DNA from: Thermoplasmata archaeon
GTDB lineage: Archaea > Thermoplasmatota > Thermoplasmata > Lutacidiplasmatales > UBA184
Length of the DNA stretch: 64,000 bases
Assembly (NCBI GenBank): GCA_021823345.1
Contig: JAKAOF010000004.1
Coordinates: forward strand, 15,055 to 79,054
Direction of reading: 5' to 3'
Shown here piece by piece: positions 1-64,000 of this stretch; within the stretch, counting starts at the first letter, position 1, and every line of letters starts with the position of its first letter. The translations under genes and the position numbers were made by a program. The notes under the pieces were generated by a model. The model saw nothing but the letters and a program-made list of their open reading frames with translations, was not told where the DNA came from and made no database searches.

Positions 1-231
1 GGTAAGTTGGGCCGGCGGGAGGTGGGCGGGAGGCGCGGTCGCGGCCGGAGCCGGTCGAGGGGCCGCCCGAGGACGGCTTGCGGCGGTCGCCGGCGCGGGA
101 CGGGAAGGTGCGCGCGGGGCCGTCGGCCGGGGCAGCGCCTTTCCGCAGGTACTGCAGAACGCGCTCTCGTCGGGGTTCGTGCGGCCACAGCTGGCACAGA
201 CGGTTCCCGAGGGAGCGGCGTTAGCGATCAC
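1..231 (-). CDS. 5' fragment of a pilus-assembly ATPase with an N-terminal zinc ribbon and Pro-rich linker (gene runs off the left edge of the window)
   Basis: My own minus-strand translation from GTG 231..229 gives VIANAAPSGTVCASCGRTNPDESAFCSTCGKALPRPTAPRAPSRP... (CxxC...CxxC then Pro/Ala-rich). It is colinear with the N-terminus of the locus-2 ATPase (MMASCYNCGASIPPASRVCPHCNAP...). The GTG overlaps the TAG stop of the upstream gene (TAGTG), matching the coupling seen in locus 2. The ATPase identity is inferred from synteny only. Confidence 0.4.
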   Translation of the reverse strand, partial: MIANAAPSGTVCASCGRTNPDESAFCSTCGKALPRPTAPRAPSRPAPATAASRPRAAPRPAPAATAPPAHLPPAQLT

Positions 232-1040
232 TAGCTGCCTCCCTCGTCGGGCACGGGTTCGGGGGGGCGTTCGATCGCGCTCTGGAAGGACACGCGGAGC
301 AGAGCGTCCATCTGCAGGAGACGCTCGGAGATGACCTCGAAGTCCGAGGCGGTGGCCGAGAGGCAGCGATCGCATCCCGGGTCCCGGTTGCCCTGGGAGA
401 GGGCCTGCGCCTTATGTCGAAGGTCTTGGTCGAACGCGCTGAACCCCGAAACGAGGGTGCGGTTCATGGTGGGGAACATGGCCCGCGGGTTGTACGGGCA
501 GTTCGGGCAATCGAGATGCTTGATCGTACGGAGGATGGCCGCCCGCTCGTTGCGGAGGTGGCGGGCGATCTCGGCGGCGTTCTTGGGCCCGTTCACTCGG
601 ATGCTCGGGTCCGTGGAAAGGAGCGGCCCCGGGAACGCGCCGGGTCCGGAGGACATCGCATCGAGCTCGGCGATGACGCCGTCGACCTCCCCGTCCGGGA
701 AGACCAGTCCGGCGACATGGGGGCGTGGGGCCCGCAGGGAGAACTGTTCGATGAGCTTCGTCAGCGAGACCAGCATCTTGAGGAAGCGGACCGAATCCCC
801 GACGTATTGGCGCTCCATGGCCCCGGTGATCGTGATGCTGTCCACATAGGGTTCGGTCGAAAGGATGTTGGTCACGACGGCCATGCACTGCGAGTTGAGG
901 ACCCCCGAGGGCCCCTCGCACGCGGCGCATTTGAGTACCAAGTTCGTCGACCGTCCCTCGGACTTGAGCTCGTAGGAGAACTGGGGGAGATGGTTCGACC
1001 CCGGCCCTCGGTCTTCCTTAGATGGTTTTCCCTTCGTCAT
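231..1040 (-). CDS. Cys-rich conserved hypothetical protein (4 CxxC-type pairs); paralog of 33692..34702; leading cytoplasmic gene of pilus locus 1
   Basis: 269-aa ORF. The N-terminus FSYELKSEGRSTNLVLKCAACEGPSG aligns with FEYEVRTEGNSVNLIVKCESCEGPDG of 33692..34702. The C-terminal DCPNCPYNPRAMF...GCDRCL aligns with NCPNCAFNPKNMY...ECLRCL. ATGA start/stop overlap with the upstream gene. Normal amino-acid composition, not GC-artefact-like. Confidence 0.7.
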   Translation of the reverse strand: MTKGKPSKEDRGPGSNHLPQFSYELKSEGRSTNLVLKCAACEGPSGVLNSQCMAVVTNILSTEPYVDSITITGAMERQYVGDSVRFLKMLVSLTKLIEQFSLRAPRPHVAGLVFPDGEVDGVIAELDAMSSGPGAFPGPLLSTDPSIRVNGPKNAAEIARHLRNERAAILRTIKHLDCPNCPYNPRAMFPTMNRTLVSGFSAFDQDLRHKAQALSQGNRDPGCDRCLSATASDFEVISERLLQMDALLRVSFQSAIERPPEPVPDEGGS

Positions 1041-2782
1041 GCTGCTTCCCCCCTCCGCTGCTCCACGCTTCTCCAGATCACGAACACCACGACTCCCGCG
1101 ACCACGACCCCGATGGCGCCATACTCCAGGATCTGGAACGGGTCGGAGGCCTCCGGTGGGGAGGCTGTTTGGACGACCACCACCGTGGAGGTCGATGTTC
1201 GGGCCCCCGCGAAGGCGGATATCGTCACGGTGACCGAGTAGTTCGTGGAGAAGGAGAGTCCTCCGATCGACAGCGGACCGGGGCTCGCGGAGGAGAAGGA
1301 TTGCGGAGCGACCGGGTTGCCGCTCCCGGGGGTCAACGGCGCGATGTTGAGGGTGAGGCCCGTGAACCCGGGGATCTCACTGGCCACGGTCCAGTCGACG
1401 GAGATGCCGGCGGTGGAGGCCCCGACGGATGGAGCGATCGACGTGGCGGACACCACGGCCGTGGTCGGGGTAGGGATCCCAGTGTCCGGCGCCATGGTAA
1501 GCTCCACCGGGGAGCTCGAAAGCTGATACGCCTGACCGATGGCGAGCGTCGCCTCGTTGGCCGAGAAGGTGACGGTCTGTATGGTGCTCGAGGTCGACAA
1601 CTGCCGGTAGGCGGCGGAGTAGCTCTGGGGCATTCCCGGGTAAAGGTAGAACCAGCCCACCTGGTCGGTCGACCACGACACCTCGAAGTATCCAGGCGAC
1701 TCCTCGGCCAGGATCGCGCTCGTGGGCGCGGACGGGAACGTTGCGGACCACGTGACCCCGAAGGAGCTGCACCCCGAGCTTCCGGAGGCGTTGAGGTAGT
1801 TCACGCGCGCGCTCGAGAGCGTCAACACCTCGCAGCCGCTCGCCGAGGCGGAGATCGACTCCCCGTCGGAGAAGTAGTTGCTCGTGTTGGAATATTCCTG
1901 CTGGTGGGAGGCGACCGTGGCCGCGTAGAATCCCGAAACGCCGATGGCGAACATGTGAGAGCCGTCCGCGGAGACCACGGCGTCCCTCAGGCTGGTCGCG
2001 GGTCCCGGGTTGGGGGATCCCCCGAGGGGGTCCCAGACACCCGTGTAGCCGGCCGACTGGCCACCGGAACCTTGGTTCCCCGAGTAGACGAAGATCTGCG
2101 AATTGCCGTTCTCATCGTTCGATCCGACGACGAACCAGCTCCCGTCCTGGTCCATGGAGACGCTGACGAGGTTCTCCCCCGTCTCCACGTTGTAGAAGTG
2201 GAGGTTTGCCCCGGAGGCGGTCGTCGTGAAATAGGACACGTTGAACCCCGGAAGGCTCGAGTTGGGGTCCGTGAAGTGACCGATCACCACGAAGGCGTTC
2301 CCATCCTCGGAGAACTGGGCGTTGGTCACGAACGCCTTCACATGGGAGTTGTCCCCCAGGAAACCCTGGGCGGTCCAGAGCGGGGGGGCGTTGGACGGGC
2401 TCGAGATGGTGTAGAGGTAGACCGAGTTGTTGACCGTGATGAGTATCTCAGGGACCCCGGCCGGACCGGTACCGGACATCGAGACGGAACTGGCGTTGCC
2501 CGGCAGGGGCCAGCTCGAGATCAGGTTCCAGGGGGTCGTGGAGAACAGATAGGCATGGTCGAGGCTGGAGGTCGCGGTCACGTACTCGCCGTTCGGGGTC
2601 GTCGCGAGATGGGAGATGCCGGAACCGTCCGGAGTCGTGTAATTGTCGAGGGACGGGGTCGTCACGGCCGGGTGGATGGCCGGAGCGGCGTCCGGGATGG
2701 AGGCGGCCGTCGCGACCGACGAGGTCGAGCTGAGCAGCAGCGGAAGAAGGAGCGTGAGGGCGAGCAGGGGAAGCGCCCTCAT
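1037..2782 (-). CDS. Secreted Ser/Thr/Asn-rich surface protein with N-terminal signal peptide and C-terminal TM anchor; paralog of 34709..36628
   Basis: Start at the internal Met MRALPLLALTLLLPLLLSSTSSVATAAS (signal peptide), sharing ATGA overlap with the stop of the pilin gene. Many NxS/T sequons. C-terminal hydrophobic segment GAIGVVVAGVVVFVIW followed by RSVEQRRGEAA. Block TPNGEYVTATSSLDHAYLFS is homologous to AGYVTAVSSSDILYLFNS in the locus-2 protein. Confidence 0.7.
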   Translation of the reverse strand: MRALPLLALTLLLPLLLSSTSSVATAASIPDAAPAIHPAVTTPSLDNYTTPDGSGISHLATTPNGEYVTATSSLDHAYLFSTTPWNLISSWPLPGNASSVSMSGTGPAGVPEILITVNNSVYLYTISSPSNAPPLWTAQGFLGDNSHVKAFVTNAQFSEDGNAFVVIGHFTDPNSSLPGFNVSYFTTTASGANLHFYNVETGENLVSVSMDQDGSWFVVGSNDENGNSQIFVYSGNQGSGGQSAGYTGVWDPLGGSPNPGPATSLRDAVVSADGSHMFAIGVSGFYAATVASHQQEYSNTSNYFSDGESISASASGCEVLTLSSARVNYLNASGSSGCSSFGVTWSATFPSAPTSAILAEESPGYFEVSWSTDQVGWFYLYPGMPQSYSAAYRQLSTSSTIQTVTFSANEATLAIGQAYQLSSSPVELTMAPDTGIPTPTTAVVSATSIAPSVGASTAGISVDWTVASEIPGFTGLTLNIAPLTPGSGNPVAPQSFSSASPGPLSIGGLSFSTNYSVTVTISAFAGARTSTSTVVVVQTASPPEASDPFQILEYGAIGVVVAGVVVFVIWRSVEQRRGEAA

Positions 2783-3459
2783 GCCCACACCCCGAGCACG
2801 ACGGAGATCGGGCTCGCACCCCCGGCGGGGCCGGGGACGGTCTCGGACGAGGAATAGATGGTGCCCGTGGTCCCGGTCGCATCGAACCCCATGAACACGC
2901 ACGCGGAAGAGATGGTGCAGGGAGACACCGGAGTGGAAGCGTTCTGATATTCGAGGTAATACTCCGCGAAGGTCTGGGGGTTGAGGCTCACCGTCGATCC
3001 CATGGCAACCTGAGACGCGGTATTATTTATCACGTACCCCGCCCACCCCGGAGTGTCGAGGAGGTGCTCGAGGCTGGCCCGTGGGCCGGCCCCGGTCAAC
3101 GATTCGAGAAGGCTCAGGTGCAAGGCGACCAGCTGGGCCATGCTGTAGTCGTATACCGTACCCGTCTCCCAACCGGGGTTCAACGCCTGGCAGGGGTCGT
3201 TCGGGACGGGCGACCCCGAACTCCCCACGCAGAGCGTGGCGTTCGGGGCCGTGGCCGAAAGGAAGCTCTGAAGGGCATCGGCCGCGTAGGTCGTTCCCCC
3301 GAGGTTCCGCTGCTCGACGATCGGGCTCACGGAAACCATGGCGTACAGGAACAGCGTGGCCACGATGAGCAGGGGGATGAAGAGCACGACGTCAAAGGCG
3401 GCCACCTCACCCCGGCGACCCCGGCGGAACATCGACTTCCGACCGCTGATCCGCCGCAT
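2779..3459 (-). CDS. TadE-like type IV pilin (class III signal peptide)
   Basis: N-terminus MRRISGRKSMFRRGRRG|EVAAFDVVLFIPLLIVATLFLYAM: basic leader, Gly, then a TadE-like hydrophobic helix with acidic residues near the cleavage site. Homologous to the N-terminus of 36616..37182 (VHRRFRGRRGQVAIVDGIVF). Start could be the internal Met (3432). Confidence 0.65.
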   Translation of the reverse strand: MRRISGRKSMFRRGRRGEVAAFDVVLFIPLLIVATLFLYAMVSVSPIVEQRNLGGTTYAADALQSFLSATAPNATLCVGSSGSPVPNDPCQALNPGWETGTVYDYSMAQLVALHLSLLESLTGAGPRASLEHLLDTPGWAGYVINNTASQVAMGSTVSLNPQTFAEYYLEYQNASTPVSPCTISSACVFMGFDATGTTGTIYSSSETVPGPAGGASPISVVLGVWA

Positions 3460-3460
3460 G

Positions 3461-3964
3461 TCAGTCCCAGATCTCCACCATGAGCGTGGCTGTGTGATAC
3501 TCCCCGTAGGGAACCCCAGGGAACCAGATGTCCACCGTCGTCTCGGAGGTGACGAGGCCCTGGGTCAATCCGTTGAGGGTCTTGGGCGGCGCCCCGGTCT
3601 CGATGATCCGTGGTTGGTTCAGCCAGGCGTGGGGGTACGAAGAGACGTCGGTGATCACGACCCGGAAGTCGTACGCCGGGTGGAAATCGTAGGTGATGTT
3701 CGACGACGTCAGGTTGACCACCTTGAAGACGTCGAACACCCCGACCTCGCCCTGGTAGGTCAAGTTGGAATATCCCCGGAGGTCCTGGAGGAAGAGGCTC
3801 GCCTGGTCGGCGAAGGTCTCGTTCTGTTGGCGCTTCTCGAAGGTATTGAGGCCGGAGAAGAGGGCGGCGAAGAAAAGGAACAGGGCCGTGATCACGATCC
3901 AGGCCGCTGGTACCTCTTCGAGGAAACCGGCGACCCCCCGGCGTCCCATGCGGTGCGACATCAA
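3461..3964 (-). CDS. TadE-like type IV pilin (class III signal peptide)
   Basis: MMSHRMGRRG|VAGFLEEVPAAWIVITALFLFFAALF, close to the RSHRG|VAGFFEEFPVLIVVLAALLL N-terminus of 37173..37688. 167 aa with a globular C-terminal part. First gene of the locus-1 operon. Confidence 0.7.
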   Translation of the reverse strand: MMSHRMGRRGVAGFLEEVPAAWIVITALFLFFAALFSGLNTFEKRQQNETFADQASLFLQDLRGYSNLTYQGEVGVFDVFKVVNLTSSNITYDFHPAYDFRVVITDVSSYPHAWLNQPRIIETGAPPKTLNGLTQGLVTSETTVDIWFPGVPYGEYHTATLMVEIWD

Positions 3965-4127
3965 TGCTCGCGAAGAGACCGGTCCTCAGATAAGGCCTTC
4001 TTGTGCCCGCGAATTTCTCCTTGAGCGCTCACCGCCGGAGCTTTCGTCGGGAATCGACTCGGAGTCGATGGCGAAAGGCTTTTAGGTGGGCCCAGTGTGT
4101 GTCACAGCACCTCACGGGGTCATCAAC

Positions 4128-4685
4128 ATGCGTACGAGTGTTTGGCGGAACAATCGCCGGGGAGCCTTAGAAGGAGTGCCACTGTATCTGATCATCCTGA
4201 TCATCATCGCGGCCATCGTGGTCGTGATCGTGCTGGGATGGCTGGCTACCGTGCAACACCCGACGATCGGATCGGTCACGACGGTCGTAGCGGGGTCTAG
4301 CACGATGACCGTGAGCGGTAGTTTCACCTGCACCTCTACCTCGTACTGGTGCTTCACCCCGGTCAACTCGACGGGCGGTTGCCACTACATCTACAACCAG
4401 CCCACCACCGCCCCTGCGATCCAAGTGACGGTCCAGGACAATCACGGGAACAACCTGCAGGGCGCCACCGTCACCTTGACGGCGAGCGGCAGTCTCAACT
4501 TCACGGGTTCGAACATCGCCAACACCGGAACGAACGGCGTTGCCTCCTTCAGCCAGTTCTCCGGCTTCGTGGGCCCGAACACCCAGAGCGGGACGATCAC
4601 GGTCTCCGCCAACTACGCCGCGGGAGGAATCCAGAGCTCTCAGAACGGTGGGACGATCATCATCGATCCACCGGCGGGCTGCTGA
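4128..4685 (+). CDS. Prepilin-like secreted protein (class III signal peptide plus Ig-like/adhesin-like domain); paralog of 21970..22551
   Basis: Start at the in-frame ATG: MRTSVWRNNRRG|ALEGVPLYLIILIIIAAIVVVIVLGWL. The paralog has KRAALEGLPLYLIIMVVVAGVVIVILLSWL. Both end ...PP(A/Q)GC / IPPQC. TATA-like CTTTTAGG about 45 nt upstream. Confidence 0.65.
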   Translation: MRTSVWRNNRRGALEGVPLYLIILIIIAAIVVVIVLGWLATVQHPTIGSVTTVVAGSSTMTVSGSFTCTSTSYWCFTPVNSTGGCHYIYNQPTTAPAIQVTVQDNHGNNLQGATVTLTASGSLNFTGSNIANTGTNGVASFSQFSGFVGPNTQSGTITVSANYAAGGIQSSQNGGTIIIDPPAGC

Positions 4686-4714
4686 TTCCGCGCCCCGCCC
4701 CGGGACGGTAGGGA

Positions 4715-7700
4715 GTGAAGCGGAGGCTCTCCCGACAAGACGGAAGGGTCCCGTACTCCCTGGTGGCACTGGTCGTACTGAGCAGTATCTTCACGCTGTC
4801 GGTCTACTTCGAGCAGGTCGCGCTCTCGACGACCTCGCAGTCCACCTATGATGTCCCCGGGATGACCCAGATGGGGATCGACCGGGCCGAGTCCGAGATC
4901 TCCGCAGTGGCCCAGCAGGACCTGATGAACGTCGAGGTCTCGCTGCTGGGTGCCGGTGCCAATCCGCAACTCAACCTGTTGAACCAATCGCTCAACACCG
5001 AGTTCACGGCCTCGATGGCCTCCCTCGGTTTCTCCACGCCCCAGGGCCTCGTGGTGGACAACGTGGTGATCCGGGCGACCTCCTGGGGGATCAATGCGAC
5101 CTTCTCGGAGGGGACGACGGCGGACGTCGTGCCACACGTGGGCCTCCAGACCGGAACGGGCGTACCCTTGCTTCCCCTGGCCTCGCAGGTGAATTCCACG
5201 AATTTGACCTCCTACGCCAGCACGGAGCTCCCGTTGTACCCCATGGCCGTCGGCCACGTCATGCTCACCGCCTTGGACGGCAACAGCGGAGAGCTGCTCT
5301 CCACGCCGTATGACTTCTCCGTGAGCGTGCAGAGCGAGATCGGACTGCTCGAGGCGCAGAGCGCCGAGTTCTCGGACGCCTCCTGGGGGTCGGGGAGCGG
5401 GCTGGCGAAGCTGGTCTCGTACATCCTCACCAGCCTTGCGGAGCTCCGGGCCCTGTCGGGATACGGGTCCGGGGGATATCCCGGGTACCAGGCCGGCACG
5501 GTGATCTCGGGGGCGACGGGGAATTCCATCCTCTCCTCCGCCGATGTCCACGACGCGGAGAGCCTGGCCGTGCTCTTGGAGTCCCTCCGCTATTTCCGTT
5601 CGTTCGACGGAGCGGCGGTGAATTCCCTGTTGAGCAGCCTGCCCCCCGGGCCTTATGAACAATTGCTCGCGCGCTACGTCTTCAACGGCACCATCGATCC
5701 CGCCACGCTCTACCTGCTCTTCCTCGATGCCCAGGGGGGTTGGTCGGACGGTTGGATCTCGAGCGGGGCGGGGCTCGCCAGTGCCATCTACGGGTTTGCC
5801 GACCGGTTCAAGTTCGACCTGCTCCAGCGGTTCTGGGGCAATGCCACGGTGGACCCGACCTTGCTCGAACCCGTGGCGAGTTGGCCCACGGTGCAGATGC
5901 AAGGCATGGGGTTCGCCCAGACCATGCTCCTCACGTGGCTGTGGGACTACGGGAGCTGGCTCGGGGTCACCCAACAGTCCCTGCCGCCCGAAGACTCCAC
6001 GGCCGTGATCCCGCCCATGGTGGGGAGTGCCAGTGACGGGTTCGGGAACGTCTGTACCTACGTGCTCTTCCCCGGGGGTACCATCGAGACCAGCAATCCC
6101 GGGGTGCCCAACCTCGCGGACCTCATCCTCGGTACGCCGCAGGTCGAGCAGATCTCGGTCCCCGGCAACCCGAACTACAACGTCTATCTCGCCCCGAACA
6201 ACTACCAGGTGTGGGAGAACGTTTCCATCGACCAGCCCTCCGCGCCCTACGCCTACCTGAACGATGCCGGGAACGGGCTGCCGAACGACTGGTGGATCGA
6301 CTTCAACGAGAACTCGACCTACATCACGACCCACGACTCCTTGCTGCTCCTGTTCAACCCGATGGACACGAACCCCTACGATCCCGGGGCCTTCGACCGC
6401 ACCCTGCACTCGGTCCTCGTGGACCTCTCGAACTCGATGCAGCACAAGTCCTCGACCGCCTCGCTCGTGTCCGACAAGGGCTATCTCGACTATGTGGGGC
6501 TCACCGGGGACAACGTCGGGGGGAACAGCACGATCACCGGGACGGGGATGCCGGACCTGTCGACCACCACCGGGAGGAACACCGCCCTGAACACGAGCTA
6601 TTCCTACCTGACCCAGGGGACGTCCAGCATGTTCGGGGGACCGTTCTCGCGGGCACTCTCCAACTTCAGCGTAGCTTCCGGGAACCCGGCGAACCGGACA
6701 TCTTGGTGGGTCAACGGAGCGTCGCACCCCGCGCTCGCCGGCTCGGGAAACCCCACCTCGACGGTGAACGGGGGCGTCAACTGGACGATGTCGGCGATCT
6801 CGAGCTACCCCGCCAGCGAGTGGTTCCAGATGCTCTACACCCTGTACTACGGTTCCGGCGGGACGATCCCGGCGGCCCCTCCACCCCTGTCGCAGATCAA
6901 TTACAACAACATGGACCAGTTGGTCTACAATATCCTGAGCCCCGGGGTCGAGCAGACGCCCCCCACGGGGTATCAGCAACCCAATTTCGCCGTCGATGTC
7001 ATGAACGAGACGTTCATCTCCGTCTATTGCTGGATCACCGGTGACCAGAGCAATTACGGGAACAACATCGGGTGCGGATCGGAGAACGGAGGACCCTTCT
7101 GTCCGAATGGGGGCGGTGGCTTCTTTGGAGGCGGTTGCCTGGGGGACACCGCGAACTCTCCCTTCAATCCCCAGGCCAACGGCAATTTCTTCACGGGCGC
7201 CTGCAACGGGAACAACCAGAACCCGGCCTTCCAACGGGCCATCAACAACTGGTACCTCACGGGCACGGGAGGTCTCGCCAACATGTGGACCCTCGTGGGG
7301 AACTCGGTGATGCAGTCCCTCCAGGGAGGAGTGGACCAGATCCACCAGTTGCTGCAGAGCTCCTGGCAGAACGTATACAACAACACCGGGAATGCGGACT
7401 GGTCGGGTCAGAACTTCACGAACTGGATCCTCCGGTACATCGCTCCCCCGATCCTCAACGACACGAGCGCGATGGGCACCCCCGGCGGGTGGCTGAACCA
7501 GATCTACCGCTCCACGGACCAGTGGCTCCAGACGGGCACCAACCTCACGGGTACGGTCACGAAGATGGACCTGAACCGAGGCCGGCCGTACTCCTTCTCC
7601 CTCGGCAATGCGAGCGTGGAAGGGGCGGACGGCCAGATCTTCAACGAGAGCCTCCGGAACATGACGTTCGCCTTCACGGGCGGCACGCTCGACTGGAGCG

Positions 7701-9349
7701 TTCCGCAATTCACGGTGCATCTCGTCGATCCGCAGAACGACTCGTCGAACATGGGCATCGCCCCCTACGAGACGAGCTGGTCAGTGTCCCTCCAGGGTTC
7801 CTTCTCGGTGGTGCTCACGAGCTCCCGGGAGAGTCTAATCTCCGGTGGAGTGCTACAACCGACGGTGCTCAACCTCAGCATTCCCGTCCATAGCCAGTCG
7901 ACCATCACGGTCTACACCCCATGGCCGCTGGGGAGCGGCTGGGACCCGAGCTCGAACCCGCTCCCCGGGGACCCGACGGTGCTCGAATCCCGCGCGCTCC
8001 TGGGGTTGGAAGGCCACGACTACCATTCCGGGTTCGGGGGCACGGGAGATCTCCTGCCAGGGATCTATCCGAGCGTTCCGCTCGACAACCTCCTCCTGCT
8101 GAGCGCGGCCGTGGGCCGCGTGAGCTCGACGGAAGGGCATTCGCTCGCCGAGCTCTTGGCCGGGTTGCCGGAGGTGGCCGCGGGCCGCTCGGCGCCATGG
8201 AGCCAGAACCTCACCGCCCTCGAACTGACCACGAATTCCGACCTTGCCGCCACCGCGGGCCCCTTCCTCTCGTGGGCGGGAGCGAACTTCTCGGTACTTT
8301 CCAATGACCTATCCTCCGCGGCCCAAGGGGGAGTTCCCTCGACCTTCACGGTCGGCGGGAACGGATTCTTCGGATACAACGCGACGGTGAACACCGACAC
8401 GGATGTCGTGAGCTATTTCGTCGGTCAACCGGCCGGGCCCGGGTACAACCCTCCGGAAGAGTACGCGCTCGCGTTCGGGGGCTCCCGGGTCGGAGATGCC
8501 TTCACGGTCGACAACCCGTACGTGGGGGCGAACCCGGGGACCCATGGCTTCTCCGGGACGTGGGGCACCTCGACGGCCGGGGCGTACGCACTTACCGGGA
8601 ACTGGCAGGAGTTTGGCAGCGTCTACTCGCTCTCCCTTTCAGGGCCCGCGCGACCCGGACCCACCGTTGGGAAAGGGGCCACCTATCCCGAGCTCTCGGT
8701 CCCGTATCTTCAAGGGATCACGGGCGGAGGCTACCCGGCCACCGTATCGGTCCAAGGCGTGGGAGGGATCCCTTCGGCGGCGCTCACCGCCTTTGGTCAG
8801 TCGCTCCCGGCGTCGGGGACCTCGGTGACCTTCCCCCGCTACGTCGCCCAAGAGACCTACGCGGGGGGTCGGTTCTACAATGCGCTCGTGGCGGGAAGCG
8901 TGCCCTCGAGCCCGGGCATCACCTCCATCGGGTATTCGACGGACCTCACCTGGGGGGGAGGAGCTTCCTCCAATTACTCCTTGGTCTTGGTCGACCCTAC
9001 CGGGGCGCTCTTCTCGACCCCGTCGGGAACGGCGGCTTCCGAGGCCTTCCTCCTGTGGCTGGACAACAACGCGGAGACCCTGGGCTACTCGCTGGGAGCG
9101 CCCTCGCCATACCTTACGATCCTCGCCTCGATCCCGTCCGGCCTCTTGTCGCCCGCGTATCGCAACGTGACCATGGTCTGGCAGGAGGGGCTGACCCCGG
9201 TGAGCGCCTATGCCTGGAGCGGTCCGAACATGGCGGCTCTCGAGGCGGACCTGGGAGGCTCCGGTGGTGGAATGGGGAACTCGCCCACGCTAAGTATCGG
9301 GGGCGGGGCGGCCGGGGGATGGGGCTTCACCGGTACCCTCACTGGGTGA
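4715..9349 (+). CDS. Giant (1544 aa) N-terminally membrane-anchored, heavily N-glycosylatable cell-surface protein; paralog of 16966..21684
   Basis: N-terminus MKRRLSRQDGRVPYSLVALVVLSSIFTLSVYFEQ (short basic leader plus one TM). More than 60 NxS/T sequons. Long colinear similarity to the 16966..21684 product, for example VDPQNDSSNMGIAPYETSWSV vs VDPQDSSVNMGIAPFETTWDV. The antisense 1026-aa ORF 4640..7720 is an artefact. Confidence 0.85.
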   Translation: MKRRLSRQDGRVPYSLVALVVLSSIFTLSVYFEQVALSTTSQSTYDVPGMTQMGIDRAESEISAVAQQDLMNVEVSLLGAGANPQLNLLNQSLNTEFTASMASLGFSTPQGLVVDNVVIRATSWGINATFSEGTTADVVPHVGLQTGTGVPLLPLASQVNSTNLTSYASTELPLYPMAVGHVMLTALDGNSGELLSTPYDFSVSVQSEIGLLEAQSAEFSDASWGSGSGLAKLVSYILTSLAELRALSGYGSGGYPGYQAGTVISGATGNSILSSADVHDAESLAVLLESLRYFRSFDGAAVNSLLSSLPPGPYEQLLARYVFNGTIDPATLYLLFLDAQGGWSDGWISSGAGLASAIYGFADRFKFDLLQRFWGNATVDPTLLEPVASWPTVQMQGMGFAQTMLLTWLWDYGSWLGVTQQSLPPEDSTAVIPPMVGSASDGFGNVCTYVLFPGGTIETSNPGVPNLADLILGTPQVEQISVPGNPNYNVYLAPNNYQVWENVSIDQPSAPYAYLNDAGNGLPNDWWIDFNENSTYITTHDSLLLLFNPMDTNPYDPGAFDRTLHSVLVDLSNSMQHKSSTASLVSDKGYLDYVGLTGDNVGGNSTITGTGMPDLSTTTGRNTALNTSYSYLTQGTSSMFGGPFSRALSNFSVASGNPANRTSWWVNGASHPALAGSGNPTSTVNGGVNWTMSAISSYPASEWFQMLYTLYYGSGGTIPAAPPPLSQINYNNMDQLVYNILSPGVEQTPPTGYQQPNFAVDVMNETFISVYCWITGDQSNYGNNIGCGSENGGPFCPNGGGGFFGGGCLGDTANSPFNPQANGNFFTGACNGNNQNPAFQRAINNWYLTGTGGLANMWTLVGNSVMQSLQGGVDQIHQLLQSSWQNVYNNTGNADWSGQNFTNWILRYIAPPILNDTSAMGTPGGWLNQIYRSTDQWLQTGTNLTGTVTKMDLNRGRPYSFSLGNASVEGADGQIFNESLRNMTFAFTGGTLDWSVPQFTVHLVDPQNDSSNMGIAPYETSWSVSLQGSFSVVLTSSRESLISGGVLQPTVLNLSIPVHSQSTITVYTPWPLGSGWDPSSNPLPGDPTVLESRALLGLEGHDYHSGFGGTGDLLPGIYPSVPLDNLLLLSAAVGRVSSTEGHSLAELLAGLPEVAAGRSAPWSQNLTALELTTNSDLAATAGPFLSWAGANFSVLSNDLSSAAQGGVPSTFTVGGNGFFGYNATVNTDTDVVSYFVGQPAGPGYNPPEEYALAFGGSRVGDAFTVDNPYVGANPGTHGFSGTWGTSTAGAYALTGNWQEFGSVYSLSLSGPARPGPTVGKGATYPELSVPYLQGITGGGYPATVSVQGVGGIPSAALTAFGQSLPASGTSVTFPRYVAQETYAGGRFYNALVAGSVPSSPGITSIGYSTDLTWGGGASSNYSLVLVDPTGALFSTPSGTAASEAFLLWLDNNAETLGYSLGAPSPYLTILASIPSGLLSPAYRNVTMVWQEGLTPVSAYAWSGPNMAALEADLGGSGGGMGNSPTLSIGGGAAGGWGFTGTLTG

Positions 9350-9676
9350 GGTTCCCTCGGTCGGGGATTCCGTAGCGACCCGTTTCCGGGAAGATCGTGC
9401 GGGGGTGCGCCGCGGCACTGGTTGAGGCTCGGGTTCCTCCTCTGTCGGGGTCACGTACCCCTCGGGAAGCGGGTGGGGGGGTTCTACGAGGAACTTCGGG
9501 TCCTTGAGGAAGAGCTCGGCGAAGCCGCAGGCGCGGCAGACCTTCGCCCGGAAGAGACCGTCGCTGCGGATGGTCCCGGCATAGAGGCAGAGGACCCCGG
9601 GGGAGGTTCCCTTGTAGGTCTTGAGATCGTTCACCCAGACGACGTCGGGCGAACGGCACTTGGGGCACTTCGTCAC
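9290..9676 (-). CDS. Small zinc-ribbon protein (CPKC...CRAC) with a disordered Pro/Glu/Thr-rich tail
   Basis: MTKCPKCRSPDVVWVNDLKTYKGTSPGVLCLYAGTIRSDGLFRAKVCRACGFAELFLKDPKFLVE: Lys-rich, non-GC-artefact composition with two CxxC pairs. The 3' end overlaps the end of the convergent giant gene by about 60 nt, so the exact stop is unsure. Confidence 0.5.
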   Translation of the reverse strand: MTKCPKCRSPDVVWVNDLKTYKGTSPGVLCLYAGTIRSDGLFRAKVCRACGFAELFLKDPKFLVEPPHPLPEGYVTPTEEEPEPQPVPRRTPARSSRKRVATESPTEGTSPSEGTGEAPSPGRPAPDT

Positions 9677-9737
9677 GGCCGCTGCAACGGGAGCGGACTA
9701 AAAGCCCTTCTCCCGAACGTTCCCGGGTCGGCCGGGC

Positions 9738-12713
9738 TCATCTCCACCGCGAGGACCCGGGGGTCCGAGAACGTCCCCCGCTCTTGGGGGCGTTGCCGAG
9801 GGCGCGACGCTTCCGGTAGAAGTAGAGCACGGCGAGCACGACCGCCGCCCCCCCGATCACGGCGACCGTGACGATGATCCCGAGCTCGGCGCCCGAGAGG
9901 CCCGAGCCGCCGCTCGGAGGAGGGGTGGTCTTCTTCGTGGTGTTGTTGCTGGTCGTGTTGTTCTTCGGCGGCGGAGGCGGAGGGGTCGACGGCTTGAGCA
10001 CGCTGATGGAGAGGGTCGCCCGGGCGCTGTACCCGAAGGAATCATTCACCGTGAAGATGGCGGTGTAGTTCCCCGGGTTCGCGTATTCGTGCGTGATCGT
10101 CCCGTTGTCAGGGAGGTTGGTGGCGACCGGGCCATCCCCATAGGTCGCGGTCACCGGGTTGTAGGAAGCGGAACCTCCGGTGGTGGTCCAACTGAAGGAG
10201 ACATTGAGCGGGGCGTACCCGCTCACGGTCGGGGCGTTGAGGGACAAGTTCACGTGGCCGAAGGTGTAGACCCCGCCCTCCAGGACGAGGGACGTGCCGG
10301 AGGCATCCGAGAGCGTGGCGGTGATGTTGTGGACGTTCTGGTAACCGGTGGTGGTGAAGGTGAAGCTCGAGGAGGATCCGTTCTGCGACGCATACCCCGG
10401 CGTGGACCACCGCGGGGCGGCGTAGGGGGTCGCTCCCCCGAAGTAGCTGAGGAGGAACTGGAAGTCGAACGGGATCTCCGCCTCGGGGGCGTTGGCGAAC
10501 ATGCTGGCCCCGAGCGGCGGGGCGGTCGTGAAGAGCGAGAGCGTCCCGTTCACGAGGGTGGACCCGAAGAGGAAGGCGCTCCCCGCGAAGAGCGTGAACG
10601 GGGTTCCCACCCAGCTTGACCCCAGCATCGGGGTGAGATTGGTGAGGGTCGACCCGGGGTATCCGATGAAGACGAGGGGATGGGACAGGTTGACGAGCGT
10701 GGTCCCCGAGAAGCCGCCCAAGAGGAGCGCTTCCCCGTCCACGGCGAGGGAGGTCACGTAGATCGGAGAGGGCGGGATGAGGAGGGGGTTCCCCGGGGTG
10801 GCGCTACCGGGGACCCAGGTCTCGACCCCCTTCCCGTCATAGATCCAGAACGCGCTGCCGTTCCAGGCGGCCTGGCTCTGGGCGACCAGGGGGATCGTGG
10901 ACCCGAAGAACCCGGAGATGTTCTGGAACGGGGAGAACGCGCTGGCGTTGAAGAACCACGCCAGCCCGGAGAGGTTCGAGCTCTCGCCCCAGACGAGCGC
11001 GCTCGTGGGCGAGGAGGGCACGAGGGCGGTGATCGCGTACGCCGGGCTCAGCAATCCCGCGGACTGCGAGGTCCAGCTCGACGTGGCAAAGTCGTAGCTT
11101 TGCAGCAAAGCGGCCGAGCCGCCCTGGGTTCCACCGGCCCACAGCGTGCCATTGACCCAGGCGAGGACGGAGACGGCCGCGTTGGGAATGAGGGCGAGCC
11201 GCGTGACCGATCCCCCCGTGAGCGGGATCTCGAGGATGAGGGACTGGTTGGCGACGAAGAGGTTGCTCCCGTGGATGGTGGAGGCGACCGGATTGTCGAA
11301 GCCCGTGGGGAGGAGCGAGCCCACGGACACCGAGGAATGGGTCGACAAGTTGTACAGGAGGCCCGCGCCTTCCGTCCCGTTGTTCCCGCCGAGCCAGGCC
11401 ACTCCCGAACCGTAGGAAAGGCTCCCGACGGAAGTGATCCCGGAGGGGAGGGAGGAAAGGACGATCGGGCCCGAACCGGACCAGGAACCGAGGAACCCCC
11501 CGTTCTGTACCCGATACCCTCCGACGAGGAGGGTGGTCCCGGACCACGCCAGCGACTCCGGCACGGTCGCGCTGGTCCACGCCGCGGCGGAGAGGGTCTG
11601 AGCGACCGAAGTGGCGGCATCGAGCTCGAGGATCCCGCCGGGAGAGGCCAAGGTGAAATTGGTCGTGGTCCGGGAATCGGCCGAGGCGGCCGTCGGCAGG
11701 CCGAGGGTCGTGGCCGCCGCCGTCACGTTCGCAAAGGCCCCGGTCTGGAGGTTAAGCATCCCGAAGACCGTCACGCTCGTCAGGTTCACGGTGGTGCTGA
11801 GCAGCACCCAGGGGCCGTTGGCGGCCCAGAGGGAGACGGGCGAGGTGAAGCTGGAAGTGGCCGGAAGGTCGGCCGAGAGGTTCCGGAGGACCCAGGTACC
11901 GGCCGAGGGGTACAGGAGACCCAGGGTGTTCCCGGAGGAGTTTGTGGCGAGCAGCACCCCGGAGCGCGTCCCGAGGAGGCCCGAGGGAGTTCCCCAGGTG
12001 GACGGCACGTATCGGCTCACGTTCACAAAGCCGAGGGTGGAGTTGTAGGCGATGTACTCGGGAGCGAGGACGGCATCCGTTCCGAGGAGGAGCGTGAAGT
12101 TGTTGGACGTCGCCCCTCCCGACAGCGAGGCCAGCCCGGAGGGAGGGAGGAGCTTCTGCGCGGTGCCGCTCGAGTTCATCTCGATGACGAGCGGGCTCCC
12201 GGTAAGACCCGAGAAGGCCCCGTTCCACAGGAGGACCGAGGAGGTCGAGCCGGACAGGAGGCTGCCCGAGAAGGCGTGGTAGGCCGCGAGGTTCGCCAGG
12301 TCGGACTTCGAGAGGGGGCCATAGGCGGTGGCGCTCGTGTCCGCCAGCTTCCCGGAGGAGAGCAGGCCGGTCTTGGGAAGGCCCGTCCCGTTGTCCACGC
12401 CGAGGGCGAAGGTCGTTCCCCCCGACAACGGCCATAGGCCGGTCACCTGGGACCAGGAACCTCCCGCGACCGAGGGCACCATCGGCGAGATGTTGGTAAC
12501 GGGCTCCGCCGTGGAGTTGCTCGTGATGTACGTCCAGTTGGTCTGTTGCGGACGGGAAGCGCTTCCGGTGGGGGGGAAAAATTGAGCCGAAGAGGGCGAT
12601 CCATGGGACGAGGCGAACGCGTTGCCCCCTCCCGAGACCACCAGCACGGCGAGGACCGCGAGCGGAGCGAGCAGCGAGAGAAGACCCTGGGGGCGTACGG
12701 GGGTACGTTTCAT
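9738..12713 (-). CDS. Secreted repeat-rich (likely beta-propeller) surface protein with a PKD domain, Thr/Pro-rich stalk and C-terminal TM anchor
   Basis: Signal peptide MKRTPVRPQGLLSLLAPLAVLAVLVVSGGGNAFA. PKD-like segment PLNVSFSWTTTGGSASYNPVTATYGDGPVATNLPDNGTITHEYANPGNYTAIFTVNDSFGYSA. Stalk STPPPPPPKNNTTSNNTTKKTTPPPS, then TM LGIIVTVAVIGGAAVVLAVLYFY and a basic tail. Confidence 0.8.
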   Translation of the reverse strand: MKRTPVRPQGLLSLLAPLAVLAVLVVSGGGNAFASSHGSPSSAQFFPPTGSASRPQQTNWTYITSNSTAEPVTNISPMVPSVAGGSWSQVTGLWPLSGGTTFALGVDNGTGLPKTGLLSSGKLADTSATAYGPLSKSDLANLAAYHAFSGSLLSGSTSSVLLWNGAFSGLTGSPLVIEMNSSGTAQKLLPPSGLASLSGGATSNNFTLLLGTDAVLAPEYIAYNSTLGFVNVSRYVPSTWGTPSGLLGTRSGVLLATNSSGNTLGLLYPSAGTWVLRNLSADLPATSSFTSPVSLWAANGPWVLLSTTVNLTSVTVFGMLNLQTGAFANVTAAATTLGLPTAASADSRTTTNFTLASPGGILELDAATSVAQTLSAAAWTSATVPESLAWSGTTLLVGGYRVQNGGFLGSWSGSGPIVLSSLPSGITSVGSLSYGSGVAWLGGNNGTEGAGLLYNLSTHSSVSVGSLLPTGFDNPVASTIHGSNLFVANQSLILEIPLTGGSVTRLALIPNAAVSVLAWVNGTLWAGGTQGGSAALLQSYDFATSSWTSQSAGLLSPAYAITALVPSSPTSALVWGESSNLSGLAWFFNASAFSPFQNISGFFGSTIPLVAQSQAAWNGSAFWIYDGKGVETWVPGSATPGNPLLIPPSPIYVTSLAVDGEALLLGGFSGTTLVNLSHPLVFIGYPGSTLTNLTPMLGSSWVGTPFTLFAGSAFLFGSTLVNGTLSLFTTAPPLGASMFANAPEAEIPFDFQFLLSYFGGATPYAAPRWSTPGYASQNGSSSSFTFTTTGYQNVHNITATLSDASGTSLVLEGGVYTFGHVNLSLNAPTVSGYAPLNVSFSWTTTGGSASYNPVTATYGDGPVATNLPDNGTITHEYANPGNYTAIFTVNDSFGYSARATLSISVLKPSTPPPPPPKNNTTSNNTTKKTTPPPSGGSGLSGAELGIIVTVAVIGGAAVVLAVLYFYRKRRALGNAPKSGGRSRTPGSSRWR

Positions 12714-12804
12714 GGGGTATCCACTAGAGAGGAAGCAGGGGAACCTATCAAGGAAACCATGGCAGAGTTGCGTGGTGGACTGGGCTCTCCCGGCCAGAAA
12801 AGGG

Positions 12805-15800
12805 CTAGGCGGACCGGGGGGAGTTAACCGCTACCCGGGCCATCCAGCCCAGTGGGGGCAGGACCAAGAGGTGTGGTGGGACAAAGTGAAGGGCAACGAC
12901 CCCGGCCCCCAAGGGCCCTTCACTCTGAGAGGGGGAGTGCGTGATGGATTTTGCGCTGGTCGAGGTGATGTGGATGAGGACCCAGGGACCCATGCCACTC
13001 CCCATGGACCAGGGAGCTCCCTGCTGGGAAGTGGTGTGAGCGTCCACCAGCACGTTGCCTCCGGTGGTGGACACCACCACGGCCACGTGCCCGATGACCG
13101 TACCGCCCTCGTAGTAGCCGACGACGTCCCCCGGGCTCAACTGGGAGGCGCTCGTCACTTGGGTCCCGTCGTGGGCGTGCCCGTTGTACGCTCCCTGGCC
13201 GAGCAGCCAGTTGACGAGGTCCGGGGCGGAGGGGTCCCCCGACACACCGCCGCCGTAGGTGTTCGGCACGGAGAGCCCACCGGCATCCAGCGAATTGCTG
13301 ACGAAGTGGGCGCACTCGAGGCCGTGATAATAGAGGCACCCCGTTCCTCCGGGGGTGTTGATGGAGAGAAGAGGGGTGCCTGGGGAGTAGGATAGGACCT
13401 GTCCGTTTCCGTACCCGCAATCGGAGTCGGCGAAGAACTTGCCGTCGGAGAGGACCTTGTCGTAATAGTTGTTGGCGTAGCTGACCACGGCCGCGGTGTT
13501 GTAGCTGCTCCCGCCCGAGGAACTCTGGGTGAGGCAATTGAGGTTGGGGCACACGCTGCTCCAGGGGAGATTGGCGGCATTCTGACCGCCGCCGGGGCAG
13601 GCGACCGGGCCCGTTCCGGACCAGCCGGTCGGGGCCCACTTGCAATAGGCGCCCGAGAGATAGCTTCCCCAGAAGTTGTACGTGTTCACCTGGTAGTAGG
13701 CATAGGCCCACTGGAACGCGCAGGTGGGGTTGAAGTAGATCCCGCCCCAGTTGCCGCTGTAGGTCGAGCAGCTGGAGGGGTTGTAGTTCCCGATCGGGAA
13801 GGCCCCGCCAGACGGCGGGTTCTGCCCGGAGGTACCCTCCTGGAGGATGCCCTCGGCCCGGGCACCGGAGCCCGGGTTGACTTGGCTGCATGAGCCGCTT
13901 CCGCTCTCGATCGCCCCGCCGCAGAAGCCGCTCTCCTGGTAGGCCATCGAGACGAACGTGATGACGAGGTTGTTGGAGAAGCCCGCGGCGGCAGCGCAGT
14001 CGACGGTCTCCTGCAGGTTGAGCTGGGTGGACTGATCGTAGAAGTTCGAGTTGGGGCAGCCGGCGCCGTAATTGCCGCCTCCGCCGGTGCTATTGCCGCC
14101 GCCCGTGCCGGTGCCGCCGCCGCCCGTAGAGGTTCCGCAAGCCGCCGTGGCGCAAACGCCGTTCTCCAGATCGTAGACGAAGTTCCAGAAGGTGGCCCCG
14201 GGGACCGAGGCGTTCCCGTCGTCCAGGGCGAACCAGCCCTGCTTCGAGAAGCTGTTGTAGGCCGACCAGTTCGCCTCGGCCTCCATGTCCAAGAGGGCAT
14301 TGGGGCTGCCGGAACAGGCCATGGAACTCTGGAGCACGCCCACGTCCGAGGTGCCGAGGAAGTGGGTCGCCTGGGAGAGCGCCGTCTCGTAGCCCGAGAG
14401 CGAGCAGGTGAAGTCCTCCAGGTACCAGGTGACGCCGGTCAGGGTCCCGAGGGCATTGTAGTACCACAGGTCTGACGCGGACGAACCGGCCGAGGGAGAC
14501 CCGGGCGGGGGAAGGAACACGATGAGCGAGTGGAGCCCGCTCGATTTGAGCGCGGAGGCGAACTGCTGGATGAAGGAGGCGTAGTGGGTCCCCAGTGAAC
14601 CCGAGGCCCCCGTGAAGCAGGAATTCGGTGCGAGGTCGAGGATGTACCCGTTGTAGCCCTTGGCCTTGGCCACGTTGATGGCCTCGGTGATAAAGTTCGC
14701 CCAGAGCCCCGAGTTGCCGAGGAAGGTCGTGAGCGAGAGCTGACTGCAGGATCCCCCGGCCGTGATGGCCATGTAGAGCGGTTTGCTGTTGGTGTGCGCC
14801 CAGGTGGCGATGTCATCCTGGGAGTTAGCGAACCACGGGGCCGGGCCGAACCAGTCCTTCGCCGAGGAGCTGACCTGGTAGCCGAACTCCGTCACCGAGT
14901 TCATGTCCGGGGCCAGGCTCGAGTAGGTCGCGGAGAACGCGCTCGAGTTCCCGATCCAGGTGCACGCCTGGCAGACGACCGGCATGTAGGAGATGGGCGG
15001 AGGCGGCGCCAGTCCGCCCGGACCGCTCCCGCCGCCCGTGCCGCCGGGTCCGGTCCCTCCTCCACCGGAGGAGCGCTGGACCACGAGTGAAACCGTGGCC
15101 CGCGCGGAGGAACCGCTCTGGTCCTTGACCGTCACCACGACCGAGTAGGTGCCTCCCGAGGAGGGAGCGCAGGTGAGCGTGCTGAGGTCCGAGGAGCTGC
15201 ATCCCGGTGGGAGCCCCGAGTAGCTGTAGGTGTAGGGGGTCTTGCCGCCCTTCACCGTGACGCTGAGGGTGGTGGGGTTGCCTACCGTGACGGTCGAGGG
15301 ATTGGCGGTGAAGGAACTCACCGTGAGCGGGCCGGTCGCCCCGCCAGAGGAACACCCGTTGGGCCACTGCCACAGCAGCCACTCCTTGCTGAACAGCTGC
15401 CAGTTCCAACCGGGGTTCCAGATGAGGATCTTGTCGACCCCCGCATCGATCTCGAGGCCCGCCGTCAGGCTGAGACAGTAGGTGATCTTGGAGAGGGTCG
15501 CCTCCAATTGGGCCTGGAACTCGAGATAGGGCTCGATGTAGAAGTACGCCTGGAACAGCGTGAACGAGAAGAAGGAGGGACACCAGTTCCCGAAGATGGT
15601 GTCGGCGCAGAAGCCGAGGTCGACATCAAAGTTGATGTTGGGGATCTTCGCGAAGAGCTTGACGGTGAAGTCGGCATCGAGCTTGGGGGGACTATAGGTG
15701 GTGGTCAGGGGACTGACGTCGTGGATCATCTGCAGCCCTTGCCCGGCCTGGTACTCGGCCCCGAGCTTGGCGCTCGAGACGAAGCTCACCGAAGACCCCA

Positions 15801-16833
15801 CGGATCCGCTGACCTCGACATCGATGCCCAGGATGAACTGCGGCTGGAAGACGAAGTTCAACGATGCCCCGAACGAGAGGACCCCGAGGTCGATGCTGAG
15901 GCCGGGGATCCCAAACCCGAAATTGAGCGAGGGGAGGTTGTACGTCCACTGTTTGGACCACTCACATTTCGCCGATATCTGGGCGGAGAGCGTCAGGGTG
16001 TTCGTGAAGGTGAAGTAGGTCGCGATCGACTGGATGTGGATGAAGGGGAAGTTCCAGTCAAGCGTGACATCGATCGAGATGGTGAAGGTGACCTTGACCT
16101 CATCTTGGGCCCCGACGAAGAGATTGGCCGAACAGATCGAGTTATGGGGGGAGAAGGAGAATCCCTGCGAGAAGGTCTGGTCGAAGAGGGTGACGGTGAG
16201 GCTCGCGTCCGGGAGCGGGGACAGCGGCCCGTACATCGCCTGGGCCTGGGCCATGGTGACGGGGTAGGCCGCGTAGAGCTGCCCGTTCACAATGATGTCG
16301 GTGATGTTCCCGGGTAGGGTATAGGCGACCAGGAGACCGTTGCTCTCGGAGGTGGACACCACGAGCCGGAAGATGTCGCCGCCGGACCCCCCGGGGGCGG
16401 CGCCCCCCAGGAGGACGGCCCCGGCGTGGACCTGCTGCACGGTGCTCGAGGTCGCATCAAAGTAATAGAAGCCCCCGGCGGATCCCACGAGCGCAGGAGC
16501 CCCGGAGGTGTTGAGGTAGACGAGGGCCTTGTTGACCATCACGTTCTCCTCGTGGATGAGCAGATGGTCCCCGTAGAAGGTGCCGTTGGGTTGCCGGGCG
16601 AACTGGTCATTGAGCACGATCGACTGGGCCGCCTGCTGGTCCTGGGTGAGGACGGGGGTCGGGGAGCGGGGGACGGAGGAAGCTACGGGGGCCGATGTGG
16701 TGGCGAGGGAGTTGGCGGAGGTGGGCCACGAACTCAGAACAAAGACGAAGGCGAGTGCGACCGGTAGAGCCGCGGTCCAGAAATTATGGCGAGCGATACT
16801 TCGGCCTTTCTGAACTACGGTTTTCCAAAGCAT
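12805..16833 (-). CDS. Secreted multidomain cell-wall hydrolase-like protein: PKD domain, GH18/25-like region, SLT lytic-transglycosylase motif and C-terminal CHAP-like Cys/His peptidase domain
   Basis: N-terminal signal/TM WTAALPVALAFVFVLSSW. PKD: TLSVTVKGGKTPYTYSYSGLPPGCSSSDLSTLTCAPSSGGTYSVVVTVKDQSGSSARATVSLVV. SLT hallmark: SMAYQESGF ... GARAEGILQ (compare xxQESxfNP ... GLMQ). CHAP-like: GLECAHFVSNSL ... GTVIGHVAVVV (Cys ... His). Gly-rich linkers between domains. Confidence 0.8.
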   Translation of the reverse strand: MLWKTVVQKGRSIARHNFWTAALPVALAFVFVLSSWPTSANSLATTSAPVASSVPRSPTPVLTQDQQAAQSIVLNDQFARQPNGTFYGDHLLIHEENVMVNKALVYLNTSGAPALVGSAGGFYYFDATSSTVQQVHAGAVLLGGAAPGGSGGDIFRLVVSTSESNGLLVAYTLPGNITDIIVNGQLYAAYPVTMAQAQAMYGPLSPLPDASLTVTLFDQTFSQGFSFSPHNSICSANLFVGAQDEVKVTFTISIDVTLDWNFPFIHIQSIATYFTFTNTLTLSAQISAKCEWSKQWTYNLPSLNFGFGIPGLSIDLGVLSFGASLNFVFQPQFILGIDVEVSGSVGSSVSFVSSAKLGAEYQAGQGLQMIHDVSPLTTTYSPPKLDADFTVKLFAKIPNINFDVDLGFCADTIFGNWCPSFFSFTLFQAYFYIEPYLEFQAQLEATLSKITYCLSLTAGLEIDAGVDKILIWNPGWNWQLFSKEWLLWQWPNGCSSGGATGPLTVSSFTANPSTVTVGNPTTLSVTVKGGKTPYTYSYSGLPPGCSSSDLSTLTCAPSSGGTYSVVVTVKDQSGSSARATVSLVVQRSSGGGGTGPGGTGGGSGPGGLAPPPPISYMPVVCQACTWIGNSSAFSATYSSLAPDMNSVTEFGYQVSSSAKDWFGPAPWFANSQDDIATWAHTNSKPLYMAITAGGSCSQLSLTTFLGNSGLWANFITEAINVAKAKGYNGYILDLAPNSCFTGASGSLGTHYASFIQQFASALKSSGLHSLIVFLPPPGSPSAGSSASDLWYYNALGTLTGVTWYLEDFTCSLSGYETALSQATHFLGTSDVGVLQSSMACSGSPNALLDMEAEANWSAYNSFSKQGWFALDDGNASVPGATFWNFVYDLENGVCATAACGTSTGGGGTGTGGGNSTGGGGNYGAGCPNSNFYDQSTQLNLQETVDCAAAAGFSNNLVITFVSMAYQESGFCGGAIESGSGSCSQVNPGSGARAEGILQEGTSGQNPPSGGAFPIGNYNPSSCSTYSGNWGGIYFNPTCAFQWAYAYYQVNTYNFWGSYLSGAYCKWAPTGWSGTGPVACPGGGQNAANLPWSSVCPNLNCLTQSSSGGSSYNTAAVVSYANNYYDKVLSDGKFFADSDCGYGNGQVLSYSPGTPLLSINTPGGTGCLYYHGLECAHFVSNSLDAGGLSVPNTYGGGVSGDPSAPDLVNWLLGQGAYNGHAHDGTQVTSASQLSPGDVVGYYEGGTVIGHVAVVVSTTGGNVLVDAHTTSQQGAPWSMGSGMGPWVLIHITSTSAKSITHSPSQSEGPLGAGVVALHFVPPHLLVLPPLGWMARVAVNSPRSA

Positions 16834-16839
16834 GAAGGC

Positions 16840-16965
16840 TACCCCCCCGTCCCCTGCTTACCATGTTATATTGTCGCAGGGCCATATTAAGGTGTCTGTT
16901 ACGTGTAACGGACGGAGGCAGAAGACCCTCCATTTTTCTTCCGTGAAGTTGGAAAAAACAGGGGC
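16840..16965 (-). promoter_or_regulatory. AT-rich intergenic region with TATA-like elements, putative promoter of the SLT-CHAP hydrolase gene
   Basis: Only AT-rich stretch in the neighbourhood (ccatgttatattgtcgcagggccatattaaggtg ... ggaaaaaaca). Sits immediately upstream (minus strand) of the Met at 16833. Confidence 0.3.
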
Positions 16966-19900
16966 TCACTGTTCGCTCAGGCTGCCTTGGTAGGTGTATG
17001 TGCTGCTCGACGCCCCGCCCAGGTCCACCACGGCGCTCGAACTCCCCCCATCGAGCAATCCTCCCATGTCGGCCTCCATGGAGGCGAAGTTGGGATCGTT
17101 GAACGCGGCCGCGGGGTCCGTGAGGGCGACCGGAGTGGGTTGGAAGGCGCCGATGCCATAGGTGGAATTCCATCCGACGCTGGGAAGCAGCGAGCTCGAC
17201 ATCCATCCGGCCTGAGGAGCGCCCACCTGAGGCTGGGCCATGAGGGCGAGCGCCATGTAATCGGGGGCCGACTCATTGAGCGAGTACCCCATCACGCGGT
17301 TCGCCGACACGTCCCACAGGAGGAACGCATCCATGTTCGCGGCGGTGATCCCGCCCGCCGGGGTGAATATCACGCTGGTCGAGGACCACAATTGCCCACC
17401 GGGCATCTGGAGGGCCGTTCCCCAGCGCCACTGCTGGCTCGGGAGAGTACACCCGGTCGACTGCTGGAGGCAGTCGAAGAGGTAGCCGGCCAGGTACTGC
17501 TCGGTCGTGACGTAGGTGTCGAAGGTGGGGGAGGTGGTCTTCATCCAGTTCTGGTAGGCCTTGGTCAACTCGGTCTGGGTGGTCCCGAGCCCGGACGGAG
17601 CCCCTCCGACGTAGAGCGAGGCGGTGCTCGCGGTATACCCGTCATGGGGTACCAAGAGCGAGCTCAGCCCCGGTGAGTACGCCCAGAGCTGCTGCGAGAT
17701 GGGGTGGCCGGGACCGGTGAGGTCGAGCCGCGAGGTCACGCCGCTCTGGTTCCAGAATCCCAGGAGGGACCAGGAGGAACCGGGGGCCTTCCACATCGAC
17801 CGCAAGGTCATGTTGGCATTCCCGGGATCGTACTCCACGGTACCGGTGATCGAATTGGTGGTGAGGGACTCGGTCGCCTCGAACACGTCGGAGCGGGAGT
17901 TCACCGAGGTGCCGCCCTCGCCCGACTGGAAGTTGGCATAGTGGGATTGCAGGTTGAGGCTCGTCATGTTGTCGCCGAAGAACGTGTGATAGTTGAGCGC
18001 CAGGACGGGAGTGAGCATCGAGCCCGAGGCAAGGTGCAGCTTTCCTTGGATCTGCCCCATGAGGGATAAGAACACCGAGGAGCTGTACTTCGCCACGGAG
18101 TTGTACGCCAGGCCGTCCCACTGGACATCCTGCGATAGCGCCAGGGAGAGCGCCGGTCCCCCGTCGGGACCCGCGTCGGGGAGGTTCGAGAGCATCGCGG
18201 CCTCGTCGGCGGTCTCGTTCTTGGCGATGATGGACGCCCCGTGCAGGGCCACGAGGAGCTTGTTGAGGAGGGGCGAGACGTAATCTCCGGGGAGGAACAC
18301 CCAGTTCGCCGGACTGCTCCCGAGCGGTTTGTAGTCGTAGCTGAAGGTGGCCGGATGACCGACCACCAGTCCCAGGAGCCCCCGCGTCTCCAGGGGGATG
18401 GGATCCGTCTTCTGGAGGATGTTGCTTTGGAGCGGCCAGGGGGTCTCGATCGTGACCGGGAAGTTCGCGCGTAACGGAACCTCGATGGTCAAGGTGGTGT
18501 TGTGGAGCTTCCCTCCCTCGAGCAGCTCCTTCTGCGGGTCCGATATCGTCAGGCGGACCGTACCTCCCATGAACACGTCCCACGTGGTCTCGAAGGGAGC
18601 GATCCCCATGTTGACCGAGCTGTCCTGCGGGTCGACGGTATGTACGCAGACCTGGGGCTGGGTGAGGGAGTAGGTCAGGGTACCGGGCGTTCCGCTCTCG
18701 CTGTAGTACGAAACGGAGTCCAGGTTGAGCCCCGGGACCGATTCCACACTCCCGTCCGTTAGCGCTGCCGAGCGGGTCCCCTGCCAATACTCGTACGGCA
18801 TGTTCCGCTGCAGGTACGGGGAGTAGGGCAGGGACTGCTCGCTCGCCATGTTCTCTGTCCATTGCTGGGACGATTCGTAGATCCCCGGGATCCATTGCTC
18901 GGCGAGCGACCCCGTGTTCTGGTAGATCGAGGTGGGGTCCGGGTTGCCCGAGGCCAGACTGGGGATGTCCACGTAGGTTTCGATGAACCCTCCCGCGCCC
19001 GAGAACGAGTTTCCCTTCCAATCCGCCTTGCCGGTGTAATGCTGGATATTGTTCCAGGAGGTCGTGATGAGGGAGAACTGGGAGTTTCCGCTGCCGATGG
19101 TCGGGGTGCCGGCCTGTTCCACCAGCCCGAGCACCTGGGACCAGAGGTTCTGCTGGTCGTTGTAGTACATCGCGGAAGCCTGGAGGAAGGGCTCGCAGGT
19201 GTACGGCTGGTCGCAGTCGTCCTGGCCGGTGAAGGTCGATGCGGCGGCGTTGGCGTAGAGGGCGCACTCCTGGTCCACCTGGGCAGGTCCGGCCCCGGAT
19301 CCTTGGAAGCCGGGGGCGAAGAGGAACCAGTCGAGGTTTCCCTGGCCGCCGTTCCAGCTTCCCTCAGAACTGCCCATCCAGGCATAGATGTCGTCGAAGG
19401 TCGCGGACTGGACATCTTCCCGGAAGTTCGGTTCGTAAAGGTACTGGGCCGGAGGGACCGGAAGCTTGCCCGCAGCGGGACTGACCCAGAGCCCATCCTC
19501 CGCGGAGGAGGTCTGTACCGGGGCCCCGCTGGGGAGCGTGGGATCGATGTCCCCGTTCATGCCGTAGTAGAGGTTGTAGTAGGTCATGTACCACAACCGG
19601 GCGCCCAACCGGGCGGTGTCGGAGAGGGAGTAGGTGGTATGTACCGAGGGGCCGGTTCCGACCCCGGAGACGTGTTCGGCCCCGGTCACCCACCAGTTGT
19701 CGAGGTTGGACGGCGTGTTCTGGGAGCTGATGTAGCCGGTCGCGGCCCACAGCGTGGAGTATTCGGCGGCGCTCCCCTGGGTGAGGTAAGAGTAGCTCGA
19801 ATTCAACACGTCCGAGCCCGTGAGGGTGGGTAGCCCGTTGGCCGAGGGCCCCATCTTCGCCATGGCACGTGCGATGGTGTCCACGTAGCCCGACACCTTG

Positions 19901-21684
19901 GTCTGGGCGTACTGCTCGGACATCGACTGGTTCAGGTTCTGGATGATCTTGGTGACCGTGTAGTTCGCCGGATAGTTTCCATTGTAGGAGCTCCCGGTGT
20001 ACTCCCCGAGCAGGGACTTGTCCACCAACTGGTAGGAGAACTTGTGGGACAACTGGTAGTTGGGCGAGCCTTGGAAGGAGCTGATGTCGAGGCGGGTGTG
20101 GAACACGAAGGGGTCCGGAGAGTATCCCCCGCTCGCCTCGTTGCCCACCAGGAGGTTGTCCATGGTGGGGACCTTCGGGACGTTGATCGCGAGCGTGGTG
20201 CTCGGGAGCATCACGTAGGTCGCGGGCACGTAGATGATGAAGGGAGGACCCCCACTGTCGGGGACCACGTAGCAGCCGACCTCGGCGGTCGATTCGAGGG
20301 GCCCGAGGTTCCCGGTGGCGCTTTGCGCGTTCAGCGAGTGGGTCGCGCAGGCCCAAGAATTCTCGACCGGGGGATCGCCGCCGTTCGTGACCGGCGGGTT
20401 ACAGATCGCGACCCCGAGCCAATTGGCATAGTCATTGGCGTACTCCGTGACCCGAGCGTACGCCCATTGGTCCACGATGGAGGCACCTTGCTGCCAGATG
20501 TCTTCCCAGGTGGCCACCGGTTCGAGCAGCGTGGGGTCGACCACGTAGTTGCCGAAGTAGGTGTAAAGGATGTCGTAGGTGAAACGGTCGACGAAGCTGT
20601 ACACCGACTGGGCCAGCGTGGCTCCCACCTGGCTCGTGGCGGTGGTCGGGCTCTTGCCCATCGACTGCATGAGGAACAGGAAGAGCGCGGCGCTGTCCAC
20701 CGTTCCATTGCTGACATACTTCTGGACCAGGGAGTCCAGGGGAGAATGGCCCGCGCCGAAGGCATCGGTCGCGTGCGTGTCGTACGTTCGGAAGGATTGG
20801 AGGGTGGTCAGCAGGAGCGCCAAGTTGCCGGCGAGAGATATGTCCGAGGAAGGGAGCACGCTCGCCACGGAAGTACTGGGTCCGTACGGTCCGCCGCCTA
20901 CCCCCTCGAGGGCATTGAGTTCGCCGACGGTGGTGAGGATGTACTGGGCGAGCCGGGTGAACTCGGCCTCGGGACCCTCGACCGAGTTCGTGAAGGACTC
21001 GGCGGAGGACTCGAGGAGGCCCAAGGCGGACTGGGGGCTTTCCACGAACGGGAAGGTGGCTTCGGAAAAGGCGCCGGAGGTGTTCTGGTAGGCAAACAGT
21101 TGGATCGACCCCACGACGGCCGGATACGGGGTCACGGACGCGGGCGTGGTGGCAAGGTAGGTGTTCTGGGCGGATGGCCCCACGGGCGCGGAGGAGGAGG
21201 GGTCCGCCTCGGACACCGTGGGATAGAGTCCTTCGGAGTGCAGGGAGGGGAAGGTGACGTGCACCCACCAAGAGCTGATGCAGACGACGAACGGGTCCTC
21301 GATCACCGCGTTCTTGCAGGCGGGCATCGAGCCGGACGCGGCGAAATGCATGGGGAAGTTCGTGCCCACGTAGGACCCCACATCGGAATCCACCTCCTGG
21401 TCGACCAAGGTGAGGTTGGGGTTCACGACGGTCCCATCCTGGAGCCCGGTCGCCACCCGGCTCAGCAGGGCGAGGGTGGCGTTCTTCTCGATCGCCTGGG
21501 AGGCGGTCCCCAGGATCGTGGAGGAGGATTGCGAGGCGGTCGTCCCCCCGTTGAGCAGCAGGTTCTGTTCGCTCACGAGAAGGGAGCTGCCGATGATCAA
21601 CACGGCCGACAGGAGCACGATCGCCACGAATGAATATGGTATCCGGCCCGAACGAGACCGGGAGAAGCCTCGGCGATTTCTCAC
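16966..21684 (-). CDS. Giant (about 1570 aa) N-terminally membrane-anchored surface protein; paralog of 4715..9349
   Basis: Start set at the in-frame GTG giving VRNRRGFSRSRSGRIPYSFVAIVLLSAVLIIGSSLLVSEQ, colinear with MKRRLSRQDGRVPYSLVALVVLSSIFTLSVYFEQ. The 76 ORF residues upstream of it look non-coding. Sequon-rich, with multiple conserved blocks shared with 4715..9349. Confidence 0.8.
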   Translation of the reverse strand: MRNRRGFSRSRSGRIPYSFVAIVLLSAVLIIGSSLLVSEQNLLLNGGTTASQSSSTILGTASQAIEKNATLALLSRVATGLQDGTVVNPNLTLVDQEVDSDVGSYVGTNFPMHFAASGSMPACKNAVIEDPFVVCISSWWVHVTFPSLHSEGLYPTVSEADPSSSAPVGPSAQNTYLATTPASVTPYPAVVGSIQLFAYQNTSGAFSEATFPFVESPQSALGLLESSAESFTNSVEGPEAEFTRLAQYILTTVGELNALEGVGGGPYGPSTSVASVLPSSDISLAGNLALLLTTLQSFRTYDTHATDAFGAGHSPLDSLVQKYVSNGTVDSAALFLFLMQSMGKSPTTATSQVGATLAQSVYSFVDRFTYDILYTYFGNYVVDPTLLEPVATWEDIWQQGASIVDQWAYARVTEYANDYANWLGVAICNPPVTNGGDPPVENSWACATHSLNAQSATGNLGPLESTAEVGCYVVPDSGGPPFIIYVPATYVMLPSTTLAINVPKVPTMDNLLVGNEASGGYSPDPFVFHTRLDISSFQGSPNYQLSHKFSYQLVDKSLLGEYTGSSYNGNYPANYTVTKIIQNLNQSMSEQYAQTKVSGYVDTIARAMAKMGPSANGLPTLTGSDVLNSSYSYLTQGSAAEYSTLWAATGYISSQNTPSNLDNWWVTGAEHVSGVGTGPSVHTTYSLSDTARLGARLWYMTYYNLYYGMNGDIDPTLPSGAPVQTSSAEDGLWVSPAAGKLPVPPAQYLYEPNFREDVQSATFDDIYAWMGSSEGSWNGGQGNLDWFLFAPGFQGSGAGPAQVDQECALYANAAASTFTGQDDCDQPYTCEPFLQASAMYYNDQQNLWSQVLGLVEQAGTPTIGSGNSQFSLITTSWNNIQHYTGKADWKGNSFSGAGGFIETYVDIPSLASGNPDPTSIYQNTGSLAEQWIPGIYESSQQWTENMASEQSLPYSPYLQRNMPYEYWQGTRSAALTDGSVESVPGLNLDSVSYYSESGTPGTLTYSLTQPQVCVHTVDPQDSSVNMGIAPFETTWDVFMGGTVRLTISDPQKELLEGGKLHNTTLTIEVPLRANFPVTIETPWPLQSNILQKTDPIPLETRGLLGLVVGHPATFSYDYKPLGSSPANWVFLPGDYVSPLLNKLLVALHGASIIAKNETADEAAMLSNLPDAGPDGGPALSLALSQDVQWDGLAYNSVAKYSSSVFLSLMGQIQGKLHLASGSMLTPVLALNYHTFFGDNMTSLNLQSHYANFQSGEGGTSVNSRSDVFEATESLTTNSITGTVEYDPGNANMTLRSMWKAPGSSWSLLGFWNQSGVTSRLDLTGPGHPISQQLWAYSPGLSSLLVPHDGYTASTASLYVGGAPSGLGTTQTELTKAYQNWMKTTSPTFDTYVTTEQYLAGYLFDCLQQSTGCTLPSQQWRWGTALQMPGGQLWSSTSVIFTPAGGITAANMDAFLLWDVSANRVMGYSLNESAPDYMALALMAQPQVGAPQAGWMSSSLLPSVGWNSTYGIGAFQPTPVALTDPAAAFNDPNFASMEADMGGLLDGGSSSAVVDLGGASSSTYTYQGSLSEQ

Positions 21685-21935
21685 GATACGTTTACCCTGG
21701 TCTGTATAAGTGGCGAGCGGTAGAAAAGCCCTTCGACACGAAAGAACCCGTAAGGACCCGTTTGGACGGGATCCGTCCGAGCCGGGCAGGGTCCCTGTGA
21801 AGACCCGTGCGGTGCCACAAACAATTGCTTGGCCCAACCCTAGGCGCGTCGTGTTGGCAGATGCGTGGGCCGACCGCCCACGACGTGTCGAAAAGCCGGT
21901 ATAGAAACACATTTCTCACCGGTGTCTGTCGCAAC

Positions 21936-21943
21936 CATTTTAT
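21936..21943 (+). promoter_or_regulatory. TATA box (TTTTATAG) about 27 nt upstream of the 21970 start codon, implying a leaderless transcript
   Basis: aaccaTTTTATAGcatgccgggcatatacatacggggttgATG. The spacing matches the archaeal TATA-to-TSS distance, so the mRNA would be leaderless or nearly so. Confidence 0.4.
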
Positions 21944-21969
21944 AGCATGCCGGGCATATACATACGGGG

Positions 21970-22551
21970 TTGATGCAACACATGCACCGGCGTTTCAATG
22001 TGGACAAGAGAGCCGCGCTCGAGGGCCTTCCGCTCTATCTGATCATCATGGTAGTGGTGGCAGGCGTCGTCATTGTGATTCTGCTTTCGTGGCTCTCGTC
22101 GGTGAACCATGCCGGGATCGGTTCCATTTCCGCGAGCTTCTACGGAAAGGGGAACATCGCGGTCGACATCGGCGGCCCATCCTGCAAGACCGCCAGCACG
22201 GCCTACAACCTCTGCTACAATTCGGGATCCGCCGGCACGTGCGACTTCACGAACAATCCCTCGGCCACCGCCAATGGCGAGGCGTTGGTCGTTTCCGTCT
22301 ATGATACGAAAGGCAATGCTCTCAGCGGGGTTTCCGTCCAGCTGTCGTTGAGCGCCGGTTTCGACTGGGGAGCGATCCCCACTTCGGCCACGACCCTCGC
22401 TAACGGAAGCGCCCTGTTCGCGAGCCTCACCGGCCACATCTCGGCGAACACGAACTCGGGCACCCTCACCATCACCGCGACGGACTCCTCCGGTACGAGC
22501 ACCACGCAGTCGACCCAGCTCGTTATCAACGTAATCCCGCCTCAGTGCTGA
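21970..22551 (+). CDS. Prepilin-like secreted protein (class III signal peptide); paralog of 4128..4685
   Basis: MMQHMHRRFNVDKRAALEGLPLYLIIMVVVAGVVIVILLSWL, then a Ser/Thr/Gly-rich domain ending IPPQC. Divergent from the giant paralog gene and immediately upstream of the 969-aa surface protein. Confidence 0.65.
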   Translation: MMQHMHRRFNVDKRAALEGLPLYLIIMVVVAGVVIVILLSWLSSVNHAGIGSISASFYGKGNIAVDIGGPSCKTASTAYNLCYNSGSAGTCDFTNNPSATANGEALVVSVYDTKGNALSGVSVQLSLSAGFDWGAIPTSATTLANGSALFASLTGHISANTNSGTLTITATDSSGTSTTQSTQLVINVIPPQC

Positions 22552-25454
22552 TCGAGGAGGGGAGGGCGCTGGATTCCACCCTCTCTTCCAGGTTGGCAGG
22601 TGCCAGTGCGCTTGCCCTGTCACTACTGGTGCTGCTGAGCGGACTTTCGCTGGTCTTCGATGCGGGCTCGGCCCAGGCCGCTCCTCCCGCTTCGCCTTCG
22701 TCGGGGAGCACGATTTCGATCCAAACGAGCGATGTGCGGGCCGTGAACAACACGGTCTTTGGCACCGAAGTGTTCGTCCCCTCCGCGCCCTATCCCGCCG
22801 GATCGACCACCATCCTCATTGAGGAACCCCTGAGCGCCACGATCGTGATCGGGGTGGGCATCAAGATCGTCAGTTCCGGTACCTCCCCGGTGGGCTACCC
22901 CCTGTGGCGAGTGTGGAGCTCCGGAACCTTGGTGGCCAATGTGACGAACGTGACGGGACCCCTGGCCGCCGGGTCCGCGGTGCTGCTCGAGGCGACCGGA
23001 GGCTCGGGCAGTGGATGGTGGAACTTCACCGCGAACGGCGGGCTCATCCGCAACGGTTCGTTCTCGGGAACGTTCACGGGAGGGGGCGTGCTCGCCGCCG
23101 CGGCGTTCTCGGCCAGTGCCTCTCCCGTTAGCAAACCCACCCTCTCGGTCAGCGTGTCGGGAACCTCTCCCGGTGTCCAGGTCCCCACCGCTTGGAGCTT
23201 GGGGTTCTATCACAGCTCCATTACACTCGCCCCCGGCAGCGCGTACGTCACCGCCGCTTCGGGGATGCAGGCGACCGGTCAAGACCAGAACCTTTCGTTC
23301 TACCAGGACTCGTTGCTCGTCGCCACGAACGCCACGGGCCAACCCATGGGCACCTACCTCTGGGGATTGGGGGGACCGGCGTTTGGTGCGATCGTCCCGT
23401 GGACCTCCTCCAGCCCTTCCGCCCTTAGCAATTCGGGCGTGGGACTCAACCTCACCATTCCCGCGAACGCCACCTTAGGCGGGGACTTTTGCCTCACGGT
23501 GACCGAGCCCTTCAGCGGCGGGAAGAACCTCTCGGGAGCCCTGTGTGCCCTGGGGACCGCGCAAACGCTCGTGTCGTACGTCATGTATTCCGATCCCAAC
23601 GGTTCGTACCAGGGAGAAGCCCCCGTCTCGGGGATCGCGGGGTTGGGATCCCTGAACCTCGAAGTGACATCGGTGGGAACTGGTTTCTGGCAAGTCCTCT
23701 TGGGCGGAAGCCCGATATCCATCCCCTTCACGGGTGCGAACATCGCGGTGGGCCGTGCCGCGAGCTCGGCGACCTTAGCCCCGAGCGTCTCCCTGCTCAC
23801 GGGCGACGGGAACGGCCTTTCCTCCGACCTCAATCTGTCCGAAGGGGTCACCCTCCAGTCGGGCACCACGTGGACCCCGGCACCGGAAGGCATCACGCTA
23901 GCTCCACCGGTGGGAGCCAATGTGTGTGCCCAGGGCAATTCCCAGAACTGGCTGATCCCGCCCGGGGCGATCGATCTCGCTCCCTGTGCGGGAGCGCTCC
24001 CGGGGGGTGTGCGCCTCTGGAACCTTACCACGACGGCGCCGGTGCTGAGCCTCTCCGTCACCGGAAGACCCGGCGCGATGACCTCCCTCGAGGTGCAGAA
24101 CGTGACGCTGTACGTGAATTCGAGCACCGGGGCAGGGACGACCCCCCAGAGCCCGGCCCTCTTTTCGCTCGAACCGGCGTCCCTGTTCGGTTCGCCGGTG
24201 GAGGTCCAGACGGGAGTGTATCGGGTGACCTTGACCGCACCGCCGGAGATCGCGGCGTCCTCGATCACCCCCCAGTTGACCGCCGCCGCTCCCAACGCGG
24301 TCCCCGCCACCAGCTCCTTCTCCCTCCTGCTCGGTCCCGGCAATCTCACCCTCGGGTACGCCCCCCGCCCCCCTACGGTGCTCTGGGACTCGCAAAACGC
24401 GTCCTTGTCCCTCTGGGTCAACACCTCGTCGAGCCCGGGAGTGCCGGTCTCGGACGCGAACCTTTCGATCTCCGCGACGGCGGGTGGGGCCTTCTCGTCC
24501 ATCAACCTTGTGGCTCCAGGAGAGTACTCCACGGTCTACTCGCCGCCGCAGATCACCCGGCAGGTGAATGACACCCTGATCGTCCAAGCCACGGCGAACG
24601 GGTTCTTCCTCCTGCAGGAATCGCTGACGGTGCTCCTCGCTCCCGGGCCGATGTCGGTCGCCATCACGGGGGTGGGCCCGAACGTTACGTCCGGCTCCTC
24701 GATACCGGTCACGCTCTGGGCCAATTCGACATTCGGGGGGGCGCTCACCGCGTCCTGGTCGGCGGTCCTCTCGCTCCCCGGCCTCAATGGGACGGACCTT
24801 CTGTCCAACCTCACACCCGGGCCCTCGGGCTCCGAGCGCGCCGTGCTCACGGTCCCGGTCCTCGGACAGACCAACACGACGACCCTGGTGGTCACGGCGA
24901 CGGCCTACGGGTACGCCCCCGGGGTCTTGCACGTCCCCTTGACGGTGATCGTGGAACCGCTCCACGTGACGGTCACCCCAGCGGGTGCGGCCGTCGGAGG
25001 ATCGACGGTTCCCCTTATCGTGACCGCCACGGATCCGAGCGGCTCCCCCGTGGCCAACGTGTCGGTGGCCTTCAACCTACCCTACGGGGCCGGAACGCTC
25101 TCGGCCGGGAGCGTCATCACCGGTGGGAACGGGACCGCGACGGTCGACTGGGTGCCCCCGAGCGCAGGAGGTACCTGGTCCGTCCTGGTCACCGTGCAGG
25201 GGCCTGCAGGCTACGCTTCGTTCTCCGAGAACGTGAGCCTGAGCGCGACCGCCGCGCGGGGTACGTCCCCGTCCCCCACGGGGCGGTACACCCCGGTGGT
25301 GATCTTCGCCATCGCGGTGGTGGTTGTGGTCGGCGCCCTTCTGCTCTGGGGTTACCTCCGGTACCGCCAGCGCACGGAGTCCGAGCATCCGAAGGCTCCC
25401 AAGGGAAAACGGACCAAGCGGAAGACGCCAGAAGCTCCACCGCCGGGGGCCTGA
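22545..25454 (+). CDS. Secreted 969-aa surface protein with signal peptide, Ig-like repeats and C-terminal TM anchor plus basic tail
   Basis: Signal peptide AGASALALSLLVLLSGLSLVFDAGSAQA. Repeated NxT/S. C-terminal YTPVVIFAIAVVVVVGALLLWGYL followed by a Lys-rich tail. Overlaps the upstream gene by 7 nt. Confidence 0.75.
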   Translation: MLIEEGRALDSTLSSRLAGASALALSLLVLLSGLSLVFDAGSAQAAPPASPSSGSTISIQTSDVRAVNNTVFGTEVFVPSAPYPAGSTTILIEEPLSATIVIGVGIKIVSSGTSPVGYPLWRVWSSGTLVANVTNVTGPLAAGSAVLLEATGGSGSGWWNFTANGGLIRNGSFSGTFTGGGVLAAAAFSASASPVSKPTLSVSVSGTSPGVQVPTAWSLGFYHSSITLAPGSAYVTAASGMQATGQDQNLSFYQDSLLVATNATGQPMGTYLWGLGGPAFGAIVPWTSSSPSALSNSGVGLNLTIPANATLGGDFCLTVTEPFSGGKNLSGALCALGTAQTLVSYVMYSDPNGSYQGEAPVSGIAGLGSLNLEVTSVGTGFWQVLLGGSPISIPFTGANIAVGRAASSATLAPSVSLLTGDGNGLSSDLNLSEGVTLQSGTTWTPAPEGITLAPPVGANVCAQGNSQNWLIPPGAIDLAPCAGALPGGVRLWNLTTTAPVLSLSVTGRPGAMTSLEVQNVTLYVNSSTGAGTTPQSPALFSLEPASLFGSPVEVQTGVYRVTLTAPPEIAASSITPQLTAAAPNAVPATSSFSLLLGPGNLTLGYAPRPPTVLWDSQNASLSLWVNTSSSPGVPVSDANLSISATAGGAFSSINLVAPGEYSTVYSPPQITRQVNDTLIVQATANGFFLLQESLTVLLAPGPMSVAITGVGPNVTSGSSIPVTLWANSTFGGALTASWSAVLSLPGLNGTDLLSNLTPGPSGSERAVLTVPVLGQTNTTTLVVTATAYGYAPGVLHVPLTVIVEPLHVTVTPAGAAVGGSTVPLIVTATDPSGSPVANVSVAFNLPYGAGTLSAGSVITGGNGTATVDWVPPSAGGTWSVLVTVQGPAGYASFSENVSLSATAARGTSPSPTGRYTPVVIFAIAVVVVVGALLLWGYLRYRQRTESEHPKAPKGKRTKRKTPEAPPPGA

Positions 25455-25488
25455 GCAAGCCGGGACGGGCGCGTCGACGGACCGGCCC

Positions 25489-26769
25489 TCAGTCGCGTTG
25501 CAGCAGGGCGACCGTTCCTTGGCCGCCCGCCGCGCAGACCGAAACCACGGCGAGGGACCCGGAGGGGTGGGCCGACAGCTCGACACACGCCTGGCTCAGG
25601 ATCCGCGCGCCGGTCGCCGCAAAGGGATGCCCGAGGGCCAGGGAGCCCCCATGGGGGTTCACCCGGTCCCAGGGGAACGGGCCGAGGTCGAAATCAACCC
25701 CCGCTTTCTCCCGCCGATACACCGGGTCCGACAATGCCTGGATGTTCGCGAGAACCTGGGCCGAGAACGCCTCGTGGATCTCCCACAGGGCGACCTCCTC
25801 CGACCGAAGTCCGTGTCGTGCGAGCAATCGCGGGATCGCCCGGGCGGGGGCCATGAGCATCCCGTCCCGGTGAAAGTCGACCGCGGCCATCTCCCAATCG
25901 AGGATCCGCACGACCGGATCGACCCCGAGGCGACGCATTCCCTCCGGGTCGCCGAGCCAGACCGAGCCCGCCCCGTCGCTCAGCGGGGAGGCGTTCCCGG
26001 GGGTGATGGTGCCGCGCCCGCTCGAACGGTCAAAGACCGGGGAGAGCTTCCCCAGTTTCTCCATCGAGGAGTCCTTCCGCGGGAAGGAGTCCCGCTCCAC
26101 CCCAGCCAAGGGCTGGACGAGGCTTGAAAAGAACCCGGACTCTTGTCCGGCCACGGCGGCGGAGTGGCTCCGCAGGGCCCAGCGGTCCTGCGCCTCCCGC
26201 GAGATACCGAGCTCCTTCGCGGTGACCTCCATGTAATCGCCCATGGATTGCCCGGGGGCCCGGCCCGACCATCCCCGGGTCGGGAGATCGAAGTCCTCGC
26301 GGGTCAATCGCGAGAAGGATGCGTAGCCCTGGTCCGGGTCGACGGCGAACTCCCCGAGCAGGCGCTCGGTCACGCGGTACTTCACGGAGAAGGCCACGTG
26401 GCTCATGCTCTCGACCCCGCCCACCAGGGCGAGGTGGGTGCCGCCCCGCCCCAGCATCCCCGATGCCTGGAGGGCCATCACGAAGCTCGAGGAGCAGGCC
26501 ATGACGGAGGCGTACGCCGGGATCGTGCGGTCGAGTTCCGCGGCGAAGAGCAGGTCCCGGGCGATGTTGGAGATGGTGGGGTCGGGGATCACCTGCCCCC
26601 AAAGGAGGAAGTCCGGACGGGCCCGGTCCAACATGGACCTTACGACCGGAATGGAGAGCTCGATGGACGACTGCCGCGCGTAGGGTCCCCCCGCCCGGAC
26701 GAAGGGGGTCCGCACCCCGGGAGAGAGATAGATCGGGGAGGTGGACGATCCGTGCTCGGGGGACCTCAT
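25489..26769 (-). CDS. Acetyl-CoA C-acyltransferase (thiolase II family)
   Basis: Start at the internal Met MRSPEHG. N-terminus SPGVRTPFVRAGGPYARQSSIELS. Active-site region ASVMACSSSFVMALQASGMLGRG. C-terminus GHPFAATGARILSQACVEL ... VVSVCAAGGQGTVALLQR. Confidence 0.85.
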   Translation of the reverse strand: MRSPEHGSSTSPIYLSPGVRTPFVRAGGPYARQSSIELSIPVVRSMLDRARPDFLLWGQVIPDPTISNIARDLLFAAELDRTIPAYASVMACSSSFVMALQASGMLGRGGTHLALVGGVESMSHVAFSVKYRVTERLLGEFAVDPDQGYASFSRLTREDFDLPTRGWSGRAPGQSMGDYMEVTAKELGISREAQDRWALRSHSAAVAGQESGFFSSLVQPLAGVERDSFPRKDSSMEKLGKLSPVFDRSSGRGTITPGNASPLSDGAGSVWLGDPEGMRRLGVDPVVRILDWEMAAVDFHRDGMLMAPARAIPRLLARHGLRSEEVALWEIHEAFSAQVLANIQALSDPVYRREKAGVDFDLGPFPWDRVNPHGGSLALGHPFAATGARILSQACVELSAHPSGSLAVVSVCAAGGQGTVALLQRD

Positions 26770-26904
26770 GCCGTTTCCTTCCCGTCGACATCCCCGAAGC
26801 ACGTAATCCTTCCGGGCGGACGGAGCGCGCGCCGGCCGGCGAGCTTCACGGGAATGCACGGCGAAGGTCGGCAGGAAACTCTCGGGGGAGGAACGGGGTG
26901 CGGC

Positions 26905-27792
26905 TCAGAGGAGCGACCGGCCGCACGCGAGACAGACCCGCTGCTGGGCATCCACGGGGTTCCCGCAGCTCGGACAGATGCGGCGAGGCGGGGCAAAGCC
27001 CGACCGGTCCATCGGAGGGTTGTTCTGGGACGCGGGCGGAAGGGACGGAGGGGCCTGGGGCGGCTGCACCACGGGCGAGCCGAAGGAGGCGGGAGGAGGG
27101 GAGGGCGAGGGGGCGTATTGGGGTTGAGCGGCATACTGTTGAGGAGGGGGGCTCGCCGACGCCGTGGGGGGGAGCATCGTCTGGGGCGGCGGATAGGAAC
27201 CCACCGGGGCGGGCGCAGCATCCCCGGGGGGGGCGGCGCTGTGTGCGATCGGGGCCGGTTGTGGTTGGGTTCCCGGGTACTGGGGTCCCGAGGTGGGGGA
27301 CCAGGTTCCCATCGGGGCTCCGGTCGGTGCGCCGAGGGGCGGAGGCCCGTCGGTGCCGGTCGCGGAGGGTTCGGCGGGCTTCGCTCCCGCCACCTGGCGC
27401 CAGATGAGGAAGAGGAGGAATCCCGGCAGCACTCCCCCGAGCAGGATCGCGATCAGGGACTGCTGGTGCATGTGGTGGAGGAACAGCGTGGAGGGGCCGG
27501 AGTCATCCGACATCATCCGGCGGGTGAATCCGGGGATGACGGAGAGCACGAGGAAGAGGTTGATCACGATCCCGAGGCACCAGACCACGAGCTCCATCCA
27601 GACGATGACGCTCCAGGAGGGGAAGGAACTCGACCCGGCGTTGACGAGGAGGGCAAGCAGCACCACGAACAGTGCCATGAACGCGAGGGCGATCCACCGC
27701 ACAAGGCGGGCCTTGCGCATGAACTCCTCCTTTTCCTCCCCGGCAGAGGGGGCGCGGGAGAACTCCTCAGGATATCCGGCCGGCGGCATCAT
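26905..27792 (-). CDS. Polytopic membrane protein with Pro-rich linker and C-terminal zinc ribbon; last gene of pilus locus 2
   Basis: Three hydrophobic helices (LVRWIALAFMALFVVLLALLV; WSVIVWMELVVWCLGIVINLFLVLSVIPGF; LIAILLGGVLPGFLLFLIW). Long P/Q/A-rich segment. C-terminus ICPSCGNPVDAQQRVCLACG. Start chosen at MMPPAGYPEE. Confidence 0.55.
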   Translation of the reverse strand: MMPPAGYPEEFSRAPSAGEEKEEFMRKARLVRWIALAFMALFVVLLALLVNAGSSSFPSWSVIVWMELVVWCLGIVINLFLVLSVIPGFTRRMMSDDSGPSTLFLHHMHQQSLIAILLGGVLPGFLLFLIWRQVAGAKPAEPSATGTDGPPPLGAPTGAPMGTWSPTSGPQYPGTQPQPAPIAHSAAPPGDAAPAPVGSYPPPQTMLPPTASASPPPQQYAAQPQYAPSPSPPPASFGSPVVQPPQAPPSLPPASQNNPPMDRSGFAPPRRICPSCGNPVDAQQRVCLACGRSLL

Positions 27793-27805
27793 AGCTGAGC
27801 CAGCC

Positions 27806-28381
27806 TCACGGGCAACTGGGCCACGCATACGTATATCCGGGCAAATAGATAAGGGGTAGGTACTCCGCCGCCCCATCGACCCACACTTCCTTCAGCGTGA
27901 GCGAGAACGGCATTCCGGCCGTGATGTAAAGGCAGCTCTGATCGATCGTCTGGAGCTGTTTGTAATCGAGGTAGGGAACCTTCGTCACGTTCTGGAAATC
28001 CGACCACTTGAGGAGATAGACGGGGTTCGAGAAGGAGCTCCAGCTGCTCACGTACCCGGCGGAGACGTTCGCCGCCACCAGGATGACGTCCCGGGTGAAC
28101 GCGAGGCTGTAGGGGATCGTGCGGTACGGGAACGGCGTGGCGCCGGCGTTCGCCGGGAGCGAGACGGAACCGGTCCCGTTGAACGAGAAGCTCTCCGTCA
28201 CGTTCCCGGAGAGTCCCTCGACCCGGTTGATGTGGCTCGAGATCGTGGTCACGACCGACTCCATCGCCAGGTTCACGCTGTAGCTCGAGGCATCGACGTC
28301 CATGACCGCCGTGACGGTGCTCACCATCGCGACCGCTGCGATGCTCGCCACAAAGATGGACATCACCCAGTCGAGCAGCAT
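27806..28381 (-). CDS. Membrane-anchored pilus-associated protein (N-terminal TM plus extracellular beta-rich domain; minor pilin or FlaF/G-like)
   Basis: Start at the internal Met MLLDWVMSIFVASIAAVAMVSTVTAV. Its ATG overlaps the upstream TAA (TAATG). NxS/T sequons. Sits in the pilin block of locus 2. Confidence 0.55.
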   Translation of the reverse strand: MLLDWVMSIFVASIAAVAMVSTVTAVMDVDASSYSVNLAMESVVTTISSHINRVEGLSGNVTESFSFNGTGSVSLPANAGATPFPYRTIPYSLAFTRDVILVAANVSAGYVSSWSSFSNPVYLLKWSDFQNVTKVPYLDYKQLQTIDQSCLYITAGMPFSLTLKEVWVDGAAEYLPLIYLPGYTYAWPSCP

Positions 28382-28989
28382 TAGAACGACGCCACCTCGA
28401 TGAAGTAGACCAGGGAGTCCCCCGAGGGGATCGGGGAGGGCGGGAGGGACGCGCAGCTGTACTCCCCCGCGGCCGAACCGGTGCCCGAGACCGTCCAGCA
28501 CTTGGTGAAGGAGAGGGTGCTCGAGCTCGTGAGGGTGTACCCGATCCACTGGCCCCGCCAGTGGGTGCCGCAGGAACCTCCGCTGGTGAGGTTCGTCATG
28601 GGGATGGGTCCGGTGCCACTGTCGACGGTCGCGTTGTAGGTGACCCCGCCGGCGAGGGCGTTCACGAAGTACGCGTTCCCGTCCACGTTCTGCGTCGAGG
28701 AGCAACCCCCGTAGAGCGGGCCCCCGATGAGGATGTACCCCGTGGCCTGCCCCGGGACCTGGAGCACGATGCGGGTCCCCGTGGCCCCGGAGAAGGCCTG
28801 GGTGACACTGCTCGAGATCTTGTCGATGGTGGTGCGGGCCTGGACCTGCTGCTGCTCGGAGTCGTAGTAGAGCGCGGCCGCGTAGATGATCGGAAGCATG
28901 ATCGCGAGGATGAGGACGATGATCGTGAGCTCGAGCGGCATCTCGATGACGCCGCGCCGGGACCGCGAAACCGTCGGCCGCCGTTTCAT
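28381..28989 (-). CDS. TadE-like type IV pilin (class III signal peptide)
   Basis: MKRRPTVSRSRRG|VIEMPLELTIIVLILAIMLPIIYAAALYY followed by a globular Ser/Thr/Gly-rich domain with Cys pairs. Confidence 0.65.
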   Translation of the reverse strand: MKRRPTVSRSRRGVIEMPLELTIIVLILAIMLPIIYAAALYYDSEQQQVQARTTIDKISSSVTQAFSGATGTRIVLQVPGQATGYILIGGPLYGGCSSTQNVDGNAYFVNALAGGVTYNATVDSGTGPIPMTNLTSGGSCGTHWRGQWIGYTLTSSSTLSFTKCWTVSGTGSAAGEYSCASLPPSPIPSGDSLVYFIEVASF

Positions 28990-29450
28990 CGGATCACCGT
29001 GCAGGCGGTGGACGCCTGTTCTGCGGACGGCGATCCCCCGAGGGAGGTCGCGGTGTACTGGGCGAGGACGCTCAGGGTCCCGGAGCTCGCATCCGGGGGG
29101 AGGACCGGGGCGATCGGCCCGAAACGGGCCGTCCCGTTCGCCACGGTCGAGCCCGAGAGCGAGAGCCCGAGGCCCGAGACGAGCACGGAGACCCCGGACA
29201 GGGGATGCCCCCGCTGGTCCATCGTGAAGGCGGTCAGCGCCTGGGACTTTCCGAGGAAGAAGAAGCAGGGACTGCTGGCGCCCGTCTGGTCGACGTACGC
29301 GTCGACGCTTCCCAGGTTCGAGCCCTGCGAGTAGGAGAGGTAGGTGTACATCCCCGCGGCGAATCCGCCCACGATGACGAGCGAGACGATGATCTCGAGG
29401 CCCATCCCCTCGAGCGCCCCCCGCCGATGGCCCGCGAACTTCCGTCGCAT
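28986..29450 (-). CDS. TadE-like type IV pilin (class III signal peptide)
   Basis: Only the C-terminal 154 codons of ORF 28986..30818 are coding: MRRKFAGHRRG|ALEGMGLEIIVSLVIVGGFAAGMYTYLSY. The rest of that ORF is an alternative frame of the FlaJ-like gene. Confidence 0.65.
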   Translation of the reverse strand: MRRKFAGHRRGALEGMGLEIIVSLVIVGGFAAGMYTYLSYSQGSNLGSVDAYVDQTGASSPCFFFLGKSQALTAFTMDQRGHPLSGVSVLVSGLGLSLSGSTVANGTARFGPIAPVLPPDASSGTLSVLAQYTATSLGGSPSAEQASTACTVIR

Positions 29451-29455
29451 CGGTT

Positions 29456-31576
29456 TCACGCCCCGTTCGAAGCCAGGAGGGCCACCCCGAATATGGCGGC
29501 CACCACGTAGATGAGACTGGAGATCCACAGGGTGGTCCAGAGCGCTCCGAGGTACCGGACCCGGTCCCCGCTCCATTCGACCCCGGTGGCGAAGTAAAGG
29601 ACGATGAACGTGATCTCGATGAGGTAGACGCCCATCACCAGGAAGAACACCGGAGAGGGCACGATGAGGGCGCCGTTCGCGAGCACGCTCGACAGGAGGA
29701 GGTAGAGCGCTCCCGTGATCCCGATGACCACGGGGGTGAAGAACATGACCGAGCCGCGCATCATGCCGGTCGTCCCCTTGAGCGAGGTCCGGATGTTCTG
29801 GTCGGTGTTCCGGAGCTCCTTGAGGAACTCGGCCATCGGAAGGACGGTCTCGGCGATGGCCTCGGGACCCTTCTTCGAGGCCTCGAGGAGGGCCCGCATG
29901 GCGACCTTCATCGGCCGGGAGGGGTACTGGTCCATGACGCCCGGGCCGCGGGTCGATCCGAAGAGGACCTGCTCGGGGGTCTGGCCCGAGAGCTGCATGA
30001 CGTAGAGGATGTGGTTGAAGAACTTCCCCGACTCGGTGCCCTTCGCCCCTTCGGCCGCCTGGCGGATGGCGTTGTTGAGCGCCACGCCCTCCCCCATCTG
30101 GCTGGCGACCTGGAAGAAGGTGTCGGGGAACTCCTGCTCGAGGTGATAGAGCGCGCGGTGACGCTTCTCGAGGAAGTGGATCCGCAGGAACGCCACCACC
30201 GAAAGCGCAACGCTGACGCCCAGCACGAGGAAGGCGGTCCACGTCTCCTGGAGCACCGCCCCCGCGTACGCGTTGAAGTACCCGAGCCCCGCAAAGATCC
30301 CGATGGAGGCGATCCCGCCCCCGATCAACGCGCCGACCAAGGCGGCCTTGGGGAGCGCCCATTCCTCCCGCCGGTTGCCCTGGAGCACGCGGGCGGGGTC
30401 GAGGGTACCGGGCCGCTTGTTCAGGATCTGTACCGCATAGATGTAGGCGATGAGGGGAAAGACCACGGTCATGATCGTGATGAATCCCACGTTCGTGGCC
30501 AGGAACTCGCTCGAGGAGACCGGGCTCGCCGAGCTGCTCCCGCCCCCGGAGAGGGAGATCGTCCCCCCCAGGTTGGCCAGGAAGATCATCGGCATCATCG
30601 CTCCGATGACCATCGGGAGGAGCACCCCGAGCCCGAAGAAGATCGTGGTGGGGCCAGAGAGCGAGGCGGCGAACTCGTCGATCTTCCGGCGCGTGCCGGA
30701 CAGGATGATATCGTGGGCCTTCTCCAAGTGCCGGGCGCGCCCCTCGGGGGACTTCTCCGACACCCCCATCTTGAGCGCCTGGAGCGAGCGCATGAAGTCC
30801 TCGTTCCAGTTCCCCCATTCGTTGGCGAAGGCCATGTAGGAACGCTCGAGGGTCGGCTGCTTGCGCGTCACGGTGTCCCAGTGGATCTTCCCGAGCGCCT
30901 CCCCGAGGTTGCCTCCGACGTTCTCCGCGGAGAACTGGACGGCCTGGTGAAGACTGGGGTTGAGCCGCAGCGACATGGCCATGTAATGGATGGCCTCGGG
31001 GGCGCGCCCCAGCGTCTGGATGCGCAGGCGGCGCGCCAGCATGCCGGGGTAGTTGTAGATGTACAGGTAGAGCATGAGCGGAACGAAGAGGACCGACAGC
31101 AGCAAGAGGACGACGAAGGCCGACATGAGCACCGGCGTGGCCAGGAGGAGCCCGATGACGACGGCGGCCATGGCGATCATGACGAGCACGAGCGTGCCCA
31201 CGGCGGCGTAGTGGATCTCCGTGGGGGTGACCTCGAGGCCGGCGAAGTAGATCTCCCGCTGGAAGCGGCGGCGGGTGATGAGCTCCTCGAGCGAGTCGAG
31301 TCGCTTCTGGAGCCGTTCGAGCTTGCGTTCCTCGCGGTCGCGCACGGCGGCCGAGGGCATTTCGATGAGCACGCGGCGGTTGAACTCTTCCTCCTGCTGA
31401 CGGAGGTTCAGCCGTACCTTCTCCCGCTGCTCCTCGAGCTTCTCCTGGCGACGGGAGGGATTGCCGAGCGAGATGAAGATCCCGCCGAGGAACCGGGAGT
31501 AGTTCTCGAACCAGGCCCCCGACTTCCCCTCGTGGACCGCCTTGAACTCTGCGGCGTGGTCGGGATCAGCCGCCAT
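29456..31576 (-). CDS. FlaJ/TadC-like polytopic membrane platform protein of the type IV pilus/archaellum family
   Basis: 706 aa. Cytoplasmic N-terminal coiled/charged domain, then multiple TM helix bundles. Position directly downstream of and overlapping (11 nt) the FlaI-like ATPase is diagnostic of the platform protein. Confidence 0.8.
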   Translation of the reverse strand: MAADPDHAAEFKAVHEGKSGAWFENYSRFLGGIFISLGNPSRRQEKLEEQREKVRLNLRQQEEEFNRRVLIEMPSAAVRDREERKLERLQKRLDSLEELITRRRFQREIYFAGLEVTPTEIHYAAVGTLVLVMIAMAAVVIGLLLATPVLMSAFVVLLLLSVLFVPLMLYLYIYNYPGMLARRLRIQTLGRAPEAIHYMAMSLRLNPSLHQAVQFSAENVGGNLGEALGKIHWDTVTRKQPTLERSYMAFANEWGNWNEDFMRSLQALKMGVSEKSPEGRARHLEKAHDIILSGTRRKIDEFAASLSGPTTIFFGLGVLLPMVIGAMMPMIFLANLGGTISLSGGGSSSASPVSSSEFLATNVGFITIMTVVFPLIAYIYAVQILNKRPGTLDPARVLQGNRREEWALPKAALVGALIGGGIASIGIFAGLGYFNAYAGAVLQETWTAFLVLGVSVALSVVAFLRIHFLEKRHRALYHLEQEFPDTFFQVASQMGEGVALNNAIRQAAEGAKGTESGKFFNHILYVMQLSGQTPEQVLFGSTRGPGVMDQYPSRPMKVAMRALLEASKKGPEAIAETVLPMAEFLKELRNTDQNIRTSLKGTTGMMRGSVMFFTPVVIGITGALYLLLSSVLANGALIVPSPVFFLVMGVYLIEITFIVLYFATGVEWSGDRVRYLGALWTTLWISSLIYVVAAIFGVALLASNGA

Positions 31577-33695
31577 GGCCCGTGGCCCACCCCTTGAGGG
31601 ACTCCTTCAACCAAGCCTCCCACTGAGAAAGGACCGAGGCGTACACCCCGCGCTTGGTCCCGCCCTCGGTGGCGCGCTCCATGATGTCCCAGAAGGCGGC
31701 GTTCGACTTGCCGACCCACTCGGCGCTCACGAGCTCGGGGCGCTTGGCACGTCGCGAAAGCTCGACGAGACGCTCCCGGTAGGTCGCGCGGAGCTGGATC
31801 TGCTCGAGGGCCTCCTCGTATCGGATCCCCCAGGAGTCGGCGATGTGCTTGATGCGTTCAGAACCCTCGAGATAGGCCGCCGTTGCCTTGAGGGTGTCCG
31901 TCGCCTCGTCATAGACGAGCAGTTGACGGAAGGTGCCCGGCTCGCGGGCCGTCTTCGAGAGCTCGCTCACCTCCATGATCCGGCGCTGCTGGTTCCGCAC
32001 GGAGCCCCCGGGCGAGGTCAGCCCCGCCACCACGACGATGTCCGTGGCCTGGAAGCTCACGGCCGGGATGCCGATGTCGTGGACCACCCGCTCGAAGACG
32101 GCCTTGGCCGTGTTGCCGTGGATGGTCCCGAGCACGGAGCTCCCCGCGGTACCTGCCCGCATGGCCTCGTAGAGCGTCCGCGCCTCCTCGCCGCGCACCT
32201 CCCCGAGCACGATGGCACTTTCCCCCAGCCGGAGGGAGACCTTGAGCGCCTCGTTGGCGGTCATCTCGACCCCCTGGCCCCCGACCGCCGACCGGGTGAA
32301 CAGCGTCTGGACCTTGTAGCCGAGCTCCCGCATCTCGGCGCTGGGGAGCTCCAGCGTGTCCTCGATGGTGAGGATGCGCTGGTTCTTCGGGAACTCGAGC
32401 ATGAGGGCGCCCGTGAGGGAGGTCTTCCCGGCGCCTCGAGGACCGGCCACGAGGATCGTGGAGCGTCCATCGATGAGGAAGTTGAGGAGCCCGGCCGTGA
32501 GCGGGTTGATGGAGTTCGAGCTCATGAGCTTGAGGAGCGTCCACGGGTCGGTCGCGTGACGGCGCAGGGCCATGGCGATCCCGTGGGGGGACAGCGGCTT
32601 GCCGATGGCGGTGACCCGGATGTTGTATTCGCGGAGGTCCGTCTCGAGCACCGGCATCGCCTCCGAGAACGGCTTTCCGCTGTCGAGCAAGAGCCGGGAG
32701 AGGAGCGCCTCCGCCTCCTCGTCGGTGACCGTCACATTGGTGATGCACTTGTCCCCGACCGCGCCCGAGGCGAATCCGCCGATCCGGAGGTGGATGGGGT
32801 TCTCCGAGGCGGGAGCGTCGATGTACAGGTCTTGCAGGTGGGGATCGGAAAGGAGGATCTCCAGGGCCCCGAGCCCGACGAGGTGCCGGGTGAGGATCTC
32901 GGCAAGTTCGCCGAACCGCTGGACCCGTGATGCCGCGGACCCGGAGAGCTGGATCCCCGTCTCGCGGGCGACGCGCTGCATGAGCCGCTGGGCCATCTCC
33001 CGGACCACCTGCTTCGTGTGCGAGAGGTTCTGCAGGGCGAGGCGCTTCGGGTAGTATTCCATCAGCTCATCCCTCGTGAGGTGGAGCAGCTCGACCTCGT
33101 CCTTGCTGAGCTTGTAGTCCGCGATCTCGAGATGATAGAGGGTATCGATCTCGTTGGGGATGTGGTAGATCGTGACCTTGCTCGCCCCGAGGTTGTAGGT
33201 GGTGAGCTTGTCCCCTTTCTCGGGGGGATGCGGGTCGACCCAGCATCCGGAGAACCCAGGGCGTGTGAGGGTGCTCCGCCGTAGCGTGTTGGTCAGGTCG
33301 AGATTGAATGCCCGGGGGACCGCATCGAGGTTCTTCAGGATCCCGGCGAGGACCCCGGGACGCTCCTCCACCGGGAGCGCCATCGGCGAGGCCAGGACGA
33401 GCATCTTCGTCGCATTGGCGCTGGTCCAGGGAAGGGGAGCGTACGGACCGATACCGCCCGCCCCCGGTGCCTGGGGGTTCGGGACGGGGAGGGCCCAGGG
33501 ATTGCCGCCAATCCCGGCGGTGGCGGGGAAGAGGGGGCGGGTCGGAGGCGGAGGAAAGGGAAACGCCGACTCGGTCGGGGAGGACTCGAAGGCGTTCGAG
33601 GTGGCCAGGGGGAAGGCGATGGGGGCATTGCAGTGGGGGCAGACCCGGCTCGCCGGCGGGATCGAGGCACCGCAGTTGTAGCAGGAGGCCATCAT
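31566..33695 (-). CDS. FlaI/TadA/VirB11-family secretion ATPase with N-terminal zinc ribbon and Pro-rich linker
   Basis: Start at MMASCYNCGASIPPASRVCPHCNAP (ATGA overlap with the upstream stop). Walker A VAGPRGAGKTSLTGALMLEF. Walker B/His-box AIVLGEVRGEEARTLYEAMRAGTAGSSVLGTIHGN. 710 aa, larger than typical FlaI because of the N-terminal extension. Confidence 0.85.
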   Translation of the reverse strand: MMASCYNCGASIPPASRVCPHCNAPIAFPLATSNAFESSPTESAFPFPPPPTRPLFPATAGIGGNPWALPVPNPQAPGAGGIGPYAPLPWTSANATKMLVLASPMALPVEERPGVLAGILKNLDAVPRAFNLDLTNTLRRSTLTRPGFSGCWVDPHPPEKGDKLTTYNLGASKVTIYHIPNEIDTLYHLEIADYKLSKDEVELLHLTRDELMEYYPKRLALQNLSHTKQVVREMAQRLMQRVARETGIQLSGSAASRVQRFGELAEILTRHLVGLGALEILLSDPHLQDLYIDAPASENPIHLRIGGFASGAVGDKCITNVTVTDEEAEALLSRLLLDSGKPFSEAMPVLETDLREYNIRVTAIGKPLSPHGIAMALRRHATDPWTLLKLMSSNSINPLTAGLLNFLIDGRSTILVAGPRGAGKTSLTGALMLEFPKNQRILTIEDTLELPSAEMRELGYKVQTLFTRSAVGGQGVEMTANEALKVSLRLGESAIVLGEVRGEEARTLYEAMRAGTAGSSVLGTIHGNTAKAVFERVVHDIGIPAVSFQATDIVVVAGLTSPGGSVRNQQRRIMEVSELSKTAREPGTFRQLLVYDEATDTLKATAAYLEGSERIKHIADSWGIRYEEALEQIQLRATYRERLVELSRRAKRPELVSAEWVGKSNAAFWDIMERATEGGTKRGVYASVLSQWEAWLKESLKGWATGHGG

Positions 33696-34702
33696 GGCGC
33701 AGGTGTCCCTCCCGCGGTGGCGGCGGCCCGGCGTCCCGCGGACTTGGACACGGTGGAAACGATCTCCCCCACGTGCTGGTTCAACAGCTCGAACTCGCTC
33801 GTGGACATCCCGAGGCACCGCAGGCACTCCTTCTCGGGTCGGCCCTGCTGAAGCTGGGCCACCTTGCCCCGGAAACTGGGCAGGAAATGATCGAGACCGA
33901 CCTTGAGCAGGTCATTGAGCTCGAGGTACATGTTCTTGGGGTTGAAGGCGCAGTTCGGACAATTGAGATACCGGAGCTTTCGGACGAAGGCCTGCGGATT
34001 GGACCGGATGCGCTTCGCCCGCTCCTCCAAGGGTTCTTCCGGGGAAACGGCGGGCGCCGGGGCCGGGCCGGATGGAGCATTCGGGGACGGACGGAACGCC
34101 GGGTTCGCTCCGGGGGGAGCATAGTAGCCCGGGGGGTTCGGCATGCCCGGTTGCGGGACGGCGTTTGCCGGGGGAGGGAACTGCCCGTAGGGGCGCTGCG
34201 GGGGAGGGGTCGGCGGAGCCGGGGCGGGCTGGGGCGGCGGTTGGTTCTCCCGTTCGGCCTCCTCCTCCGCCTGGCGCGTGCGTTCCTCTTCCGCTTGCCG
34301 CTCGAGCACCTGGACGGTGTCCTCGAGGTTCCCATCGGGAATGGCGACCCCGTCCACGAAAGGCACCGGGGGTCGGGCCGCCATCTGTTCGAGCAGCTTG
34401 TCGAGCTGGAAGAGCTGCCGGAGCGCCTCCACCGTCGAGCCCGTGTACTGTCGCATCACCTTGCCGGTGATGGTGATGAGGTCGACGTAGTACTCGTTGG
34501 TCATCGCCTGCATGATGGCGGCCCGGCAGTAGGGATCTGCGATGCCGTCCGGGCCCTCGCAGGACTCGCACTTCACGATGAGGTTGACCGAATTGCCTTC
34601 GGTCCTCACCTCGTACTCGAAGGGGGGTGGAGTGATCGGCTCGGCCGGAAGTTCCGGAGGCGCCTGAGGGTTCGTTCGGGGAGCCGGATTGGAGGACTTC
34701 AT
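33692..34702 (-). CDS. Cys-rich conserved hypothetical protein; paralog of 231..1040; first cytoplasmic gene before the pilus ATPase in locus 2
   Basis: 336 aa with the same Cys blocks as 231..1040 (KCESCEG, PYC, NCPNC, ECLRC). Carries an extra Glu/Ala/Pro-rich insertion (RQAEEERTRQAEEEAERENQPPPQPAPAPP). Confidence 0.7.
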   Translation of the reverse strand: MKSSNPAPRTNPQAPPELPAEPITPPPFEYEVRTEGNSVNLIVKCESCEGPDGIADPYCRAAIMQAMTNEYYVDLITITGKVMRQYTGSTVEALRQLFQLDKLLEQMAARPPVPFVDGVAIPDGNLEDTVQVLERQAEEERTRQAEEEAERENQPPPQPAPAPPTPPPQRPYGQFPPPANAVPQPGMPNPPGYYAPPGANPAFRPSPNAPSGPAPAPAVSPEEPLEERAKRIRSNPQAFVRKLRYLNCPNCAFNPKNMYLELNDLLKVGLDHFLPSFRGKVAQLQQGRPEKECLRCLGMSTSEFELLNQHVGEIVSTVSKSAGRRAAATAGGTPAP

Positions 34703-34708
34703 CGAACG

Positions 34709-36628
34709 CTAAGCCCCGCCGAAGCCGGGCGGTAGCTTGGTGGAGGTGGACCGGCGGCTCTTGGTCTTCTTCGAGGTTCCCCGGGCCCGCTTGCCGAAGA
34801 GGCTCCCCGTTCCGCCCCGGCCGGAGCCTTCCTCGGTGGCTGCCCGCTTCTCGGGGAGGGTCATCACCATGGCGAGCCCGGTGAAGAGGAACCCCGCGGA
34901 GAGCACGCCTGCGAACACCGGATAGCTCCAGGCGAAGGGGTCCGGAGAGGGAGGCGGGGGGAAGGTCGTCACGTTGAGCTCCGCGAACGAGGAGAACAGC
35001 CCCCACCAGGTCTCCACGGTCACCTGCACGAGGTAGGTCTGGTCGGCATGGAGGCCGGTCATGTTGAGGTAGCTCTGCGAAGCGGGAAGGGCCCCGTTGG
35101 CCTGGGGTCCGTCGGCCGGAGAGAGCGTGAGATAGGCGACCGGGGAACCGGGGAGCGCAAGGAGGTCGGTCGGACTCCAGGTCAACAGGAAGCTGTTCGA
35201 GGTGACCTTGGAGGCCGAGAGCATCACGGTGGGCGGCGGGGAGGGGCCGTAGTCGAAGATGACGTCCAGGTAGCCTTCCGCACTACCGCCCCGGGCACTC
35301 ATCCCGACCGCGGTGACGACCAGGTTCGAGGAGCTCGAGGCCGAGAGCGCCGTGGACGTGAGCTGGACTGTCCGGTACGGGACCGGGTTACCCACGGGGT
35401 AGCCAGGGACGTAGAAGTACGCCACCGTGCTTCCCGAGGAACTGGCGCTCACGTACTCCCCGTACGAGGCATTGGACGGGTTGAGGGAGAGGTAGAGCAT
35501 CGGGTAGGTGCCGGTGGTCATGCTCCATATCGGCTGCTCGTATCCGTCGGGAGCCGGGGCGGAAGAGTAGTTGAACCCATAGATGGTGTTCCCCCCGCCG
35601 TCGACGGCGAGGCGAGAGGCATTGTAGCTAAAGGACGCCAACTGGCTCCCGGCAAAGGGAGACCCCGGGTTCACGTTGGTGTCGTTCTCCGCGACCGTCG
35701 CGCGGACGTTCGCGGCCTCGTCGATCCAATAGCCGTCCGAACCCACCTGGATGACGGTGCTCCCGTCCGGGGACACCAGGGCCTGGGTCAGGGTCCCCGA
35801 CGGAGGGCTCGTCTCTTGCTTGAGCGGCGGCGGGGACCCGGAGTACTTCTCCGCGACCACGTAGGTGTTGATCCCGTCTTGGAAGGCGAAGAGGAGGTAG
35901 CTCCCGTCGTTGGTCATGCTGAGATCGATCGTGCTCATCGAAGACCCGGAGCCGGAGGATTGCGAGTAGTTCCAAAGTTCCACGCCGGAGATGCCATCAA
36001 GATAGCTGAGCCACACTCCGTAGTCGGAGGTGGAGGTGCCGCTCACCTCGTACGTGCAGGCCACCGCGACCACCTGGGCGGAGCCCGAGATGGCGATCGA
36101 ACCCACCTGGAGGCTCGTGATGTTGTAGCCCGCGGCGTGCCCCCCGTACTTGGCCAGGATCTCGTTGGCGGGGCTGTACGACCAGAGGGGGGTCGCGTTC
36201 GGATAGGCATAGGCGTAGGCGGTGCCGCCGACACCGATCATCACGTAGCTCGAGGTGCCGACCTTCCCGTTGATGACGGGGGAGGCCGCCGAGATGGCCA
36301 GCGTGCCCCAGTCGACGTTGGTCCCCAGCTGCCACATGGCCTGCGGGTTGTTGGAGGAGCTGTTGAAGAGGTAGAGGATGTCCGAGGAGGAGACCGCGGT
36401 CACATATCCTGCGTTCCCCGAGACCTCCACATCCTTGACATCCGAGGTCCCCACGGCGTAGGTCCATCCAGAGGGAAGCGCGGGGCTCGATGCCGGATGG
36501 CGATGGGGGACCGAGGCGGTCGGAGCGTGGGCCCCGCTCGCTCGAGCGTCCACCGTAGCGATGCCGCTAATCACGAGGGAGATCAATACCGCGACGGCGA
36601 CGACTGGGACGTTCCTCAGGTGTTCCAT
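34709..36628 (-). CDS. Secreted Ser/Thr-rich surface protein with signal peptide, FN3/Ig-like C-terminal region and C-terminal TM anchor; paralog of 1037..2782
   Basis: Start at MEHLRNVPVVAVAVLISLVISGIATVDARA. C-terminal TM SYPVFAGVLSAGFLFTGLAMVM plus a basic tail. Same position relative to the pilins and the Cys-rich gene as its locus-1 paralog. Confidence 0.7.
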   Translation of the reverse strand: MEHLRNVPVVAVAVLISLVISGIATVDARASGAHAPTASVPHRHPASSPALPSGWTYAVGTSDVKDVEVSGNAGYVTAVSSSDILYLFNSSSNNPQAMWQLGTNVDWGTLAISAASPVINGKVGTSSYVMIGVGGTAYAYAYPNATPLWSYSPANEILAKYGGHAAGYNITSLQVGSIAISGSAQVVAVACTYEVSGTSTSDYGVWLSYLDGISGVELWNYSQSSGSGSSMSTIDLSMTNDGSYLLFAFQDGINTYVVAEKYSGSPPPLKQETSPPSGTLTQALVSPDGSTVIQVGSDGYWIDEAANVRATVAENDTNVNPGSPFAGSQLASFSYNASRLAVDGGGNTIYGFNYSSAPAPDGYEQPIWSMTTGTYPMLYLSLNPSNASYGEYVSASSSGSTVAYFYVPGYPVGNPVPYRTVQLTSTALSASSSSNLVVTAVGMSARGGSAEGYLDVIFDYGPSPPPTVMLSASKVTSNSFLLTWSPTDLLALPGSPVAYLTLSPADGPQANGALPASQSYLNMTGLHADQTYLVQVTVETWWGLFSSFAELNVTTFPPPPSPDPFAWSYPVFAGVLSAGFLFTGLAMVMTLPEKRAATEEGSGRGGTGSLFGKRARGTSKKTKSRRSTSTKLPPGFGGA

Positions 36629-37182
36629 AGTGCGAGTGTGACCCCGATCGGACCGTTCCATCCCGGAGGAGAAGGTAGGCCGATCTGCTGCACATACAAG
36701 TCTTGGGGGGAATATGTAGATTGCGCCCCCATTTCGAGGTTTGCACCGGCGTGGGAGGCCGGCGAAATGACCGTGAGGTTGAAGTACGCGAACGTGCCGC
36801 GGGTCAAGTTCTCGAGCTCCCAGTACAGTGCCCACCCCATGGCACCGGTCCCCATGAGGAGCTTGGGGGTGGTCTGGCCCCCGGCGATGAGGTAGACCGC
36901 CTCCGTGAGAAGGCGGGCCCCGGCCTGGTCCTGCTCGGTGACCGTACCCGAGTGCGTCGGGAACTTCGACAGCGGGAAGGTGGACTCGAGCATCACGTTC
37001 AGGGTCGAGGACGAGTAGGCTTGGCCGGTCGAGTTCTGGCCCGGGGTGGAGACCGGGGCCAGGAAGACGTCCATGAGGAAGAAGAAGGCGAGGAGCAAGA
37101 GCGAGAGGAAGACGATCCCGTCGACGATCGCGACCTGGCCCCGCCGGCCCCGGAACCGGCGGTGGACGGAATTCAGCTCCAC
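36616..37182 (-). CDS. TadE-like type IV pilin (class III signal peptide)
   Basis: In-frame GTG start giving VELNSVHRRFRGRRG|QVAIVDGIVFLSLLLLAFFFLMDVFL, homologous to the locus-1 pilin 2779..3459. Overlaps the upstream stop (CTGA). Confidence 0.6.
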   Translation of the reverse strand: MELNSVHRRFRGRRGQVAIVDGIVFLSLLLLAFFFLMDVFLAPVSTPGQNSTGQAYSSSTLNVMLESTFPLSKFPTHSGTVTEQDQAGARLLTEAVYLIAGGQTTPKLLMGTGAMGWALYWELENLTRGTFAYFNLTVISPASHAGANLEMGAQSTYSPQDLYVQQIGLPSPPGWNGPIGVTLALWNT

Positions 37183-37688
37183 ACGCTCACCACCACGAGG
37201 GCGTCGTGGTATTCCTGGTCCGTCACGAAGATCGTGACGGGGCTCTGCGCCACGAAGATCCCGTTGGATAGCCGATATCCCGGCGGGGGGATGCAGGGGG
37301 TCGGCGTGCCCGTCGAGTAGCTCTGTTGGCAACTGTCCACCGTGCGGTTGTAATGGATATGGAACGGGGAGAGGTCGATGATCTGCACCTCGTACCCGCT
37401 CGGGGGATGCAGATCGTACGACACATTGGCGTACGTCAGGTTCGCGATCTTGGAGGACTGGAAGAGCCCCTTCTGGTTCTCGTAGGTGAGGTTCTGATAT
37501 CCCAGCACCGCCCCCAGCAGGGTCTCGGCCTGCTGGGAGAACGCCGCGCTCTGCTGCTTCTGGGAGAGCGTCTCGAAGGCGCCGACCGCAGTGGCCAAGA
37601 ACAGCAACAGCGCTGCGAGGACCACGATGAGCACGGGGAACTCTTCGAAGAACCCCGCGACCCCCCGGTGGGACCGTCTGAATCTCAC
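37173..37688 (-). CDS. TadE-like type IV pilin (class III signal peptide)
   Basis: In-frame GTG start giving VRFRRSHRG|VAGFFEEFPVLIVVLAALLLFLATAVGAFETL, nearly identical in its N-terminus to locus-1 pilin 3461..3964. The ORF's first Met (37793) would give an implausibly long leader. Confidence 0.6.
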   Translation of the reverse strand: MRFRRSHRGVAGFFEEFPVLIVVLAALLLFLATAVGAFETLSQKQQSAAFSQQAETLLGAVLGYQNLTYENQKGLFQSSKIANLTYANVSYDLHPPSGYEVQIIDLSPFHIHYNRTVDSCQQSYSTGTPTPCIPPPGYRLSNGIFVAQSPVTIFVTDQEYHDALVVVSVWS

Positions 37689-37799
37689 GTCAGAAGTATG
37701 GGCGGCCCCGTCCTTAAGGTTTGCCAGAATTCCGCGGCGAACGACCTCGACGGGAGTTCTCCTACCCACCCCGGTCCTGCCTTCCGGGAGCACGGGTCG

Positions 37800-38456
37800 T
37801 CACGAGAACCCGAAGGCCGGCAGCACGTCGCGGAGGTCCTTTCCCCGCACGATCTTGCTTGCTCCCGCCAGCACTAGATCGTCGTGGGCATTGAACGCGA
37901 CCCCGATGCGGGAGGCGCGAAAAAGACCCACGTCGATCTCGGAGTTCCCCACCGAGGCCGTCTCCGCGGGGGAGATCCCGAGCTGGGCCTGGAGCTTGCG
38001 GAGGATCTGTTCCTTCTGTTTGACCGGGACCCGGATGATCCCCCGGCGGAGGACCCCGTCCGCATCGGTCTCAAACCCATTGGCGAGGGAGTAGTCCATG
38101 ACGAGCTCGCTCCGGACCCGTTCCGCGAGGACATCGAGCCCCCCGCTGACGATCGCGGTGGTGACCCCCGCTTCCCGAAGCCGGGCCATGAGCTCCTGGG
38201 CGCCGGGCATGAGCGGCACCTTGGCGAGGATCTCCCGGAGGTCCTTCAGCGAGATGCGCGGGGCGTGCTGGTGCCACAAACTGAGGTCACGACGGACGAA
38301 TTCCTCATCCGTGATCTCGTCGGCCATGAAGGCGCGGACCGCCTCATCGTTGTTCTCCCCGAAATGCGCATGGACGTGGGCCCACGAGCTGACGATGTCG
38401 ACGAGGGTCCCGTCCATGTCGAACGCGACCAACCGGAGGCGACCCGGGGCCGTCAC
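37800..38456 (-). CDS. HAD-superfamily phosphatase, phosphoserine phosphatase (SerB)-like
   Basis: GTG start overlapping the valS stop (GTGA). Motif I LVAFDMDGTL. Motif III/IV region VSGGLDV ... GNSEIDVGLFRASRIGVAFNA. The 135-aa N-terminal extension in the ORF track is the alternate frame of valS. Confidence 0.7.
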   Translation of the reverse strand: MTAPGRLRLVAFDMDGTLVDIVSSWAHVHAHFGENNDEAVRAFMADEITDEEFVRRDLSLWHQHAPRISLKDLREILAKVPLMPGAQELMARLREAGVTTAIVSGGLDVLAERVRSELVMDYSLANGFETDADGVLRRGIIRVPVKQKEQILRKLQAQLGISPAETASVGNSEIDVGLFRASRIGVAFNAHDDLVLAGASKIVRGKDLRDVLPAFGFS

Positions 38457-41119
38457 GGCCCTGCGTCCCCGTGCCGGGCCATCCGCTCCAGTCGCTCCCG
38501 GAGCTCGGCCACCTTGGCCTCGAGTTCGGTGCGCACGTTCGGGGGGGCCCGTGCCCGGAAAGTCGGATCGTCCAGCCGGGCCAAGGAGCGCTCGAGCAGT
38601 TGCTCGAGCATCTTGCGTTCCTTCTCCATCGCGACCGCCTCGGTGGACCCTCCCGCCTTCCGTGCGAGGTGGACCTCGGCGGGGGCCAGCACGAGGGAGG
38701 CCATGCCCGGGTGGGGAGTTCCCGCCTCCTCCGAGACCTGGATCTCCCCGACTTTGGAGAGGGTGGCGATGAGACGACGGGAATCCTCCGCGGCGAGGAT
38801 GGACCGGGAGGTCGCGAGGGTGGGGATGACGATCGCGGGAGGGCGGTCGGCGGGTGCCCAACCGGCCTCCCGGCTCAAGGTCCGCAGCCCGCGGGCGATC
38901 TCCTGGAACACGGCCACTTCGGCCTCGGCCCCGGTGTCGGGCGTTGGCCCCGAAGCCGGCCAGCGGGAGTGGGCCAGATAGTCCCCTTCATGCGGGATGG
39001 CGTGCCAAAGCTCCTCGGTGACGTGCGGGATGAACGGATGGAGGAGATGCAAAGCGCGGTCGACCACGAAGAGCGCCACGGCCCGTGTCTCCTGCTGAGC
39101 GACGGGACCTTGCAACCCCTTGAGCCGGTCCTTCTGGGCCTCGAGGTACCAGTCCGCGAGCTCGTGCCAGAGGAATTGGTAGAGCGTGGATGCGGCCCGG
39201 GTGAAATCATATTGATCCAGCAGCTCGGACACCGTGCGCTCGGCGTACGCGAGACGGGAGAGCGCCCATCGGTCGAAAAGATCGGTAGCGGGAGGAACGG
39301 TCGCGCCCGAGGGCTTCTGGTCGGGCGTGAGCGAGCCTTGGATGAGCCGTACCATGTTCCAGAGCTTCGTGATGAAGTTCCGGGCCCCCTCGAGGTGATG
39401 GGCATAGTCCCACCAGCCGCTCTGCTCGACCGGGTTGGGGAACATGAGGGCGAAGCGGAACGCGTCCGCGCCCCACTCCTCGATCATCTCGAGCGGGTCC
39501 GGTGAGTTCCCGAGGCTCTTCGAGAGCTTCCGCCCCTCGCGGTCCGTGAGGATCCCCGTCAGGTAGACGTCGCGGAAGGGCGGGGAATCCATGAAGGTCA
39601 GGGAGGCCATGATCATCCGGGCCACCCAGAAGAACACGATGTCCGAGCCCGTGACGAGCACCGCGGCCGGGAAGTATGCCGCGAGGTCCGGGGTCCGCTC
39701 CGGCCACCCCAGGGTGGCGAAGGGCCACAGCCACGAGGAGAACCAGGTATCGAGCACGTCGGGGTCGGGGTGGAGACGGGTTCCTCCGCACTTCGGGCAG
39801 GCGGTCGGTGCGGTTTCGAAGGCATCGTAGGCTCCGCACGCATCGCAGTACCACACCGGGATCTCGTGGCCCCAGATGATCTGACGGGAAATGCACCAGT
39901 CCTGGAGGTGTTCCATGAAATGATAGTAGGTCTTGGTCCACGCCTCCGGGTGGATCCGGACGTCACCCTTCTCCACGGCCTCGAGGGCGCGGCGACCCAT
40001 CTCCTTCACGTCCACGAACCACTGGGTGGAGAGTCGGGGCTCGATCGGCACGTTGGAGCGTTCGGAGTGGCCGACGTGCTGGAGATGGGGCTCCTCTTTC
40101 ACGAGGAGCCCACGCGACTGGAGCTGCTCCACGACGCGTTCCCGTGCCTCCCTCCAGAAGATCCCGCGGAGGTCCTCCGGTACGAACTCTCCCGACAGAT
40201 GCGCGCTCTCGTCGAGGATGTCCCTCCGCTGGGTGATCTCGGGATGGCGCCGGGCGATGGCGAAGTCCGCCGGGTCATGGGAGGGGGTGATCTTGAGGGC
40301 TCCGTTCCCGAAGGTCCGGTCGACCGCGGTATCCGCGATGATCGGGATGTTCCGGTCGGTGAGGGGCAGACGCACCTTGCGACCCACGAGGTCCCGGTAG
40401 CGCTCGTCCTCGGGGTGGACGGCCACGGCCACGTCGCCGAAGAGCGTTTCCGGCCGGGTCGTGGCGACCGTGATCCCTGGCCCTTCCCCCTCCGAAAAGG
40501 GGTAGCGGATGTACCAAAGCTTTCCGTGGACCTCCACCGGGACCACTTCGAGGTCCGAGATGGCCGTCCGGACCTTGGGGTCCCAGTTGACCATGCGCTC
40601 GGCCCGGTAGATCAGCCCCCGACGGTAAAGGTCGAGGAACGACGTGCGCACCGCGGTGCGGTACCGGGGGTCCATCGTGTAGACGTACCGCGTCCAGTCC
40701 AGGGACAGGCCGTGCGAGGTGAGCTGGCGTCGGATGTACGACTCCTTCTCCGTCTTCCAATCCTCGATGTGGGACGCGAGCTCCGACCGGGTGAGGGTGG
40801 TCGGGTTGACCCCCTTCTTCTCGAGCGACTTTCGCACGGCCATCTGGGTGGCGAGCCCGGCATGGTCGACCCCGGGGAGCCAGAGCGTCGGGATGCCCTC
40901 CATGCGCTTTCGGCGCACCAGCACGTCCATGCAGGTGTCCCCGAGACTGTGCCCGAGGGTGAGCGTGCCCGTCACGTTGGGGGGTGGAAGCAGGACGGTG
41001 TAGTGGGGAGCGGCCCCCCCGAGGGGGGGCGCCTGGAAGAGATGGTGAGCCTCCCACTCTCCTTGCCAACGGGCCTCGAAGGCCTTGGGCAGGTAGCGGG
41101 GCGGAAGCGGGGTTGCCAT
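38453..41119 (-). CDS. valS: Valine--tRNA ligase
   Basis: 888 aa. HIGH-type motif PPPNVTGTLTLGHSL. KMSKS region GRKLSKSLGNSPDP. Editing-domain and anticodon-binding blocks colinear with class I ValRS. Confidence 0.9.
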   Translation of the reverse strand: MATPLPPRYLPKAFEARWQGEWEAHHLFQAPPLGGAAPHYTVLLPPPNVTGTLTLGHSLGDTCMDVLVRRKRMEGIPTLWLPGVDHAGLATQMAVRKSLEKKGVNPTTLTRSELASHIEDWKTEKESYIRRQLTSHGLSLDWTRYVYTMDPRYRTAVRTSFLDLYRRGLIYRAERMVNWDPKVRTAISDLEVVPVEVHGKLWYIRYPFSEGEGPGITVATTRPETLFGDVAVAVHPEDERYRDLVGRKVRLPLTDRNIPIIADTAVDRTFGNGALKITPSHDPADFAIARRHPEITQRRDILDESAHLSGEFVPEDLRGIFWREARERVVEQLQSRGLLVKEEPHLQHVGHSERSNVPIEPRLSTQWFVDVKEMGRRALEAVEKGDVRIHPEAWTKTYYHFMEHLQDWCISRQIIWGHEIPVWYCDACGAYDAFETAPTACPKCGGTRLHPDPDVLDTWFSSWLWPFATLGWPERTPDLAAYFPAAVLVTGSDIVFFWVARMIMASLTFMDSPPFRDVYLTGILTDREGRKLSKSLGNSPDPLEMIEEWGADAFRFALMFPNPVEQSGWWDYAHHLEGARNFITKLWNMVRLIQGSLTPDQKPSGATVPPATDLFDRWALSRLAYAERTVSELLDQYDFTRAASTLYQFLWHELADWYLEAQKDRLKGLQGPVAQQETRAVALFVVDRALHLLHPFIPHVTEELWHAIPHEGDYLAHSRWPASGPTPDTGAEAEVAVFQEIARGLRTLSREAGWAPADRPPAIVIPTLATSRSILAAEDSRRLIATLSKVGEIQVSEEAGTPHPGMASLVLAPAEVHLARKAGGSTEAVAMEKERKMLEQLLERSLARLDDPTFRARAPPNVRTELEAKVAELRERLERMARHGDAGP

Positions 41120-41150
41120 GGTTCGCGCGGAGGGCAGGCGGGCTCACCCA

Positions 41151-41774
41151 TTAAGTTGTGCGCACGGGCCGCAAGCTCGGGGAGGGAGCGCTCAATAGCC
41201 GCTCGAGCCGGCCCCGCACTTCGGTCCATTCTGGGAGGAGGATGCTGTAGTAGACGGAGTCCCGGTACGTGCCGTCGGGGAGGCGCATATGGTGCCGTAA
41301 CACCCCTTCCCGTACGGCGCCGATCTTCTCCATCGCCTTCTGGGACCGGAGGTTCCGGACGTCGGTCTTGAGCTCCACCCGCTCGACCCCCTCCTGCTCG
41401 AAGGCGTGACGGAGCAGCAGGTACTTGGCCTCGACGTTCACGCCGGTTCCCCAGAGCCGCGCCGGAAGCCACGACCCGCCGATCTCGACCCGGCGGTGTT
41501 CGCGGCGGATCTCCATGAAACGTGTCATCCCCACCAGGCGGTGGCCTTCGGGAACGTACTCGATGGTGAAGGGGAGCGCGGTGCCTCGGTTCCGCTCGGC
41601 CAAGAGATCGTCGATGGACCGACGCAGCGTGCGCTCATCGGTGGGCGGGGTCTTGCTCCACCACTCCCAGATGTGCGGGTCCTGGGCTTCTTGGAGCAGC
41701 GGCAGGGTGTGGTCCTGGGAGAGCGGAACGAGTCGGACCCGCTTCCCTTCCAATTCGACCGGGGTCGCCAACAT
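41151..41774 (-). CDS. GNAT family N-acetyltransferase (RimJ/RimL-like)
   Basis: Start at the internal Met MLATPVELEGKRVRLVPLSQDH. Core HRLVGMTRFMEIRREHRRVEIGGSWLPARLWGTGVNVEAKYLLLRHAFEQEGVERVELKT. Confidence 0.7.
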   Translation of the reverse strand: MLATPVELEGKRVRLVPLSQDHTLPLLQEAQDPHIWEWWSKTPPTDERTLRRSIDDLLAERNRGTALPFTIEYVPEGHRLVGMTRFMEIRREHRRVEIGGSWLPARLWGTGVNVEAKYLLLRHAFEQEGVERVELKTDVRNLRSQKAMEKIGAVREGVLRHHMRLPDGTYRDSVYYSILLPEWTEVRGRLERLLSAPSPSLRPVRTT

Positions 41775-41896
41775 CGGAATTCCCCCGGGAGAGCTCGCGG
41801 CCCTTCTTGAGGGTTCGGTCACGGGGCCACGACCGACCCCGCCCCGGGCGGTACGACCGTAAAGGTTAAGACCGACCCGGGAGGTGGGAAGGTCCC

Positions 41897-42031
41897 ATGT
41901 TTCGCTGCGTGCGCTGCGGGGAGCCTCTCCCGGCAGATTACAACAGCTACGGAGTCCGGTGTGACTACTGTCACTCCAAGATCTTCCGAAAGGAGCACCC
42001 GAACGTCAAGAAAGTGCTCAAGGCTCGGTAA
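41897..42031 (+). CDS. rpoP: DNA-directed RNA polymerase subunit P (Rpo12/RPC10-like zinc ribbon), 44 aa
   Basis: Below the ORF-track size cutoff. ATG 41897 to TAA 42029..42031 gives MFRCVRCGEPLPADYNSYGVRCDYCHSKIFRKEHPNVKKVLKAR (CxxC-x15-CxxC). Confidence 0.7.
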   Translation: MFRCVRCGEPLPADYNSYGVRCDYCHSKIFRKEHPNVKKVLKAR

Positions 42032-42084
42032 GAACCCCTCCTAGCGACGGACCGTCTCCCAGGATCCCAGAGGGGGGAAGGCAA

Positions 42085-43017
42085 CTACCGGTAGTCCGCG
42101 GATACGCCCCGGTAGGTGAAGCTGAGCAGGATGAGCACGGCGAGTCCGAACAAGCTGGCTAGGGTCGCCACGATGACGGCGACCGGAAGTACCTCGACGT
42201 AGACGTTCTCGATCCCCAAGAAGAACGGAAGGAGCGGGGTGATCACGGCCGACATCCCTCCCACCACGAGCCGCGGGATGCTGCGGCGGTGGTAGTAGGA
42301 GTAGGCTCCCCAGAGGACCACTAATCCCCCCAGGGCCGCCAGGACCGAGGCGGAATACATGAGCGCGAGGAACGTCTCGAGGTCGGGGAACTCCGAGTAA
42401 CCCGGACTCCAGGAGATGTTCGAGTTCCCCGGGATCATCCCGACGTTGAGGTCCGTCAGGTTCCCGCTGGGGTCCAGGTAGAAGCTGGACAGGAAGAGCG
42501 TGAGGTTGGTGGTCTCGTACCCGGAGAGGGAGAACTCGAGCAGGTGGTATCCACCGGAAAGTCCCGAGATCTGGAAGTCCCCGGCCGAGTTGGTAAAGAT
42601 CACTCGCGGTTGGGTCATGGGGTCGACCACGATCATCACTCCCGAGAGGGAGCCCGAGGAGGAGGTCACCACGCCCCCGGCACGGTAGGAGGGGTGCCCG
42701 ATGGATCCTCCGATCCCGAGGACCCCGAAGACCCCCGCAAGGAGGAGGATCCCCGCGACGGCCACGATGAGCATGTTGACCAAGAACCGGGATTGGCCAG
42801 GGGTCGGGCGTCGCGGCCACGCCGGAGCGGGATAGACTCCCGGAAAGATCTCCCAGGAGTAGAGCGGGGGAGTGGACGGAGATGGGAGGCTGGGACAGAG
42901 ACTCCGGCACCGCGGGCACGACGCCCAGGTGAGCTGGCTCGGATGGAGGGGGTGCCCCCAACTGAAGCGGAAGCCGCAGGTGGGGCAACGGAGGTCCGCG
43001 GGAGGTGGGGGAATCAC
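42085..43017 (-). CDS. Membrane protein with N-terminal zinc ribbon, TM segment, carboxypeptidase-regulatory-like beta-sandwich domain and C-terminal multi-TM region
   Basis: CPTCGFRFSWGHPLHPSQLTWASCPRCR. TM MLIVAVAGILLLAGVFGVLGI. GVMIVVDPMTQPRVIFTNSAGDFQISGLSGGYHLLEFSLSGYET. Four C-terminal hydrophobic helices. Confidence 0.55.
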   Translation of the reverse strand: MIPPPPADLRCPTCGFRFSWGHPLHPSQLTWASCPRCRSLCPSLPSPSTPPLYSWEIFPGVYPAPAWPRRPTPGQSRFLVNMLIVAVAGILLLAGVFGVLGIGGSIGHPSYRAGGVVTSSSGSLSGVMIVVDPMTQPRVIFTNSAGDFQISGLSGGYHLLEFSLSGYETTNLTLFLSSFYLDPSGNLTDLNVGMIPGNSNISWSPGYSEFPDLETFLALMYSASVLAALGGLVVLWGAYSYYHRRSIPRLVVGGMSAVITPLLPFFLGIENVYVEVLPVAVIVATLASLFGLAVLILLSFTYRGVSADYR

Positions 43018-43075
43018 GCAGGGTCGAAGGTTCGGTGTGTCTTAATGATGGCGTCCCCGCCCCCCCGGGTCCTGG

Positions 43076-45976
43076 CTATTCCTCCGGGGTGGGGGCGGGG
43101 CTTTCGCCCGCCGCACTCTCGGTGGAGCCGGAGGGTTCCTTGGGCTCCTCCGACGGGGAGCCCTCCTGGGGTTCCGGCGGGGGGGAGCTCTCTTCGGGTC
43201 CCTTCGACTCCTTCTCGGCATCGTCCGCAGGGGTCTCCTTGGAGGTCGAGGTCTCCTTCTCTTCTGACGGGGGCGAGGTCTTCTCTGCCGCCGCGGACGG
43301 GGGCTCCCGGCGGCGAGTGAGCGCCAGGGCGAGCGCGATCACTAGCAGGACGACCAGTCCGATGAGGAGGATCTCCTCAGGGGAGATCGAACTGCTGGAG
43401 GTGGTCGTGGCGTTCCCCTTCGGCGCGGGGCTCGAGGAGGGTTTGGCGATCACCGAGAGCGAGGCGAAGGCGCTCGTGGCGGTGTAGTTGGTGGCACGCA
43501 CCACGGCCGTGATCAGTACCGCACCCGGGACGGAACCCGCGGTGAGCGAGAAGTTCGCCACGCCGGCCGAGTTCGTGCTGGCGGTCGCCGGGGACACCGT
43601 GCTGCCCGTCCCGGAGGAGAGCGTCAGGTTGACCGAGGCCCCGGCGATCGGCTTGCTCGAGGTGGCATTGACCACCGTCACGCTGAAGGAGGAGACGTTC
43701 CCCTCCCACACCGCAAGCGTTCCCGGAGTGATACGGGCCGACAACGGGGAGGCGCCCGGCGGTGAGATGACCGGAGATACGCTCACCTCGATCACGGCCG
43801 CGGCCGAGGCATGGGCGAACTGGGGTGCCGTGATGTCGGCGCTCACCAGGATGGCCTGGGAGGTCGCAAGGTTCGCGGAGGCCGTGACCACAAAGGTCGT
43901 CTTTCCGTTCGAACCGGTGATCGCCGGGGGAGTGGTCAGGGTGCCCGGACCGCTGAGGGTGATCGTCGTGCTCGCCCCGGGGACGGCAACCCCCGTCGCG
44001 TTGGTCACGGCGAGGGTGAAGCTGACCGTTTGCCCTGGGGAGATGGACGAGTTGACCGGGGTCAGGACGCCGGACATGGCACTCAACCCCGACCCGGTCG
44101 AGCCTCCGGCAAGGACTCCGACGGTCGCGCTGCCCGTGGTCGAGCCCGCCCCCGTCAGGTTGGCGGAGAGGTTCACGCGGACCGTGTAGTTCACGGGGCT
44201 GTACGGCGGAGCTTTCCAGGAGAACGTCGCAGTGCCGCTCGCATTGCTCACCGCGGACTGCGTGAGCGGGGTGCCGAGGGGGAACGTGGCATCGACGGTC
44301 GCCCCCACCGCCGGGGTCTGCGTCCCCAGCGCGGGTCCCGTGGTCACGTTCACCGTCATCGTGGTGGTCATCCCGGAACCCACGGGGTCCGGGGAAAAGC
44401 GGGTCGCACCCAGCTTGATGACCGGGGGAGCGGCGGCGCCGTAGGCGCTCAGCTCGGCACCGGTGCCAAACAGGGGGTCAGAGAACACGTAGAGCCGGTC
44501 GTAGGCAAGGGCGAAGGAAGAGCGGATGTCGGAGGTCGTGTTGGCGTGCCAGGACGGCGCACCCGTGGAGACGTTCAAGGCGAAAACCGTCCCGGTGCTG
44601 TTCGCCACGTAGACCGTGTCGCCCGCGATCGCGGGCGATCCGGCGCTCGTCTGGGCCGCCCCAAGGGATTCCTCCCATGCGAGCGAGAATGACGGGGTCC
44701 CTCCCGCTGGGGCGGAGTAGTTCCACCGGCTCACGGACCCATTGAGGTCATTGATGATGAGACCAACCGAAGTGCTGTTGATCGGCACGACCGCCGGGGC
44801 CGAGAGGGTCCCGTCGTTCGTCGCGCCGGTGGCACTCAGGGGGGTGACCGCGAGCAGCGGCGTGGCCACGTTCGACAGGTTGACGGCCACGAGGTGGCTC
44901 GTCCCCGCCCCACCGTCATTGTCCCCGAAGAAGGCCACGGGATAGTTGCCACCCGGGGTGCTGATATTGACCACGGCGACGGAACTCGACTCGGTTCCGC
45001 CGGCGAAGTGGATATTGGTGGGACCGCCCAGATGCACTGTGAGGGGGTAGCCCGTGAGGTACGGAAGGGCCGAGGCATTGCTCAAGTTCAACGCGTCCAC
45101 CACGTTGTTGGCCGCGTCCAAGGAGATGGCGGCCCACCCGGCACCGGGCACGTAGGCGACCGCGGGGGTCGAGGTGGTGCGCTCGTTCACGCCGTAGCCC
45201 GCCACGGCCGCGACGCTGCTGCCCACGGGGATGATGGCGGTGCCGTTCCATTCGAAGGTGTAGGCGTACCCGGCGTCATCCAAGAGGAGGAAGCCGGAAT
45301 GTCCGCTGAACTGGTCAGGCCCGAGCGGGATGGGAGAGCTCGGGACCAGGTTGCCGCTCCAGAGCGCTCCCGCGGCGTCGGGGGCAAAGCTCCCGAGGTT
45401 GAGTCCGGTGCGGGCATCCATGATGTACACGTAGCTGCAATGGTTCCGTGCGCCGCAGGCGGGGTGGTTCGGACCCTGGGGCGTCTGGTAGTCCTGGGAA
45501 ACGATCAGCCAGCCGTTCCAGAGGAGCGGGGTCTCATCGACCACGAACTGGCCCCCGCCCGCATTGGGAGTGAGCGTCCGGTTCCAGACCGGGGTTCCCT
45601 CGGAGGCGTTGTAGGCGAAGATCGCGTTCCCTTCAGGGATGTAGACATTCCCGTATCCGGAGACCGGAGAACCTACACTGGGGGTCAGTGCGCCCGATGG
45701 GACCGTTGGTAGCGAGAAGTTCCAGGCCAATGTGCTCGCGACGGGAGGGTTCGAGGACCGGCCCGAATTGTTCGTATCATGCTGGAACTCGAGCCATACA
45801 TCGTTCGCGGCGCCGGGAGAGGGGGCAACGAGGGTGGAGGCGAAAGACACCGAGCGGCCGTTCTGCGCGTGAGCGGCGACGGGCACCGCCACGATCCCGG
45901 TCGGGGAGAGCAGTCCAAGGACCACCAGGATGAGTCCGACGGAGACGTACAGAGCTGTCGCTGAGTTTTTCGCCAT
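43076..45976 (-). CDS. Secreted PQQ-like beta-propeller repeat surface protein with Ig-like domains, C-terminal TM anchor and acidic cytoplasmic tail
   Basis: Signal MAKNSATALYVSVGLILVVLGLLSPTGIVAVPVAAHA. Repeat units such as GTVFALNVSTGAPSWHANTTSDIRSSFALAYDRLYV. TM LLIGLVVLLVIALALAL. Tail rich in E/S/P/K. Confidence 0.75.
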   Translation of the reverse strand: MAKNSATALYVSVGLILVVLGLLSPTGIVAVPVAAHAQNGRSVSFASTLVAPSPGAANDVWLEFQHDTNNSGRSSNPPVASTLAWNFSLPTVPSGALTPSVGSPVSGYGNVYIPEGNAIFAYNASEGTPVWNRTLTPNAGGGQFVVDETPLLWNGWLIVSQDYQTPQGPNHPACGARNHCSYVYIMDARTGLNLGSFAPDAAGALWSGNLVPSSPIPLGPDQFSGHSGFLLLDDAGYAYTFEWNGTAIIPVGSSVAAVAGYGVNERTTSTPAVAYVPGAGWAAISLDAANNVVDALNLSNASALPYLTGYPLTVHLGGPTNIHFAGGTESSSVAVVNISTPGGNYPVAFFGDNDGGAGTSHLVAVNLSNVATPLLAVTPLSATGATNDGTLSAPAVVPINSTSVGLIINDLNGSVSRWNYSAPAGGTPSFSLAWEESLGAAQTSAGSPAIAGDTVYVANSTGTVFALNVSTGAPSWHANTTSDIRSSFALAYDRLYVFSDPLFGTGAELSAYGAAAPPVIKLGATRFSPDPVGSGMTTTMTVNVTTGPALGTQTPAVGATVDATFPLGTPLTQSAVSNASGTATFSWKAPPYSPVNYTVRVNLSANLTGAGSTTGSATVGVLAGGSTGSGLSAMSGVLTPVNSSISPGQTVSFTLAVTNATGVAVPGASTTITLSGPGTLTTPPAITGSNGKTTFVVTASANLATSQAILVSADITAPQFAHASAAAVIEVSVSPVISPPGASPLSARITPGTLAVWEGNVSSFSVTVVNATSSKPIAGASVNLTLSSGTGSTVSPATASTNSAGVANFSLTAGSVPGAVLITAVVRATNYTATSAFASLSVIAKPSSSPAPKGNATTTSSSSISPEEILLIGLVVLLVIALALALTRRREPPSAAAEKTSPPSEEKETSTSKETPADDAEKESKGPEESSPPPEPQEGSPSEEPKEPSGSTESAAGESPAPTPEE

Positions 45977-46172
45977 GAACGTACAAGATTCCGATGGAAT
46001 ATAATGTAGTTATCCGAAGTGACATTCGGCACTTGTCGATGGACGGGGCGCTGGTCCGCCGCACCGTCCCGTCCAGGGGTCCCGCACAGGCAATATGGCC
46101 AGCAGCCCCTATTGTGTACCCATGGTACGTCCGAATACGCGCCCCGGGGTCTCGAAACCACACCCCCGGGTC

Positions 46173-46727
46173 ATGGCCTTCGACGACGCGCCCTTCACGT
46201 TCGAGAGCGAGACCACCCCGATCGTCGGAGTGGTGGTGACGCTGCCGTCGTACGTGGAAGGGGTCCTCCGCGGGGAGGTCCACGTCGACGGTGAGGATGC
46301 GACCTCGGAACTCATCCGACTGATCTCGGCCTCGACGACCCGGGAGGCGACGCAGTCGATCCTCCTAGATGGCATCGCCCTCGGCGGTTTCAACGTCGTC
46401 GACCTGGACCGGCTCCATGCGGAGACCGGCCTTCCCGTCATCACGGTCACCCGGACGGAACCGGACATCCCGTCCATGGAGCGGGCGATCCGCGAGCACC
46501 TTCCCGGCCGAGAGGATGCCGTGCGCCACCTCCGGTCCCACCCGTTGTTTCCCCTAGGGGTACGTCCACGCCCCTTGTGGGTGTCCGCCGTCGGAGTGGA
46601 CCCGGAAGCGGCCAAGATGCTCCTTCGAAAGTGCCTGGTACGCGGGTCGTTCCCGGAACCGCTCCGGCTCGCCCACCTGTTCGCATCCGTGACCTCCCCG
46701 GGCCCTCTTTCGCGTTCCCGGGCCTGA
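46173..46727 (+). CDS. DUF99/UPF0215-family protein
   Basis: Start at the internal Met MAFDDAPFTFESETTPIVGVVVTL ... VHVDGEDATSELIRLI ... LDGIALGGFNVVDLDRLHAETGLPVITV. The call rests on recalled family resemblance and the start is uncertain. Confidence 0.5.
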   Translation: MAFDDAPFTFESETTPIVGVVVTLPSYVEGVLRGEVHVDGEDATSELIRLISASTTREATQSILLDGIALGGFNVVDLDRLHAETGLPVITVTRTEPDIPSMERAIREHLPGREDAVRHLRSHPLFPLGVRPRPLWVSAVGVDPEAAKMLLRKCLVRGSFPEPLRLAHLFASVTSPGPLSRSRA

Positions 46728-46811
46728 GCCGGTTCCCGGGACCCCACCCCTCGCAGGTGCGTCCTTCTCCGGCAAGGGGCTTATATGTTGCCCGGACCGT
46801 TCTACCTGTAG

Positions 46812-48059
46812 ATGATGGGCACGGGCCTGAGCGATGAGGGGGGCCGGGTCGAGGACTTCCGTTTCCTCCTGCCCCGCCAGTACGGGTATGAGCTCTCCCA
46901 CGAGCAGCATGCCCTCTACATCCGGGTCCCCGCTTCGACGGTGACGGAGATCACCCCGGAAGGGCTCCACATCTTGGAACGCAACCTCGAGCGCTGGGCG
47001 CACGACATCCGGGAAAGCATGCTCACGACCTTTGTCATCTCCGACAAGGATTTTGTCGAGCTCGAGACGGGAAATTTCCTGACGCTGCTCAAGAACCGCA
47101 ACGTCGGCCCCATCCGGGAGGCCGTGAGCGACCTCCTGCGAAGGATCGAGACCGGGAGGGACGTCAAGCTGCGCCGGATCCTCAACGAGCTCTCCGCGGA
47201 CCGGGAAGGAGAACTGCTCTCCTCGATCCGACACGGGGGGAAGGCTTCGCGGCGGCTCGTCACCGGCCGCCGGGGACGGGTGGTGGCCTATCGGTCGGCC
47301 CCCCCGGAGGGGCCGCAGGACATCGCGGTCATCCCTACCGTCCGGGCGGCCATTCGTCGCGGAGCCAAGGTCACGAACCGTCTCCAGATCCAGAAACAGG
47401 ACATCCAGGAGAACATCCGGTACGCCCGGATCGGCTCGTATCTCGGGCTCGTCGTCGACACGAGCACCTACGACGAGGAGGCGCGGCAGCAGATGGAAGG
47501 GATCGTCCGTTCCCTCCTGCTCGATGCCTACGAACGGCGGGACCGGGTCGCCCTCATCCTCTCCCGCGGGGACCGGGCCCAGATCGTCTCGGACTTCACC
47601 TCCGACCTCGAGATCATCCGGGCCACGTTCGAGCGGACCGAGTGGGGGGGCCTAAGTCCGTTCTCCTCCGGGGTCATGGAAGGGGCGAAGCTCTTCCTCC
47701 TCCGGCTGGCCGACACGATCGATGCGGTCAAGGTCCTCATCCTCGTGACGACGGGCAAGGCGAACGTGCCCATGGTCCAAGGCGGGAACGTCCGACGGGA
47801 ACTCGATATGCTCCCCCACAGTTTTGCCGGCATCGACCTGAGCTCGATCGTGATCGACGTCACCACCCACGGCTCCCCGTACCTCCGGGAATTCGCCACG
47901 ATCGCTCGGGCCCGGTATTATCACCCCAGCACGGTGCGCTACCACAAGGTGACGCTCGCCAACGAGATGTTGACCGCCTTCGAGACCGGGGAACGAGAGC
48001 GCTCGACCCATGTGGGAAAGGCATTCCTCGACCGGCTTCGGGACAGCCCCGGCACGTGA
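46812..48059 (+). CDS. vWA-domain protein, ChlD/BchD C-terminal-like
   Basis: GLVVDTSTYDEEARQQMEGIVRSLLLDAYERRDRVALILSRGDRAQIV matches the ChlD vWA block (VVDASGSM ... DAYQRRDRVALVAFRG). No cognate AAA+ ATPase nearby. Confidence 0.7.
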   Translation: MMGTGLSDEGGRVEDFRFLLPRQYGYELSHEQHALYIRVPASTVTEITPEGLHILERNLERWAHDIRESMLTTFVISDKDFVELETGNFLTLLKNRNVGPIREAVSDLLRRIETGRDVKLRRILNELSADREGELLSSIRHGGKASRRLVTGRRGRVVAYRSAPPEGPQDIAVIPTVRAAIRRGAKVTNRLQIQKQDIQENIRYARIGSYLGLVVDTSTYDEEARQQMEGIVRSLLLDAYERRDRVALILSRGDRAQIVSDFTSDLEIIRATFERTEWGGLSPFSSGVMEGAKLFLLRLADTIDAVKVLILVTTGKANVPMVQGGNVRRELDMLPHSFAGIDLSSIVIDVTTHGSPYLREFATIARARYYHPSTVRYHKVTLANEMLTAFETGERERSTHVGKAFLDRLRDSPGT

Positions 48060-49177
48060 GCGGACCGGACGTGAAGCGGTCCCAGCCTCCCCGGGGACCG
48101 GGGAGCCCGGCGAGTCCGTCCCCTGCCCTCCCGGAGCTGGACCTCTCCCTGCTCGAGGGGATAAGGTTCGGGTGCCTCCCGAACTGTGGCCTGTGCTGTT
48201 TTGCGACCCCGGCGGTCTCCCAAGAGGAACAGGTCGAGCTCCTCCGAACGATCCCGAAGCTCGAGCTCCTTCCCGGCTCGAACGGGTACTCCCAGGTGGC
48301 GAGCCGAGCGGAAGGCGGCGCCTGCCAACTGTTGAAGGGAAGCCGTTGCCAGGCGTACACCTGCCGTCCTTTCCCGTGCACCGAGTACCCGATCATGGTC
48401 CACATCGGGTCACGTGCCCAAGCGAGTGTCTGCCTGAGCTGCCCGGGGATCAGCCTGGATCACCTCGAGGACTTTGCCACGTCCAACGCGCGTCGAGCGG
48501 AGCCGAAAGGATTGGAACAGGAGCTCGACCGGGTAGCTCGGGAGTTCGCCCGTTTCCCGGTCCAGAACTGGCTCCGGGTCCACCAACGACAAGAGGAGGC
48601 CCTTCGTCGTCGGCTCGAACGGGAGGACCGTTGGGAGTCCCCGGAGGACCTCCGATCCCGTCTCCAAGAGGAACTTCCGTTCCCCGAGGCCGACGACTTC
48701 CCGGCGAACCCACCCCCGCCCAAGGAGGAGGGGCTCGAATCCCTTCCCCTCTTCTACGAAGAGGGTACGGGGATCGTCGCGCTTTCCGACCATCCGAGAG
48801 GCTGGGAAGTGCTCTCCATACGGGAGTCGGGAGGCATCGGGTCCAGTCTGAGCGTGCTTGTTCCCCCGGATCGCCCTCCTCGGCTGGACGCATCGGGCGA
48901 ACGGTTGCTGCGAGGGTACCTGGGACTGATCGTCCAGCGGGACCAGCTGCTCTGGTCGGCGTACGCCGAGGTCGGGAACCACGAAGAGGCGACCCTGGGC
49001 GAGGTGGCCGAGGAGATCGTCCGGGAGGCGGCGACCCAGGTCCTTACCCGGGCCGTGATCCGGGCCCAGTTGCGGGGGACCTCCGCGGGGGTGCTCTCCC
49101 GCGAGGACGTCGCGCGCGGGATCCGGGCGACGGACTCCGATCTTCTGGATCTGCCCACCCTCGGACGAGTGCTCTGA
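48056..49177 (+). CDS. Cys-cluster protein, YkgJ/CxxCxxCC (putative Fe-S or zinc-chelating)-like with a C-terminal alpha-helical domain
   Basis: GTG start overlapping the upstream TGA (GTGA). FGCLPNCGLCCFATP ... CQLLKGSRCQAYTCRPFPCTEYP. Only the 3' 373 codons of ORF 47642..49177 are used. Confidence 0.5.
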   Translation: MSGPDVKRSQPPRGPGSPASPSPALPELDLSLLEGIRFGCLPNCGLCCFATPAVSQEEQVELLRTIPKLELLPGSNGYSQVASRAEGGACQLLKGSRCQAYTCRPFPCTEYPIMVHIGSRAQASVCLSCPGISLDHLEDFATSNARRAEPKGLEQELDRVAREFARFPVQNWLRVHQRQEEALRRRLEREDRWESPEDLRSRLQEELPFPEADDFPANPPPPKEEGLESLPLFYEEGTGIVALSDHPRGWEVLSIRESGGIGSSLSVLVPPDRPPRLDASGERLLRGYLGLIVQRDQLLWSAYAEVGNHEEATLGEVAEEIVREAATQVLTRAVIRAQLRGTSAGVLSREDVARGIRATDSDLLDLPTLGRVL

Positions 49178-49256
49178 GGAACCGCGTTCCTGGGCCCAAA
49201 CTACGGACCTTTTGCGGACCAGCATCTTCATAGCTCAGTCCCGTATGGGGCGGGCC

Positions 49257-49547
49257 ATGGCGACCATTGCCAGTCTGAGGGCCAACAGCAGCGCGACCAT
49301 CGAAGGGACCATCACAGTCATCTCCCCGCCCCGCCGGGTCAACACCCAGCGCGGTGAGACCGAGGTTGCGGACGCCACGTTGCAGGACGAGTCGGGGACC
49401 ATCCAGTGGACCCTTTGGGGAGAAGAGATCAAACAATACCACGTGGGCCAGAAGATCAAGATCGCCGACGGCTGGGTCAAGGAATTCCGGGGCAAGCTCC
49501 AGGTCTCCAAGGGCCGGGGCGGCACGGTCACCGTTCAGTCCAAGTAA
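49257..49547 (+). CDS. Single OB-fold nucleic-acid-binding protein (SSB/RPA-like)
   Basis: MATIASLRANSSATIEGTITVISPPRRVNTQRGETEVADATLQDESGTIQWTLWGEEIKQYHVGQKIKIADGWVKEFRGKLQVSKGRGGTVTV, a typical anticodon-binding/RPA-type OB-fold pattern. Confidence 0.6.
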   Translation: MATIASLRANSSATIEGTITVISPPRRVNTQRGETEVADATLQDESGTIQWTLWGEEIKQYHVGQKIKIADGWVKEFRGKLQVSKGRGGTVTVQSK

Positions 49548-49807
49548 GATCGAGGATTTCCCTACGGGGCTAATCCCCGAGGGGTCGGGACGCGCGGGCG
49601 AGACCTTTCCCTACCGAAGTTCCCCACACGTCTTCGCTCTACCAGGAAACCGGAGCATCCGAGACAGCGAGCACGGGCTCACTGCCCGTGAGGGCGGCTG
49701 AACCCGGCACTCTTCGGAGCCTCAAGGTCCATCTGCCCCCAGGACGACGTCAACGCCCCGCGGTGCGATCTTCGCGAGCGAGGCGGCGGGACCCCCGACC
49801 CGGGCGG

Positions 49808-51637
49808 TCATGTGACCCGGAGTACCACGGCCCCCTCCTCAAGGGCCTTCAACTGTTCGGGAGGGAGCAACGACCAGTTGAGGTACACCAGCACGGCGCC
49901 CCGGGAGGTCTCGGCCACTTCTCGAAGGACCTGGATGAGCCGACGTACTGTTTTTGGTGAGGTACTGTCGGTCACCACGTCGATCCCTTGGAAGACCACT
50001 GCCCGGGCACTGCCTCCCTGGAGGTGGAGTTCCATCAGATTCCCCAACCGGTCGATATCGGCGGGAAAGATGTTTCCCTCCCCCTCCGTGCGCGCAATGC
50101 GAAGGAAGTGCGCCCCGGCAAGACCGTAGACGGATGAGAGGTGGGCAGGCGCCTCCGTAGAGACGACGAGGATGTGATCCCGCGGGAATCCCGAGCGCGC
50201 GACCATGGCCCACATTCGCTCCGCCTTCTGGGATTCGACGATGGTCATGGGGACCATGGGCCAGGGGGGTTCTCGAGCAACGGCGGGCGCTGTCGGGACC
50301 GGAGAACTTGCCGGGGACACCACCTTCGGCGGCGGTGGGGAAGGCGCGAGGGGGCGTGGGGTCAAGGCGGGGGCCGCATCGGCAGAGCGGCGGTTGCGGG
50401 AGCGCAGGTAGAGGAAGAACACCAAGGCGATCACGATGACGGCCAGCACCGCAATGATCCCCAGGAACACCGCCGAAGTCAAGAAGGACGATCCCCCCGG
50501 TGGCGAATTCTGGGAAGGAGGAGGGCTCCCGGACGTTACGTACGTGAGTTCCAGCGTCCCGTTCCCCTTCACCGACACGTTCGTGTTTGCGGAGGCAGGG
50601 GCTTGGATCACGAGTGGACCTATCGCCGTCCACGACGAGAAGGTGTAGCCAGAACACGCGGGGGCAGCGGCCACGTACGTCCCCGCGGTCACGCCGGTGA
50701 TCTGCGTACCGGAGGTGAAGGTCGTGCCGTTGAAGACGAGGGGTCCGCAGAGTCCTGGACTGACCTGGAAAGTGACCTGATAATGGGCGAGGGTCGATGG
50801 GGGGGGTCCCCCTGAACTCGAGGAGGTATAGTTCCCCCAGAGGTCTCCGCCCCCGGGACTCACTTGCACGGTGGTCGAAGGGGAAGTGGGATTCCCCACC
50901 ACGAGGTTGCCCTTCGTCGTCCAACCCTGAAAGGCGAATCCGGGACATATCGAGACGATGGAGTAGGTTCCCGGGAGGGTGAGGAACTGGGAGTTGTTGG
51001 CCTGCGGGGTGCCGTTGAAGGACGGGTACGGGCAGGAACTGGGGGAGAATCCCATCTGGACGGGGATTCCGTAGTGGATGGCTATGGTTCCATTCCCGGT
51101 CACGTAGACGTTGGCGGTGTAGTCCGGAGAGGGTAGGAGGGACCCTGACGTGAGCGAGATATTGGAGGCGGGGGACACCGAAACGTTGGAAACCTCGTAC
51201 CCAAGACAGGATGAGCCTGGAGCGGGAACTATGAGCGGGACAGGAAAGGAGGAGGAAGGGGACACCTGAGCGGTCTGGCCGCTGGAGTAGGCCTGACTGT
51301 TGAAACTCACCGGAGAGCTTCCGGAACAGGGGTTGGCCGGCGTTACCGTGAGGAGAACGGATGCCATCCCAGGAGTCGAGGGTAGGGCTACCTTGGAGTC
51401 GAAGTGCGCGGAGGAAGAGTCATAGGGGTGAGATCCCGCGGCGGAAACGTTCCACGACGAGAAAACGAGAATCAAGAGCGCGACTCCTATCGCCGTGGCG
51501 GCAAATGGAAGGGTGTTACGGCCGAAACCACGCCACCGTCGGATCCCATTCTGTCTTGGAGACGCACCCGCACCCCTCAACGGTTCCGAAGAGAGATTGG
51601 CTCCGAACAATGTACCAGCGGCCCTCCTCCCTTGCAT
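49808..51637 (-). CDS. Membrane protein with extracellular Ser/Thr-rich Ig-like N-terminal domain, one TM, Pro-rich linker and cytoplasmic DUF835-like (RecA-fold without P-loop) C-terminal domain
   Basis: Signal/TM FAATAIGVALLILVFSSW. TM FLGIIAVLAVIVIALVFFLYL. C-terminal HILVVSTEAPAHLSSVYGLAGAHFLRIARTEGEGNIFPADIDRLGNLMELHLQGGSARAVVFQGIDVV ... VLVYLNW. The true start may be internal. Confidence 0.55.
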   Translation of the reverse strand: MQGRRAAGTLFGANLSSEPLRGAGASPRQNGIRRWRGFGRNTLPFAATAIGVALLILVFSSWNVSAAGSHPYDSSSAHFDSKVALPSTPGMASVLLTVTPANPCSGSSPVSFNSQAYSSGQTAQVSPSSSFPVPLIVPAPGSSCLGYEVSNVSVSPASNISLTSGSLLPSPDYTANVYVTGNGTIAIHYGIPVQMGFSPSSCPYPSFNGTPQANNSQFLTLPGTYSIVSICPGFAFQGWTTKGNLVVGNPTSPSTTVQVSPGGGDLWGNYTSSSSGGPPPSTLAHYQVTFQVSPGLCGPLVFNGTTFTSGTQITGVTAGTYVAAAPACSGYTFSSWTAIGPLVIQAPASANTNVSVKGNGTLELTYVTSGSPPPSQNSPPGGSSFLTSAVFLGIIAVLAVIVIALVFFLYLRSRNRRSADAAPALTPRPLAPSPPPPKVVSPASSPVPTAPAVAREPPWPMVPMTIVESQKAERMWAMVARSGFPRDHILVVSTEAPAHLSSVYGLAGAHFLRIARTEGEGNIFPADIDRLGNLMELHLQGGSARAVVFQGIDVVTDSTSPKTVRRLIQVLREVAETSRGAVLVYLNWSLLPPEQLKALEEGAVVLRVT

Positions 51638-51845
51638 CCCGGCCGGAGTATATAAGACTCGGACCCACCCCCAAGCGTACCTTTTTCATTCACCCAGGGA
51701 ATGGGGGCGTGCCCCCGGGGGAGCACGTGGGTGGTCACTAGTGAAGTTGCACCCGAGTGGGCCGCGGATCCCAAGCGGGTATAGGTCCACGGCCCGCAGG
51801 CTCGGCCTTATAGCTTCAGTATAGTATCTAAACCGTCCCCCGTCG

Positions 51846-52460
51846 ATGACACTCCATTCCAAAACGCTCTCCTCAGATACCTGGCCCGCCTTCGCTCGTC
51901 TTGTGGAGAAGCACAACGGAATCTTCGGAGGATGTTGGTGTATCTCCTTCCATCTCGAACCCGGAGAGAACAAACAATATGCGGGGAGATATCGCGAACT
52001 GAAGGAGGCGCGAGTCCGGAGCGGACGAGCCCACGCGGCCTTGGTGTTCGACGGGCCCGAGGCCGTGGGCTGGTGCCAGTTTGGACCCACGGCGGAACTC
52101 CCCAATATCCGGAGCCGGAAGGAATATGACAAAGGGCTCCAGAAATTGCCCGACTGGCGAATCACGTGTTTCTTCATCGACCGCGAACGTCGAGGTCAAG
52201 GGATCGCAACTCTCGCACTGCGCGAAGCGCTTCGACAAATTGCCAGAGCCGGAGGCGGTACGGTCGAGGCCTACCCGGAGGACTACACTGACGAGAAGAC
52301 CTCAAACTCCTTCCTTTGCAGCGGGACCTTGGGGATGTTCGAGAAGACCGGGTTCCAGAAGACGCGCAAGATCGCGATGCGTCGGTGGGTCGTCACTCGC
52401 AAGGTCTCCCCTGAGCGATCGTTGCGACCTCGGAAACGATCTCCGACTCGGTCATACTGA
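51846..52460 (+). CDS. GNAT family N-acetyltransferase
   Basis: ITCFFIDRERRGQGIATLALREALRQIARAGGGTVEAYPED (R-x-x-G-x-G acetyl-CoA binding motif). TATA-like TTATAGC about 35 nt upstream. Confidence 0.7.
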   Translation: MTLHSKTLSSDTWPAFARLVEKHNGIFGGCWCISFHLEPGENKQYAGRYRELKEARVRSGRAHAALVFDGPEAVGWCQFGPTAELPNIRSRKEYDKGLQKLPDWRITCFFIDRERRGQGIATLALREALRQIARAGGGTVEAYPEDYTDEKTSNSFLCSGTLGMFEKTGFQKTRKIAMRRWVVTRKVSPERSLRPRKRSPTRSY

Positions 52461-52722
52461 GTCCGGAAGGGCCGGAGGTGCCGACTTGAGGTTAGCGCAC
52501 GTTCTAACTGTGAACTGCCCTGACGGGGATCGGCCAATAGCGCCTGCCGCTCGTATTCGGTGGGAGTGAGCGTCGGCAGGCTCCCTGCGTGGAGTCTCGC
52601 GGATCACCTTCCTTGGCACCGCCCCTGGGTAAGACCGGGAGGGATTGAACGGTGGTCTCTCGTCGGCGTGAAGGGAGAAAATGACCCGGCCCAGCTTCTC
52701 CTCCGCTCATTTCACGCACGGG

Positions 52723-54054
52723 CTAGATTCCTACCAGGAGCGCAGTGAAGGTGACCGCGAACGTGATCAGGGTCAGCGGGACCCCGTAGCGGGAGAACTG
52801 GAAGAAGGAGATCTTCACGCCGACCCGTTCGGCCTGGTTCACGACGATCAGGTTGCTTGCGGCGCCGAGGAGCGTCAGGTTCCCGGCGAGGGTGGTGCCG
52901 GCCGCGAGCGTCACCCAGATGCGGGGATTCGATGCTCCGTACCCGAGATTGTGGAGAAAGGGGACCGACAGGGCCGCCCACGGTACGTTGGAGAGGATCT
53001 GGCTCCCGCCAAGGCTGGAAAGCATCAGGATCCCAAGGGTCTGAGGAGAGGATCGAGGGCCCGTGGAGGCGGGAATGGCGAGGAACTGATCGAGATGGGT
53101 GAAGATGCCCGCCGCGGAGACCGCGCCCATCACGACGAACAGCCCCGCGAAGAGCAGCAACGTGTTCCAATCCACCCCTTCGATCAGGGAGCGGCTGGTG
53201 GGATGGAGGAGTAGCAAGAGCAGGGCTCCTCCCAGTGCGATCGCCCAGATCGGTAAGGCGACCATGTGGAAGAATTCCGACCCGATGTCGTTCGCGAGGA
53301 AGAAGGCGATCATGCCCGGGAAGATCATCACCGAGGGCCGGGCGCGGAGCCAGGACACCCAGCCCCCCTCGGGGCTCTTCGGAAAGAACGAAATGACCGA
53401 GTCCGACACCGAAAGCGGAGCGTCCCCCGCGGCCTTCTGCAGGTCCGGTCCGAACCAGCGCTGGAGCAGCCAGCCCCCGATTAGCAGGTTGAGGAAGGTG
53501 GGGATCGCGAGGTACACCGCGAAGGTGGTGAAGGGGGTCGGGATCCCGCTCGAGAGCGAGATGAGCGCGTTCTGGGGGTTCCCGAGGGGCGTCATGACGC
53601 TCCCCACCGTGACGGCGTAGGCGACGGTAAGGAGGAGGGGGACCGGAGAAACGCGCATCTTGCGGGACAGGCCAAGGAGGAGCGGGACCGAGAGCAGCAC
53701 GATGGCATCGTTCACGAGGAACGCGGAGAGCAACCCGAACCCGAGGAAAAGGTAGAAGGGAACGTTCTCCGCGCGTCGCGACACCGAGAGCAGCCAACTG
53801 GCGATGTGCGTCAGGACGCCCGCCTTCTCCAGGGCAACGGCGAAGACGAACATCGAGAACAGGAAGATCAGCACGGAAAAGTTGAGCGAAGCGAGCGCGG
53901 CCGACGGGGTCAGCACCCCCAGGGCCACCATCGCCCCGCCGGCGATCAGGAAAAGGACGGAGAGCGGCGGACCTCGGACCAGGATCTGGCGGACGATGAC
54001 CGCGGCGTAGAGGATCAGTAGGACGGCCAGCGCGGTATCGAACTCGTTCGTCAC
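52723..54054 (-). CDS. ArsB/NhaD-superfamily anion permease (CitMHS/DASS-like)
   Basis: 443 aa with about 12 TM helices. Conserved C-terminal block LAAGTTLAGNLTLLGAASNLIVVNQAERVGVKISFFQF. Confidence 0.8.
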   Translation of the reverse strand: MTNEFDTALAVLLILYAAVIVRQILVRGPPLSVLFLIAGGAMVALGVLTPSAALASLNFSVLIFLFSMFVFAVALEKAGVLTHIASWLLSVSRRAENVPFYLFLGFGLLSAFLVNDAIVLLSVPLLLGLSRKMRVSPVPLLLTVAYAVTVGSVMTPLGNPQNALISLSSGIPTPFTTFAVYLAIPTFLNLLIGGWLLQRWFGPDLQKAAGDAPLSVSDSVISFFPKSPEGGWVSWLRARPSVMIFPGMIAFFLANDIGSEFFHMVALPIWAIALGGALLLLLLHPTSRSLIEGVDWNTLLLFAGLFVVMGAVSAAGIFTHLDQFLAIPASTGPRSSPQTLGILMLSSLGGSQILSNVPWAALSVPFLHNLGYGASNPRIWVTLAAGTTLAGNLTLLGAASNLIVVNQAERVGVKISFFQFSRYGVPLTLITFAVTFTALLVGI

Positions 54055-54106
54055 ACTCGAGGCCGGCTCCCGGGGGCGTTCGATCCCGGCCGGAGAACGG
54101 GGTCTC

Positions 54107-55129
54107 TCACTTTGCCCCGATGTGGAGGGACTCGTTGGTGAGCTTCATCGAGCGCTCAGCATCGGTCTCCAGGGAGAACATCGCGCGGATCGCGTCCACG
54201 TTCTCCGGGACCACGATGGACTCCTGGTGGATCGCCTGGAAGAAGTAGAGGTCTTGTCCCTTCATCTTGGTCCCCTCTTCCCAGAGGACGTTCTCCATGA
54301 CGTCCCCCCGACCCGCGCCGCGGTCCTTCGCCCATTCCATGACCTGCGGGGTTCCCTCCACCCCGGAGGAACCGGGGAAGAGCACGAAGCGGGGCTCGCG
54401 GGAGAACCGAGCAAGGATTTCGGAGACATCGGCCGGAGGATGCTCGAGGCGCACGTGATTGAAGTGGACGTGCATCAGGGTCGTCGGCACCACGACGGCG
54501 GCCGTGGTGATGGGGAGACCTGGGAGGACCGTCTGGACGTCCGGCCCGTGATGCGAGGGAAGCTTCATCGTCGGAAGGATCCCGTTGATGGGACCTTTGC
54601 CGGATTCTCGGGGATCCGCGGCACGGCGGACCAGCGTGGCCTCCCACTCGCGGACCCCGAAGTTCCGTTGTAGGAGCGAGGCGGCACGGGAGAGCCCGGT
54701 CGTGTTACAGGAGACGACCCGGACCCTCTTGGCCCCGAGGCACTCCGAGTAGTTCGCCAAGGCATTGAACGAGTGCTCCGCGACCGCGGCCTTCTCCCCG
54801 CCCTGCCAGATCGCACGAACGCCGAGGCGATCGTAAAGCTCCTTGTTCGCCGTTCCCACCTTCTCCGGGCTGCAGTCGACCACCACGTCCGCGCCCTGGA
54901 TCATCTCCTCGACGGTCCCGGCGACCGGGATCCCGGCCGCTTCGAACTCCGAGCGCGCGCCCTTGCCGGCCACATAGACGGCGTACCCCCGTTCCACGGC
55001 CTGTCGGGCCTCGAAGGTCGGTCGGGTCTTCGATACCCCGACGATCTTCATGTCCTTCTGCCGGGCAACTGCATCAGCGACGCGCTTTCCAATCGTGCCG
55101 TACCCGTTGACGGCCACTTTTACCACCAT
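54107..55129 (-). CDS. gap: Glyceraldehyde-3-phosphate dehydrogenase, archaeal type II
   Basis: MVVKVAVNGYGTIGKRVADAVARQKDMKIVGVSKTRP ... VVSCNTTGLSR ... SHHGPDVQTV ... AIHQESIVVPENVDAIRAM, colinear with characterised archaeal GAPDH. Confidence 0.9.
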   Translation of the reverse strand: MVVKVAVNGYGTIGKRVADAVARQKDMKIVGVSKTRPTFEARQAVERGYAVYVAGKGARSEFEAAGIPVAGTVEEMIQGADVVVDCSPEKVGTANKELYDRLGVRAIWQGGEKAAVAEHSFNALANYSECLGAKRVRVVSCNTTGLSRAASLLQRNFGVREWEATLVRRAADPRESGKGPINGILPTMKLPSHHGPDVQTVLPGLPITTAAVVVPTTLMHVHFNHVRLEHPPADVSEILARFSREPRFVLFPGSSGVEGTPQVMEWAKDRGAGRGDVMENVLWEEGTKMKGQDLYFFQAIHQESIVVPENVDAIRAMFSLETDAERSMKLTNESLHIGAK

Positions 55130-55251
55130 GGACTTCGCCCGTCGCGATGAGTGCGGGAGGTGGATAAAGCGTTCTGGCTAGTTGTCCGGCGTAGCCGGTT
55201 TTGGACGGACCTCCGGCAAGGTTCAAGCCTCGCCGTCGTGTGGGGTGCCTC

Positions 55252-55989
55252 ATGACGACGGCGTTGTACCTGAACGACGCGTACCTCCAGCGGTTCGAAT
55301 CGAAGGTGACCTCGGCCCAGGAGGGCGGAGTGTTCCTCGAAAGCACCGCGTTCTATCCCGCGGGCGGTGGACAACCGTGTGACCGGGGCGAACTCCGTTC
55401 CGCCGGGGGGGCGCGTTGGGCGATCACGGCGGTCGAAAAGTCGAATGGGGAGATCCTCCACCGCATCGCGGGGGACCTGCCGGGAGCAGGGACCTCCGTC
55501 CAGGGGTTCCTCGATTGGGACCTTCGGTACGCCCACATGCGCTACCATACCTGCCTCCACATCCTCAGCGGGGTGGTGTTCCATCGCTTCGGGAGCGTCA
55601 TCACAGGTAACCAAATCTATGCGGACCGGGCCCGGATGGACCTCACCCTGGCCGAGTTCTCGCCTACCTTTGCCCAGGACATCATCGGCGAGGTCAATGC
55701 CGTGGTGGCCCGGAAGCTCCCGGTCTCCGTTCGGTTCCTACCGCGAGAGGAAGCGGATCGGGATCCCAACCTGGTCCGGGTCTCCCGGGACCTGATGCCG
55801 GATGTCCGCGAAGTGCGCTTGATCGACATCGAGGGTTTCGATGTCCAGGCGGATGGCGGGACCCATGTGGCCAATACTCAGGAGGTCGGGGAGGTCCGCT
55901 TGCTCAAGACCGAGAACAAGGGGTCGAAGAACAAGCGGCTCTACGTCACGGTCGCCCCCGCCGTGAGCGCTTCCCCCGTCCGAGAGTAA
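55252..55989 (+). CDS. alaX: Alanyl-tRNA editing protein AlaX (AlaRS editing-domain homolog)
   Basis: Start at MTTALYLNDAYLQRF. Zinc-binding HxxxH ... CGGTH pattern: HTCLHILSGVV ... ADGGTHVANTQEVGEVRLLKTENKG. Confidence 0.8.
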   Translation: MTTALYLNDAYLQRFESKVTSAQEGGVFLESTAFYPAGGGQPCDRGELRSAGGARWAITAVEKSNGEILHRIAGDLPGAGTSVQGFLDWDLRYAHMRYHTCLHILSGVVFHRFGSVITGNQIYADRARMDLTLAEFSPTFAQDIIGEVNAVVARKLPVSVRFLPREEADRDPNLVRVSRDLMPDVREVRLIDIEGFDVQADGGTHVANTQEVGEVRLLKTENKGSKNKRLYVTVAPAVSASPVRE

Positions 55990-56103
55990 AACCCTTAACC
56001 TCCCCCCTCTCGCAACGAGCATGCACGAACGGCAGGATTCGCACGCTCTCCGGACGATCGACTACGGGCCCTCCATGAAGTCGACAGGCCGGCCCTACGG
56101 GGG

Positions 56104-57306
56104 TTGAACATGGATTTTAGTTTCTCCGAGGACGAGGCGAGCATCCAGGCGACGGTCCGGCGCTTTGGGGATGAGTTCCTGCGCCCCCGGGAGCGGAAGA
56201 TCGACGAAGGCGACCAGGTCCCTCGGGAAGTCGCCGTAGAGATGGGCCGGATCGGGGTCCTCGCGATGCCCGTCCCTGAGAAGTACGGGGGGATGGGAGC
56301 GTCGGCCTCCCAGACGGAGCTCGTGGCCGAAGAGATCGGGCGGGCGGACACTTCCATGGCGACCGCCGTGTTCTTCCTGCTCGAGGCCGGGTGGGGATAC
56401 TTGCTCTCGAAGTACGGGACCGAGGAGGCGAAGCAGGAAGTGCTTCCTCCCGTCACCCGGGGGGATCACTTCCTCGGTATCGCGAGCACCGAGCCCAGTG
56501 GTGGAAGCGACATCGCCAACATCCACACCCAGTCCTGGCGGGAGGGGAACGAGTTCGTCATCCGCGGCGAGAAGGCCTTCATCTCCGGCGCCATCGAAGC
56601 TCGGGAGTGGGGCGGTGGCCATCTCACGATCACCCGGCAGAAGGACGGGCCGGGGTACAATCTCCTCTATGTGCCCACCCGAACGGCCGGGGTCGAGGTC
56701 ACCCGGTTCAAGAACATGGGTAGGACGGGGATCTCGACCGGGGGGATCCACTACGACGACGTCCGTGTTCCCGCAAAGTATCTCCTTGGAAAGGAAGGCG
56801 GAGGATTCCCTCTGTGCCTTCAGGGATTCACGGTGGCCAGGGATTTCGTCGCCGCGGCGTGTGTCGGAGCGGCGGACCGCGCGCTCGAGATCGGGAAGGA
56901 ATACATCAAGGTGCGATCCGTCTTCGGCAAGCCGCTCGGCCAGTACGAGGGGATCCAGTTCGAATTGGCCGACCTTCATGCCCTGCTGGAGGCGGTCCGC
57001 TGGCAGTGCCGACGCGCAGCCTGGCTCATCGACCAGCGGATCTTCTCCGGGAAGACCTCTCACGACTCCGAGGTCGACCTGGCGGTCGCGGCGGTGAAGC
57101 TCAAGGCGCCGGAGCTCGCCTTCGACGCGTTCAAGAAGGTGATGATGTGGCACGGCGCTTCGGGCTACACGAAGGAAGTGGGGCTCGAGATGGGGCTCCG
57201 CGGCGTGACGAGCTACCTCGTCGGGGCCGAGGGGGGCCTCAACGTCATGCGGATCATCATGGGACGCGAGCTCCTCGGGAAGGAGTTCCTTCCTTATCGC
57301 TCCTAG
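56104..57306 (+). CDS. Acyl-CoA dehydrogenase
   Basis: 400 aa. MNMDFSFSEDEASIQATVRRFGDEFLRP ... GIASTEPSGGSDIANI ... EGIQFELADL ... ACAD-family colinearity. Confidence 0.85.
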   Translation: MNMDFSFSEDEASIQATVRRFGDEFLRPRERKIDEGDQVPREVAVEMGRIGVLAMPVPEKYGGMGASASQTELVAEEIGRADTSMATAVFFLLEAGWGYLLSKYGTEEAKQEVLPPVTRGDHFLGIASTEPSGGSDIANIHTQSWREGNEFVIRGEKAFISGAIEAREWGGGHLTITRQKDGPGYNLLYVPTRTAGVEVTRFKNMGRTGISTGGIHYDDVRVPAKYLLGKEGGGFPLCLQGFTVARDFVAAACVGAADRALEIGKEYIKVRSVFGKPLGQYEGIQFELADLHALLEAVRWQCRRAAWLIDQRIFSGKTSHDSEVDLAVAAVKLKAPELAFDAFKKVMMWHGASGYTKEVGLEMGLRGVTSYLVGAEGGLNVMRIIMGRELLGKEFLPYRS

Positions 57307-57464
57307 ACGCGTTCCGCCGGGGGAGAGCGACTTTTGACCTCGCCGGGAGGTGCCTTCCTCGGCCCCTTCGGTGGGAAGATCGGGGAACGGTGCATCGTCG
57401 CCTCCGACGACGGACCGCAAGCCACTTTACCTCGAGTGGTCTCCGCCCCCTAAGAGGTGCTGGG

Positions 57465-57710
57465 ATGGCGATCGCGTTCGTGCTCATCAACACGAAGCCA
57501 CTGGAGGAGCACAAGGTCTACCGGGCACTCCTGGCGATCCCCGGCATCGAGTACGCGGAGAACCTCATCGGAGATTACGACATCATCCTCAAGGTCGAGC
57601 TCGGGGACTTTCAGGCGATCGAACGGGTCGTGGCGGAACAGGTGAAGACCACCCCGGGAGTGCTGGAGGCAAAGACGCTCCAGTGTTTCGATCACTTGGC
57701 GGTGGGCTGA
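57465..57710 (+). CDS. Stand-alone Lrp/AsnC-type ligand-binding (RAM) domain protein, 81 aa
   Basis: MAIAFVLINTKPLEEHKVYRALLAIPGIEYAENLIGDYDIILKVELGDFQAIERVVAEQVKTTPGVLEAKT. The 298-aa ORF 56814..57710 is rejected because its upstream part is the alternate frame of the ACAD gene. Confidence 0.6.
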   Translation: MAIAFVLINTKPLEEHKVYRALLAIPGIEYAENLIGDYDIILKVELGDFQAIERVVAEQVKTTPGVLEAKTLQCFDHLAVG

Positions 57711-57866
57711 CGGCCTTCCCGCGCAATTCCTCCGGGAGGATCCCGGGGAAGTGATCGAGGGTGCGGACCGGTCATCGTCCTACCTATCGCCCGTCGCGGC
57801 TCGCGCGGCCCCAGTTTGGCGCGAGCAAAATGTTATAGCCATCTCAGGAAACAGGTTGAACCTTGA

Positions 57867-59033
57867 GTGTCCCGAAAAGGCCGCGCGCCCCCCGCATCCG
57901 CAGACGGTGCTAAGCGGGGAATCCTTTTTCTGGAGGACGGCTCGATCTTCGAGGGCCAGGGGATCGGGGCCTCCACGACCACGGCCGGAGAAGTGGTCTT
58001 CACCACCGGGATGGCGGGGTATCCCGAATCCATCACGGACCCTTCGTATCGCGGGCAGATCCTGCTGTTCACCTACCCCCTGATCGGGAACTATGGGGTT
58101 CCCGCCATCGATGGGAAGGACGCCTGGGGATTGCCCATCGGGCTGGAGTCCCGAGAGGTACAGCCCCGGGCCGTACTGATCCGTTCGGAGACCTCCCCGC
58201 ACCACTGGCAGTCCGCCCTCTCCCTCGGCGATTGGCTCCGCAAGGCGGGGGTCCCGGGGATCTCCGGGATCGATACCCGTCGACTGACCGGGGTCCTCCG
58301 GAGCGGCGGGGTCCAACGGGGCCTCGTGGCCGTCGGACGGTCGTTGCCCTCCAAGGAAGAACTTCGGAAGGCGCTGGGCCGGGCCCCGAGTTACACGGAG
58401 GAGGAACTCGTGCGCGAGGTGGCCCCGCCGCGTCCCATCTGGATCAAGAGTGGAAAGAGCCACGCCCCGGCCGTGGCGGTGCTCGACTGCGGGTGCAAGG
58501 CGAGCATCTTCCGTTCGATCCTCCAGCGAGGGGTCGATGTGCTGCGGCTGCCGCCGGGAGTAGAGTTCCCCGAACGGTACGATGGCCGCCCGATCCGCGG
58601 GTATCTCTTGGGCAACGGCCCCGGGGACCCCACCCTCCTCCACGACGCGATCGAGTCGATCCGTTCCCGCCCGAAGCAACGGCCGCTGCTCGGGATCTGC
58701 CTCGGGCACCAGCTCCTGGCCTTGTCCGAGGGAGCCACCACGTACAAGATGAAGTTCGGCCACCGGGGCCAGAACAAGCCCGTCCTCTTCAACGAGCCGA
58801 AGGACCGCGGGTACATCCTTTCCGAGAACCACGGCTTCGCCGTGGACCCGGCCTCGCTCAAGGGGACCGGGCTCGTCCCCTGGGCCCTCGATCCCGATGA
58901 CGGGACCCTGGAGGGACTGCGTCGGACGGACGGCCGGGTGATGTGCGTGCAAGGGCACCCCGAAGGTTCCCCAGGCCCCAAGGAGGCCGGGTTCGTCTTT
59001 GACGAGTTCCTGCGGAGGGTGAAGTCCGCATGA
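57867..59033 (+). CDS. carA: Carbamoyl-phosphate synthase small (glutaminase) subunit
   Basis: ILFLEDGSIFEGQGIGA ... class-I GATase triad region GICLGHQLL ... HGF. Start may be an alternative codon nearer KRGILFLEDG. Stop overlaps the carB ATG. Confidence 0.9.
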   Translation: MSRKGRAPPASADGAKRGILFLEDGSIFEGQGIGASTTTAGEVVFTTGMAGYPESITDPSYRGQILLFTYPLIGNYGVPAIDGKDAWGLPIGLESREVQPRAVLIRSETSPHHWQSALSLGDWLRKAGVPGISGIDTRRLTGVLRSGGVQRGLVAVGRSLPSKEELRKALGRAPSYTEEELVREVAPPRPIWIKSGKSHAPAVAVLDCGCKASIFRSILQRGVDVLRLPPGVEFPERYDGRPIRGYLLGNGPGDPTLLHDAIESIRSRPKQRPLLGICLGHQLLALSEGATTYKMKFGHRGQNKPVLFNEPKDRGYILSENHGFAVDPASLKGTGLVPWALDPDDGTLEGLRRTDGRVMCVQGHPEGSPGPKEAGFVFDEFLRRVKSA

Positions 59034-62000
59034 GGACCGAGAATCCCCGGAAGGTCGCGGTGCTGGGAAGCGGCGCCCTTAAGATCGGGGAGGCCGGAGA
59101 GTTCGACTACTCGGGCAGCCAGTCGCTGAACGCGCTGACCGAGGAACACATCCCCTTCCTGGTGGTGAACCCGAACATCGCCACCCTGCAGACCGACACG
59201 CACGATGGGCGCAAGGTCTTCTTTGTCCCGGTGACCCCCGAGTTCGTCGAACCGATCCTCGAAAGCGAGGGGGTGGACGGGCTCTTCCTTTCCTTCGGCG
59301 GACAGAGTGCGCTCAACTGCGGCGTGGCGCTCGACGATCGCGGCATCCTCAAGCGGTTGGGGATCCAGGTGCTGGGGACCCCGGTCGATGCCATCCGCCA
59401 CACCGAGGACCGGAAGCTGTTTGCGGAGCTCATGGAGCGGTGCGGCGTCCCGGTCCTCAAGAGCCACGCGGTGTATTCCGTGGAGGAAGCGAGGGCCACC
59501 GCGAAGGAACTGGGATATCCCCTGATCTCCCGGGTCGCCTACACGCTGGGAGGCAAGGGAGGAGGGATCGTACGGACCCCCGATGACCTCGAAAGCGTCT
59601 GCGGGCGAGGACTGCGGATCAGCCCGGTGCACCAGATCCTGCTCGAGCGGTACGTGGGCCAGTTCAAGCAGATCGAGTACGAGGTGATCCGGGACCGGGG
59701 AGGCGATTCCCTCACCGTGTGCAACATGGAGAACGTGCTCAGCATGCGGGTCCACACGGGGGACAACATCGTGGTGGCCCCGTCCCAGACCCTCACCGAC
59801 ACGGAGTACCAGATGCTCCGCGCGGCGGCGCTCCGGGCGGTGGCCGGGGCGGGCATTGTCGGTGAGTGCAACATCCAGTTCGCCCTCGACCCCGAGAGCG
59901 AGGAGTACTTCGCCATCGAGATCAACGCGCGGCTCTCCCGGTCGAGCGCGCTCGCCAGCAAGGCGACCGGCTATCCAATTGCGTACGTGGCGGCAAAGCT
60001 CGCGCTGGGTTACCGCCTTTCGGAGCTCAAGAACCGGGTGACGGGGAAGACCACGGCCTTCTTCGAACCCGCGCTCGACTACGTGGTGGTCAAGCACCCG
60101 CGATGGGACCTCGAGAAGTTCCCCCGCGCAGATCGCCAGCTGGGACCCACGATGAAGTCCGTCGGCGAATCGATGGGCGTGGGAGGCTCCTTCCGCGAGG
60201 CGCTCCTCAAGGCCCAGCGGATGGTGAACCCGACGACGGACGTGGTGGCCCCGGAGACGATCCGCCCCCGGGAGGAGATCCTGAACGATCTCCGGGCCCC
60301 CAAGCCCGACATCTTGCGGACCGTGATGGAGGCGTTCGCCGCCGGATTTTCCGAGGAGGCGGTCGCCCGGGAGACGTGGATCGACCCCTGGTTCGTCCGA
60401 GAGCTCGGCGACCTCCACCGGATCTCCGAACAGCTCGGACGGCGTCCGCTTTCGACCCTCTCGAAAGAGCGGATGTTGGAGGCCAAGCGGAGCGGACTCT
60501 CCGATGCCGGCATCGCCGGGATCATGGGCGAGAGCGAGGAGAAGGTCCGGCGCCGGAGAAAGGCCCTCGGTGTGGCCCCGGTGACCCGGATGATCGACAC
60601 CTTGGCGAACGAATGGCCCGCCCGGACCAACTACCTTTACCTGACGTACTGGGGGGATACCGACGACGTCCCGCCCATGGCCCACGGGAGCATCCTGGTC
60701 CTCGGGGCAGGACCGTACCGCATCGGCAGCTCGGTCGAGTTCGACTGGTCCACCATGAACCTGGTGGAGGCGTTGCGGGAGGAGGGGGTGTCGAGCGTGG
60801 CCGTGCTCAATTCCAACCCGGAGACCGTCTCGACGGACTATGACCGGTCGGACCGGCTGTACTTCGACGAGATCTCGCTCGAGCGGGTCCGGGACATCAT
60901 CGAGAAGGAGCGGTTCAAGGGACTGGTGACCTCGGTCGGGAGCCAGCTCGCCCAGAACCTGACCCCGCACCTGGCCCGCCACGGGGTCCGCATCCTCGGC
61001 ACGTCGAGCGCCTCGATCGAGGCGGCGGAGGACCGCACCGCCTTCTCCACCATCGTCGAGAAGGAGGGGATCCCGCAGCCGCCGTGGAGGACGTTCTCCC
61101 GGCTCGAGGACGCCCGGGCCTTCGCCCAAGAGGTGGGCTACCCCGTACTGGTCCGCCCCTCCTTTGTCCTGAGCGGTCGGGCGATGCGGGTCATTCCGGG
61201 GGAAGCGGACCTCGAGCGTTTCCTGCGGGAGGCGGCCGAGGTCTCTCGAGAGCACCCCGTCGTGCTGAGCAAGTTCATCGAAGGGGCCATGGAGATCGAT
61301 CTCGACGCCGTCTCCGACGGGCACCGGACGCTCGTGGCCGGGATCCTCGAGCATGTGGAGAACGCGGGAGTGCATTCGGGGGATGCCATCATGGTCCTAC
61401 CGCCCCGTCTCACCCCGCATCATGTCCAGGAGAAGCTCATCGAGATCGCACGGCGGCTCGGACGCAAGCTCCGGGTCCGGGGGCCGTTCAACCTCCAGTT
61501 CCTGGTCCGCGGGGAGGAGGCCTTCGTGATCGAGATGAACCTGCGGGCCTCCCGTTCCCTCCCCTTTGCGACCAAGGCGAGCGGCTATCCCCTCCACCGA
61601 GAGGTGGCGCGGGCCATCCTGGGGAAGCCGTTGAGCCGGGACGGGATGGTGCTCCCCCCGTTCGGGCGTTGGGGGGTCAAGGCTCCCCAGTTCTCCTTCT
61701 TCCAGGTCGACCGGGCCGACCCGCTGCTCGGGGTCGAGATGCAATCCACCGGAGAGGTGGCCTGCTTTGGACCGACCTTCGCCGACGCCTTCGTCAAGGC
61801 CATGGTGGCCACCGGGGTCAAGGTGGTGCGCGAGGGAGGGGAAGTGTTCCTCTCCGTCGGTGGACCGGAGCTCAAGGAGCGGATCTTACCGGGAGCCATC
61901 GCCATGGAACGGCTCGGTTTCCGGATCTCGGCGACGGAGGACACGGCGGAGTTCCTGCGCGCGCGGGGGGTTCGGGCGGTCCGCACCCTCTACAAGCTCA

Positions 62001-62464
62001 TGGAACCCGAGCGCCAGCCGAACCTCAAGGATGCGCTGGCGGCGGGAGAGATCGACCTCGTGGTCAATGTCGCTTCCTCCTTCACCCAAGAGAAGCTCGA
62101 GCGCATGCTCGAGGACGATTACACGCTCCGGAGGATGTCCGTGGAGCTCGCTCTCCCCCTGTTCACGAGCGTGGAGACCTTCCTCGCCTACGTCGAGGGG
62201 CTCTCCTGGTTGCGAGAGCACCCCGTGAGCACGGAAGCGCTCGGACTCGCCTCGCGGACCCGTTCACTGAACCAACCAAGGAGCGTGGCCCTGAGGACCA
62301 CCGCCTCGACGGTGCGGGAAAGAACCGCGGCCCGTCCGGGGAGTCCCGGGGCGGATTCGGAGAAGGGAACGTCGCAGGCCACGTCCATGAGCACGAGCCC
62401 TTCCGGAGGGGCGAGCGGGACGGAGAGCGCCCGCGCACCGTCCAACGCCTCCCGCACGGATTGA
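59030..62464 (+). CDS. carB: Carbamoyl-phosphate synthase large subunit (with an unusual roughly 90-aa low-complexity C-terminal extension)
   Basis: Two ATP-grasp halves (KVAVLGSGALKIGEAGEFDYSG ... ; ILVLGAGPYRIGSSVEFD ...) and an MGS-like domain (VFLSVGGPELKER ...). The frame stays open to 62464 and overlaps convergent truA by 277 nt. Confidence 0.9.
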   Translation: MRTENPRKVAVLGSGALKIGEAGEFDYSGSQSLNALTEEHIPFLVVNPNIATLQTDTHDGRKVFFVPVTPEFVEPILESEGVDGLFLSFGGQSALNCGVALDDRGILKRLGIQVLGTPVDAIRHTEDRKLFAELMERCGVPVLKSHAVYSVEEARATAKELGYPLISRVAYTLGGKGGGIVRTPDDLESVCGRGLRISPVHQILLERYVGQFKQIEYEVIRDRGGDSLTVCNMENVLSMRVHTGDNIVVAPSQTLTDTEYQMLRAAALRAVAGAGIVGECNIQFALDPESEEYFAIEINARLSRSSALASKATGYPIAYVAAKLALGYRLSELKNRVTGKTTAFFEPALDYVVVKHPRWDLEKFPRADRQLGPTMKSVGESMGVGGSFREALLKAQRMVNPTTDVVAPETIRPREEILNDLRAPKPDILRTVMEAFAAGFSEEAVARETWIDPWFVRELGDLHRISEQLGRRPLSTLSKERMLEAKRSGLSDAGIAGIMGESEEKVRRRRKALGVAPVTRMIDTLANEWPARTNYLYLTYWGDTDDVPPMAHGSILVLGAGPYRIGSSVEFDWSTMNLVEALREEGVSSVAVLNSNPETVSTDYDRSDRLYFDEISLERVRDIIEKERFKGLVTSVGSQLAQNLTPHLARHGVRILGTSSASIEAAEDRTAFSTIVEKEGIPQPPWRTFSRLEDARAFAQEVGYPVLVRPSFVLSGRAMRVIPGEADLERFLREAAEVSREHPVVLSKFIEGAMEIDLDAVSDGHRTLVAGILEHVENAGVHSGDAIMVLPPRLTPHHVQEKLIEIARRLGRKLRVRGPFNLQFLVRGEEAFVIEMNLRASRSLPFATKASGYPLHREVARAILGKPLSRDGMVLPPFGRWGVKAPQFSFFQVDRADPLLGVEMQSTGEVACFGPTFADAFVKAMVATGVKVVREGGEVFLSVGGPELKERILPGAIAMERLGFRISATEDTAEFLRARGVRAVRTLYKLMEPERQPNLKDALAAGEIDLVVNVASSFTQEKLERMLEDDYTLRRMSVELALPLFTSVETFLAYVEGLSWLREHPVSTEALGLASRTRSLNQPRSVALRTTASTVRERTAARPGSPGADSEKGTSQATSMSTSPSGGASGTESARAPSNASRTD

Positions 62465-63108
62465 CGGGAGAGCCGGCCCTTCGAAACGAGTTCGGCCGCG
62501 GCGACCATCTTGCGTACCTGTCCCCACAGGAAGGAGGGGGCCACGATGTCGATCTGGACGAAGCCGGCGAGGGCCCGGGTGCGGATCCGGGTGACCGTAC
62601 GACGAGTCTCCCGCGGAGGGGAGTCTCGTCGGGAGAACGAGGTGAAGTCGTGCCGCCCCACGAACTCCTGGAGGGTCTCCCCCAAGGCGGCGACGTCCTC
62701 CGTTCCCTCCGTCCGGGGAAGCAAGTAGCGATACCAGCGCTCCCGCGTCACGATCGGGTTGAAGTCCGGGGGAACGGCAGCCCAACCGAAGCAGAATATC
62801 CGCGGGTCGAGCGAGTTGAGTATTCGCGCAAGCCGGGCGCCGTCGACGTGGGGTTCCTCCAAGGTGATGACATTGCCGAGGGCGTGCACTCCGCGGTCCG
62901 TCCGGCTGGCCACGGGGATCCGGTGCCCGCGGGTGAAGACCCGGCGACGATGGAGCTCGTCCAGGATCACCCCCTCCACCGTGGGCTTTCCCGGCTGTCG
63001 AGCGAACCCGTAGAGCCCCTCGCTCAGGTAACCGATCTTGAATGCCCAGGTGCGATGCGAGCGGTCCTCGATAGGATCCCCGGAGTTCCGAGGCCGAGCG
63101 TCCCCCAT
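62188..63108 (-). CDS. truA: tRNA pseudouridine(38-40) synthase TruA
   Basis: WAFKIGYLSEGLYGFARQPGKPTVEG ... ASRTDRGVHALGNVITL (catalytic Asp motif) ... RYLLP. Confidence 0.8.
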   Translation of the reverse strand: MGDARPRNSGDPIEDRSHRTWAFKIGYLSEGLYGFARQPGKPTVEGVILDELHRRRVFTRGHRIPVASRTDRGVHALGNVITLEEPHVDGARLARILNSLDPRIFCFGWAAVPPDFNPIVTRERWYRYLLPRTEGTEDVAALGETLQEFVGRHDFTSFSRRDSPPRETRRTVTRIRTRALAGFVQIDIVAPSFLWGQVRKMVAAAELVSKGRLSRQSVREALDGARALSVPLAPPEGLVLMDVACDVPFSESAPGLPGRAAVLSRTVEAVVLRATLLGWFSERVREASPSASVLTGCSRNQESPST

Positions 63109-63119
63109 GCGGGAGCGAC

Positions 63120-63791
63120 CTAGATCGGGAGCTTGGTGATCGTGTACTCGGGGACCATGGTCGAGGTGTCCTCGACACCGCCCACCTTGGCCACCTTGTC
63201 GATGATGAAATCGAGCACGCTGCGCTTGCTGGCGCCTTCCCGCGGCGGGAACTCCATCATCACCAAGAGGTCCCAGTCGCCGGTGATGACGTGGACCTCC
63301 TTGACCTCGGGGAAGGCGAGGAGGGCACGTCGTACCCGGTCGATGTCGTTCGTCCGCACCTTGAGGTAACTGAAGGAGCGTTGGAAGGTCGGCTCGGCCG
63401 GCATGGCGTCGGCGAGCTTCTCGTGCGTGAAGGCTTCCGATCCCTCGAGGCGGGCGGGAGTACCGGGCACCATGAGGACCGGGAAGCGCTCCACTCCCCG
63501 CACGTGCTGCTCGAGCATCTGCGTGAGCGGATTCGACTTTCCGAGGTCCGTGAGCTTGATGGCGTAGCCGCGCTTTGCGGCGACTTCCTCCGCAAGGGCG
63601 ACCGCGCGGGCCTGCTCGTCGGAGAGCATGAACTCCACTTGGGCGTCCCCGGAGTTGGGGGAAGAGGTTGCAACCCCCGCCGTGTCGGCGGGGGCTGCCA
63701 TCTGGTTGCCTTGCGGGCGATAGAACGAGGTCACGACCTTACGGCTCTTGACGTAGAGGTGAGCCTCGGGGGGGGACTTGTTCTCGTGCAT
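63120..63791 (-). CDS. Protein with a C-terminal Lrp/AsnC-type RAM domain (atypical N-terminal domain, no obvious HTH)
   Basis: C-terminal LLAFPEVKEVHVITGDWDLLVMMEF matches the RAM fold. N-terminal half FMLSDEQARAVALAEEVAAKRGYAIKLTDLGKS is not a canonical Lrp HTH. Start uncertain. Confidence 0.5.
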   Translation of the reverse strand: MHENKSPPEAHLYVKSRKVVTSFYRPQGNQMAAPADTAGVATSSPNSGDAQVEFMLSDEQARAVALAEEVAAKRGYAIKLTDLGKSNPLTQMLEQHVRGVERFPVLMVPGTPARLEGSEAFTHEKLADAMPAEPTFQRSFSYLKVRTNDIDRVRRALLAFPEVKEVHVITGDWDLLVMMEFPPREGASKRSVLDFIIDKVAKVGGVEDTSTMVPEYTITKLPI

Positions 63792-63837
63792 CGTCCGTTA
63801 CGCTCCCAGTTCGGTCGGTTCGTTCCGAAGATCGGAC

Positions 63838-63999
63838 CTAGAACCGGCGTGGGCGGTCGCGGCCGCGGTCGTCGCCGCCTCGGCCATATCCACCACCGCC
63901 GCCGCCGCCACCGAAGTTGCGGCGCTCGGACATGAATTCCTGCTGGCTCATGTCGACACTCGAGTTCACGGTGTCGATCGGAGTGGGCGAGGGGTTCAT
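63838..63999 (-). CDS. Possible small Arg/Gly-rich (RGG-box-like) protein at the window edge, 53 aa or longer
   Basis: My own translation gives MNPSPTPIDTVNSSVDMSQQEFMSERRNFGGGGGGGGYGRGGDDRGRDRPRRF*. The ATG is at 63999..63997 and the gene may start beyond the window. Confidence 0.25.
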   Translation of the reverse strand: MNPSPTPIDTVNSSVDMSQQEFMSERRNFGGGGGGGGYGRGGDDRGRDRPRRF

Positions 64000-64000
64000 G

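Follow-up and report, generated by a model that had tools for sequence, protein, structure and literature searches.

Among archaeal type IV pili, the euryarchaeal clade 2 systems (Makarova et al. 2016, PMC4858521), which are the 'System 2' of Sivabalasarma & Albers 2026 (bioRxiv 10.64898/2026.04.22.720090), include the Haloferax PilB/PilC loci and Archaeoglobus AfGspE, a 'typical clade 2' ATPase (PMC4858521; bioRxiv 10.64898/2026.04.22.720090). Their loci have a single platform gene, an N-terminally extended ATPase, several SPIII pilins with a leaderless pilin-like protein, extra membrane proteins and large adhesin-like proteins, typically in at least two diverged copies per genome. Type IV pili are also made by Thermoplasmatales, as the CdiP pilus of Cuniculiplasma shows (PMC12448462). 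In the stretch of 64,000 nucleotides analysed here (the window), two loci resemble clade 2 in all these respects, and we consider it probable that they are two ancient paralogous, complete assembly cassettes for a type IV filament (TFF) of the archaeal pilus-like kind. Each cassette is a tightly packed array of ten genes, which we read as an operon, accompanied by a small Ig-like pilin (P) and a giant protein of about 1,550 aa (G). Several type IV filament loci per archaeon are already known; what is new is this gene set, and the giant surface protein together with the ten-gene cassette is an uncatalogued combination.

Both loci lie on the minus strand, and we lettered their genes a to j in the order of transcription. 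Locus 2 (26905-37688) is complete, whereas within the window locus 1 (1-3961) comprises a to d and the start of e. Its remainder is found on a near-identical 56.8-kb ENA contig (L001), linked to the window by an identical d protein; downstream of d, L001 encodes a T2SSE ATPase, a 701-aa platform protein, three pilin-like proteins and a membrane protein ending in a Zn ribbon, so that genes e to j follow in the same order as in locus 2. All ten products pair one-to-one between the loci at 25-51% identity. For the pairs within the window, BLASTP gives 35% (E 2e-26) for a (3461-3961 and 37173-37688), 27% (E 4e-5) for b (2779-3459 and 36616-37182), 25% (E 3e-10) for c (1037-2782 and 34709-36628), and 44%/34% (E 1e-31 and 2e-16) for d (231-1040 and 33692-34702). 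For the L001 copies compared with locus 2, identities are 51% for e (E 0), 39% for f (E 3e-174), 33% for g (E 1e-3, C-terminal part only), 35% for h (E 1e-19), 27% for i (E 2e-20) and 35% for j (E 5e-4, Zn ribbon only). At the DNA level the loci share a single match of 79 bp at 73%. The first-pass annotation, which had proposed two paralogous type IV filament loci of identical gene order in an archaeon, is thus borne out in its main point: the a to d pairs were recovered at the coordinates it gave, leftward extension of locus 1 uncovered both the ATPase and the platform gene that it predicted, and every organism-named relative is a Thermoplasmata, Thermoplasmatota or 'Euryarchaeota archaeon' MAG. 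The loci are indeed separated, but by 33.7 kb measured from a to a rather than the approximately 30 kb first estimated.

The motor ATPase is encoded by e. In locus 2 (31566-33695, minus strand) it has an N-terminal Zn ribbon, a Pro-rich linker and a T2SSE domain, the last matching PF00437 at 74.9 bits (cut-off 24.9). In locus 1, its 5′ part (1-231, minus strand) encodes the Zn ribbon and Pro-rich linker before running out of the window; as had been noted of this Zn-ribbon frame, it begins at 231, with a GTG one nucleotide into the d stop codon, and its N-terminus matches Pfam Zn_Ribbon_1 (E 2e-6). The full-length gene, with its T2SSE domain, occupies 10810-12804 of L001. The translated e sequence has a Walker A motif (GPRGAGKTS), an Asp box (EDTLEL), a Walker B motif (IVLGEVRG) and a His box (TIHGN). 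The best solved relatives are AfGspE (2OAP, 5.5e-28), CpaF (4.8e-22) and FlaI (3.4e-18), and homology places e in the FlaI/TadA/CpaF branch; it scores 127 bits against the NCBIfam TadA family, for which the cut-off is 373, and its partial match to the FlaI model, of 115 bits, is likewise under the cut-off (550).

In all loci the gene directly before e, its stop codon overlapping the e start codon, is that for the Cys-rich protein d (231-1040 in locus 1 and its BLASTP-detected paralog at 33692-34702 in locus 2, both minus strand), a predicted two-domain cytoplasmic protein whose locus 1 copy yields an AlphaFold2 (AF2) model of pLDDT 89. An exhaustive profile search retrieved 124 representatives, the named ones all from Thermoplasmata or Thermoplasmatota; six of the 124 have d joined to the N-terminus of a T2SSE ATPase, and one has it joined to a KaiC-like ATPase. 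The T2SSE fusions, new here, suggest that d is a partner of the ATPase or a module that regulates it. It probably binds Zn.

The platform protein, f, is a polytopic protein of 706 aa in locus 2 (29456-31576, minus strand) and a divergent member of the T2SSF/FlaJ/TadC/PilC family. This assignment is indirect: the window copy has no Pfam match and the f family profile has none in the PDB, but 14 of 17 full-length homologs (31-90% identity) match PF00482, with a best E of 1.2e-9. The earlier call of a FlaJ-like platform therefore holds through these homologs and not through the window protein itself. Source databases name f relatives 'Flp pilus assembly protein TadB' (JGI) or 'type II secretion system F family protein'. 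The last gene, j (26905-27792, minus strand), encodes a membrane protein that is polytopic, carries a Pro-rich linker and has a Zn ribbon at its C-terminus (Zn_ribbon_3, E 2e-5); its start is most likely 27792 and not 27876, because the ortholog in the related locus L005 has an upstream in-frame stop.

Four or five proteins per cassette have class-III-like leaders ending in R-R-G or R-R-A. Writing the predicted cleavage site as a slash, these are, all on the minus strand, a (RRG/VAGFLEEVP followed by a hydrophobic helix at 3461-3961; HRG/VAGFFEEFP at 37173-37688), b (RRG/EVAAFD followed by a hydrophobic helix at 2779-3459; RRG/QVAIVD at 36616-37182) and, in locus 2, g (28986-29450, RRG/ALEGMGLEIIV, related to the P proteins P1 and P2) and h (28381-28989, RRG/VIEMPLELTIIV). 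The leaderless pilin-like protein i (27806-28381, minus strand) begins MLLDW, with a hydrophobic helix directly after. Across the seven cassette copies compared, the motifs R-R-[GA]/VAGF[FL]EE.P in a, RRG/[EQ].A..D in b, R-[GA]/.LEG..L in g and P, and RRG/V.[ED].P.EL in h are conserved, as are acidic residues near the predicted cleavage site (+3 in g and h, +6/+7 in a). In a FlaFind-like search of the 64 kb, all six frames included, there were nine matches, eight of them in these pilin-like genes and none in the remaining 26 kb. In the AlphaFold check that had been proposed, locus 2 a models as an N-terminal helix with a globular head (AF2 pLDDT 83.7): specifically, a 46-residue helix (residues 17-62) and an alpha/beta head; N-x-S/T sequons are conserved in a. 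None of the pilin-like proteins matched a pilin profile in Pfam or NCBIfam or resembled a solved pilin, and class-III or archaeal-pilin Pfam profiles were matched neither by those in the window nor by 18 orthologs (E <= 0.1 to 1). PF07811 (TadE) was unmatched in all 28 sequences searched (10 window proteins at E <= 0.1 and 18 orthologs at E <= 1), so the first-pass view of these proteins survives as regards the conserved basic leader, Gly/Ala and hydrophobic helix, but not the TadE/TadF type. A search for an A24 prepilin peptidase, covering the scanned window ORFs and 10 kb to either side of the loci L001, L010, L012 and L013, gave none. The c proteins are secreted, with a predicted C-terminal membrane anchor: that of locus 1 (1037-2782, minus strand) has a Sec signal, and that of locus 2 (34709-36628, minus strand) matches fn3 (E 2.8e-5).

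Transcribed divergently from locus 1 is P1 (4128-4685, plus strand), a small pilin with the leader RRG/ALEGVPLYLII and an Ig-like head (Big_1, E 1.5e-6), whose position is kept in L008, L009 and L013. It is a paralog (38%) of P2 (21970-22551, plus strand; KRA/ALEGLPLYLII) and is related to g. The giant surface protein G1 (4715-9349, plus strand; 1,544 aa) has a basic leader, G/RVPYS and a hydrophobic N-terminus, although the G N-terminus is without the canonical basic residue at -2. G1 has no match in Pfam or the PDB; its paralog G2 (16966-21684, minus strand, with a probable GTG start at 21684) is 27% identical to it over about 1,600 aa (E 6e-117). We regard G1 as a candidate pilus-associated adhesin. 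Immediately 3′ of P2 is a gene for a secreted, C-terminally anchored Big_1 protein of 969 aa (22545-25454, plus strand), a probable member of the filament system; its ortholog adjoins the locus 2 ortholog in L010. One thiolase gene aside, the 23 kb separating the loci encode large secreted or anchored proteins.

Related Thermoplasmata MAGs carry the entire cassette as well, usually with the divergent small pilin and the giant protein of about 1,550 aa. Genes a to j are kept in L005-L009 and L013, and both P and G adjoin the cassette in L006, L008, L009 and L013. In the independently assembled MAG YS4.bin60 both copies are present, syntenic and approximately 34 kb apart, and several samples yielded independent contigs with locus 1. 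The neighbour-joining trees for e and for f have a single topology in common, at 100% bootstrap, (type 1),((REEB18, clean282),(type 2)), and this agreement places the duplication of the entire cassette before the divergence of these lineages. The distant locus L012 retains only d-e-f and an i-like gene in the corresponding position; we infer that d-e-f-i is the conserved core of the cassette. The subtype has been seen so far only in uncultured Thermoplasmata/Thermoplasmatota.

The T2SSE ATPase, the divergent T2SSF platform and the class-III-like leaders mark both loci, on homology, as TFF systems, and the alternatives concern whether the duplication is real and what kind of filament is made. 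Assembly or binning could in principle have created the repeated order, or unrelated loci could be alike by chance; the one point in favour of this is the origin of the DNA in a metagenome assembly. The same order in ten of ten genes is not chance; protein pairs 25-51% identical with essentially unrelated DNA point to an ancient duplication, neither a recent copy nor an assembly artefact, and this protein-only similarity, together with the syntenic copies and multi-sample contigs of independent assemblies, refutes the idea, to which we give practically no weight. Scarcely more credible is an archaellum-like rotary motility apparatus: the partial FlaI match would fit it, but the score is far under the cut-off, no gene matches an archaellin or FlaF/G/H/CDE/X family in Pfam or NCBIfam, and the gene content thus contradicts it. 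The original label, a Tad/Flp- or Epd-type pilus (clade 1 / System 1) with TadE/TadF-like pseudopilins, has more to commend it, namely the FlaI/TadA/CpaF-branch ATPase, the lack of a retraction ATPase, the JGI name of the f relatives and the acidic residues near the pilin cleavage sites. The last recall the +5 Glu, a feature of bacterial and Tad pilins. However, every locus has a single platform gene of about 700 aa where two are expected. A six-frame class III motif scan found no short Flp/EpdE-type pilin (all candidates have at least 159 residues past the site), neither a TadV/EppA peptidase nor a TadZ/MinD-type ATPase occurs in the gene content of six loci, and TadE is unmatched and the TadA score far short of its cut-off. 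Contradicted on four defining features, a Tad/Epd system is quite improbable here.

A further alternative, which we judge unlikely yet worth weighing, is that no long pilus is made and that a short TFF, like the bindosome of Sulfolobus or a T2SS pseudopilus, inserts, anchors or displays G and the other large secreted proteins of the island at the cell surface, which in cultured Thermoplasmatales is not known to carry an S-layer. A giant protein with a pilin-like N-terminus is linked to every cassette type, and the region between the loci is full of large secreted or anchored proteins except for the thiolase gene. Several distinct small pilin genes are, however, typical of filament-forming systems, and each cassette has four or five, including the Ig-like g/P; the G leader is non-canonical, and the loci have no linked gene for an ABC transporter or a substrate-binding protein. 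'Functionalised' TFF machineries carrying SPIII-bearing cargo have already been proposed (bioRxiv 10.64898/2026.04.22.720090), which also speaks for a short, displaying structure.

Compared with published descriptions, the locus plan appears to fit clade 2, whose signature minor pilin is arCOG02911, better than Tad/Epd. AfGspE, itself of clade 2, is the best solved relative of e, an indirect sign that e may belong to the clade 2 branch (arCOG01817). There are differences: the pilin and accessory families here match no described Pfam or NCBIfam family; the published clade 2 descriptions are without d, the Pro-tethered Zn ribbon (at the e N-terminus and in j) and the G protein of about 1,550 aa; and the whole cassette including its pilins is duplicated, whereas published duplications are often confined to the ATPase/TadC module. 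Makarova subclade 4F (MA1299-like ATPases) is described as having a Cys-rich region, which may have a counterpart here in the separate gene d, but it is reported mainly from Halobacteria and Methanomicrobia, in contrast to the Thermoplasmata and Thermoplasmatota that carry named d representatives. An ATPase and platform are shared with the archaeal adhesive pili Aap of Sulfolobus and CdiP. Aap has an extra Cys/Fe-S accessory protein, AapX, which may be compared with d, although the d profile retrieved no comparably widespread family; CdiP differs in its two ATPases, split platform and remote pilin genes (PMC12448462).

If the loci are complete TFF cassettes, homology with characterised TFF machines suggests how they would work. 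Hexameric e would dock on the polytopic T2SSF-type platform f, and its use of ATP would lift pilin subunits from the membrane into a helical filament. Beforehand, a class III signal peptidase, whose gene would lie outside the loci, would remove the short basic leaders of a, b, g, h and P by cutting behind the conserved Gly/Ala. The resulting filament may be glycosylated and adhesive, with G, possibly also neighbouring large secreted proteins, as adhesins on or beside it, while d would act in the cytoplasm as a partner or regulator of the ATPase. The two cassettes could make two different filaments, or one kind under different conditions. More tentatively, and with somewhat less than even confidence, we propose an undescribed Thermoplasmatota-specific TFF subtype with a d-e-f-i core, its own pilin sets and displayed giant pilins. 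If this is true, the motor e would have in d a detachable N-terminal domain for regulation or docking, pilin a would have a non-Ig alpha/beta head unlike those of solved archaeal pilins, and the 'giant pilins' of about 1,550 aa would be adhesins displayed by the filament.

The window has a G+C content of 65.8%, and calling genes from an ORF listing combined with third-position GC yields two minus-strand gene arrays. Locus 2 is a cassette of ten genes, designated a–j in order of transcription: the pilin-like a (37173–37688) and b (36616–37182), the secreted, anchored c (34709–36628), the Cys-rich d (33692–34702), the ATPase e (31566–33695), the platform f (29456–31576), the pilin-like g (28986–29450) and h (28381–28989), the leaderless i (27806–28381), and the Zn-ribbon membrane protein j (26905–27792). 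Locus 1, on the same strand, contains a (3461–3961), b (2779–3459), c (1037–2782) and d (231–1040), and then a Zn-ribbon ORF, the 5′ part of e, that starts with a GTG at 231 and exits the window at 1. Because neighbouring genes overlap by 1–13 nt or are separated by gaps of at most about 13 nt, we read each array as one operon. Directly downstream of locus 2 j, on the same strand, is a thiolase (acetyl-CoA acetyltransferase-like) gene (25489–26859, minus); it stands between the cassette and the genes for P2, G2 and a Big_1 protein, and is probably unrelated housekeeping. On the other side, a membrane protein (42085–43017, minus) combines an N-terminal double CxxC Zn-ribbon-like motif with a CarboxypepD_reg domain, and its ortholog on a related contig, L010, retains a position near the locus 2 ortholog.

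The first-pass annotation had named the a–d genes of the two loci as homologous pairs, and BLASTP bears this out, with identities of 35% for a, 27% for b, 25% for c and 44%/34% for d (E-values 4e-5 to 1e-31). It had also predicted an ATPase and a platform gene beyond the window edge. To follow the locus further, we searched public assemblies for the identical d protein; on L001, a 56.8-kb ENA contig that matches the window almost exactly in the stretch compared, both genes are present. The next locus 1 genes on this contig encode a Zn-ribbon T2SSE ATPase of 665 aa and a polytopic protein of 701 aa; after them come three pilin-like genes and one for a membrane protein with a Zn ribbon at its end. 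Identity to the locus 2 counterparts is 51% for e, 39% for f, 33% for g (C-terminal part), 35% for h, 27% for i and 35% for j (Zn ribbon only), and the identical gene order claimed at the outset now extends to all ten genes, paired one-to-one. At the DNA level, the loci share a single 79-bp match of 73%. Such a weak DNA match alongside ten proteins paired in order shows that the cassette duplication is old rather than recent, and on the same grounds we reject the reading of the second copy as an assembly artefact. Between window positions 1–240 and L001 positions 10810–11050, the linker of the ATPase differs by at least one residue (RAPSRP against RTPSRP), but the d protein is identical; therefore, close strains of this organism occur in several samples.

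The archaeal host is confirmed by the relatives, as all of those with a named organism are uncultured Thermoplasmata, Thermoplasmatota or ‘Euryarchaeota archaeon’ MAGs. An alignment of d, run against the GTDB species genomes, identified five loci in four Thermoplasmata MAGs, and tblastn with all cassette proteins found the a–j order intact in all five, save that b was undetected in one (L006). The MAG YS4.bin60 carries both paralogous cassettes on one contig, about 34 kb apart, like the window. The e and f proteins give one and the same neighbour-joining topology, rooted on more distant homologs, with 100% bootstrap: a group of window locus 1, FK3.bin56 and YS4.bin60-B is sister to a group in which REEB18 pairs with clean282 and window locus 2 pairs with YS4.bin60-A. 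This shared topology of two protein trees shows that the whole cassette was duplicated before these lineages split and that its parts co-diverged afterwards. A far more distant Thermoplasmata locus (L012) retains only four genes, namely d, an 858-aa ATPase with a Zn ribbon and a Pro-rich linker of about 270 residues, f, and an i-like gene lacking a leader. This points to d-e-f-i as the conserved core, with a pilin set open to exchange.

The motor assignment of e is upheld by a T2SSE profile match (74.9 bits), and its translation shows all four motifs, Walker A, Asp box, Walker B and His box. Among solved structures, it is closest to AfGspE (2OAP, 5.5e-28), CpaF (4.8e-22) and FlaI (3.4e-18). 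The protein falls below every NCBIfam equivalog cut-off, with 127 bits versus 373 for the TadA family and 115 versus 550 for FlaI; given the latter score, and with no archaellin or FlaF/G/H/CDE/X family match in any gene, we reject an archaellum reading of the loci. The proposed T2SSF (PF00482) identity of f holds by way of its homologs: the window copy has no match to this or any other Pfam family, but 14 of 17 full-length homologs do match PF00482 (best E 1.2e-9), and on this basis f is a diverged platform protein. Its homologs are named TadB or ‘type II secretion system F family protein’ in their sources. Among PDB sequences, the f family profile found no relative, and the d, platform and pilin a family profiles gave only coiled-coil or noise matches. 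The d protein is a candidate partner of the motor ATPase, backed by fusions of the two in relatives. In one Thermoplasmatota MAG protein found by exhaustive search (P0133), a d module and a KaiC-like ATPase are also fused, with a long coiled coil between them; because ATPases of the KaiC/FlaH kind are known to accompany archaeal type IV pilus and archaellum loci, this hints at a shared docking function. Similar Zn ribbons on long Pro-rich tethers occur at the N-terminus of e (1–231 and 31566–33695) and the C-terminus of j (26905–27792), and also at 7432–8400 in L012; those of e and j are weakly alike (36% over 28 aa, E 0.025).

The leaders of a, b, g, h and the small pilins P are conserved, with two or three basic residues and a Gly or Ala at −1, followed by a family-specific acidic motif (VAGF[FL]EE.P in a, [EQ].A..D in b,.LEG..L in g and P, V.[ED].P.EL in h) and then about 20 hydrophobic residues. 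A FlaFind-style six-frame scan of the window gave nine matches: eight fall in these pilin-like genes and one is a C-terminal anchor. The 26 kb beyond this region is free of them. The pilin a family is small, with 21 clusters, all ‘hypothetical’, and has conserved N-glycosylation sequons; an AF2 model (pLDDT 83.7) predicts an alpha/beta head and, at the N-terminus, a helix of 46 residues. The i protein begins straight with a hydrophobic helix, without a leader; c is Sec-secreted and C-terminally anchored, with an fn3 match in the locus 2 copy and only fn3 found in the PDB; and the polytopic j carries a Pro-rich linker as well as a Zn ribbon. Pfam and NCBIfam scans returned no match for a, b, d, g, h, i or the giant proteins G1 and G2, and the TadE, class-III-signal and archaeal-pilin profiles matched none of 28 sequences. 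The pilin-profile search produced weak matches only, to Big_1, DUF7266 (E 1.4e-3, one ortholog) and DUF7285 (one ortholog); the two DUF matches come from pilin-like orthologs in related loci (L005–L009) and through them some of the pilins might connect to families catalogued elsewhere.

Beside the cassettes are two further pairs of paralogs: two small pilins with Ig-like heads, P1 (4128–4685, plus) and P2 (21970–22551, plus), which are 38% identical and both related to g, and two giant surface proteins, G1 (4715–9349, plus) and G2 (16966–21684, minus), which share 27% identity across about 1,600 residues (E 6e-117). Relatives of the giant proteins were found neither in Pfam (G1, G2) nor among PDB sequences (G1). 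P and/or G also adjoin the cassette in L006, L008 and L009, and in a further cassette type, L013 (f 45% identical), G and P are again divergent from a–j. Save for the one thiolase gene, the stretch between the loci (from 4 to 26 kb in the window) consists entirely of surface-protein genes. One of these (12805–16833, minus) encodes a secreted protein of 1,342 aa with a PKD domain and a C-terminal Amidase_6 domain (putative amidase, E 6e-13); a cell-wall-type amidase is unexpected here because the lineage is thought to be without a cell wall, and its target could be neighbouring bacteria. More large secreted or C-terminally anchored proteins are encoded at 9738–12713 (minus), 22545–25454 (plus), 43076–45976 (minus) and 49808–51637 (minus), with PKD, Big_1, PQQ_2 beta-propeller and DUF835 domains among the four.

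Which known system do these loci resemble? The first-pass annotation had labelled them Tad/Epd-like with TadE-type pilins, and this label is unsupported: the loci do not follow the Tad/Epd plan of paired platform genes, a short Flp/EpdE pilin, a peptidase of its own, TadZ and TadE/F. The loci likewise differ from the Cuniculiplasma CdiP machinery, with its two ATPases, split platform and remote pilins (PMC12448462). Euryarchaeal clade 2 systems usually occur in at least two diverged copies, AfGspE is a typical clade 2 ATPase, and subclade 4F ATPases often have a variable N-terminal Cys-rich domain (Makarova et al. 2016, PMC4858521). The published ‘System 2’ has a single platform gene, N-terminally extended ATPases, pilin-like proteins both with a class III signal peptide and leaderless, membrane proteins, and large proteins resembling adhesins (Sivabalasarma & Albers 2026, bioRxiv 10.64898/2026.04.22.720090). 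The present loci match this plan; the likeness is one of description and not a claim of formal clade 2 or 4F membership. The broader reading, type IV filament loci duplicated in an archaeon, was right, and the observation behind it is confirmed and now stronger.

Archaea rely on type IV filaments for adhesion, biofilm formation, DNA exchange, nutrient capture and motility and, to our knowledge, nearly all that is known of these filaments stems from a handful of cultured models. The cassette described here is from uncultured Thermoplasmata, and its roughly ten accessory and pilin families are absent from Pfam and NCBIfam; it is an uncatalogued variant of the type IV filament system with new component families. 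Nothing is overturned, as multiple diverged filament loci per euryarchaeal genome are already documented and are expected. The most interesting elements of the system, which is well suited to follow-up, are the link between d and the ATPase and the giant pilin-like proteins. The cassette is a clean natural case of whole-machine duplication and then co-divergence of every part, useful for asking which machine parts must co-evolve, and the giant proteins with pilin-like N-termini may reveal how S-layer-free archaea display very large adhesins.

Follow-up and report, generated by a model that had tools for sequence, protein, structure and literature searches.

A cysteine-rich module encoded beside, or fused to, the ATPase of Thermoplasmatota pilus loci as a probable accessory subunit of the motor

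The type IV pilus (T4P)-like machines of archaea combine a conserved ATPase-platform core with lineage-specific accessory proteins, most of which are uncharacterised. The window analysed here, a 64,000-nucleotide stretch of a Thermoplasmata archaeon contig, contains two loci in which a Cys-rich protein is encoded directly upstream of a FlaI/TadA-like ATPase, which raises the question of what this protein is and what it contributes to the motor beside which it is made.

The two genes, recognized as reading frames, as paralogs and through the family alignment, lie on the minus strand at 231..1040 (paralog 1, 269 aa) and 33692..34702 (paralog 2, 336 aa). Their N-terminal domains share 44% identity (E 1e-32) and their C-terminal domains 34% (E 2e-17), in agreement with the preliminary description of this DNA, which had reported two paralogous reading frames at exactly these coordinates. 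In paralog 1, an N-terminal alpha/beta domain (residues ~21-101, with C38, C41 and C52) is followed by a clade-specific insert (~105-150) and a C-terminal helical domain (~151-257, with C178, C181, C223 and C226). The same two domains are found in paralog 2, with C45, C48 and C59 in the first and C248, C251, C293 and C296 in the second, and with a low-complexity, Glu/Pro-rich insert of ~70 aa between them. Each protein contains seven Cys, with a CxxC and a lone Cys in the N-domain and two CxxC in the C-domain; the four conserved Cys pairs proposed earlier must therefore be corrected to three CxxC motifs and one lone Cys. Both paralogs lack a Walker A motif and a transmembrane (TM) segment (maximum Kyte-Doolittle 19-residue window below 1.0), as had been noted before, and the module proteins have no signal peptide and are acidic (pI 5.3-6.2). 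A protein identical to paralog 1 is encoded on other contigs, orthologs of paralog 2 occur in the same gene order in five further loci (L001-L004 and L013), and each of the paralogous loci retains its own module copy, in another MAG as well.

Both genes are embedded in pilus-like loci, with all neighbors on the minus strand. In locus 1, the sequence at 1..231 reads as the 5' end of a T2SSE/FlaI-like ATPase gene, of which the first ~77 codons lie inside the window and the rest beyond its edge; on a longer contig (L005) the same reading frame continues into a T2SSE ATPase. In locus 2, the T2SSE/FlaI/TadA-like ATPase is complete (31566..33695, 709 aa if translation begins at the ATG overlapping the module stop); it opens with a Zn ribbon, continues with a Pro-rich linker and has its ATPase core from residue ~124 onward. 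It matches Pfam T2SSE at 6.3e-21 in addition to Zn-ribbon models, and its matches to the NCBIfam TadA/FlaI models fall below the cut-offs of those models. The start region of the locus-1 ATPase likewise encodes, in frame, a Zn ribbon (CxxC...CxxC) and a Pro-rich linker. This ribbon and linker on the ATPase are confined to the clade whose module is largest, a distribution that may inform how these motors recruit partners.

In both loci the module stop overlaps the ATPase start, as previously described: in locus 2 as ATGA (module stop TGA at 33694..33692, ATPase ATG at 33695..33693), and in locus 1 as TAGTG, in which the module stop TAG (233..231) shares G231 with the ATPase GTG start (231..229). 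Directly downstream of the locus-2 ATPase, a reading frame overlapping its stop encodes a polytopic membrane protein of 706 aa (29456..31576). This protein has no direct Pfam match and is related (E 2e-16) to a 511-aa protein of locus L008 that itself has a faint T2SSF match; it is presumed to be the TadC/FlaJ-like platform protein. On the other side of the modules lie genes for large surface proteins, at 1037..2902 in locus 1 (signal peptide and C-terminal TM anchor) and at 34709..36835 in locus 2 (signal peptide, fn3-like region with a match of 3.5e-05 just under the model cut-off, and C-terminal TM anchor). The stop of the former overlaps the module start (ATGA at 1040..1037), and the true start of its protein is probably an internal ATG that gives 581 aa, as called in L005; the latter gene stops 6 nt short of the module start. 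The module was thus correctly placed between this gene and the ATPase in the preliminary description, which had regarded the upstream product as secreted. Because this product carries a C-terminal TM anchor in addition to its signal peptide, we consider it surface-anchored or S-layer-like.

Small pilin-like genes complete the picture. Two overlapping ORFs in locus 2 (36616..37332 and 37173..37793) encode, by their translations, proteins that begin with a basic stretch and continue into a hydrophobic helix, in the manner of a class III signal peptide, and pilin-like small ORFs occupy the matching positions in L001-L004; by these sequence features the pair are candidate pilin genes. Their locus-1 counterparts, recognized from translations and the L005 gene calls, lie at 2779..3459 and 3461..3964. 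Further small pilin-like genes are found downstream of the locus-2 platform gene (27806..29455, for example 28381..28989, MKRRPTVSRSRRGVIEMPLELTIIVLILAI...), at a place where L001-L004 have four small genes. No tRNA or Rfam element was found within the window.

Is the neighborhood of module and ATPase a peculiarity of this genome? In all 20 related loci tested by tblastn, which represent about five divergent lineages with module identities down to ~20%, a T2SSE ATPase gene lies directly downstream of the module on the same strand; the twentieth (L020) is a truncated module-ATPase fusion. Stop/start overlaps recur among these relatives, as ATGA in L001 and L008, TAGTG in L005, TGATG in L011 and an overlap of 11 nt in L018. 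The sequences of both partners also fall together, with module/ATPase identities to the window pair of 84/93, 48-50/66, 40/58, 33/42 and 25/30%. In the clade of L018 and L019, module and ATPase occur with no adjacent platform gene, so the partner of the module need not be the platform.

Further evidence comes from fusions. In at least six clusters at 50% identity (P0045, P0062, P0063, P0070, P0071 and P0109), a complete module makes up residues ~2-200 of a T2SSE ATPase; the ATPase parts of these proteins are 42-48% identical to residues ~124-704 of the window ATPase, and standalone close relatives of a fused module exist (53-61% identity). In two fusion loci beyond the 20 (L021 and L023), the gene for the fused ATPase is followed by one for a large membrane protein. 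We considered whether the fusions could be frameshift artefacts joining overlapping genes and rejected this, since there are at least six distinct clusters and those of P0062 and P0071 were found in several independent assemblies. The pattern suggests that genes have split and joined at the N-terminus of the ATPase. In one further protein (P0083) the module is joined through a coiled coil to a KaiC-like ATPase, and this protein and a module-T2SSE fusion appear, from their neighboring protein accessions, to come from the same MAG. Among the known partners of FlaI is the KaiC-like FlaH.

These observations also bear on the idea that the protein is not a motor subunit at all and instead acts as a Zn-finger protein that binds nucleic acid and regulates the pilus operon, at the level of transcription or translation. 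Being Cys-rich, small, cytoplasmic and encoded within the operon, the module would suit such a role, which is nevertheless very improbable: the module has repeatedly been fused to the N-terminus of the ATPase, the stop/start coupling implies amounts like those of an abundant structural ATPase, and the domain scans turned up neither an HTH nor another known DNA-binding domain. A regulator of operon transcription is disfavored in particular by the fusions and by the acidic pI.

To delimit the family, we relied on an exhaustive profile search of cluster representatives, which gave 122 members, 52 of them at E<=1e-10; a word-indexed protein search had recovered few. With 122 cluster representatives and invariant Cys columns, this is a real family, beyond what chance would produce. 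All organism-labelled members are annotated as 'hypothetical protein' and come from Thermoplasmata/Thermoplasmatota MAGs, the others being unlabelled, and there is no methanogen among the labelled matches of the 122. A search for related loci with a narrow alignment yielded only five loci, from Thermoplasmata, and tblastn against plasmids gave no match. Judged by these sequences, the family appears to be restricted to Thermoplasmatota.

Both paralogs go unmatched in Pfam and NCBIfam, as the preliminary description had anticipated, and scans of paralogs and family members against Pfam, NCBIfam, PHROGs and PADLOC gave nothing meaningful. The sole recurring weak match, to DUF7351 in 3 of 51 members (best E 0.002), was disregarded. 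Neither a Walker A motif nor a Pfam or NCBIfam match at E<=1 places the module among the T2SSE/FlaI/TadA ATPases (PF00437), and it has neither the P-loop nor the Pfam/NCBIfam matches of KaiC/FlaH-like or TadZ/CpaE (ParA/MinD-like) proteins. A profile search against PDB sequences returned nothing below E 0.35. The AF2 model of paralog 1 (pLDDT 88.7, pTM 0.81) has two domains, the N-terminal one small and alpha/beta, the C-terminal one helical and clasped by CxxC-x41-CxxC, and fold searches with the module gave no specific or informative match. Thus, no homology to an enzyme family unrelated to pili was found in these searches, and the linkage to pilus ATPases is conserved across the relatives; either outcome reversed would have spoken against the motor role suggested in the preliminary description.

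The family motif comprises an N-site, C-x16-CxxC-x10-C, and a C-site, CxxC-x41-CxxC. Of 128 sequences, 125 have the complete set of four C-site Cys (C5-C8); the spacing within each CxxC is fixed, with a median of 41 residues between the pairs, whereas Cys of the N-site (C1-C4) were lost independently in several lineages, some members retaining only C2 and C4. In both window proteins the two domains align with the family and seven of the eight Cys are kept; the N-site of this clade has three Cys, the first of the ancestral four having been lost and replaced by Phe. On the basis of the alignment, the family ancestrally had two separate tetra-Cys sites, of which the C-site is almost universal and the N-site dispensable.

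Zn2+ is the most likely ligand of the C-site. The site is not a classical zinc ribbon, in which CxxC knuckles lie 10-20 residues apart on beta hairpins; in the module they are 41 residues apart and, in the AF2 model, helix-flanked. Consistent with this, the module matches none of the Pfam zinc ribbons DZR, Zn_Ribbon_1 and Zn_ribbon_3, whereas the N-terminus of the adjacent ATPase does.

Eight conserved Cys in two sites could also belong to a sensor, in which an Fe-S cluster, a rubredoxin-like Fe or reversible disulfides would let redox state or oxygen switch pilus assembly. The module would then still be a partner of the ATPase, though one that feeds in a signal instead of serving as a structural adaptor. 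The variability of the N-site would fit an optional sensory function, and MshEN, which binds c-di-GMP, is a precedent for an N-terminal sensor domain on T4P ATPases. We nevertheless regard a redox or Fe-S sensor as unlikely: two CxxC with 41 intervening residues at helix ends are more typical of structural Zn, no match to an Fe-S or rubredoxin family was obtained, and Fe-S maturation genes were not found in the examined loci. Put more broadly, with Fe-S, rubredoxin-like Fe or a Zn/thiol switch as the device, the module might be a metal- or redox-sensing input that attaches reversibly to the hexameric pilus motor and switches filament assembly on or off, a doubtful proposition. The two paralogs would allow separate control of the two pilus systems of this archaeon, and such a T4P motor regulator would belong to a new class, confined to uncultured Thermoplasmatota and able to plug onto a KaiC-like ATPase as well.

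Alternatively, the Cys might form intramolecular disulfides in a metal-free structural domain that only raises the stability of the ATPase complex, as suggested for the Cys-rich N-termini of subclade 4F ATPases (Makarova et al., 2016; PMC4858521). Members with just C2 and C4 in the N-site would fit a single disulfide. The module is cytoplasmic, without signal peptide or TM segment, and paired CxxC kept as a set of four are a classical metal-ligand signature, which makes this quite unlikely. Abundant cytoplasmic disulfides are, moreover, mainly a feature of hyperthermophilic crenarchaea.

We therefore return to the ATPase. Conserved adjacency and overlap, N-terminal fusions and co-divergence all support the earlier suggestion of a stoichiometric, possibly metal-binding, accessory or regulatory subunit of the pilus motor, and we propose, with a probability of roughly 0.65, that each module serves the FlaI/TadA-like assembly ATPase of its own locus as a dedicated accessory subunit in the cytoplasm, an N-terminal domain supplied in trans. 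Lying directly upstream of the ATPase or, in some relatives, fused to it, the module is most probably an additional, detachable motor domain. It is probably stabilized by Zn and would bind the ATPase physically, at a presumed ratio of 1:1. The stop/start overlap would be expected to yield module and ATPase in similar amounts, and in the fused relatives the ratio is fixed at one module per ATPase chain. For a hexameric motor this would amount to six modules, placed on the N-terminal side that faces the membrane.

In other type IV filament ATPases, domains appended to the N-terminus dock the motor or regulate it: the N1E domain of GspE binds to GspL, MshEN to c-di-GMP, and the N-terminus of FlaI makes contact with FlaX/FlaH. 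By analogy, a docking or gating role is most likely for the module, which would link the ATPase to the membrane platform or to other partners specific to the locus, or gate ATPase activity. Since the fold searches gave no informative homolog, an adaptor or regulator role rests on this analogy.

For the field this advance is incremental and holds no conceptual surprise. It defines one accessory family of about 120 clusters that lacks a curated model and whose fold is neither solved nor recognizable, for which the fusion and gene-order evidence of partnership with a motor ATPase is unusually clean. It provides an annotation rule for hundreds of 'hypothetical proteins' and yields a testable hypothesis, a Zn-clasped, detachable N-terminal domain of a pilus ATPase.

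How does the module compare with known systems? Bacterial GspE/PilB-type ATPases have a tetracysteine Zn-binding subdomain, C_M, inserted within the C-terminal ATPase domain. Both C_M, which is thought to be structural, and the module tie a CxxC...CxxC site to a type IV filament ATPase; in the module this site lies in a separate helical domain, in trans or N-terminal, and homology between the two is undetectable. GspE N1E, MshEN and the FlaI N-terminus, as N-terminal add-ons that couple the ATPase hexamer to platform or signals, are functional analogs; the module differs from them in fold and sequence, with no match to T2SSE_N, another Pfam family or a known fold.

A closer parallel is found in the survey of Makarova, Koonin and Albers, who reported Cys-rich N-terminal regions on ATPases of subclade 4F (arCOG01818, MA1299-like), for which disulfides rather than metal were proposed and no family was defined; their tree places Thermoplasmata ATPases (Mx1201, BRNA1) in this subclade, and 4F loci frequently carry an S-layer-like protein (Makarova et al., 2016; PMC4858521). 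A literature search on MA1299 and on Cys-rich or zinc partners of archaeal T4P ATPases returned nothing relevant beyond this study. In the fused relatives, the module resembles the MA1299-like region in being an additional Cys-rich domain that precedes a FlaI-like T4P ATPase, in exactly that N-terminal position, and in the window loci a large surface, S-layer-like protein is encoded beside the module; in contrast, the window modules are separate genes, and the likeness is one of description and position. The same survey reports Cys-rich cytoplasmic proteins of T4P loci (arCOG05056 of Methanococci, clade 1; the Zn-ribbon proteins arCOG06883 and arCOG07264) and the coiled-coil arCOG07564 of halobacterial 4F loci (PMC4858521). 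As predicted metal-binding or regulatory cytoplasmic proteins in T4P loci these four resemble the module, whereas they belong to other lineages, have different architectures as described, and none is reported as fused to the ATPase. The earlier view that the component may be previously undescribed is thus partly right: it holds in that there is no curated family, and not for Cys-rich 4F N-termini or Cys-rich cytoplasmic T4P-locus proteins as such. We propose a moderately novel family, the Thermoplasmatota T4P-ATPase-associated Cys-rich module, which as yet has no curated model. In general design it recalls HP0958/FlgZ of Helicobacter, a coiled-coil hairpin with a Zn ribbon (cited in PMC4858521): both combine a helical hairpin or bundle with a tetra-Cys Zn site, predicted in the case of the module, in an accessory factor of a filament machine.

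The two Cys-rich module genes lie on the minus strand of the window, each as an ORF with an ATG start, at 231..1040 (269 aa, locus 1) and 33692..34702 (336 aa, locus 2), exactly the coordinates of the preliminary description. As the window is GC-rich, long spurious ORFs overlap both genes in other frames, and it is the conservation of homologs that identifies the minus-strand frames as the real genes. By BLASTP the two products are clear paralogs, as had been claimed: their N-terminal halves are 44% identical over 109 residues (E 1e-32) and their C-terminal halves 34% identical over 85 residues (E 2e-17). In paralog 2 the halves are separated by a Glu/Pro-rich low-complexity insert of ~70 residues. 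Among the locus-2-type paralogs this insert between the two domains (residues ~135-225) measures 70-115 aa, Glu-rich and then Pro-rich; it differs in length and sequence across the orthologs P0002, P0004 and P0007, and is missing in the short members of the family. Both window proteins are mildly acidic, and neither contains a Walker A motif or a hydrophobic stretch (maximum Kyte-Doolittle 19-residue mean <1.0), in agreement with the earlier statement that they lack a P-loop and a TM segment. Exactly seven Cys are present in each (C38, C41, C52, C178, C181, C223 and C226 in the 269-aa protein; C45, C48, C59, C248, C251, C293 and C296 in the 336-aa protein), all seven common to both. The conserved Cys set originally described as four pairs is thus real, with the correction that it comprises three CxxC motifs and one lone Cys.

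The overlap of the module stop with the ATPase start holds in both loci. In locus 2 the module TGA (33694..33692) overlaps the ATPase ATG (33695..33693) as ATGA, and the 709-aa product read from this ATG matches Pfam T2SSE (E 6.3e-21), with weak Zn-ribbon matches at residues 2-25; its nearest NCBIfam models are TadA and FlaI, with scores under the model cut-offs. In locus 1 the module TAG (233..231) and a GTG (231..229) have the G in common (TAGTG). The GTG frame encodes CxxC-x14-CxxC and then a Pro-rich stretch, resembling the N-terminus of the locus-2 ATPase, before leaving the window; on L005, a longer metagenomic contig with an identical module, it runs on into a T2SSE ATPase, whose start had been placed 88 codons too late by the gene caller. 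The ATPases of both loci (33320-33695 and 1-231, minus strand), like those of L001 and L005, carry an N-terminal Zn ribbon (CxxC-x13/14-CxxC) followed by a Pro-rich linker of ~100 aa, and ATPases beside modules of other clades (L008, L011, L018) are without both. More speculatively, ribbon and linker may act as a capture element for the separate module.

On the upstream side, the module ATG of locus 1 shares bases with the stop codon of the gene before it (ATGA, 1040..1037), and a 6-nt gap separates the two genes in locus 2. These upstream genes, previously described as encoding secreted proteins, specify products of 580-620 aa, one bearing an fn3-like region, that do have a signal peptide but also a C-terminal TM anchor, which makes them proteins anchored at the surface and not simply secreted ones. 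The gene 3' of the locus-2 ATPase encodes a 706-aa polytopic membrane protein related (E 2e-16) to a counterpart in a distant locus that has a faint T2SSF signal, and is followed by several small proteins with N-termini like class III signal peptides. We infer from sequence that the former is the platform and the latter are pilins. Both regions therefore resemble archaeal type IV pilus-like loci.

Several other genes surround the two loci. The gene at the far end of locus 2 (26905-27876, minus strand) encodes a membrane protein of 323 aa that has a Pro-rich tail and, C-terminally, a Zn ribbon (CPSCGNPVDAQQRVCLACG), and in the distant loci L008 and L009 a double-Zn-ribbon (DZR) protein is also encoded a few genes 3' of the ATPase. 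Divergent from the adjoining locus 1, a gene at 4715-9349 (plus strand) encodes a Ser/Gly/Thr/Asn-rich protein of 1544 aa that bears a TM or signal segment at its N-terminus and has no match in a Pfam scan; the gene beside it (4086-4685, plus strand) is pilin-like and gives a weak Big_1 signal, and both are kept in L005. Locus 2 is flanked by genes for a HAD-family hydrolase and valyl-tRNA synthetase (37800-41119, minus strand) in the same order as in the related MAG contigs L001-L004, and is hence a stable chromosomal locus and not an obvious mobile island.

Linkage of the module to pilus ATPases extends to other genomes. The core of the window ATPase served as tblastn query against 20 related loci from some five divergent lineages. 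These comprise the orthologs of either window paralog, a third type from Thermoplasmata, and two clades with proteins of 214 aa (~20% identical to the window modules) and 181 aa; the 20th locus, L020, holds a fusion of module and ATPase that is truncated. In all 20, the T2SSE ATPase gene comes directly 3' of the module on the same strand, and stop/start overlaps (ATGA, TAGTG, TGATG or 11 nt) are kept between lineages. Identity to the window pair drops in parallel for module and ATPase (84/93, 48-50/66, 40/58, 33/42 and 25/30%), as expected for two genes that are passed on, and diverge, together. In the 181-aa clade (L018/L019, 7001-9356) no platform gene adjoins the pair, and the genes before it encode three surface proteins of very large size (Big_9/cadherin-like); the linkage of module to ATPase is thus tighter than that of ATPase to platform. 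Divergently oriented genes beside the module-ATPase-platform operon of the 214-aa clade (L008-L011, 2157-5698) form a conserved pair that may be regulatory for this pilus locus; they encode a small GTPase of the Arf/Ras/Roc type and an AAA_16/TPR (MalT-like STAND) protein of 959 aa.

The strongest evidence for the module-ATPase link comes from natural fusions predicted from sequence. Proteins of 750-830 aa in at least six 50%-identity clusters (P0045, P0062, P0063, P0070, P0071 and P0109, and also the fragments P0107 and P0074) have the entire two-domain module as residues ~2-200, fused to the N-terminus of a T2SSE ATPase. Their ATPase parts are 42-48% identical to window ATPase residues ~124-704, so the fused module takes the place of the Zn ribbon and Pro-rich linker. 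Frameshift artefacts can be ruled out, as P0062 and P0071 were each recovered from several assemblies independently, with a large membrane-protein gene next. In the P0071 fusion locus (L021/L022, 1439-7362) a HerA/DUF87-like ATPase gene directly follows that of a 688-aa membrane protein. Standalone modules 53-61% identical to a fused one exist, one of which again overlaps a T2SSE gene, and fission or fusion has therefore been recent. A different fusion, P0083 (L024, 2382-4307, the contig stopping just after the gene), joins the module to a ~230-aa Lys/Glu-rich coiled coil and a KaiC-like ATPase domain; judged by protein accession number, it appears to share a Thermoplasmatota MAG with P0109.

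Obligatory adjacency, stop/start overlap, co-divergence and repeated N-terminal fusion support a module that works bound to the ATPase, and the partnership proposed in the preliminary description is well supported by comparative genomics. The module would act as a detachable N-terminal domain of the motor: the fusions fix one module per ATPase chain, and the overlap of the separate genes suggests similar amounts of both proteins. Add-ons at the N-terminus of related ATPases offer an analogy, as GspE N1E binds GspL, MshEN binds c-di-GMP and the FlaI N-terminus contacts FlaX/FlaH. By this analogy, the module likely regulates the hexamer, or docks it to the platform or to other partners specific to the locus. 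The P0083 KaiC fusion is in keeping with an adaptor role, in which proteins are recruited to the motor.

A 128-sequence alignment revealed eight conserved Cys positions, C-x16-CxxC-x10-C in the N-domain and CxxC-x41-CxxC in the C-domain, together with conserved P185, Y79 and R103. All eight Cys occur in 93 of the 128 sequences and the four C-domain Cys in 125, whereas those of the N-domain were lost independently: none of the four is left in seven members, only the second and fourth in five, and in the window clade Phe replaces the first. This pattern argues for two distinct tetra-Cys sites, of which one is obligatory and the other optional, and not for a single eight-Cys cluster. For the invariant CxxC...CxxC set in a cytoplasmic module, structural Zn2+ is most plausibly the ligand, although the Cys may instead have an Fe-S or redox role, or form disulfides as suggested for the Cys-rich N-terminal region of subclade 4F ATPases (Makarova et al., 2016; PMC4858521). 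AF2 gave a poor model from five sequences only (pLDDT 68.7) and a confident one from the 128-sequence alignment (pLDDT 88.7, pTM 0.81), with a predicted alpha/beta N-domain (residues 21-101, beta-beta-alpha-beta-beta-alpha), a clade-specific insert (residues ~105-150) and a helical C-domain (residues 151-257). In its secondary-structure string the CPNC motif sits in the connection joining two helices, and the second CxxC of the C-domain where the last long helix begins.

The family is uncurated and without recognisable fold relatives. Pfam gave no meaningful match for either paralog or any of 51 individually scanned members, and scans of NCBIfam, PHROGs and PADLOC returned nothing. Six close relatives were all that a word-indexed search of 5.8 billion proteins recovered; with an HMMER profile, an exhaustive search of 1.84 billion cluster representatives yielded 122 proteins at E<=1e-3 (52 at E<=1e-10), most of them 170-215 aa long and matching both profile halves. 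Organism-labelled members are all "hypothetical protein" from Thermoplasmata or Candidatus Thermoplasmatota MAGs. The species-representative genome collection holds five module loci, all from "Thermoplasmata archaeon" MAGs, and one of these contigs has both paralogs ~34 kb apart, as in the window. An uncultured lineage of Thermoplasmata is therefore the source of the window.

In the ATPase tree of Makarova et al. (2016; PMC4858521), the two Thermoplasmata genomes then available (Mx1201 and BRNA1) fall in subclade 4F, for whose Cys-rich N-terminal ATPase region the disulfide bridges were proposed. None of the 122 profile matches is labelled as a methanogen protein, and the fused-module matches belong to sparsely populated MAG clusters; any relationship of the module to the N-terminal region of the 4F ATPase MA1299, known here by description alone, is thus probably remote. 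Other type IV pilus loci encode Cys-rich or Zn-ribbon cytoplasmic proteins (arCOG05056, arCOG06883 and arCOG07264), and halobacterial 4F loci a coiled-coil protein (arCOG07564) (Makarova et al., 2016; PMC4858521). Cytoplasmic accessories that are lineage-specific and predicted to bind metal are therefore of a known kind, as are Cys-rich extensions at the N-terminus of the ATPase. The initial observation, confirmed in general once the Cys count and the nature of the upstream neighbour are corrected, thus points to a variation on the accessory or N-terminal domains that type IV filament ATPases have, and not to a new kind of system.

Follow-up and report, generated by a model that had tools for sequence, protein, structure and literature searches.

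The sequence analysed here, hereafter the window, is a 64-kb stretch of the genome (65% GC) of an uncultured high-GC Thermoplasmata archaeon, and its relevant features are collected in Table 1. Two small genes, A1 and A2, and two giant genes, G1 and G2, were confirmed at the positions originally predicted, and show the coding signature typical of the genome (GC3 0.81-0.87). The arrangement is also as described in the original prediction: A1 and G1 are arranged in tandem with a gap of 29 nt, and G2 and A2 diverge from an intergenic region with one TATA-like box for each gene, i.e., TTTATA at 21939-21944, which precedes the start of A2 by 26-31 nt, and, on the minus strand, TTATAC at 21709-21704, which precedes that of G2 by 20-25 nt. 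The locus is crowded with additional anchored surface proteins. Neither a prepilin peptidase gene nor a MinD/FleN gene was seen in the window.

Table 1 Genes and intergenic regions discussed in the text. The arrow marks the junction between positions -1 and +1 of class III-like signals
Feature	Position	Strand	Description
p269	231..1040	-	Cys-rich cytoplasmic protein, TFF operon 1, directly upstream of the ATPase gene; p336 paralog
p581	1037..2782	-	Secreted beta-propeller-like surface protein, Sec signal, C-terminal TM anchor; fn3_708 paralog
p226	2779..3459	-	Pilin-like; RRGRRG↓EV motif, then hydrophobic helix
p167	3461..3964	-	Pilin-like; GRRG↓VAGFLEEVP and hydrophobic helix; first gene of TFF operon 1
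Intergenic, TFF operon 1/A1-G1	3965..4127	.	Divergent; weak TATA-like elements on both strands
A1	4128..4685	+	Pilin-like; class III-like signal RRG↓ALEGVPLYLII, Ig-like (Big_1-like) domain, C-terminal Cys
G1	4715..9349	+	1544-aa N-anchored extracellular protein, G1-type giant
p128	9290..9676	-	Small Zn-ribbon protein, convergent with G1, overlaps G1 3' end
PKD991	9738..12713	-	Surface protein: Sec signal, PKD domain, C-terminal TM anchor; recurrent giant neighbour
Ami1342	12805..16833	-	Secreted, 1342 aa, Amidase_6 domain, 29 Cys, ordinary Sec signal; recurrent giant neighbour
G2	16966..21684	-	1572-aa G1 paralog, G2-type giant
Intergenic, G2/A2	21685..21969	.	285 nt, divergent; TATA-like boxes for both genes
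A2	21970..22551	+	A1 paralog; stop codon overlaps Big969 start
Big969	22545..25454	+	Surface protein: Sec signal, Big_1 domain, C-terminal TM anchor; A2 operon partner
p202	28381..28989	-	Pilin-like, TFF operon 2, SRSRRG↓VIEMPLELTII; pil176 paralog
First gene after PilC2	28989..29456	-	Pilin-like; short A paralog (pil138 type); A-family profile E 6e-14
PilC2	29456..31576	-	TadC/PilC-like platform protein; 39% identical to PilC1 (T2SSF repeats)
ATPase2	31566..33827	-	T2SSE/FlaI/TadA-family ATPase, N-terminal Zn-ribbon
p336	33692..34702	-	Cys-rich cytoplasmic protein; p269 paralog
fn3_708	34709..36835	-	Surface protein, fn3 and propeller-like regions, C-terminal TM anchor; p581 paralog
p238	36616..37332	-	p226 paralog; true start probably internal to ORF
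p206	37173..37793	-	p167 paralog, first gene of TFF operon 2

The two small proteins are paralogs (38% identity, 157 aa, E 2e-21), as had been proposed. Class III signals consist of basic residues, [KR][GA] at positions -2/-1 and a hydrophobic helix of ~20 residues at the extreme N-terminus (FlaFind literature), and this pattern is present in A1, with RRG↓ALEGVPLYLIILIIIAAIVVVIVLGWL, and in A2, with KRA↓ALEGLPLYLII. Among 13 homologs, the N-terminus RRGALEG(L/V)PLYLII is nearly invariant, the C-terminal cysteine is invariant, and a profile of the A family additionally picks up, in all operons, the pilin gene directly 3' of PilC, which is a short A paralog. Judged from these features, A1 and A2 are archaeal type IV pilin-like proteins, which as such would be cleaved by a prepilin peptidase (PibD/FlaK/EppA) and incorporated into a filament. 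Neither matches the curated pilin families in Pfam (Pilin_N/DUF1628, Class_IIIsignal), where the sole hits are to Big_1 below threshold (28.6 and 21 bits; cutoff 34.9); a scan of NCBIfam gave nothing, and the family profile found nothing in the PDB below E 0.1, only Ig-like matches at chance level.

G1 and G2 are colinear over their full length (27% identity, E 8e-118) and share the N-terminal motif GR(V/I)PYS(L/F)VA(L/I)V(V/L)LS, in support of the view that they are giant paralogs of more than 1500 aa. Each contains one hydrophobic segment, at the N-terminus, and none elsewhere, which agrees with the surface location and single N-terminal anchor assigned to the giants. The placement of both protein types, small and giant, outside the cell or on its surface is supported. 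N-glycosylation sequons in G1 number 28, compared with 17.7 expected from shuffles; the giants are large membrane-anchored proteins and probably glycosylated. Neither has the canonical [KR][GA]↓ class III motif ahead of its hydrophobic helix, since G precedes R in the giants' consensus [GA]R[VI]PY[SA], the residue at -2 relative to G being D, S or T. Given the strong conservation of this consensus across the wider family, the giants may undergo non-canonical processing.

Profile and structure searches, to which the original prediction looked for a beta-helix, Ig or S-layer fold, did not provide one. No Pfam or NCBIfam match was obtained for G1 and G2, either at full length or with the N-terminal 200 aa, and a profile built from a 14-sequence giant alignment found nothing in the PDB at E <= 1. 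AlphaFold2 models of G1 residues 1-800 and 781-1544, each based on a 13-sequence alignment, were poor (mean pLDDT 39.4 and 42.7, respectively), and a Foldseek search of the PDB with both low-confidence models returned no match at E <= 0.001, so that no fold backs any function for the giants. The predicted secondary structure of G1, indicative only, is mixed alpha and beta. Enzyme or binding domains are not detectable in either protein, and Pfam gave no match to the PilY1/Neisseria_PilC beta-propeller or to DUF2341.

The A1-G1 pair had been considered separate from the pilus loci and devoid of a dedicated ATPase, however, it lies head-to-head with a type IV filament (TFF, archaeal pilus-like) operon at 231-3964, only 163 bp away, which gives A1 the linkage to TFF genes expected of a pilin. 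On a 99%-identical contig that reaches further to the left than the window, the same operon continues with genes for a T2SSE ATPase (ATPase1), for a T2SSF-repeat protein of 701 aa (PilC1) and for three pilin-like proteins; the ATPase gene and the PilC-like gene are located just beyond position 1 of the window (locus L008). ATPase1 matches both TadA and FlaI models, and two T2SSF stretches are present in PilC1. No neighbour of the giants is more widely conserved than p167, which has a homolog (E 2e-19) even in the distant locus L028, and p226 homologs adjoin giants in most loci, L028 included. The p269 protein (GC3 0.86, 7 Cys, no hydrophobic segment) is kept beside the ATPase in L004-L016 and is 30% identical to p336, while p581, with hydrophobic segments at both termini and a faint WD40 match, is conserved in its operon position. 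On the far side of G1, p128 is likewise conserved in position, with 59-71% identity in L001, L010 and L011.

A second operon of this kind, with a type-2 ATPase, spans 28.4-37.8 kb of the window. In other genomes (L007, L019 and L021), the G2-type giant is head-to-head with the p206 counterpart of the paralogous operon; in the present genome, ~15 kb separate G2 from p206, with which operon 2 begins. The A2 stop codon and the GTG start of Big969 overlap in the sequence GTGCTGA (22545-22551), so that A2 shows translational coupling to the 969-aa Big969. In a neighbor-joining tree calculated without bootstrap, the position of A2 is that of a copy of A1 made after the split between G1 and G2. The operon partner of A2 is Big969 and not G2.

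For comparison, about 12 Thermoplasmata genomes were used, and 22 loci were mapped by tblastn; a metagenome scan for further loci yielded a single locus that was already known. The A-then-G1 pair is found in all ten genomes whose G1-type loci were examined, with giant identity down to 38%. The expectation that the small and giant genes would co-occur in related genomes is borne out for this pair but not for G2-A2, whose linkage is limited to close relatives; three G2-type loci (L007, L019 and L021) have no A gene. Together with the apparently late origin of A2 and its operon with Big969, this contradicts the idea of a two-gene module present twice. According to tblastn, giants adjoin TFF operons in the window, FK3, clean3262, WH2, REEB18, clean282 and two JGI genomes, and in L003 and L017 the ATPase, PilC and pilin genes are followed on the same strand by A and G. 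A distant low-GC lineage has its giant gene in the same orientation as the p167-like and p226-like genes beside it. Within 10 kb, no TFF genes were found at L027, a distant family member, and no ATPase at L028.

The giants fall into G1 and G2 clades in neighbor-joining trees, and the ATPases into types 1 and 2. The two divisions run in parallel: G1 is paired with type 1 in seven genomes and G2 with type 2 in two, the exception being clean282, where a type-2 ATPase is followed by a G1-type giant. This association of G1-type giants with type-1 operons and of G2-type giants with type-2 operons suggests that the TFF system was duplicated as a whole long ago.

Close relatives of the giants are very rare, with 10 and 7 matches among 5.8 billion proteins. 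The wider family comprises ~157 clusters of giant N-anchored proteins related to G1/G2, and the named examples are all from Thermoplasmata. Some distant relatives carry an enzyme at one and the same insertion position, namely a GH25 muramidase (P0114) or a C39-like peptidase (P0132), and PKD/Big_5 modules are likewise inserted in others; the muramidase and peptidase inserts hint at functions beyond adhesion in some members. Several distant relatives match the first ~60 of 1000 model positions of DUF7286 (PF23957), an uncharacterised archaeal family. The matched region is the N-terminal anchor motif: P0110 (30.7 bits; cutoff 27) and P0160 pass the gathering cutoff over profile positions 2-62 only, and no relative matches beyond position 62. 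The likeness does not extend to G1 and G2, for which even the N-terminal 200 aa gave no DUF7286 match at E <= 5. A p167-like neighbour weakly matches DUF7285 (E 0.039), the adjacent accession. A literature search for DUF7286 returned no papers, and a tblastn search of plasmids with P0160 no match.

We favour, with moderate confidence, an explanation in which two paralogous TFF systems coexist and the giants are their system-specific extracellular components, encoded as accessories in the pilus clusters and acting as surface or tip adhesins. Each system encodes a FlaI/TadA-type ATPase that begins with a Zn-ribbon, a single TadC/PilC-like platform protein of ~700 aa, a Cys-rich cytoplasmic protein, a C-terminally anchored beta-propeller/fn3 surface protein and several RRG↓ pilin-like proteins. 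A1 would be an Ig-like pilin co-transcribed with G1, and A2, the later duplicate, would be co-transcribed with Big969. The giant, held by its conserved [GA]R[VI]PY[SA] hydrophobic helix, would be attached to the filament or next to it by this pilin-like N-terminus, in company with p167, p226 and A, in a manner resembling the cap that PilY1 and minor pilins form on type IV pili of bacteria. The most likely role of each giant is that of an adhesin, at the tip or on the surface, specific to its own system. Points that count against this explanation are the non-canonical N-terminus of the giants, the poor models, the distance between G2 and operon 2, the pairing in clean282, the surroundings of L027 and L028, and the lack of a prepilin peptidase gene in the window. 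The original prediction had left the choice between a sheath or S-layer-like protein and a tip adhesin; a filament-associated adhesin stands as the best functional guess, and the S-layer or sheath reading is ranked low. Archaeal S-layer glycoproteins have a C-terminal membrane anchor or sorting signal, whereas the sole hydrophobic segment of the giants is N-terminal, and no known S-layer family was matched by G1 or G2 in Pfam, NCBIfam or PDB sequence searches.

A less likely alternative makes the giant a scaffold of the envelope or a stator, i.e., an N-anchored wall protein surrounding or anchoring the filament base in a lineage possibly devoid of a regular S-layer, with p167 and p226 in FlaF/FlaG-like roles and the giant itself off the filament. 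In archaellum operons, FlaF and FlaG precede the ATPase, and p167 and p226 hold this position ahead of the ATPase here. Thermoplasmatales have an unordered glycoprotein shell that has been proposed to anchor filament machinery (PMC12448462). Large, probably glycosylated, membrane-anchored giants in a locus packed with other anchored surface proteins would suit this role, however, PKD991, Big969 and p581 have their anchor at the C-terminus and the giants at the N-terminus, and neither the missing S-layer match nor the rarity of the close family favours this alternative. The existence of two diverged giants, one per TFF system, further argues against it.

The enzyme-bearing relatives raise another alternative, in which the TFF machinery is akin to a type II secretion system or bindosome, and the giants, perhaps with the Amidase_6 and PKD proteins, are cargo displayed or secreted for substrate capture or attack on bacterial cell walls. 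A secreted Amidase_6 protein recurs beside the giants, and TFF machineries functionalised with binding proteins have been proposed (2026 preprint), but no enzyme or binding domain is detectable in G1 and G2 themselves. PKD991, Big969 and Ami1342 carry ordinary Sec signals and need no TFF system, and the Amidase_6 and PKD genes are elsewhere in YS4 and absent at several loci; on balance, we regard this reading as improbable. A self-contained module of small prepilin-like and giant protein, copied in one piece and needing no pilus machinery, is hardly credible in spite of the constant A1-G1 tandem and the intergenic region common to G2 and A2, given the ATPase and PilC genes directly beside copy 1, the G2-type loci without an A gene and the apparently late, Big969-linked A2.

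A bolder reading, to which we attach little credence, would make the giants a hitherto undescribed superfamily of Thermoplasmata "mega-pilins" of 1.2-2.1 kaa, mounted as filament heads by TFF machines. The [GA]R[VI]PF/Y-hydrophobic N-terminus would then serve as a non-canonical class III-type assembly signal, and the variable insertion site would bear differing cargo: none can be detected in G1/G2, while relatives have PKD/Ig arrays, a GH25 muramidase or a C39-like peptidase there. If so, archaea possibly lacking an S-layer could grip, and sometimes digest, bacterial neighbours.

Large "adhesin-like" proteins have been noted in surveys of archaeal TFF loci, none of them characterised, and the present giant family has so far had no annotation, domain model or structure. 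What the comparison adds is a concrete gene set, p167, p226, A, giant, ATPase and PilC, that is held together across genomes. Its duplication as a whole into two matched systems in one lineage amounts to a natural experiment in which filament machines keep their own accessories. The practical value is modest pending a cultured relative or a recombinant ectodomain.

With respect to known systems, the CdiP pilus of Cuniculiplasma was considered as the closest system and rejected: it is Aap-like, its platform protein is split, and it has two ATPases (PMC12448462). The parallel with PilY1 and type IVa minor pilins lies in a huge non-enzymatic extracellular protein encoded with minor pilin-like genes, an ATPase and a platform protein, for which a tip-located adhesin role has been proposed; this is an analogy only, as the giants show no sequence match to PilY1/Neisseria_PilC or to DUF2341, a proposed archaeal analogue, and begin with a pilin-like hydrophobic helix rather than a Sec signal. 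In modular type IV pilins, such as Streptococcus sanguinis PilB and PilC, the N-terminal part of a pilin carries a large functional module. The giants have a comparable layout, with a pilin-like helix at the N-terminus and a large extracellular part behind it, and with inserts that differ among relatives (GH25, C39-like, PKD/Big_5), but are far larger (1.5 kaa) and have no canonical prepilin cleavage motif. By gene content, the present loci resemble the euryarchaeal clade 2 or system 2 TFF loci (Makarova et al. 2016, PMC4858521; Sivabalasarma & Albers 2026 preprint). Although the giant, p167, p226, p269 and A match no pilin or accessory family in Pfam or NCBIfam, both sets of loci combine a VirB11/FlaI-family ATPase with extended N-terminus and a single TadC/PilC-like platform gene with several pilin-like genes, not all of which have a canonical class III motif, and with membrane and surface accessory proteins; both occur more than once per genome, and both encode large adhesin-like proteins within the locus.

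The paralogy among the four surface-protein genes is confirmed and lies well above chance. In the window, with a GC content of 65%, real genes are marked by a GC3 of 0.8–0.9. A1 and A2, which encode small pilin-like proteins, are paralogs as originally noted, and the giant N-anchored surface proteins G1 and G2 align colinearly over their full length (27% identity, E 8e-118). Both giants begin with basic residues followed by the motif given at first, GR(V/I)PYS(L/F)VA(L/I)V(V/L)LS, and each has one hydrophobic segment, at the N-terminus. The two arrangements are also as described at first: A1 and G1 are in tandem with a gap of 29 nt, and G2 and A2 diverge from a 285-nt region with TTTATA 26–31 nt 5′ of the A2 start and, on the opposite strand, TTATAC 20–25 nt 5′ of the G2 start. 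Very long antisense open reading frames, the largest of 1026 aa, run opposite the giants, e.g., at 4640–7720 (−) and 20044–21633 (+); the distribution of GC over codon positions in them is unlike that of coding sequence, which makes them artefacts of the high-GC composition. The convergent arrangement of G1 with a small Zn-ribbon gene is kept in loci L001, L010 and L011 (59–71% identity).

Features of the window relevant to the giant surface proteins and filament operons
Feature	Position	Strand	Description
p269	231–1040	−	Cys-rich, cytoplasmic
p581	1037–2782	−	Propeller-like, Sec signal, C-terminal anchor
p226	2779–3459	−	RRG↓ signature
p167	3461–3964	−	RRG↓ signature
A1	4128–4685	+	A2 paralog, 38% identity over 157 residues, E 2e-21
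G1	4715–9349	+	1544 aa
Small Zn-ribbon protein	9290–9676	−	128 aa, convergent with G1, overlaps last 60 nt of G1
PKD protein	9738–12713	−	991 aa, C-terminal anchor
Amidase_6 protein	12805–16833	−	Secreted, 1342 aa, 29 cysteines
G2	16966–21684	−	1572 aa
A2	21970–22551	+	A1 paralog
TFF operon 2	28381–37793	−	Complete; gene-for-gene paralog of operon 1 including its off-edge continuation

Upstream of A1 lie four minus-strand genes, p167, p226, p581 and p269, that begin a type IV filament (TFF) operon, operon 1. Its continuation is seen in L008, a 99%-identical contig that reaches left of the window (window position = L008 position minus 5286), where a T2SSE/FlaI/TadA-type ATPase follows beyond the window's left edge, together with the genes for a 701-aa PilC/TadC-like protein, in which the T2SSF repeat occurs twice, and for three small pilin-like proteins. 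A1–G1 is therefore head-to-head with a complete TFF operon only 163 bp away, and the original suggestion that the giants are separate from the pilus loci and have no ATPase does not hold. Operon 2 has the order p206 (p167-like), p238 (p226-like), fn3_708 (p581-like), p336 (p269-like), ATPase2, which bears a Zn-ribbon, PilC2 and pilin-like genes. In other genomes the first gene of this operon faces a G2-type giant; in the window the ValRS region takes that place, with G2 ~15 kb away.

Neighbourhoods were compared by a tblastn map of 22 loci and by profile searches. Among ten genomes with a G1-type giant (giant identity down to 38%), the A gene lies directly upstream of the giant and on the same strand in every one, and a p167 homolog is found within ~1.3 kb upstream of the A–G1 pair in eight. 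The type-1 operon follows p167 in those loci wherever the flank is long enough, the DX1 locus stopping just past p167. In YS4.bin60, GNAT, PKD and Amidase_6 genes are interposed between the operon and A–G1, and in clean282 the ATPase, PilC and pilin genes are followed by A and G, all on the same strand. At the G2-type loci of WH2.bin11, clean3262 and GCA_027376635, the giant and a type-2 operon are arranged head-to-head, the p167-like gene that opens the operon facing the giant, and neither the tblastn map nor the A profile detects an A gene. Among the loci mapped, G2 and A2 are divergent in the window genome and in YS4 and FK3, both closely related to it, but nowhere else. Co-occurrence of the small and giant genes thus stands for the G1 type and fails at these three G2-type loci; p167 and p226, rather than A, are the giant's most widely conserved partners. 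In L028, from a distant, low-GC lineage, a propeller protein, p167-like (E 2e-19) and p226-like proteins and the giant P0108 (E 5e-76 against the giant profile) are encoded co-directionally in that order, with no ATPase within 10 kb.

Amidase_6 and PKD proteins recur beside giants (L001, L010, L020), their placement varying by genome. The window encodes two further surface-type proteins (42085–45976, −), one a PQQ-like beta-propeller protein of 966 aa and the other of 310 aa with a CarboxypepD_reg-like domain; in none of the loci examined is either linked to giants. Housekeeping genes of the window (Endo_dU, DUF835, ValRS, carbamoyl-phosphate synthase) are of archaeal type, and genome records encoding giant relatives are all Thermoplasmata archaeon, save one bin labelled 'bacterium'. 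L010 (JAKBKR010000008.1, 'MAG: bacterium isolate DX1.bin10') has the same A1–G1–PKD–Amidase–G2 layout and is probably archaeal, the contig having been mislabelled or put in the wrong bin.

The small proteins are prepilin-like, as first proposed. All 13 A homologs share the near-invariant N-terminus RRGALEG(L/V)PLYLII...GWLS, which fits the class III pattern [KR][GA]↓ with a hydrophobic helix after it, and an Ig-like domain (Big_1, sub-threshold). The homologs in L001–L020 and the window contain an even number of cysteines, two or four, and the last residue is a cysteine in every case (4683–4685 and 22549–22551 in the window), which suggests a conserved intramolecular disulfide pinning the C-terminus; the predicted bond recalls bacterial type IV pilins, whose C-terminal region is disulfide-bonded. 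No curated pilin model in a Pfam, NCBIfam and PDB profile search matches A. In every operon the A profile also picks up the small gene that comes first after PilC. In a large database it matches 87 proteins, among them ~150-aa forms from Methanomassiliicoccales, Ca. Natronoplasma and other Thermoplasmatota; some of these relatives are encoded alone, and one gene lies ahead of that for a different large surface protein. These relatives, and the RRG↓ signature common to p167, p226, pil138 and pil176, assign A to a Thermoplasmatota pilin-like family as a long member. In L023 (Methanomassiliicoccales, CP070739.1, 10001–14173), the gene for an A-like pilin of 159 aa comes before that of an unrelated surface protein (1159 aa) containing transglutaminase-core and Big_7 domains, an order that echoes A2 and Big969, where a small Ig-like pilin precedes a surface protein of 969 aa.

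For the giants, the beta-helix, Ig or S-layer folds envisaged originally did not emerge: sequence searches of Pfam, NCBIfam and the PDB with G1 and G2 return no relative, and Foldseek finds no PDB match for AlphaFold2 models of the two G1 halves, which are of low confidence (mean pLDDT 39 and 43, with 13 homologs in the alignment). Homologs among 5.8 billion proteins number ten for G1 and seven for G2. When the conserved core (G1 residues 160–1130) is used as a profile in an exhaustive search, 157 clusters score E ≤ 1e-3, of which 110 reach E ≤ 1e-10; most of the proteins are 1250–2100 aa long, and the named members are Thermoplasmata without exception. This wider family shares the N-terminal anchor motif [GA][RK][VI][PS]F[AS]LVAV..., a module corresponding to G1 residues ~165–375 and a second module around an invariant HLVDPQ...TPWPL block. 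Between the two modules, the distant relatives P0114, P0132 and P0146 have insertions of a GH25 muramidase, a C39-like peptidase or PKD/Big_5 arrays, as if this region were a cargo slot. Several relatives match Pfam DUF7286 over the first ~60 positions only, G1 and G2 do not match it, and one p167-like protein weakly matches DUF7285, the adjacent accession; a connection of giants and p167 to these families is a possible lead. A second subfamily of ~2000 aa with PKD/Big_5 domains occurs in L028 (20104–24308) and L027 (10001–16776), partnered by a homologous ~290-aa N-anchored protein with the N-terminus MxDYLMSK..WIIAAV; L028 therefore holds two different giants of the superfamily.

Neighbor-joining trees, built without bootstrap support, separate the giants into a G1 and a G2 clade, and type 1 from type 2 among the ATPases. 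Seven genomes combine G1 with a type-1 ATPase and two combine G2 with a type-2 ATPase, clean282 being the exception. The simplest history would be an old duplication of the entire system, giant included, after which genes were rearranged locally in the lineage of the window. In the tree of A proteins, likewise without bootstrap support, the A2 clade is sister to the A1 clade within the window/YS4/FK3/DX1 lineage; A2 would therefore be younger than the G1/G2 split, in agreement with the absence of A at the three G2-type loci. Furthermore, Big969 begins at a GTG that overlaps the stop codon of A2 (GTGCTGA), in YS4 as in the window, and G2–A2 is for this reason not a duplicated copy of A1–G1. Our data thus do not lend support to a two-gene module present twice.

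The giants are extracellular and N-anchored, and are genetically tied to TFF operons, p167, p226 and, for G1, A. We propose that the conserved N-terminal helix of the giant would join the pilin-like proteins at the platform, and that the giant may come to lie on the filament or next to it, as an adhesin or head specific to its system. Against filament-mounted proteins stand the lack of a canonical class III motif in the giants and the absence of a prepilin peptidase gene from the window. That the giant is instead an envelope or stator scaffold appears unlikely, and that it is displayed or secreted cargo more unlikely again. The feature is real and well conserved, yet it does not represent a novel type of system; the giants are an unannotated family of large accessory proteins of duplicated archaeal type IV filament loci, and the main interest lies in the matched duplication and in the wider superfamily with its variable inserts. 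A role as adhesin or head agrees with the large adhesin-like proteins that, according to published notes, are encoded in euryarchaeal system 2 loci (PMC4858521; Sivabalasarma & Albers 2026 preprint). The giant and the pilin-like proteins may thus be analogous to PilY1 and the minor pilins, or to modular pilins.
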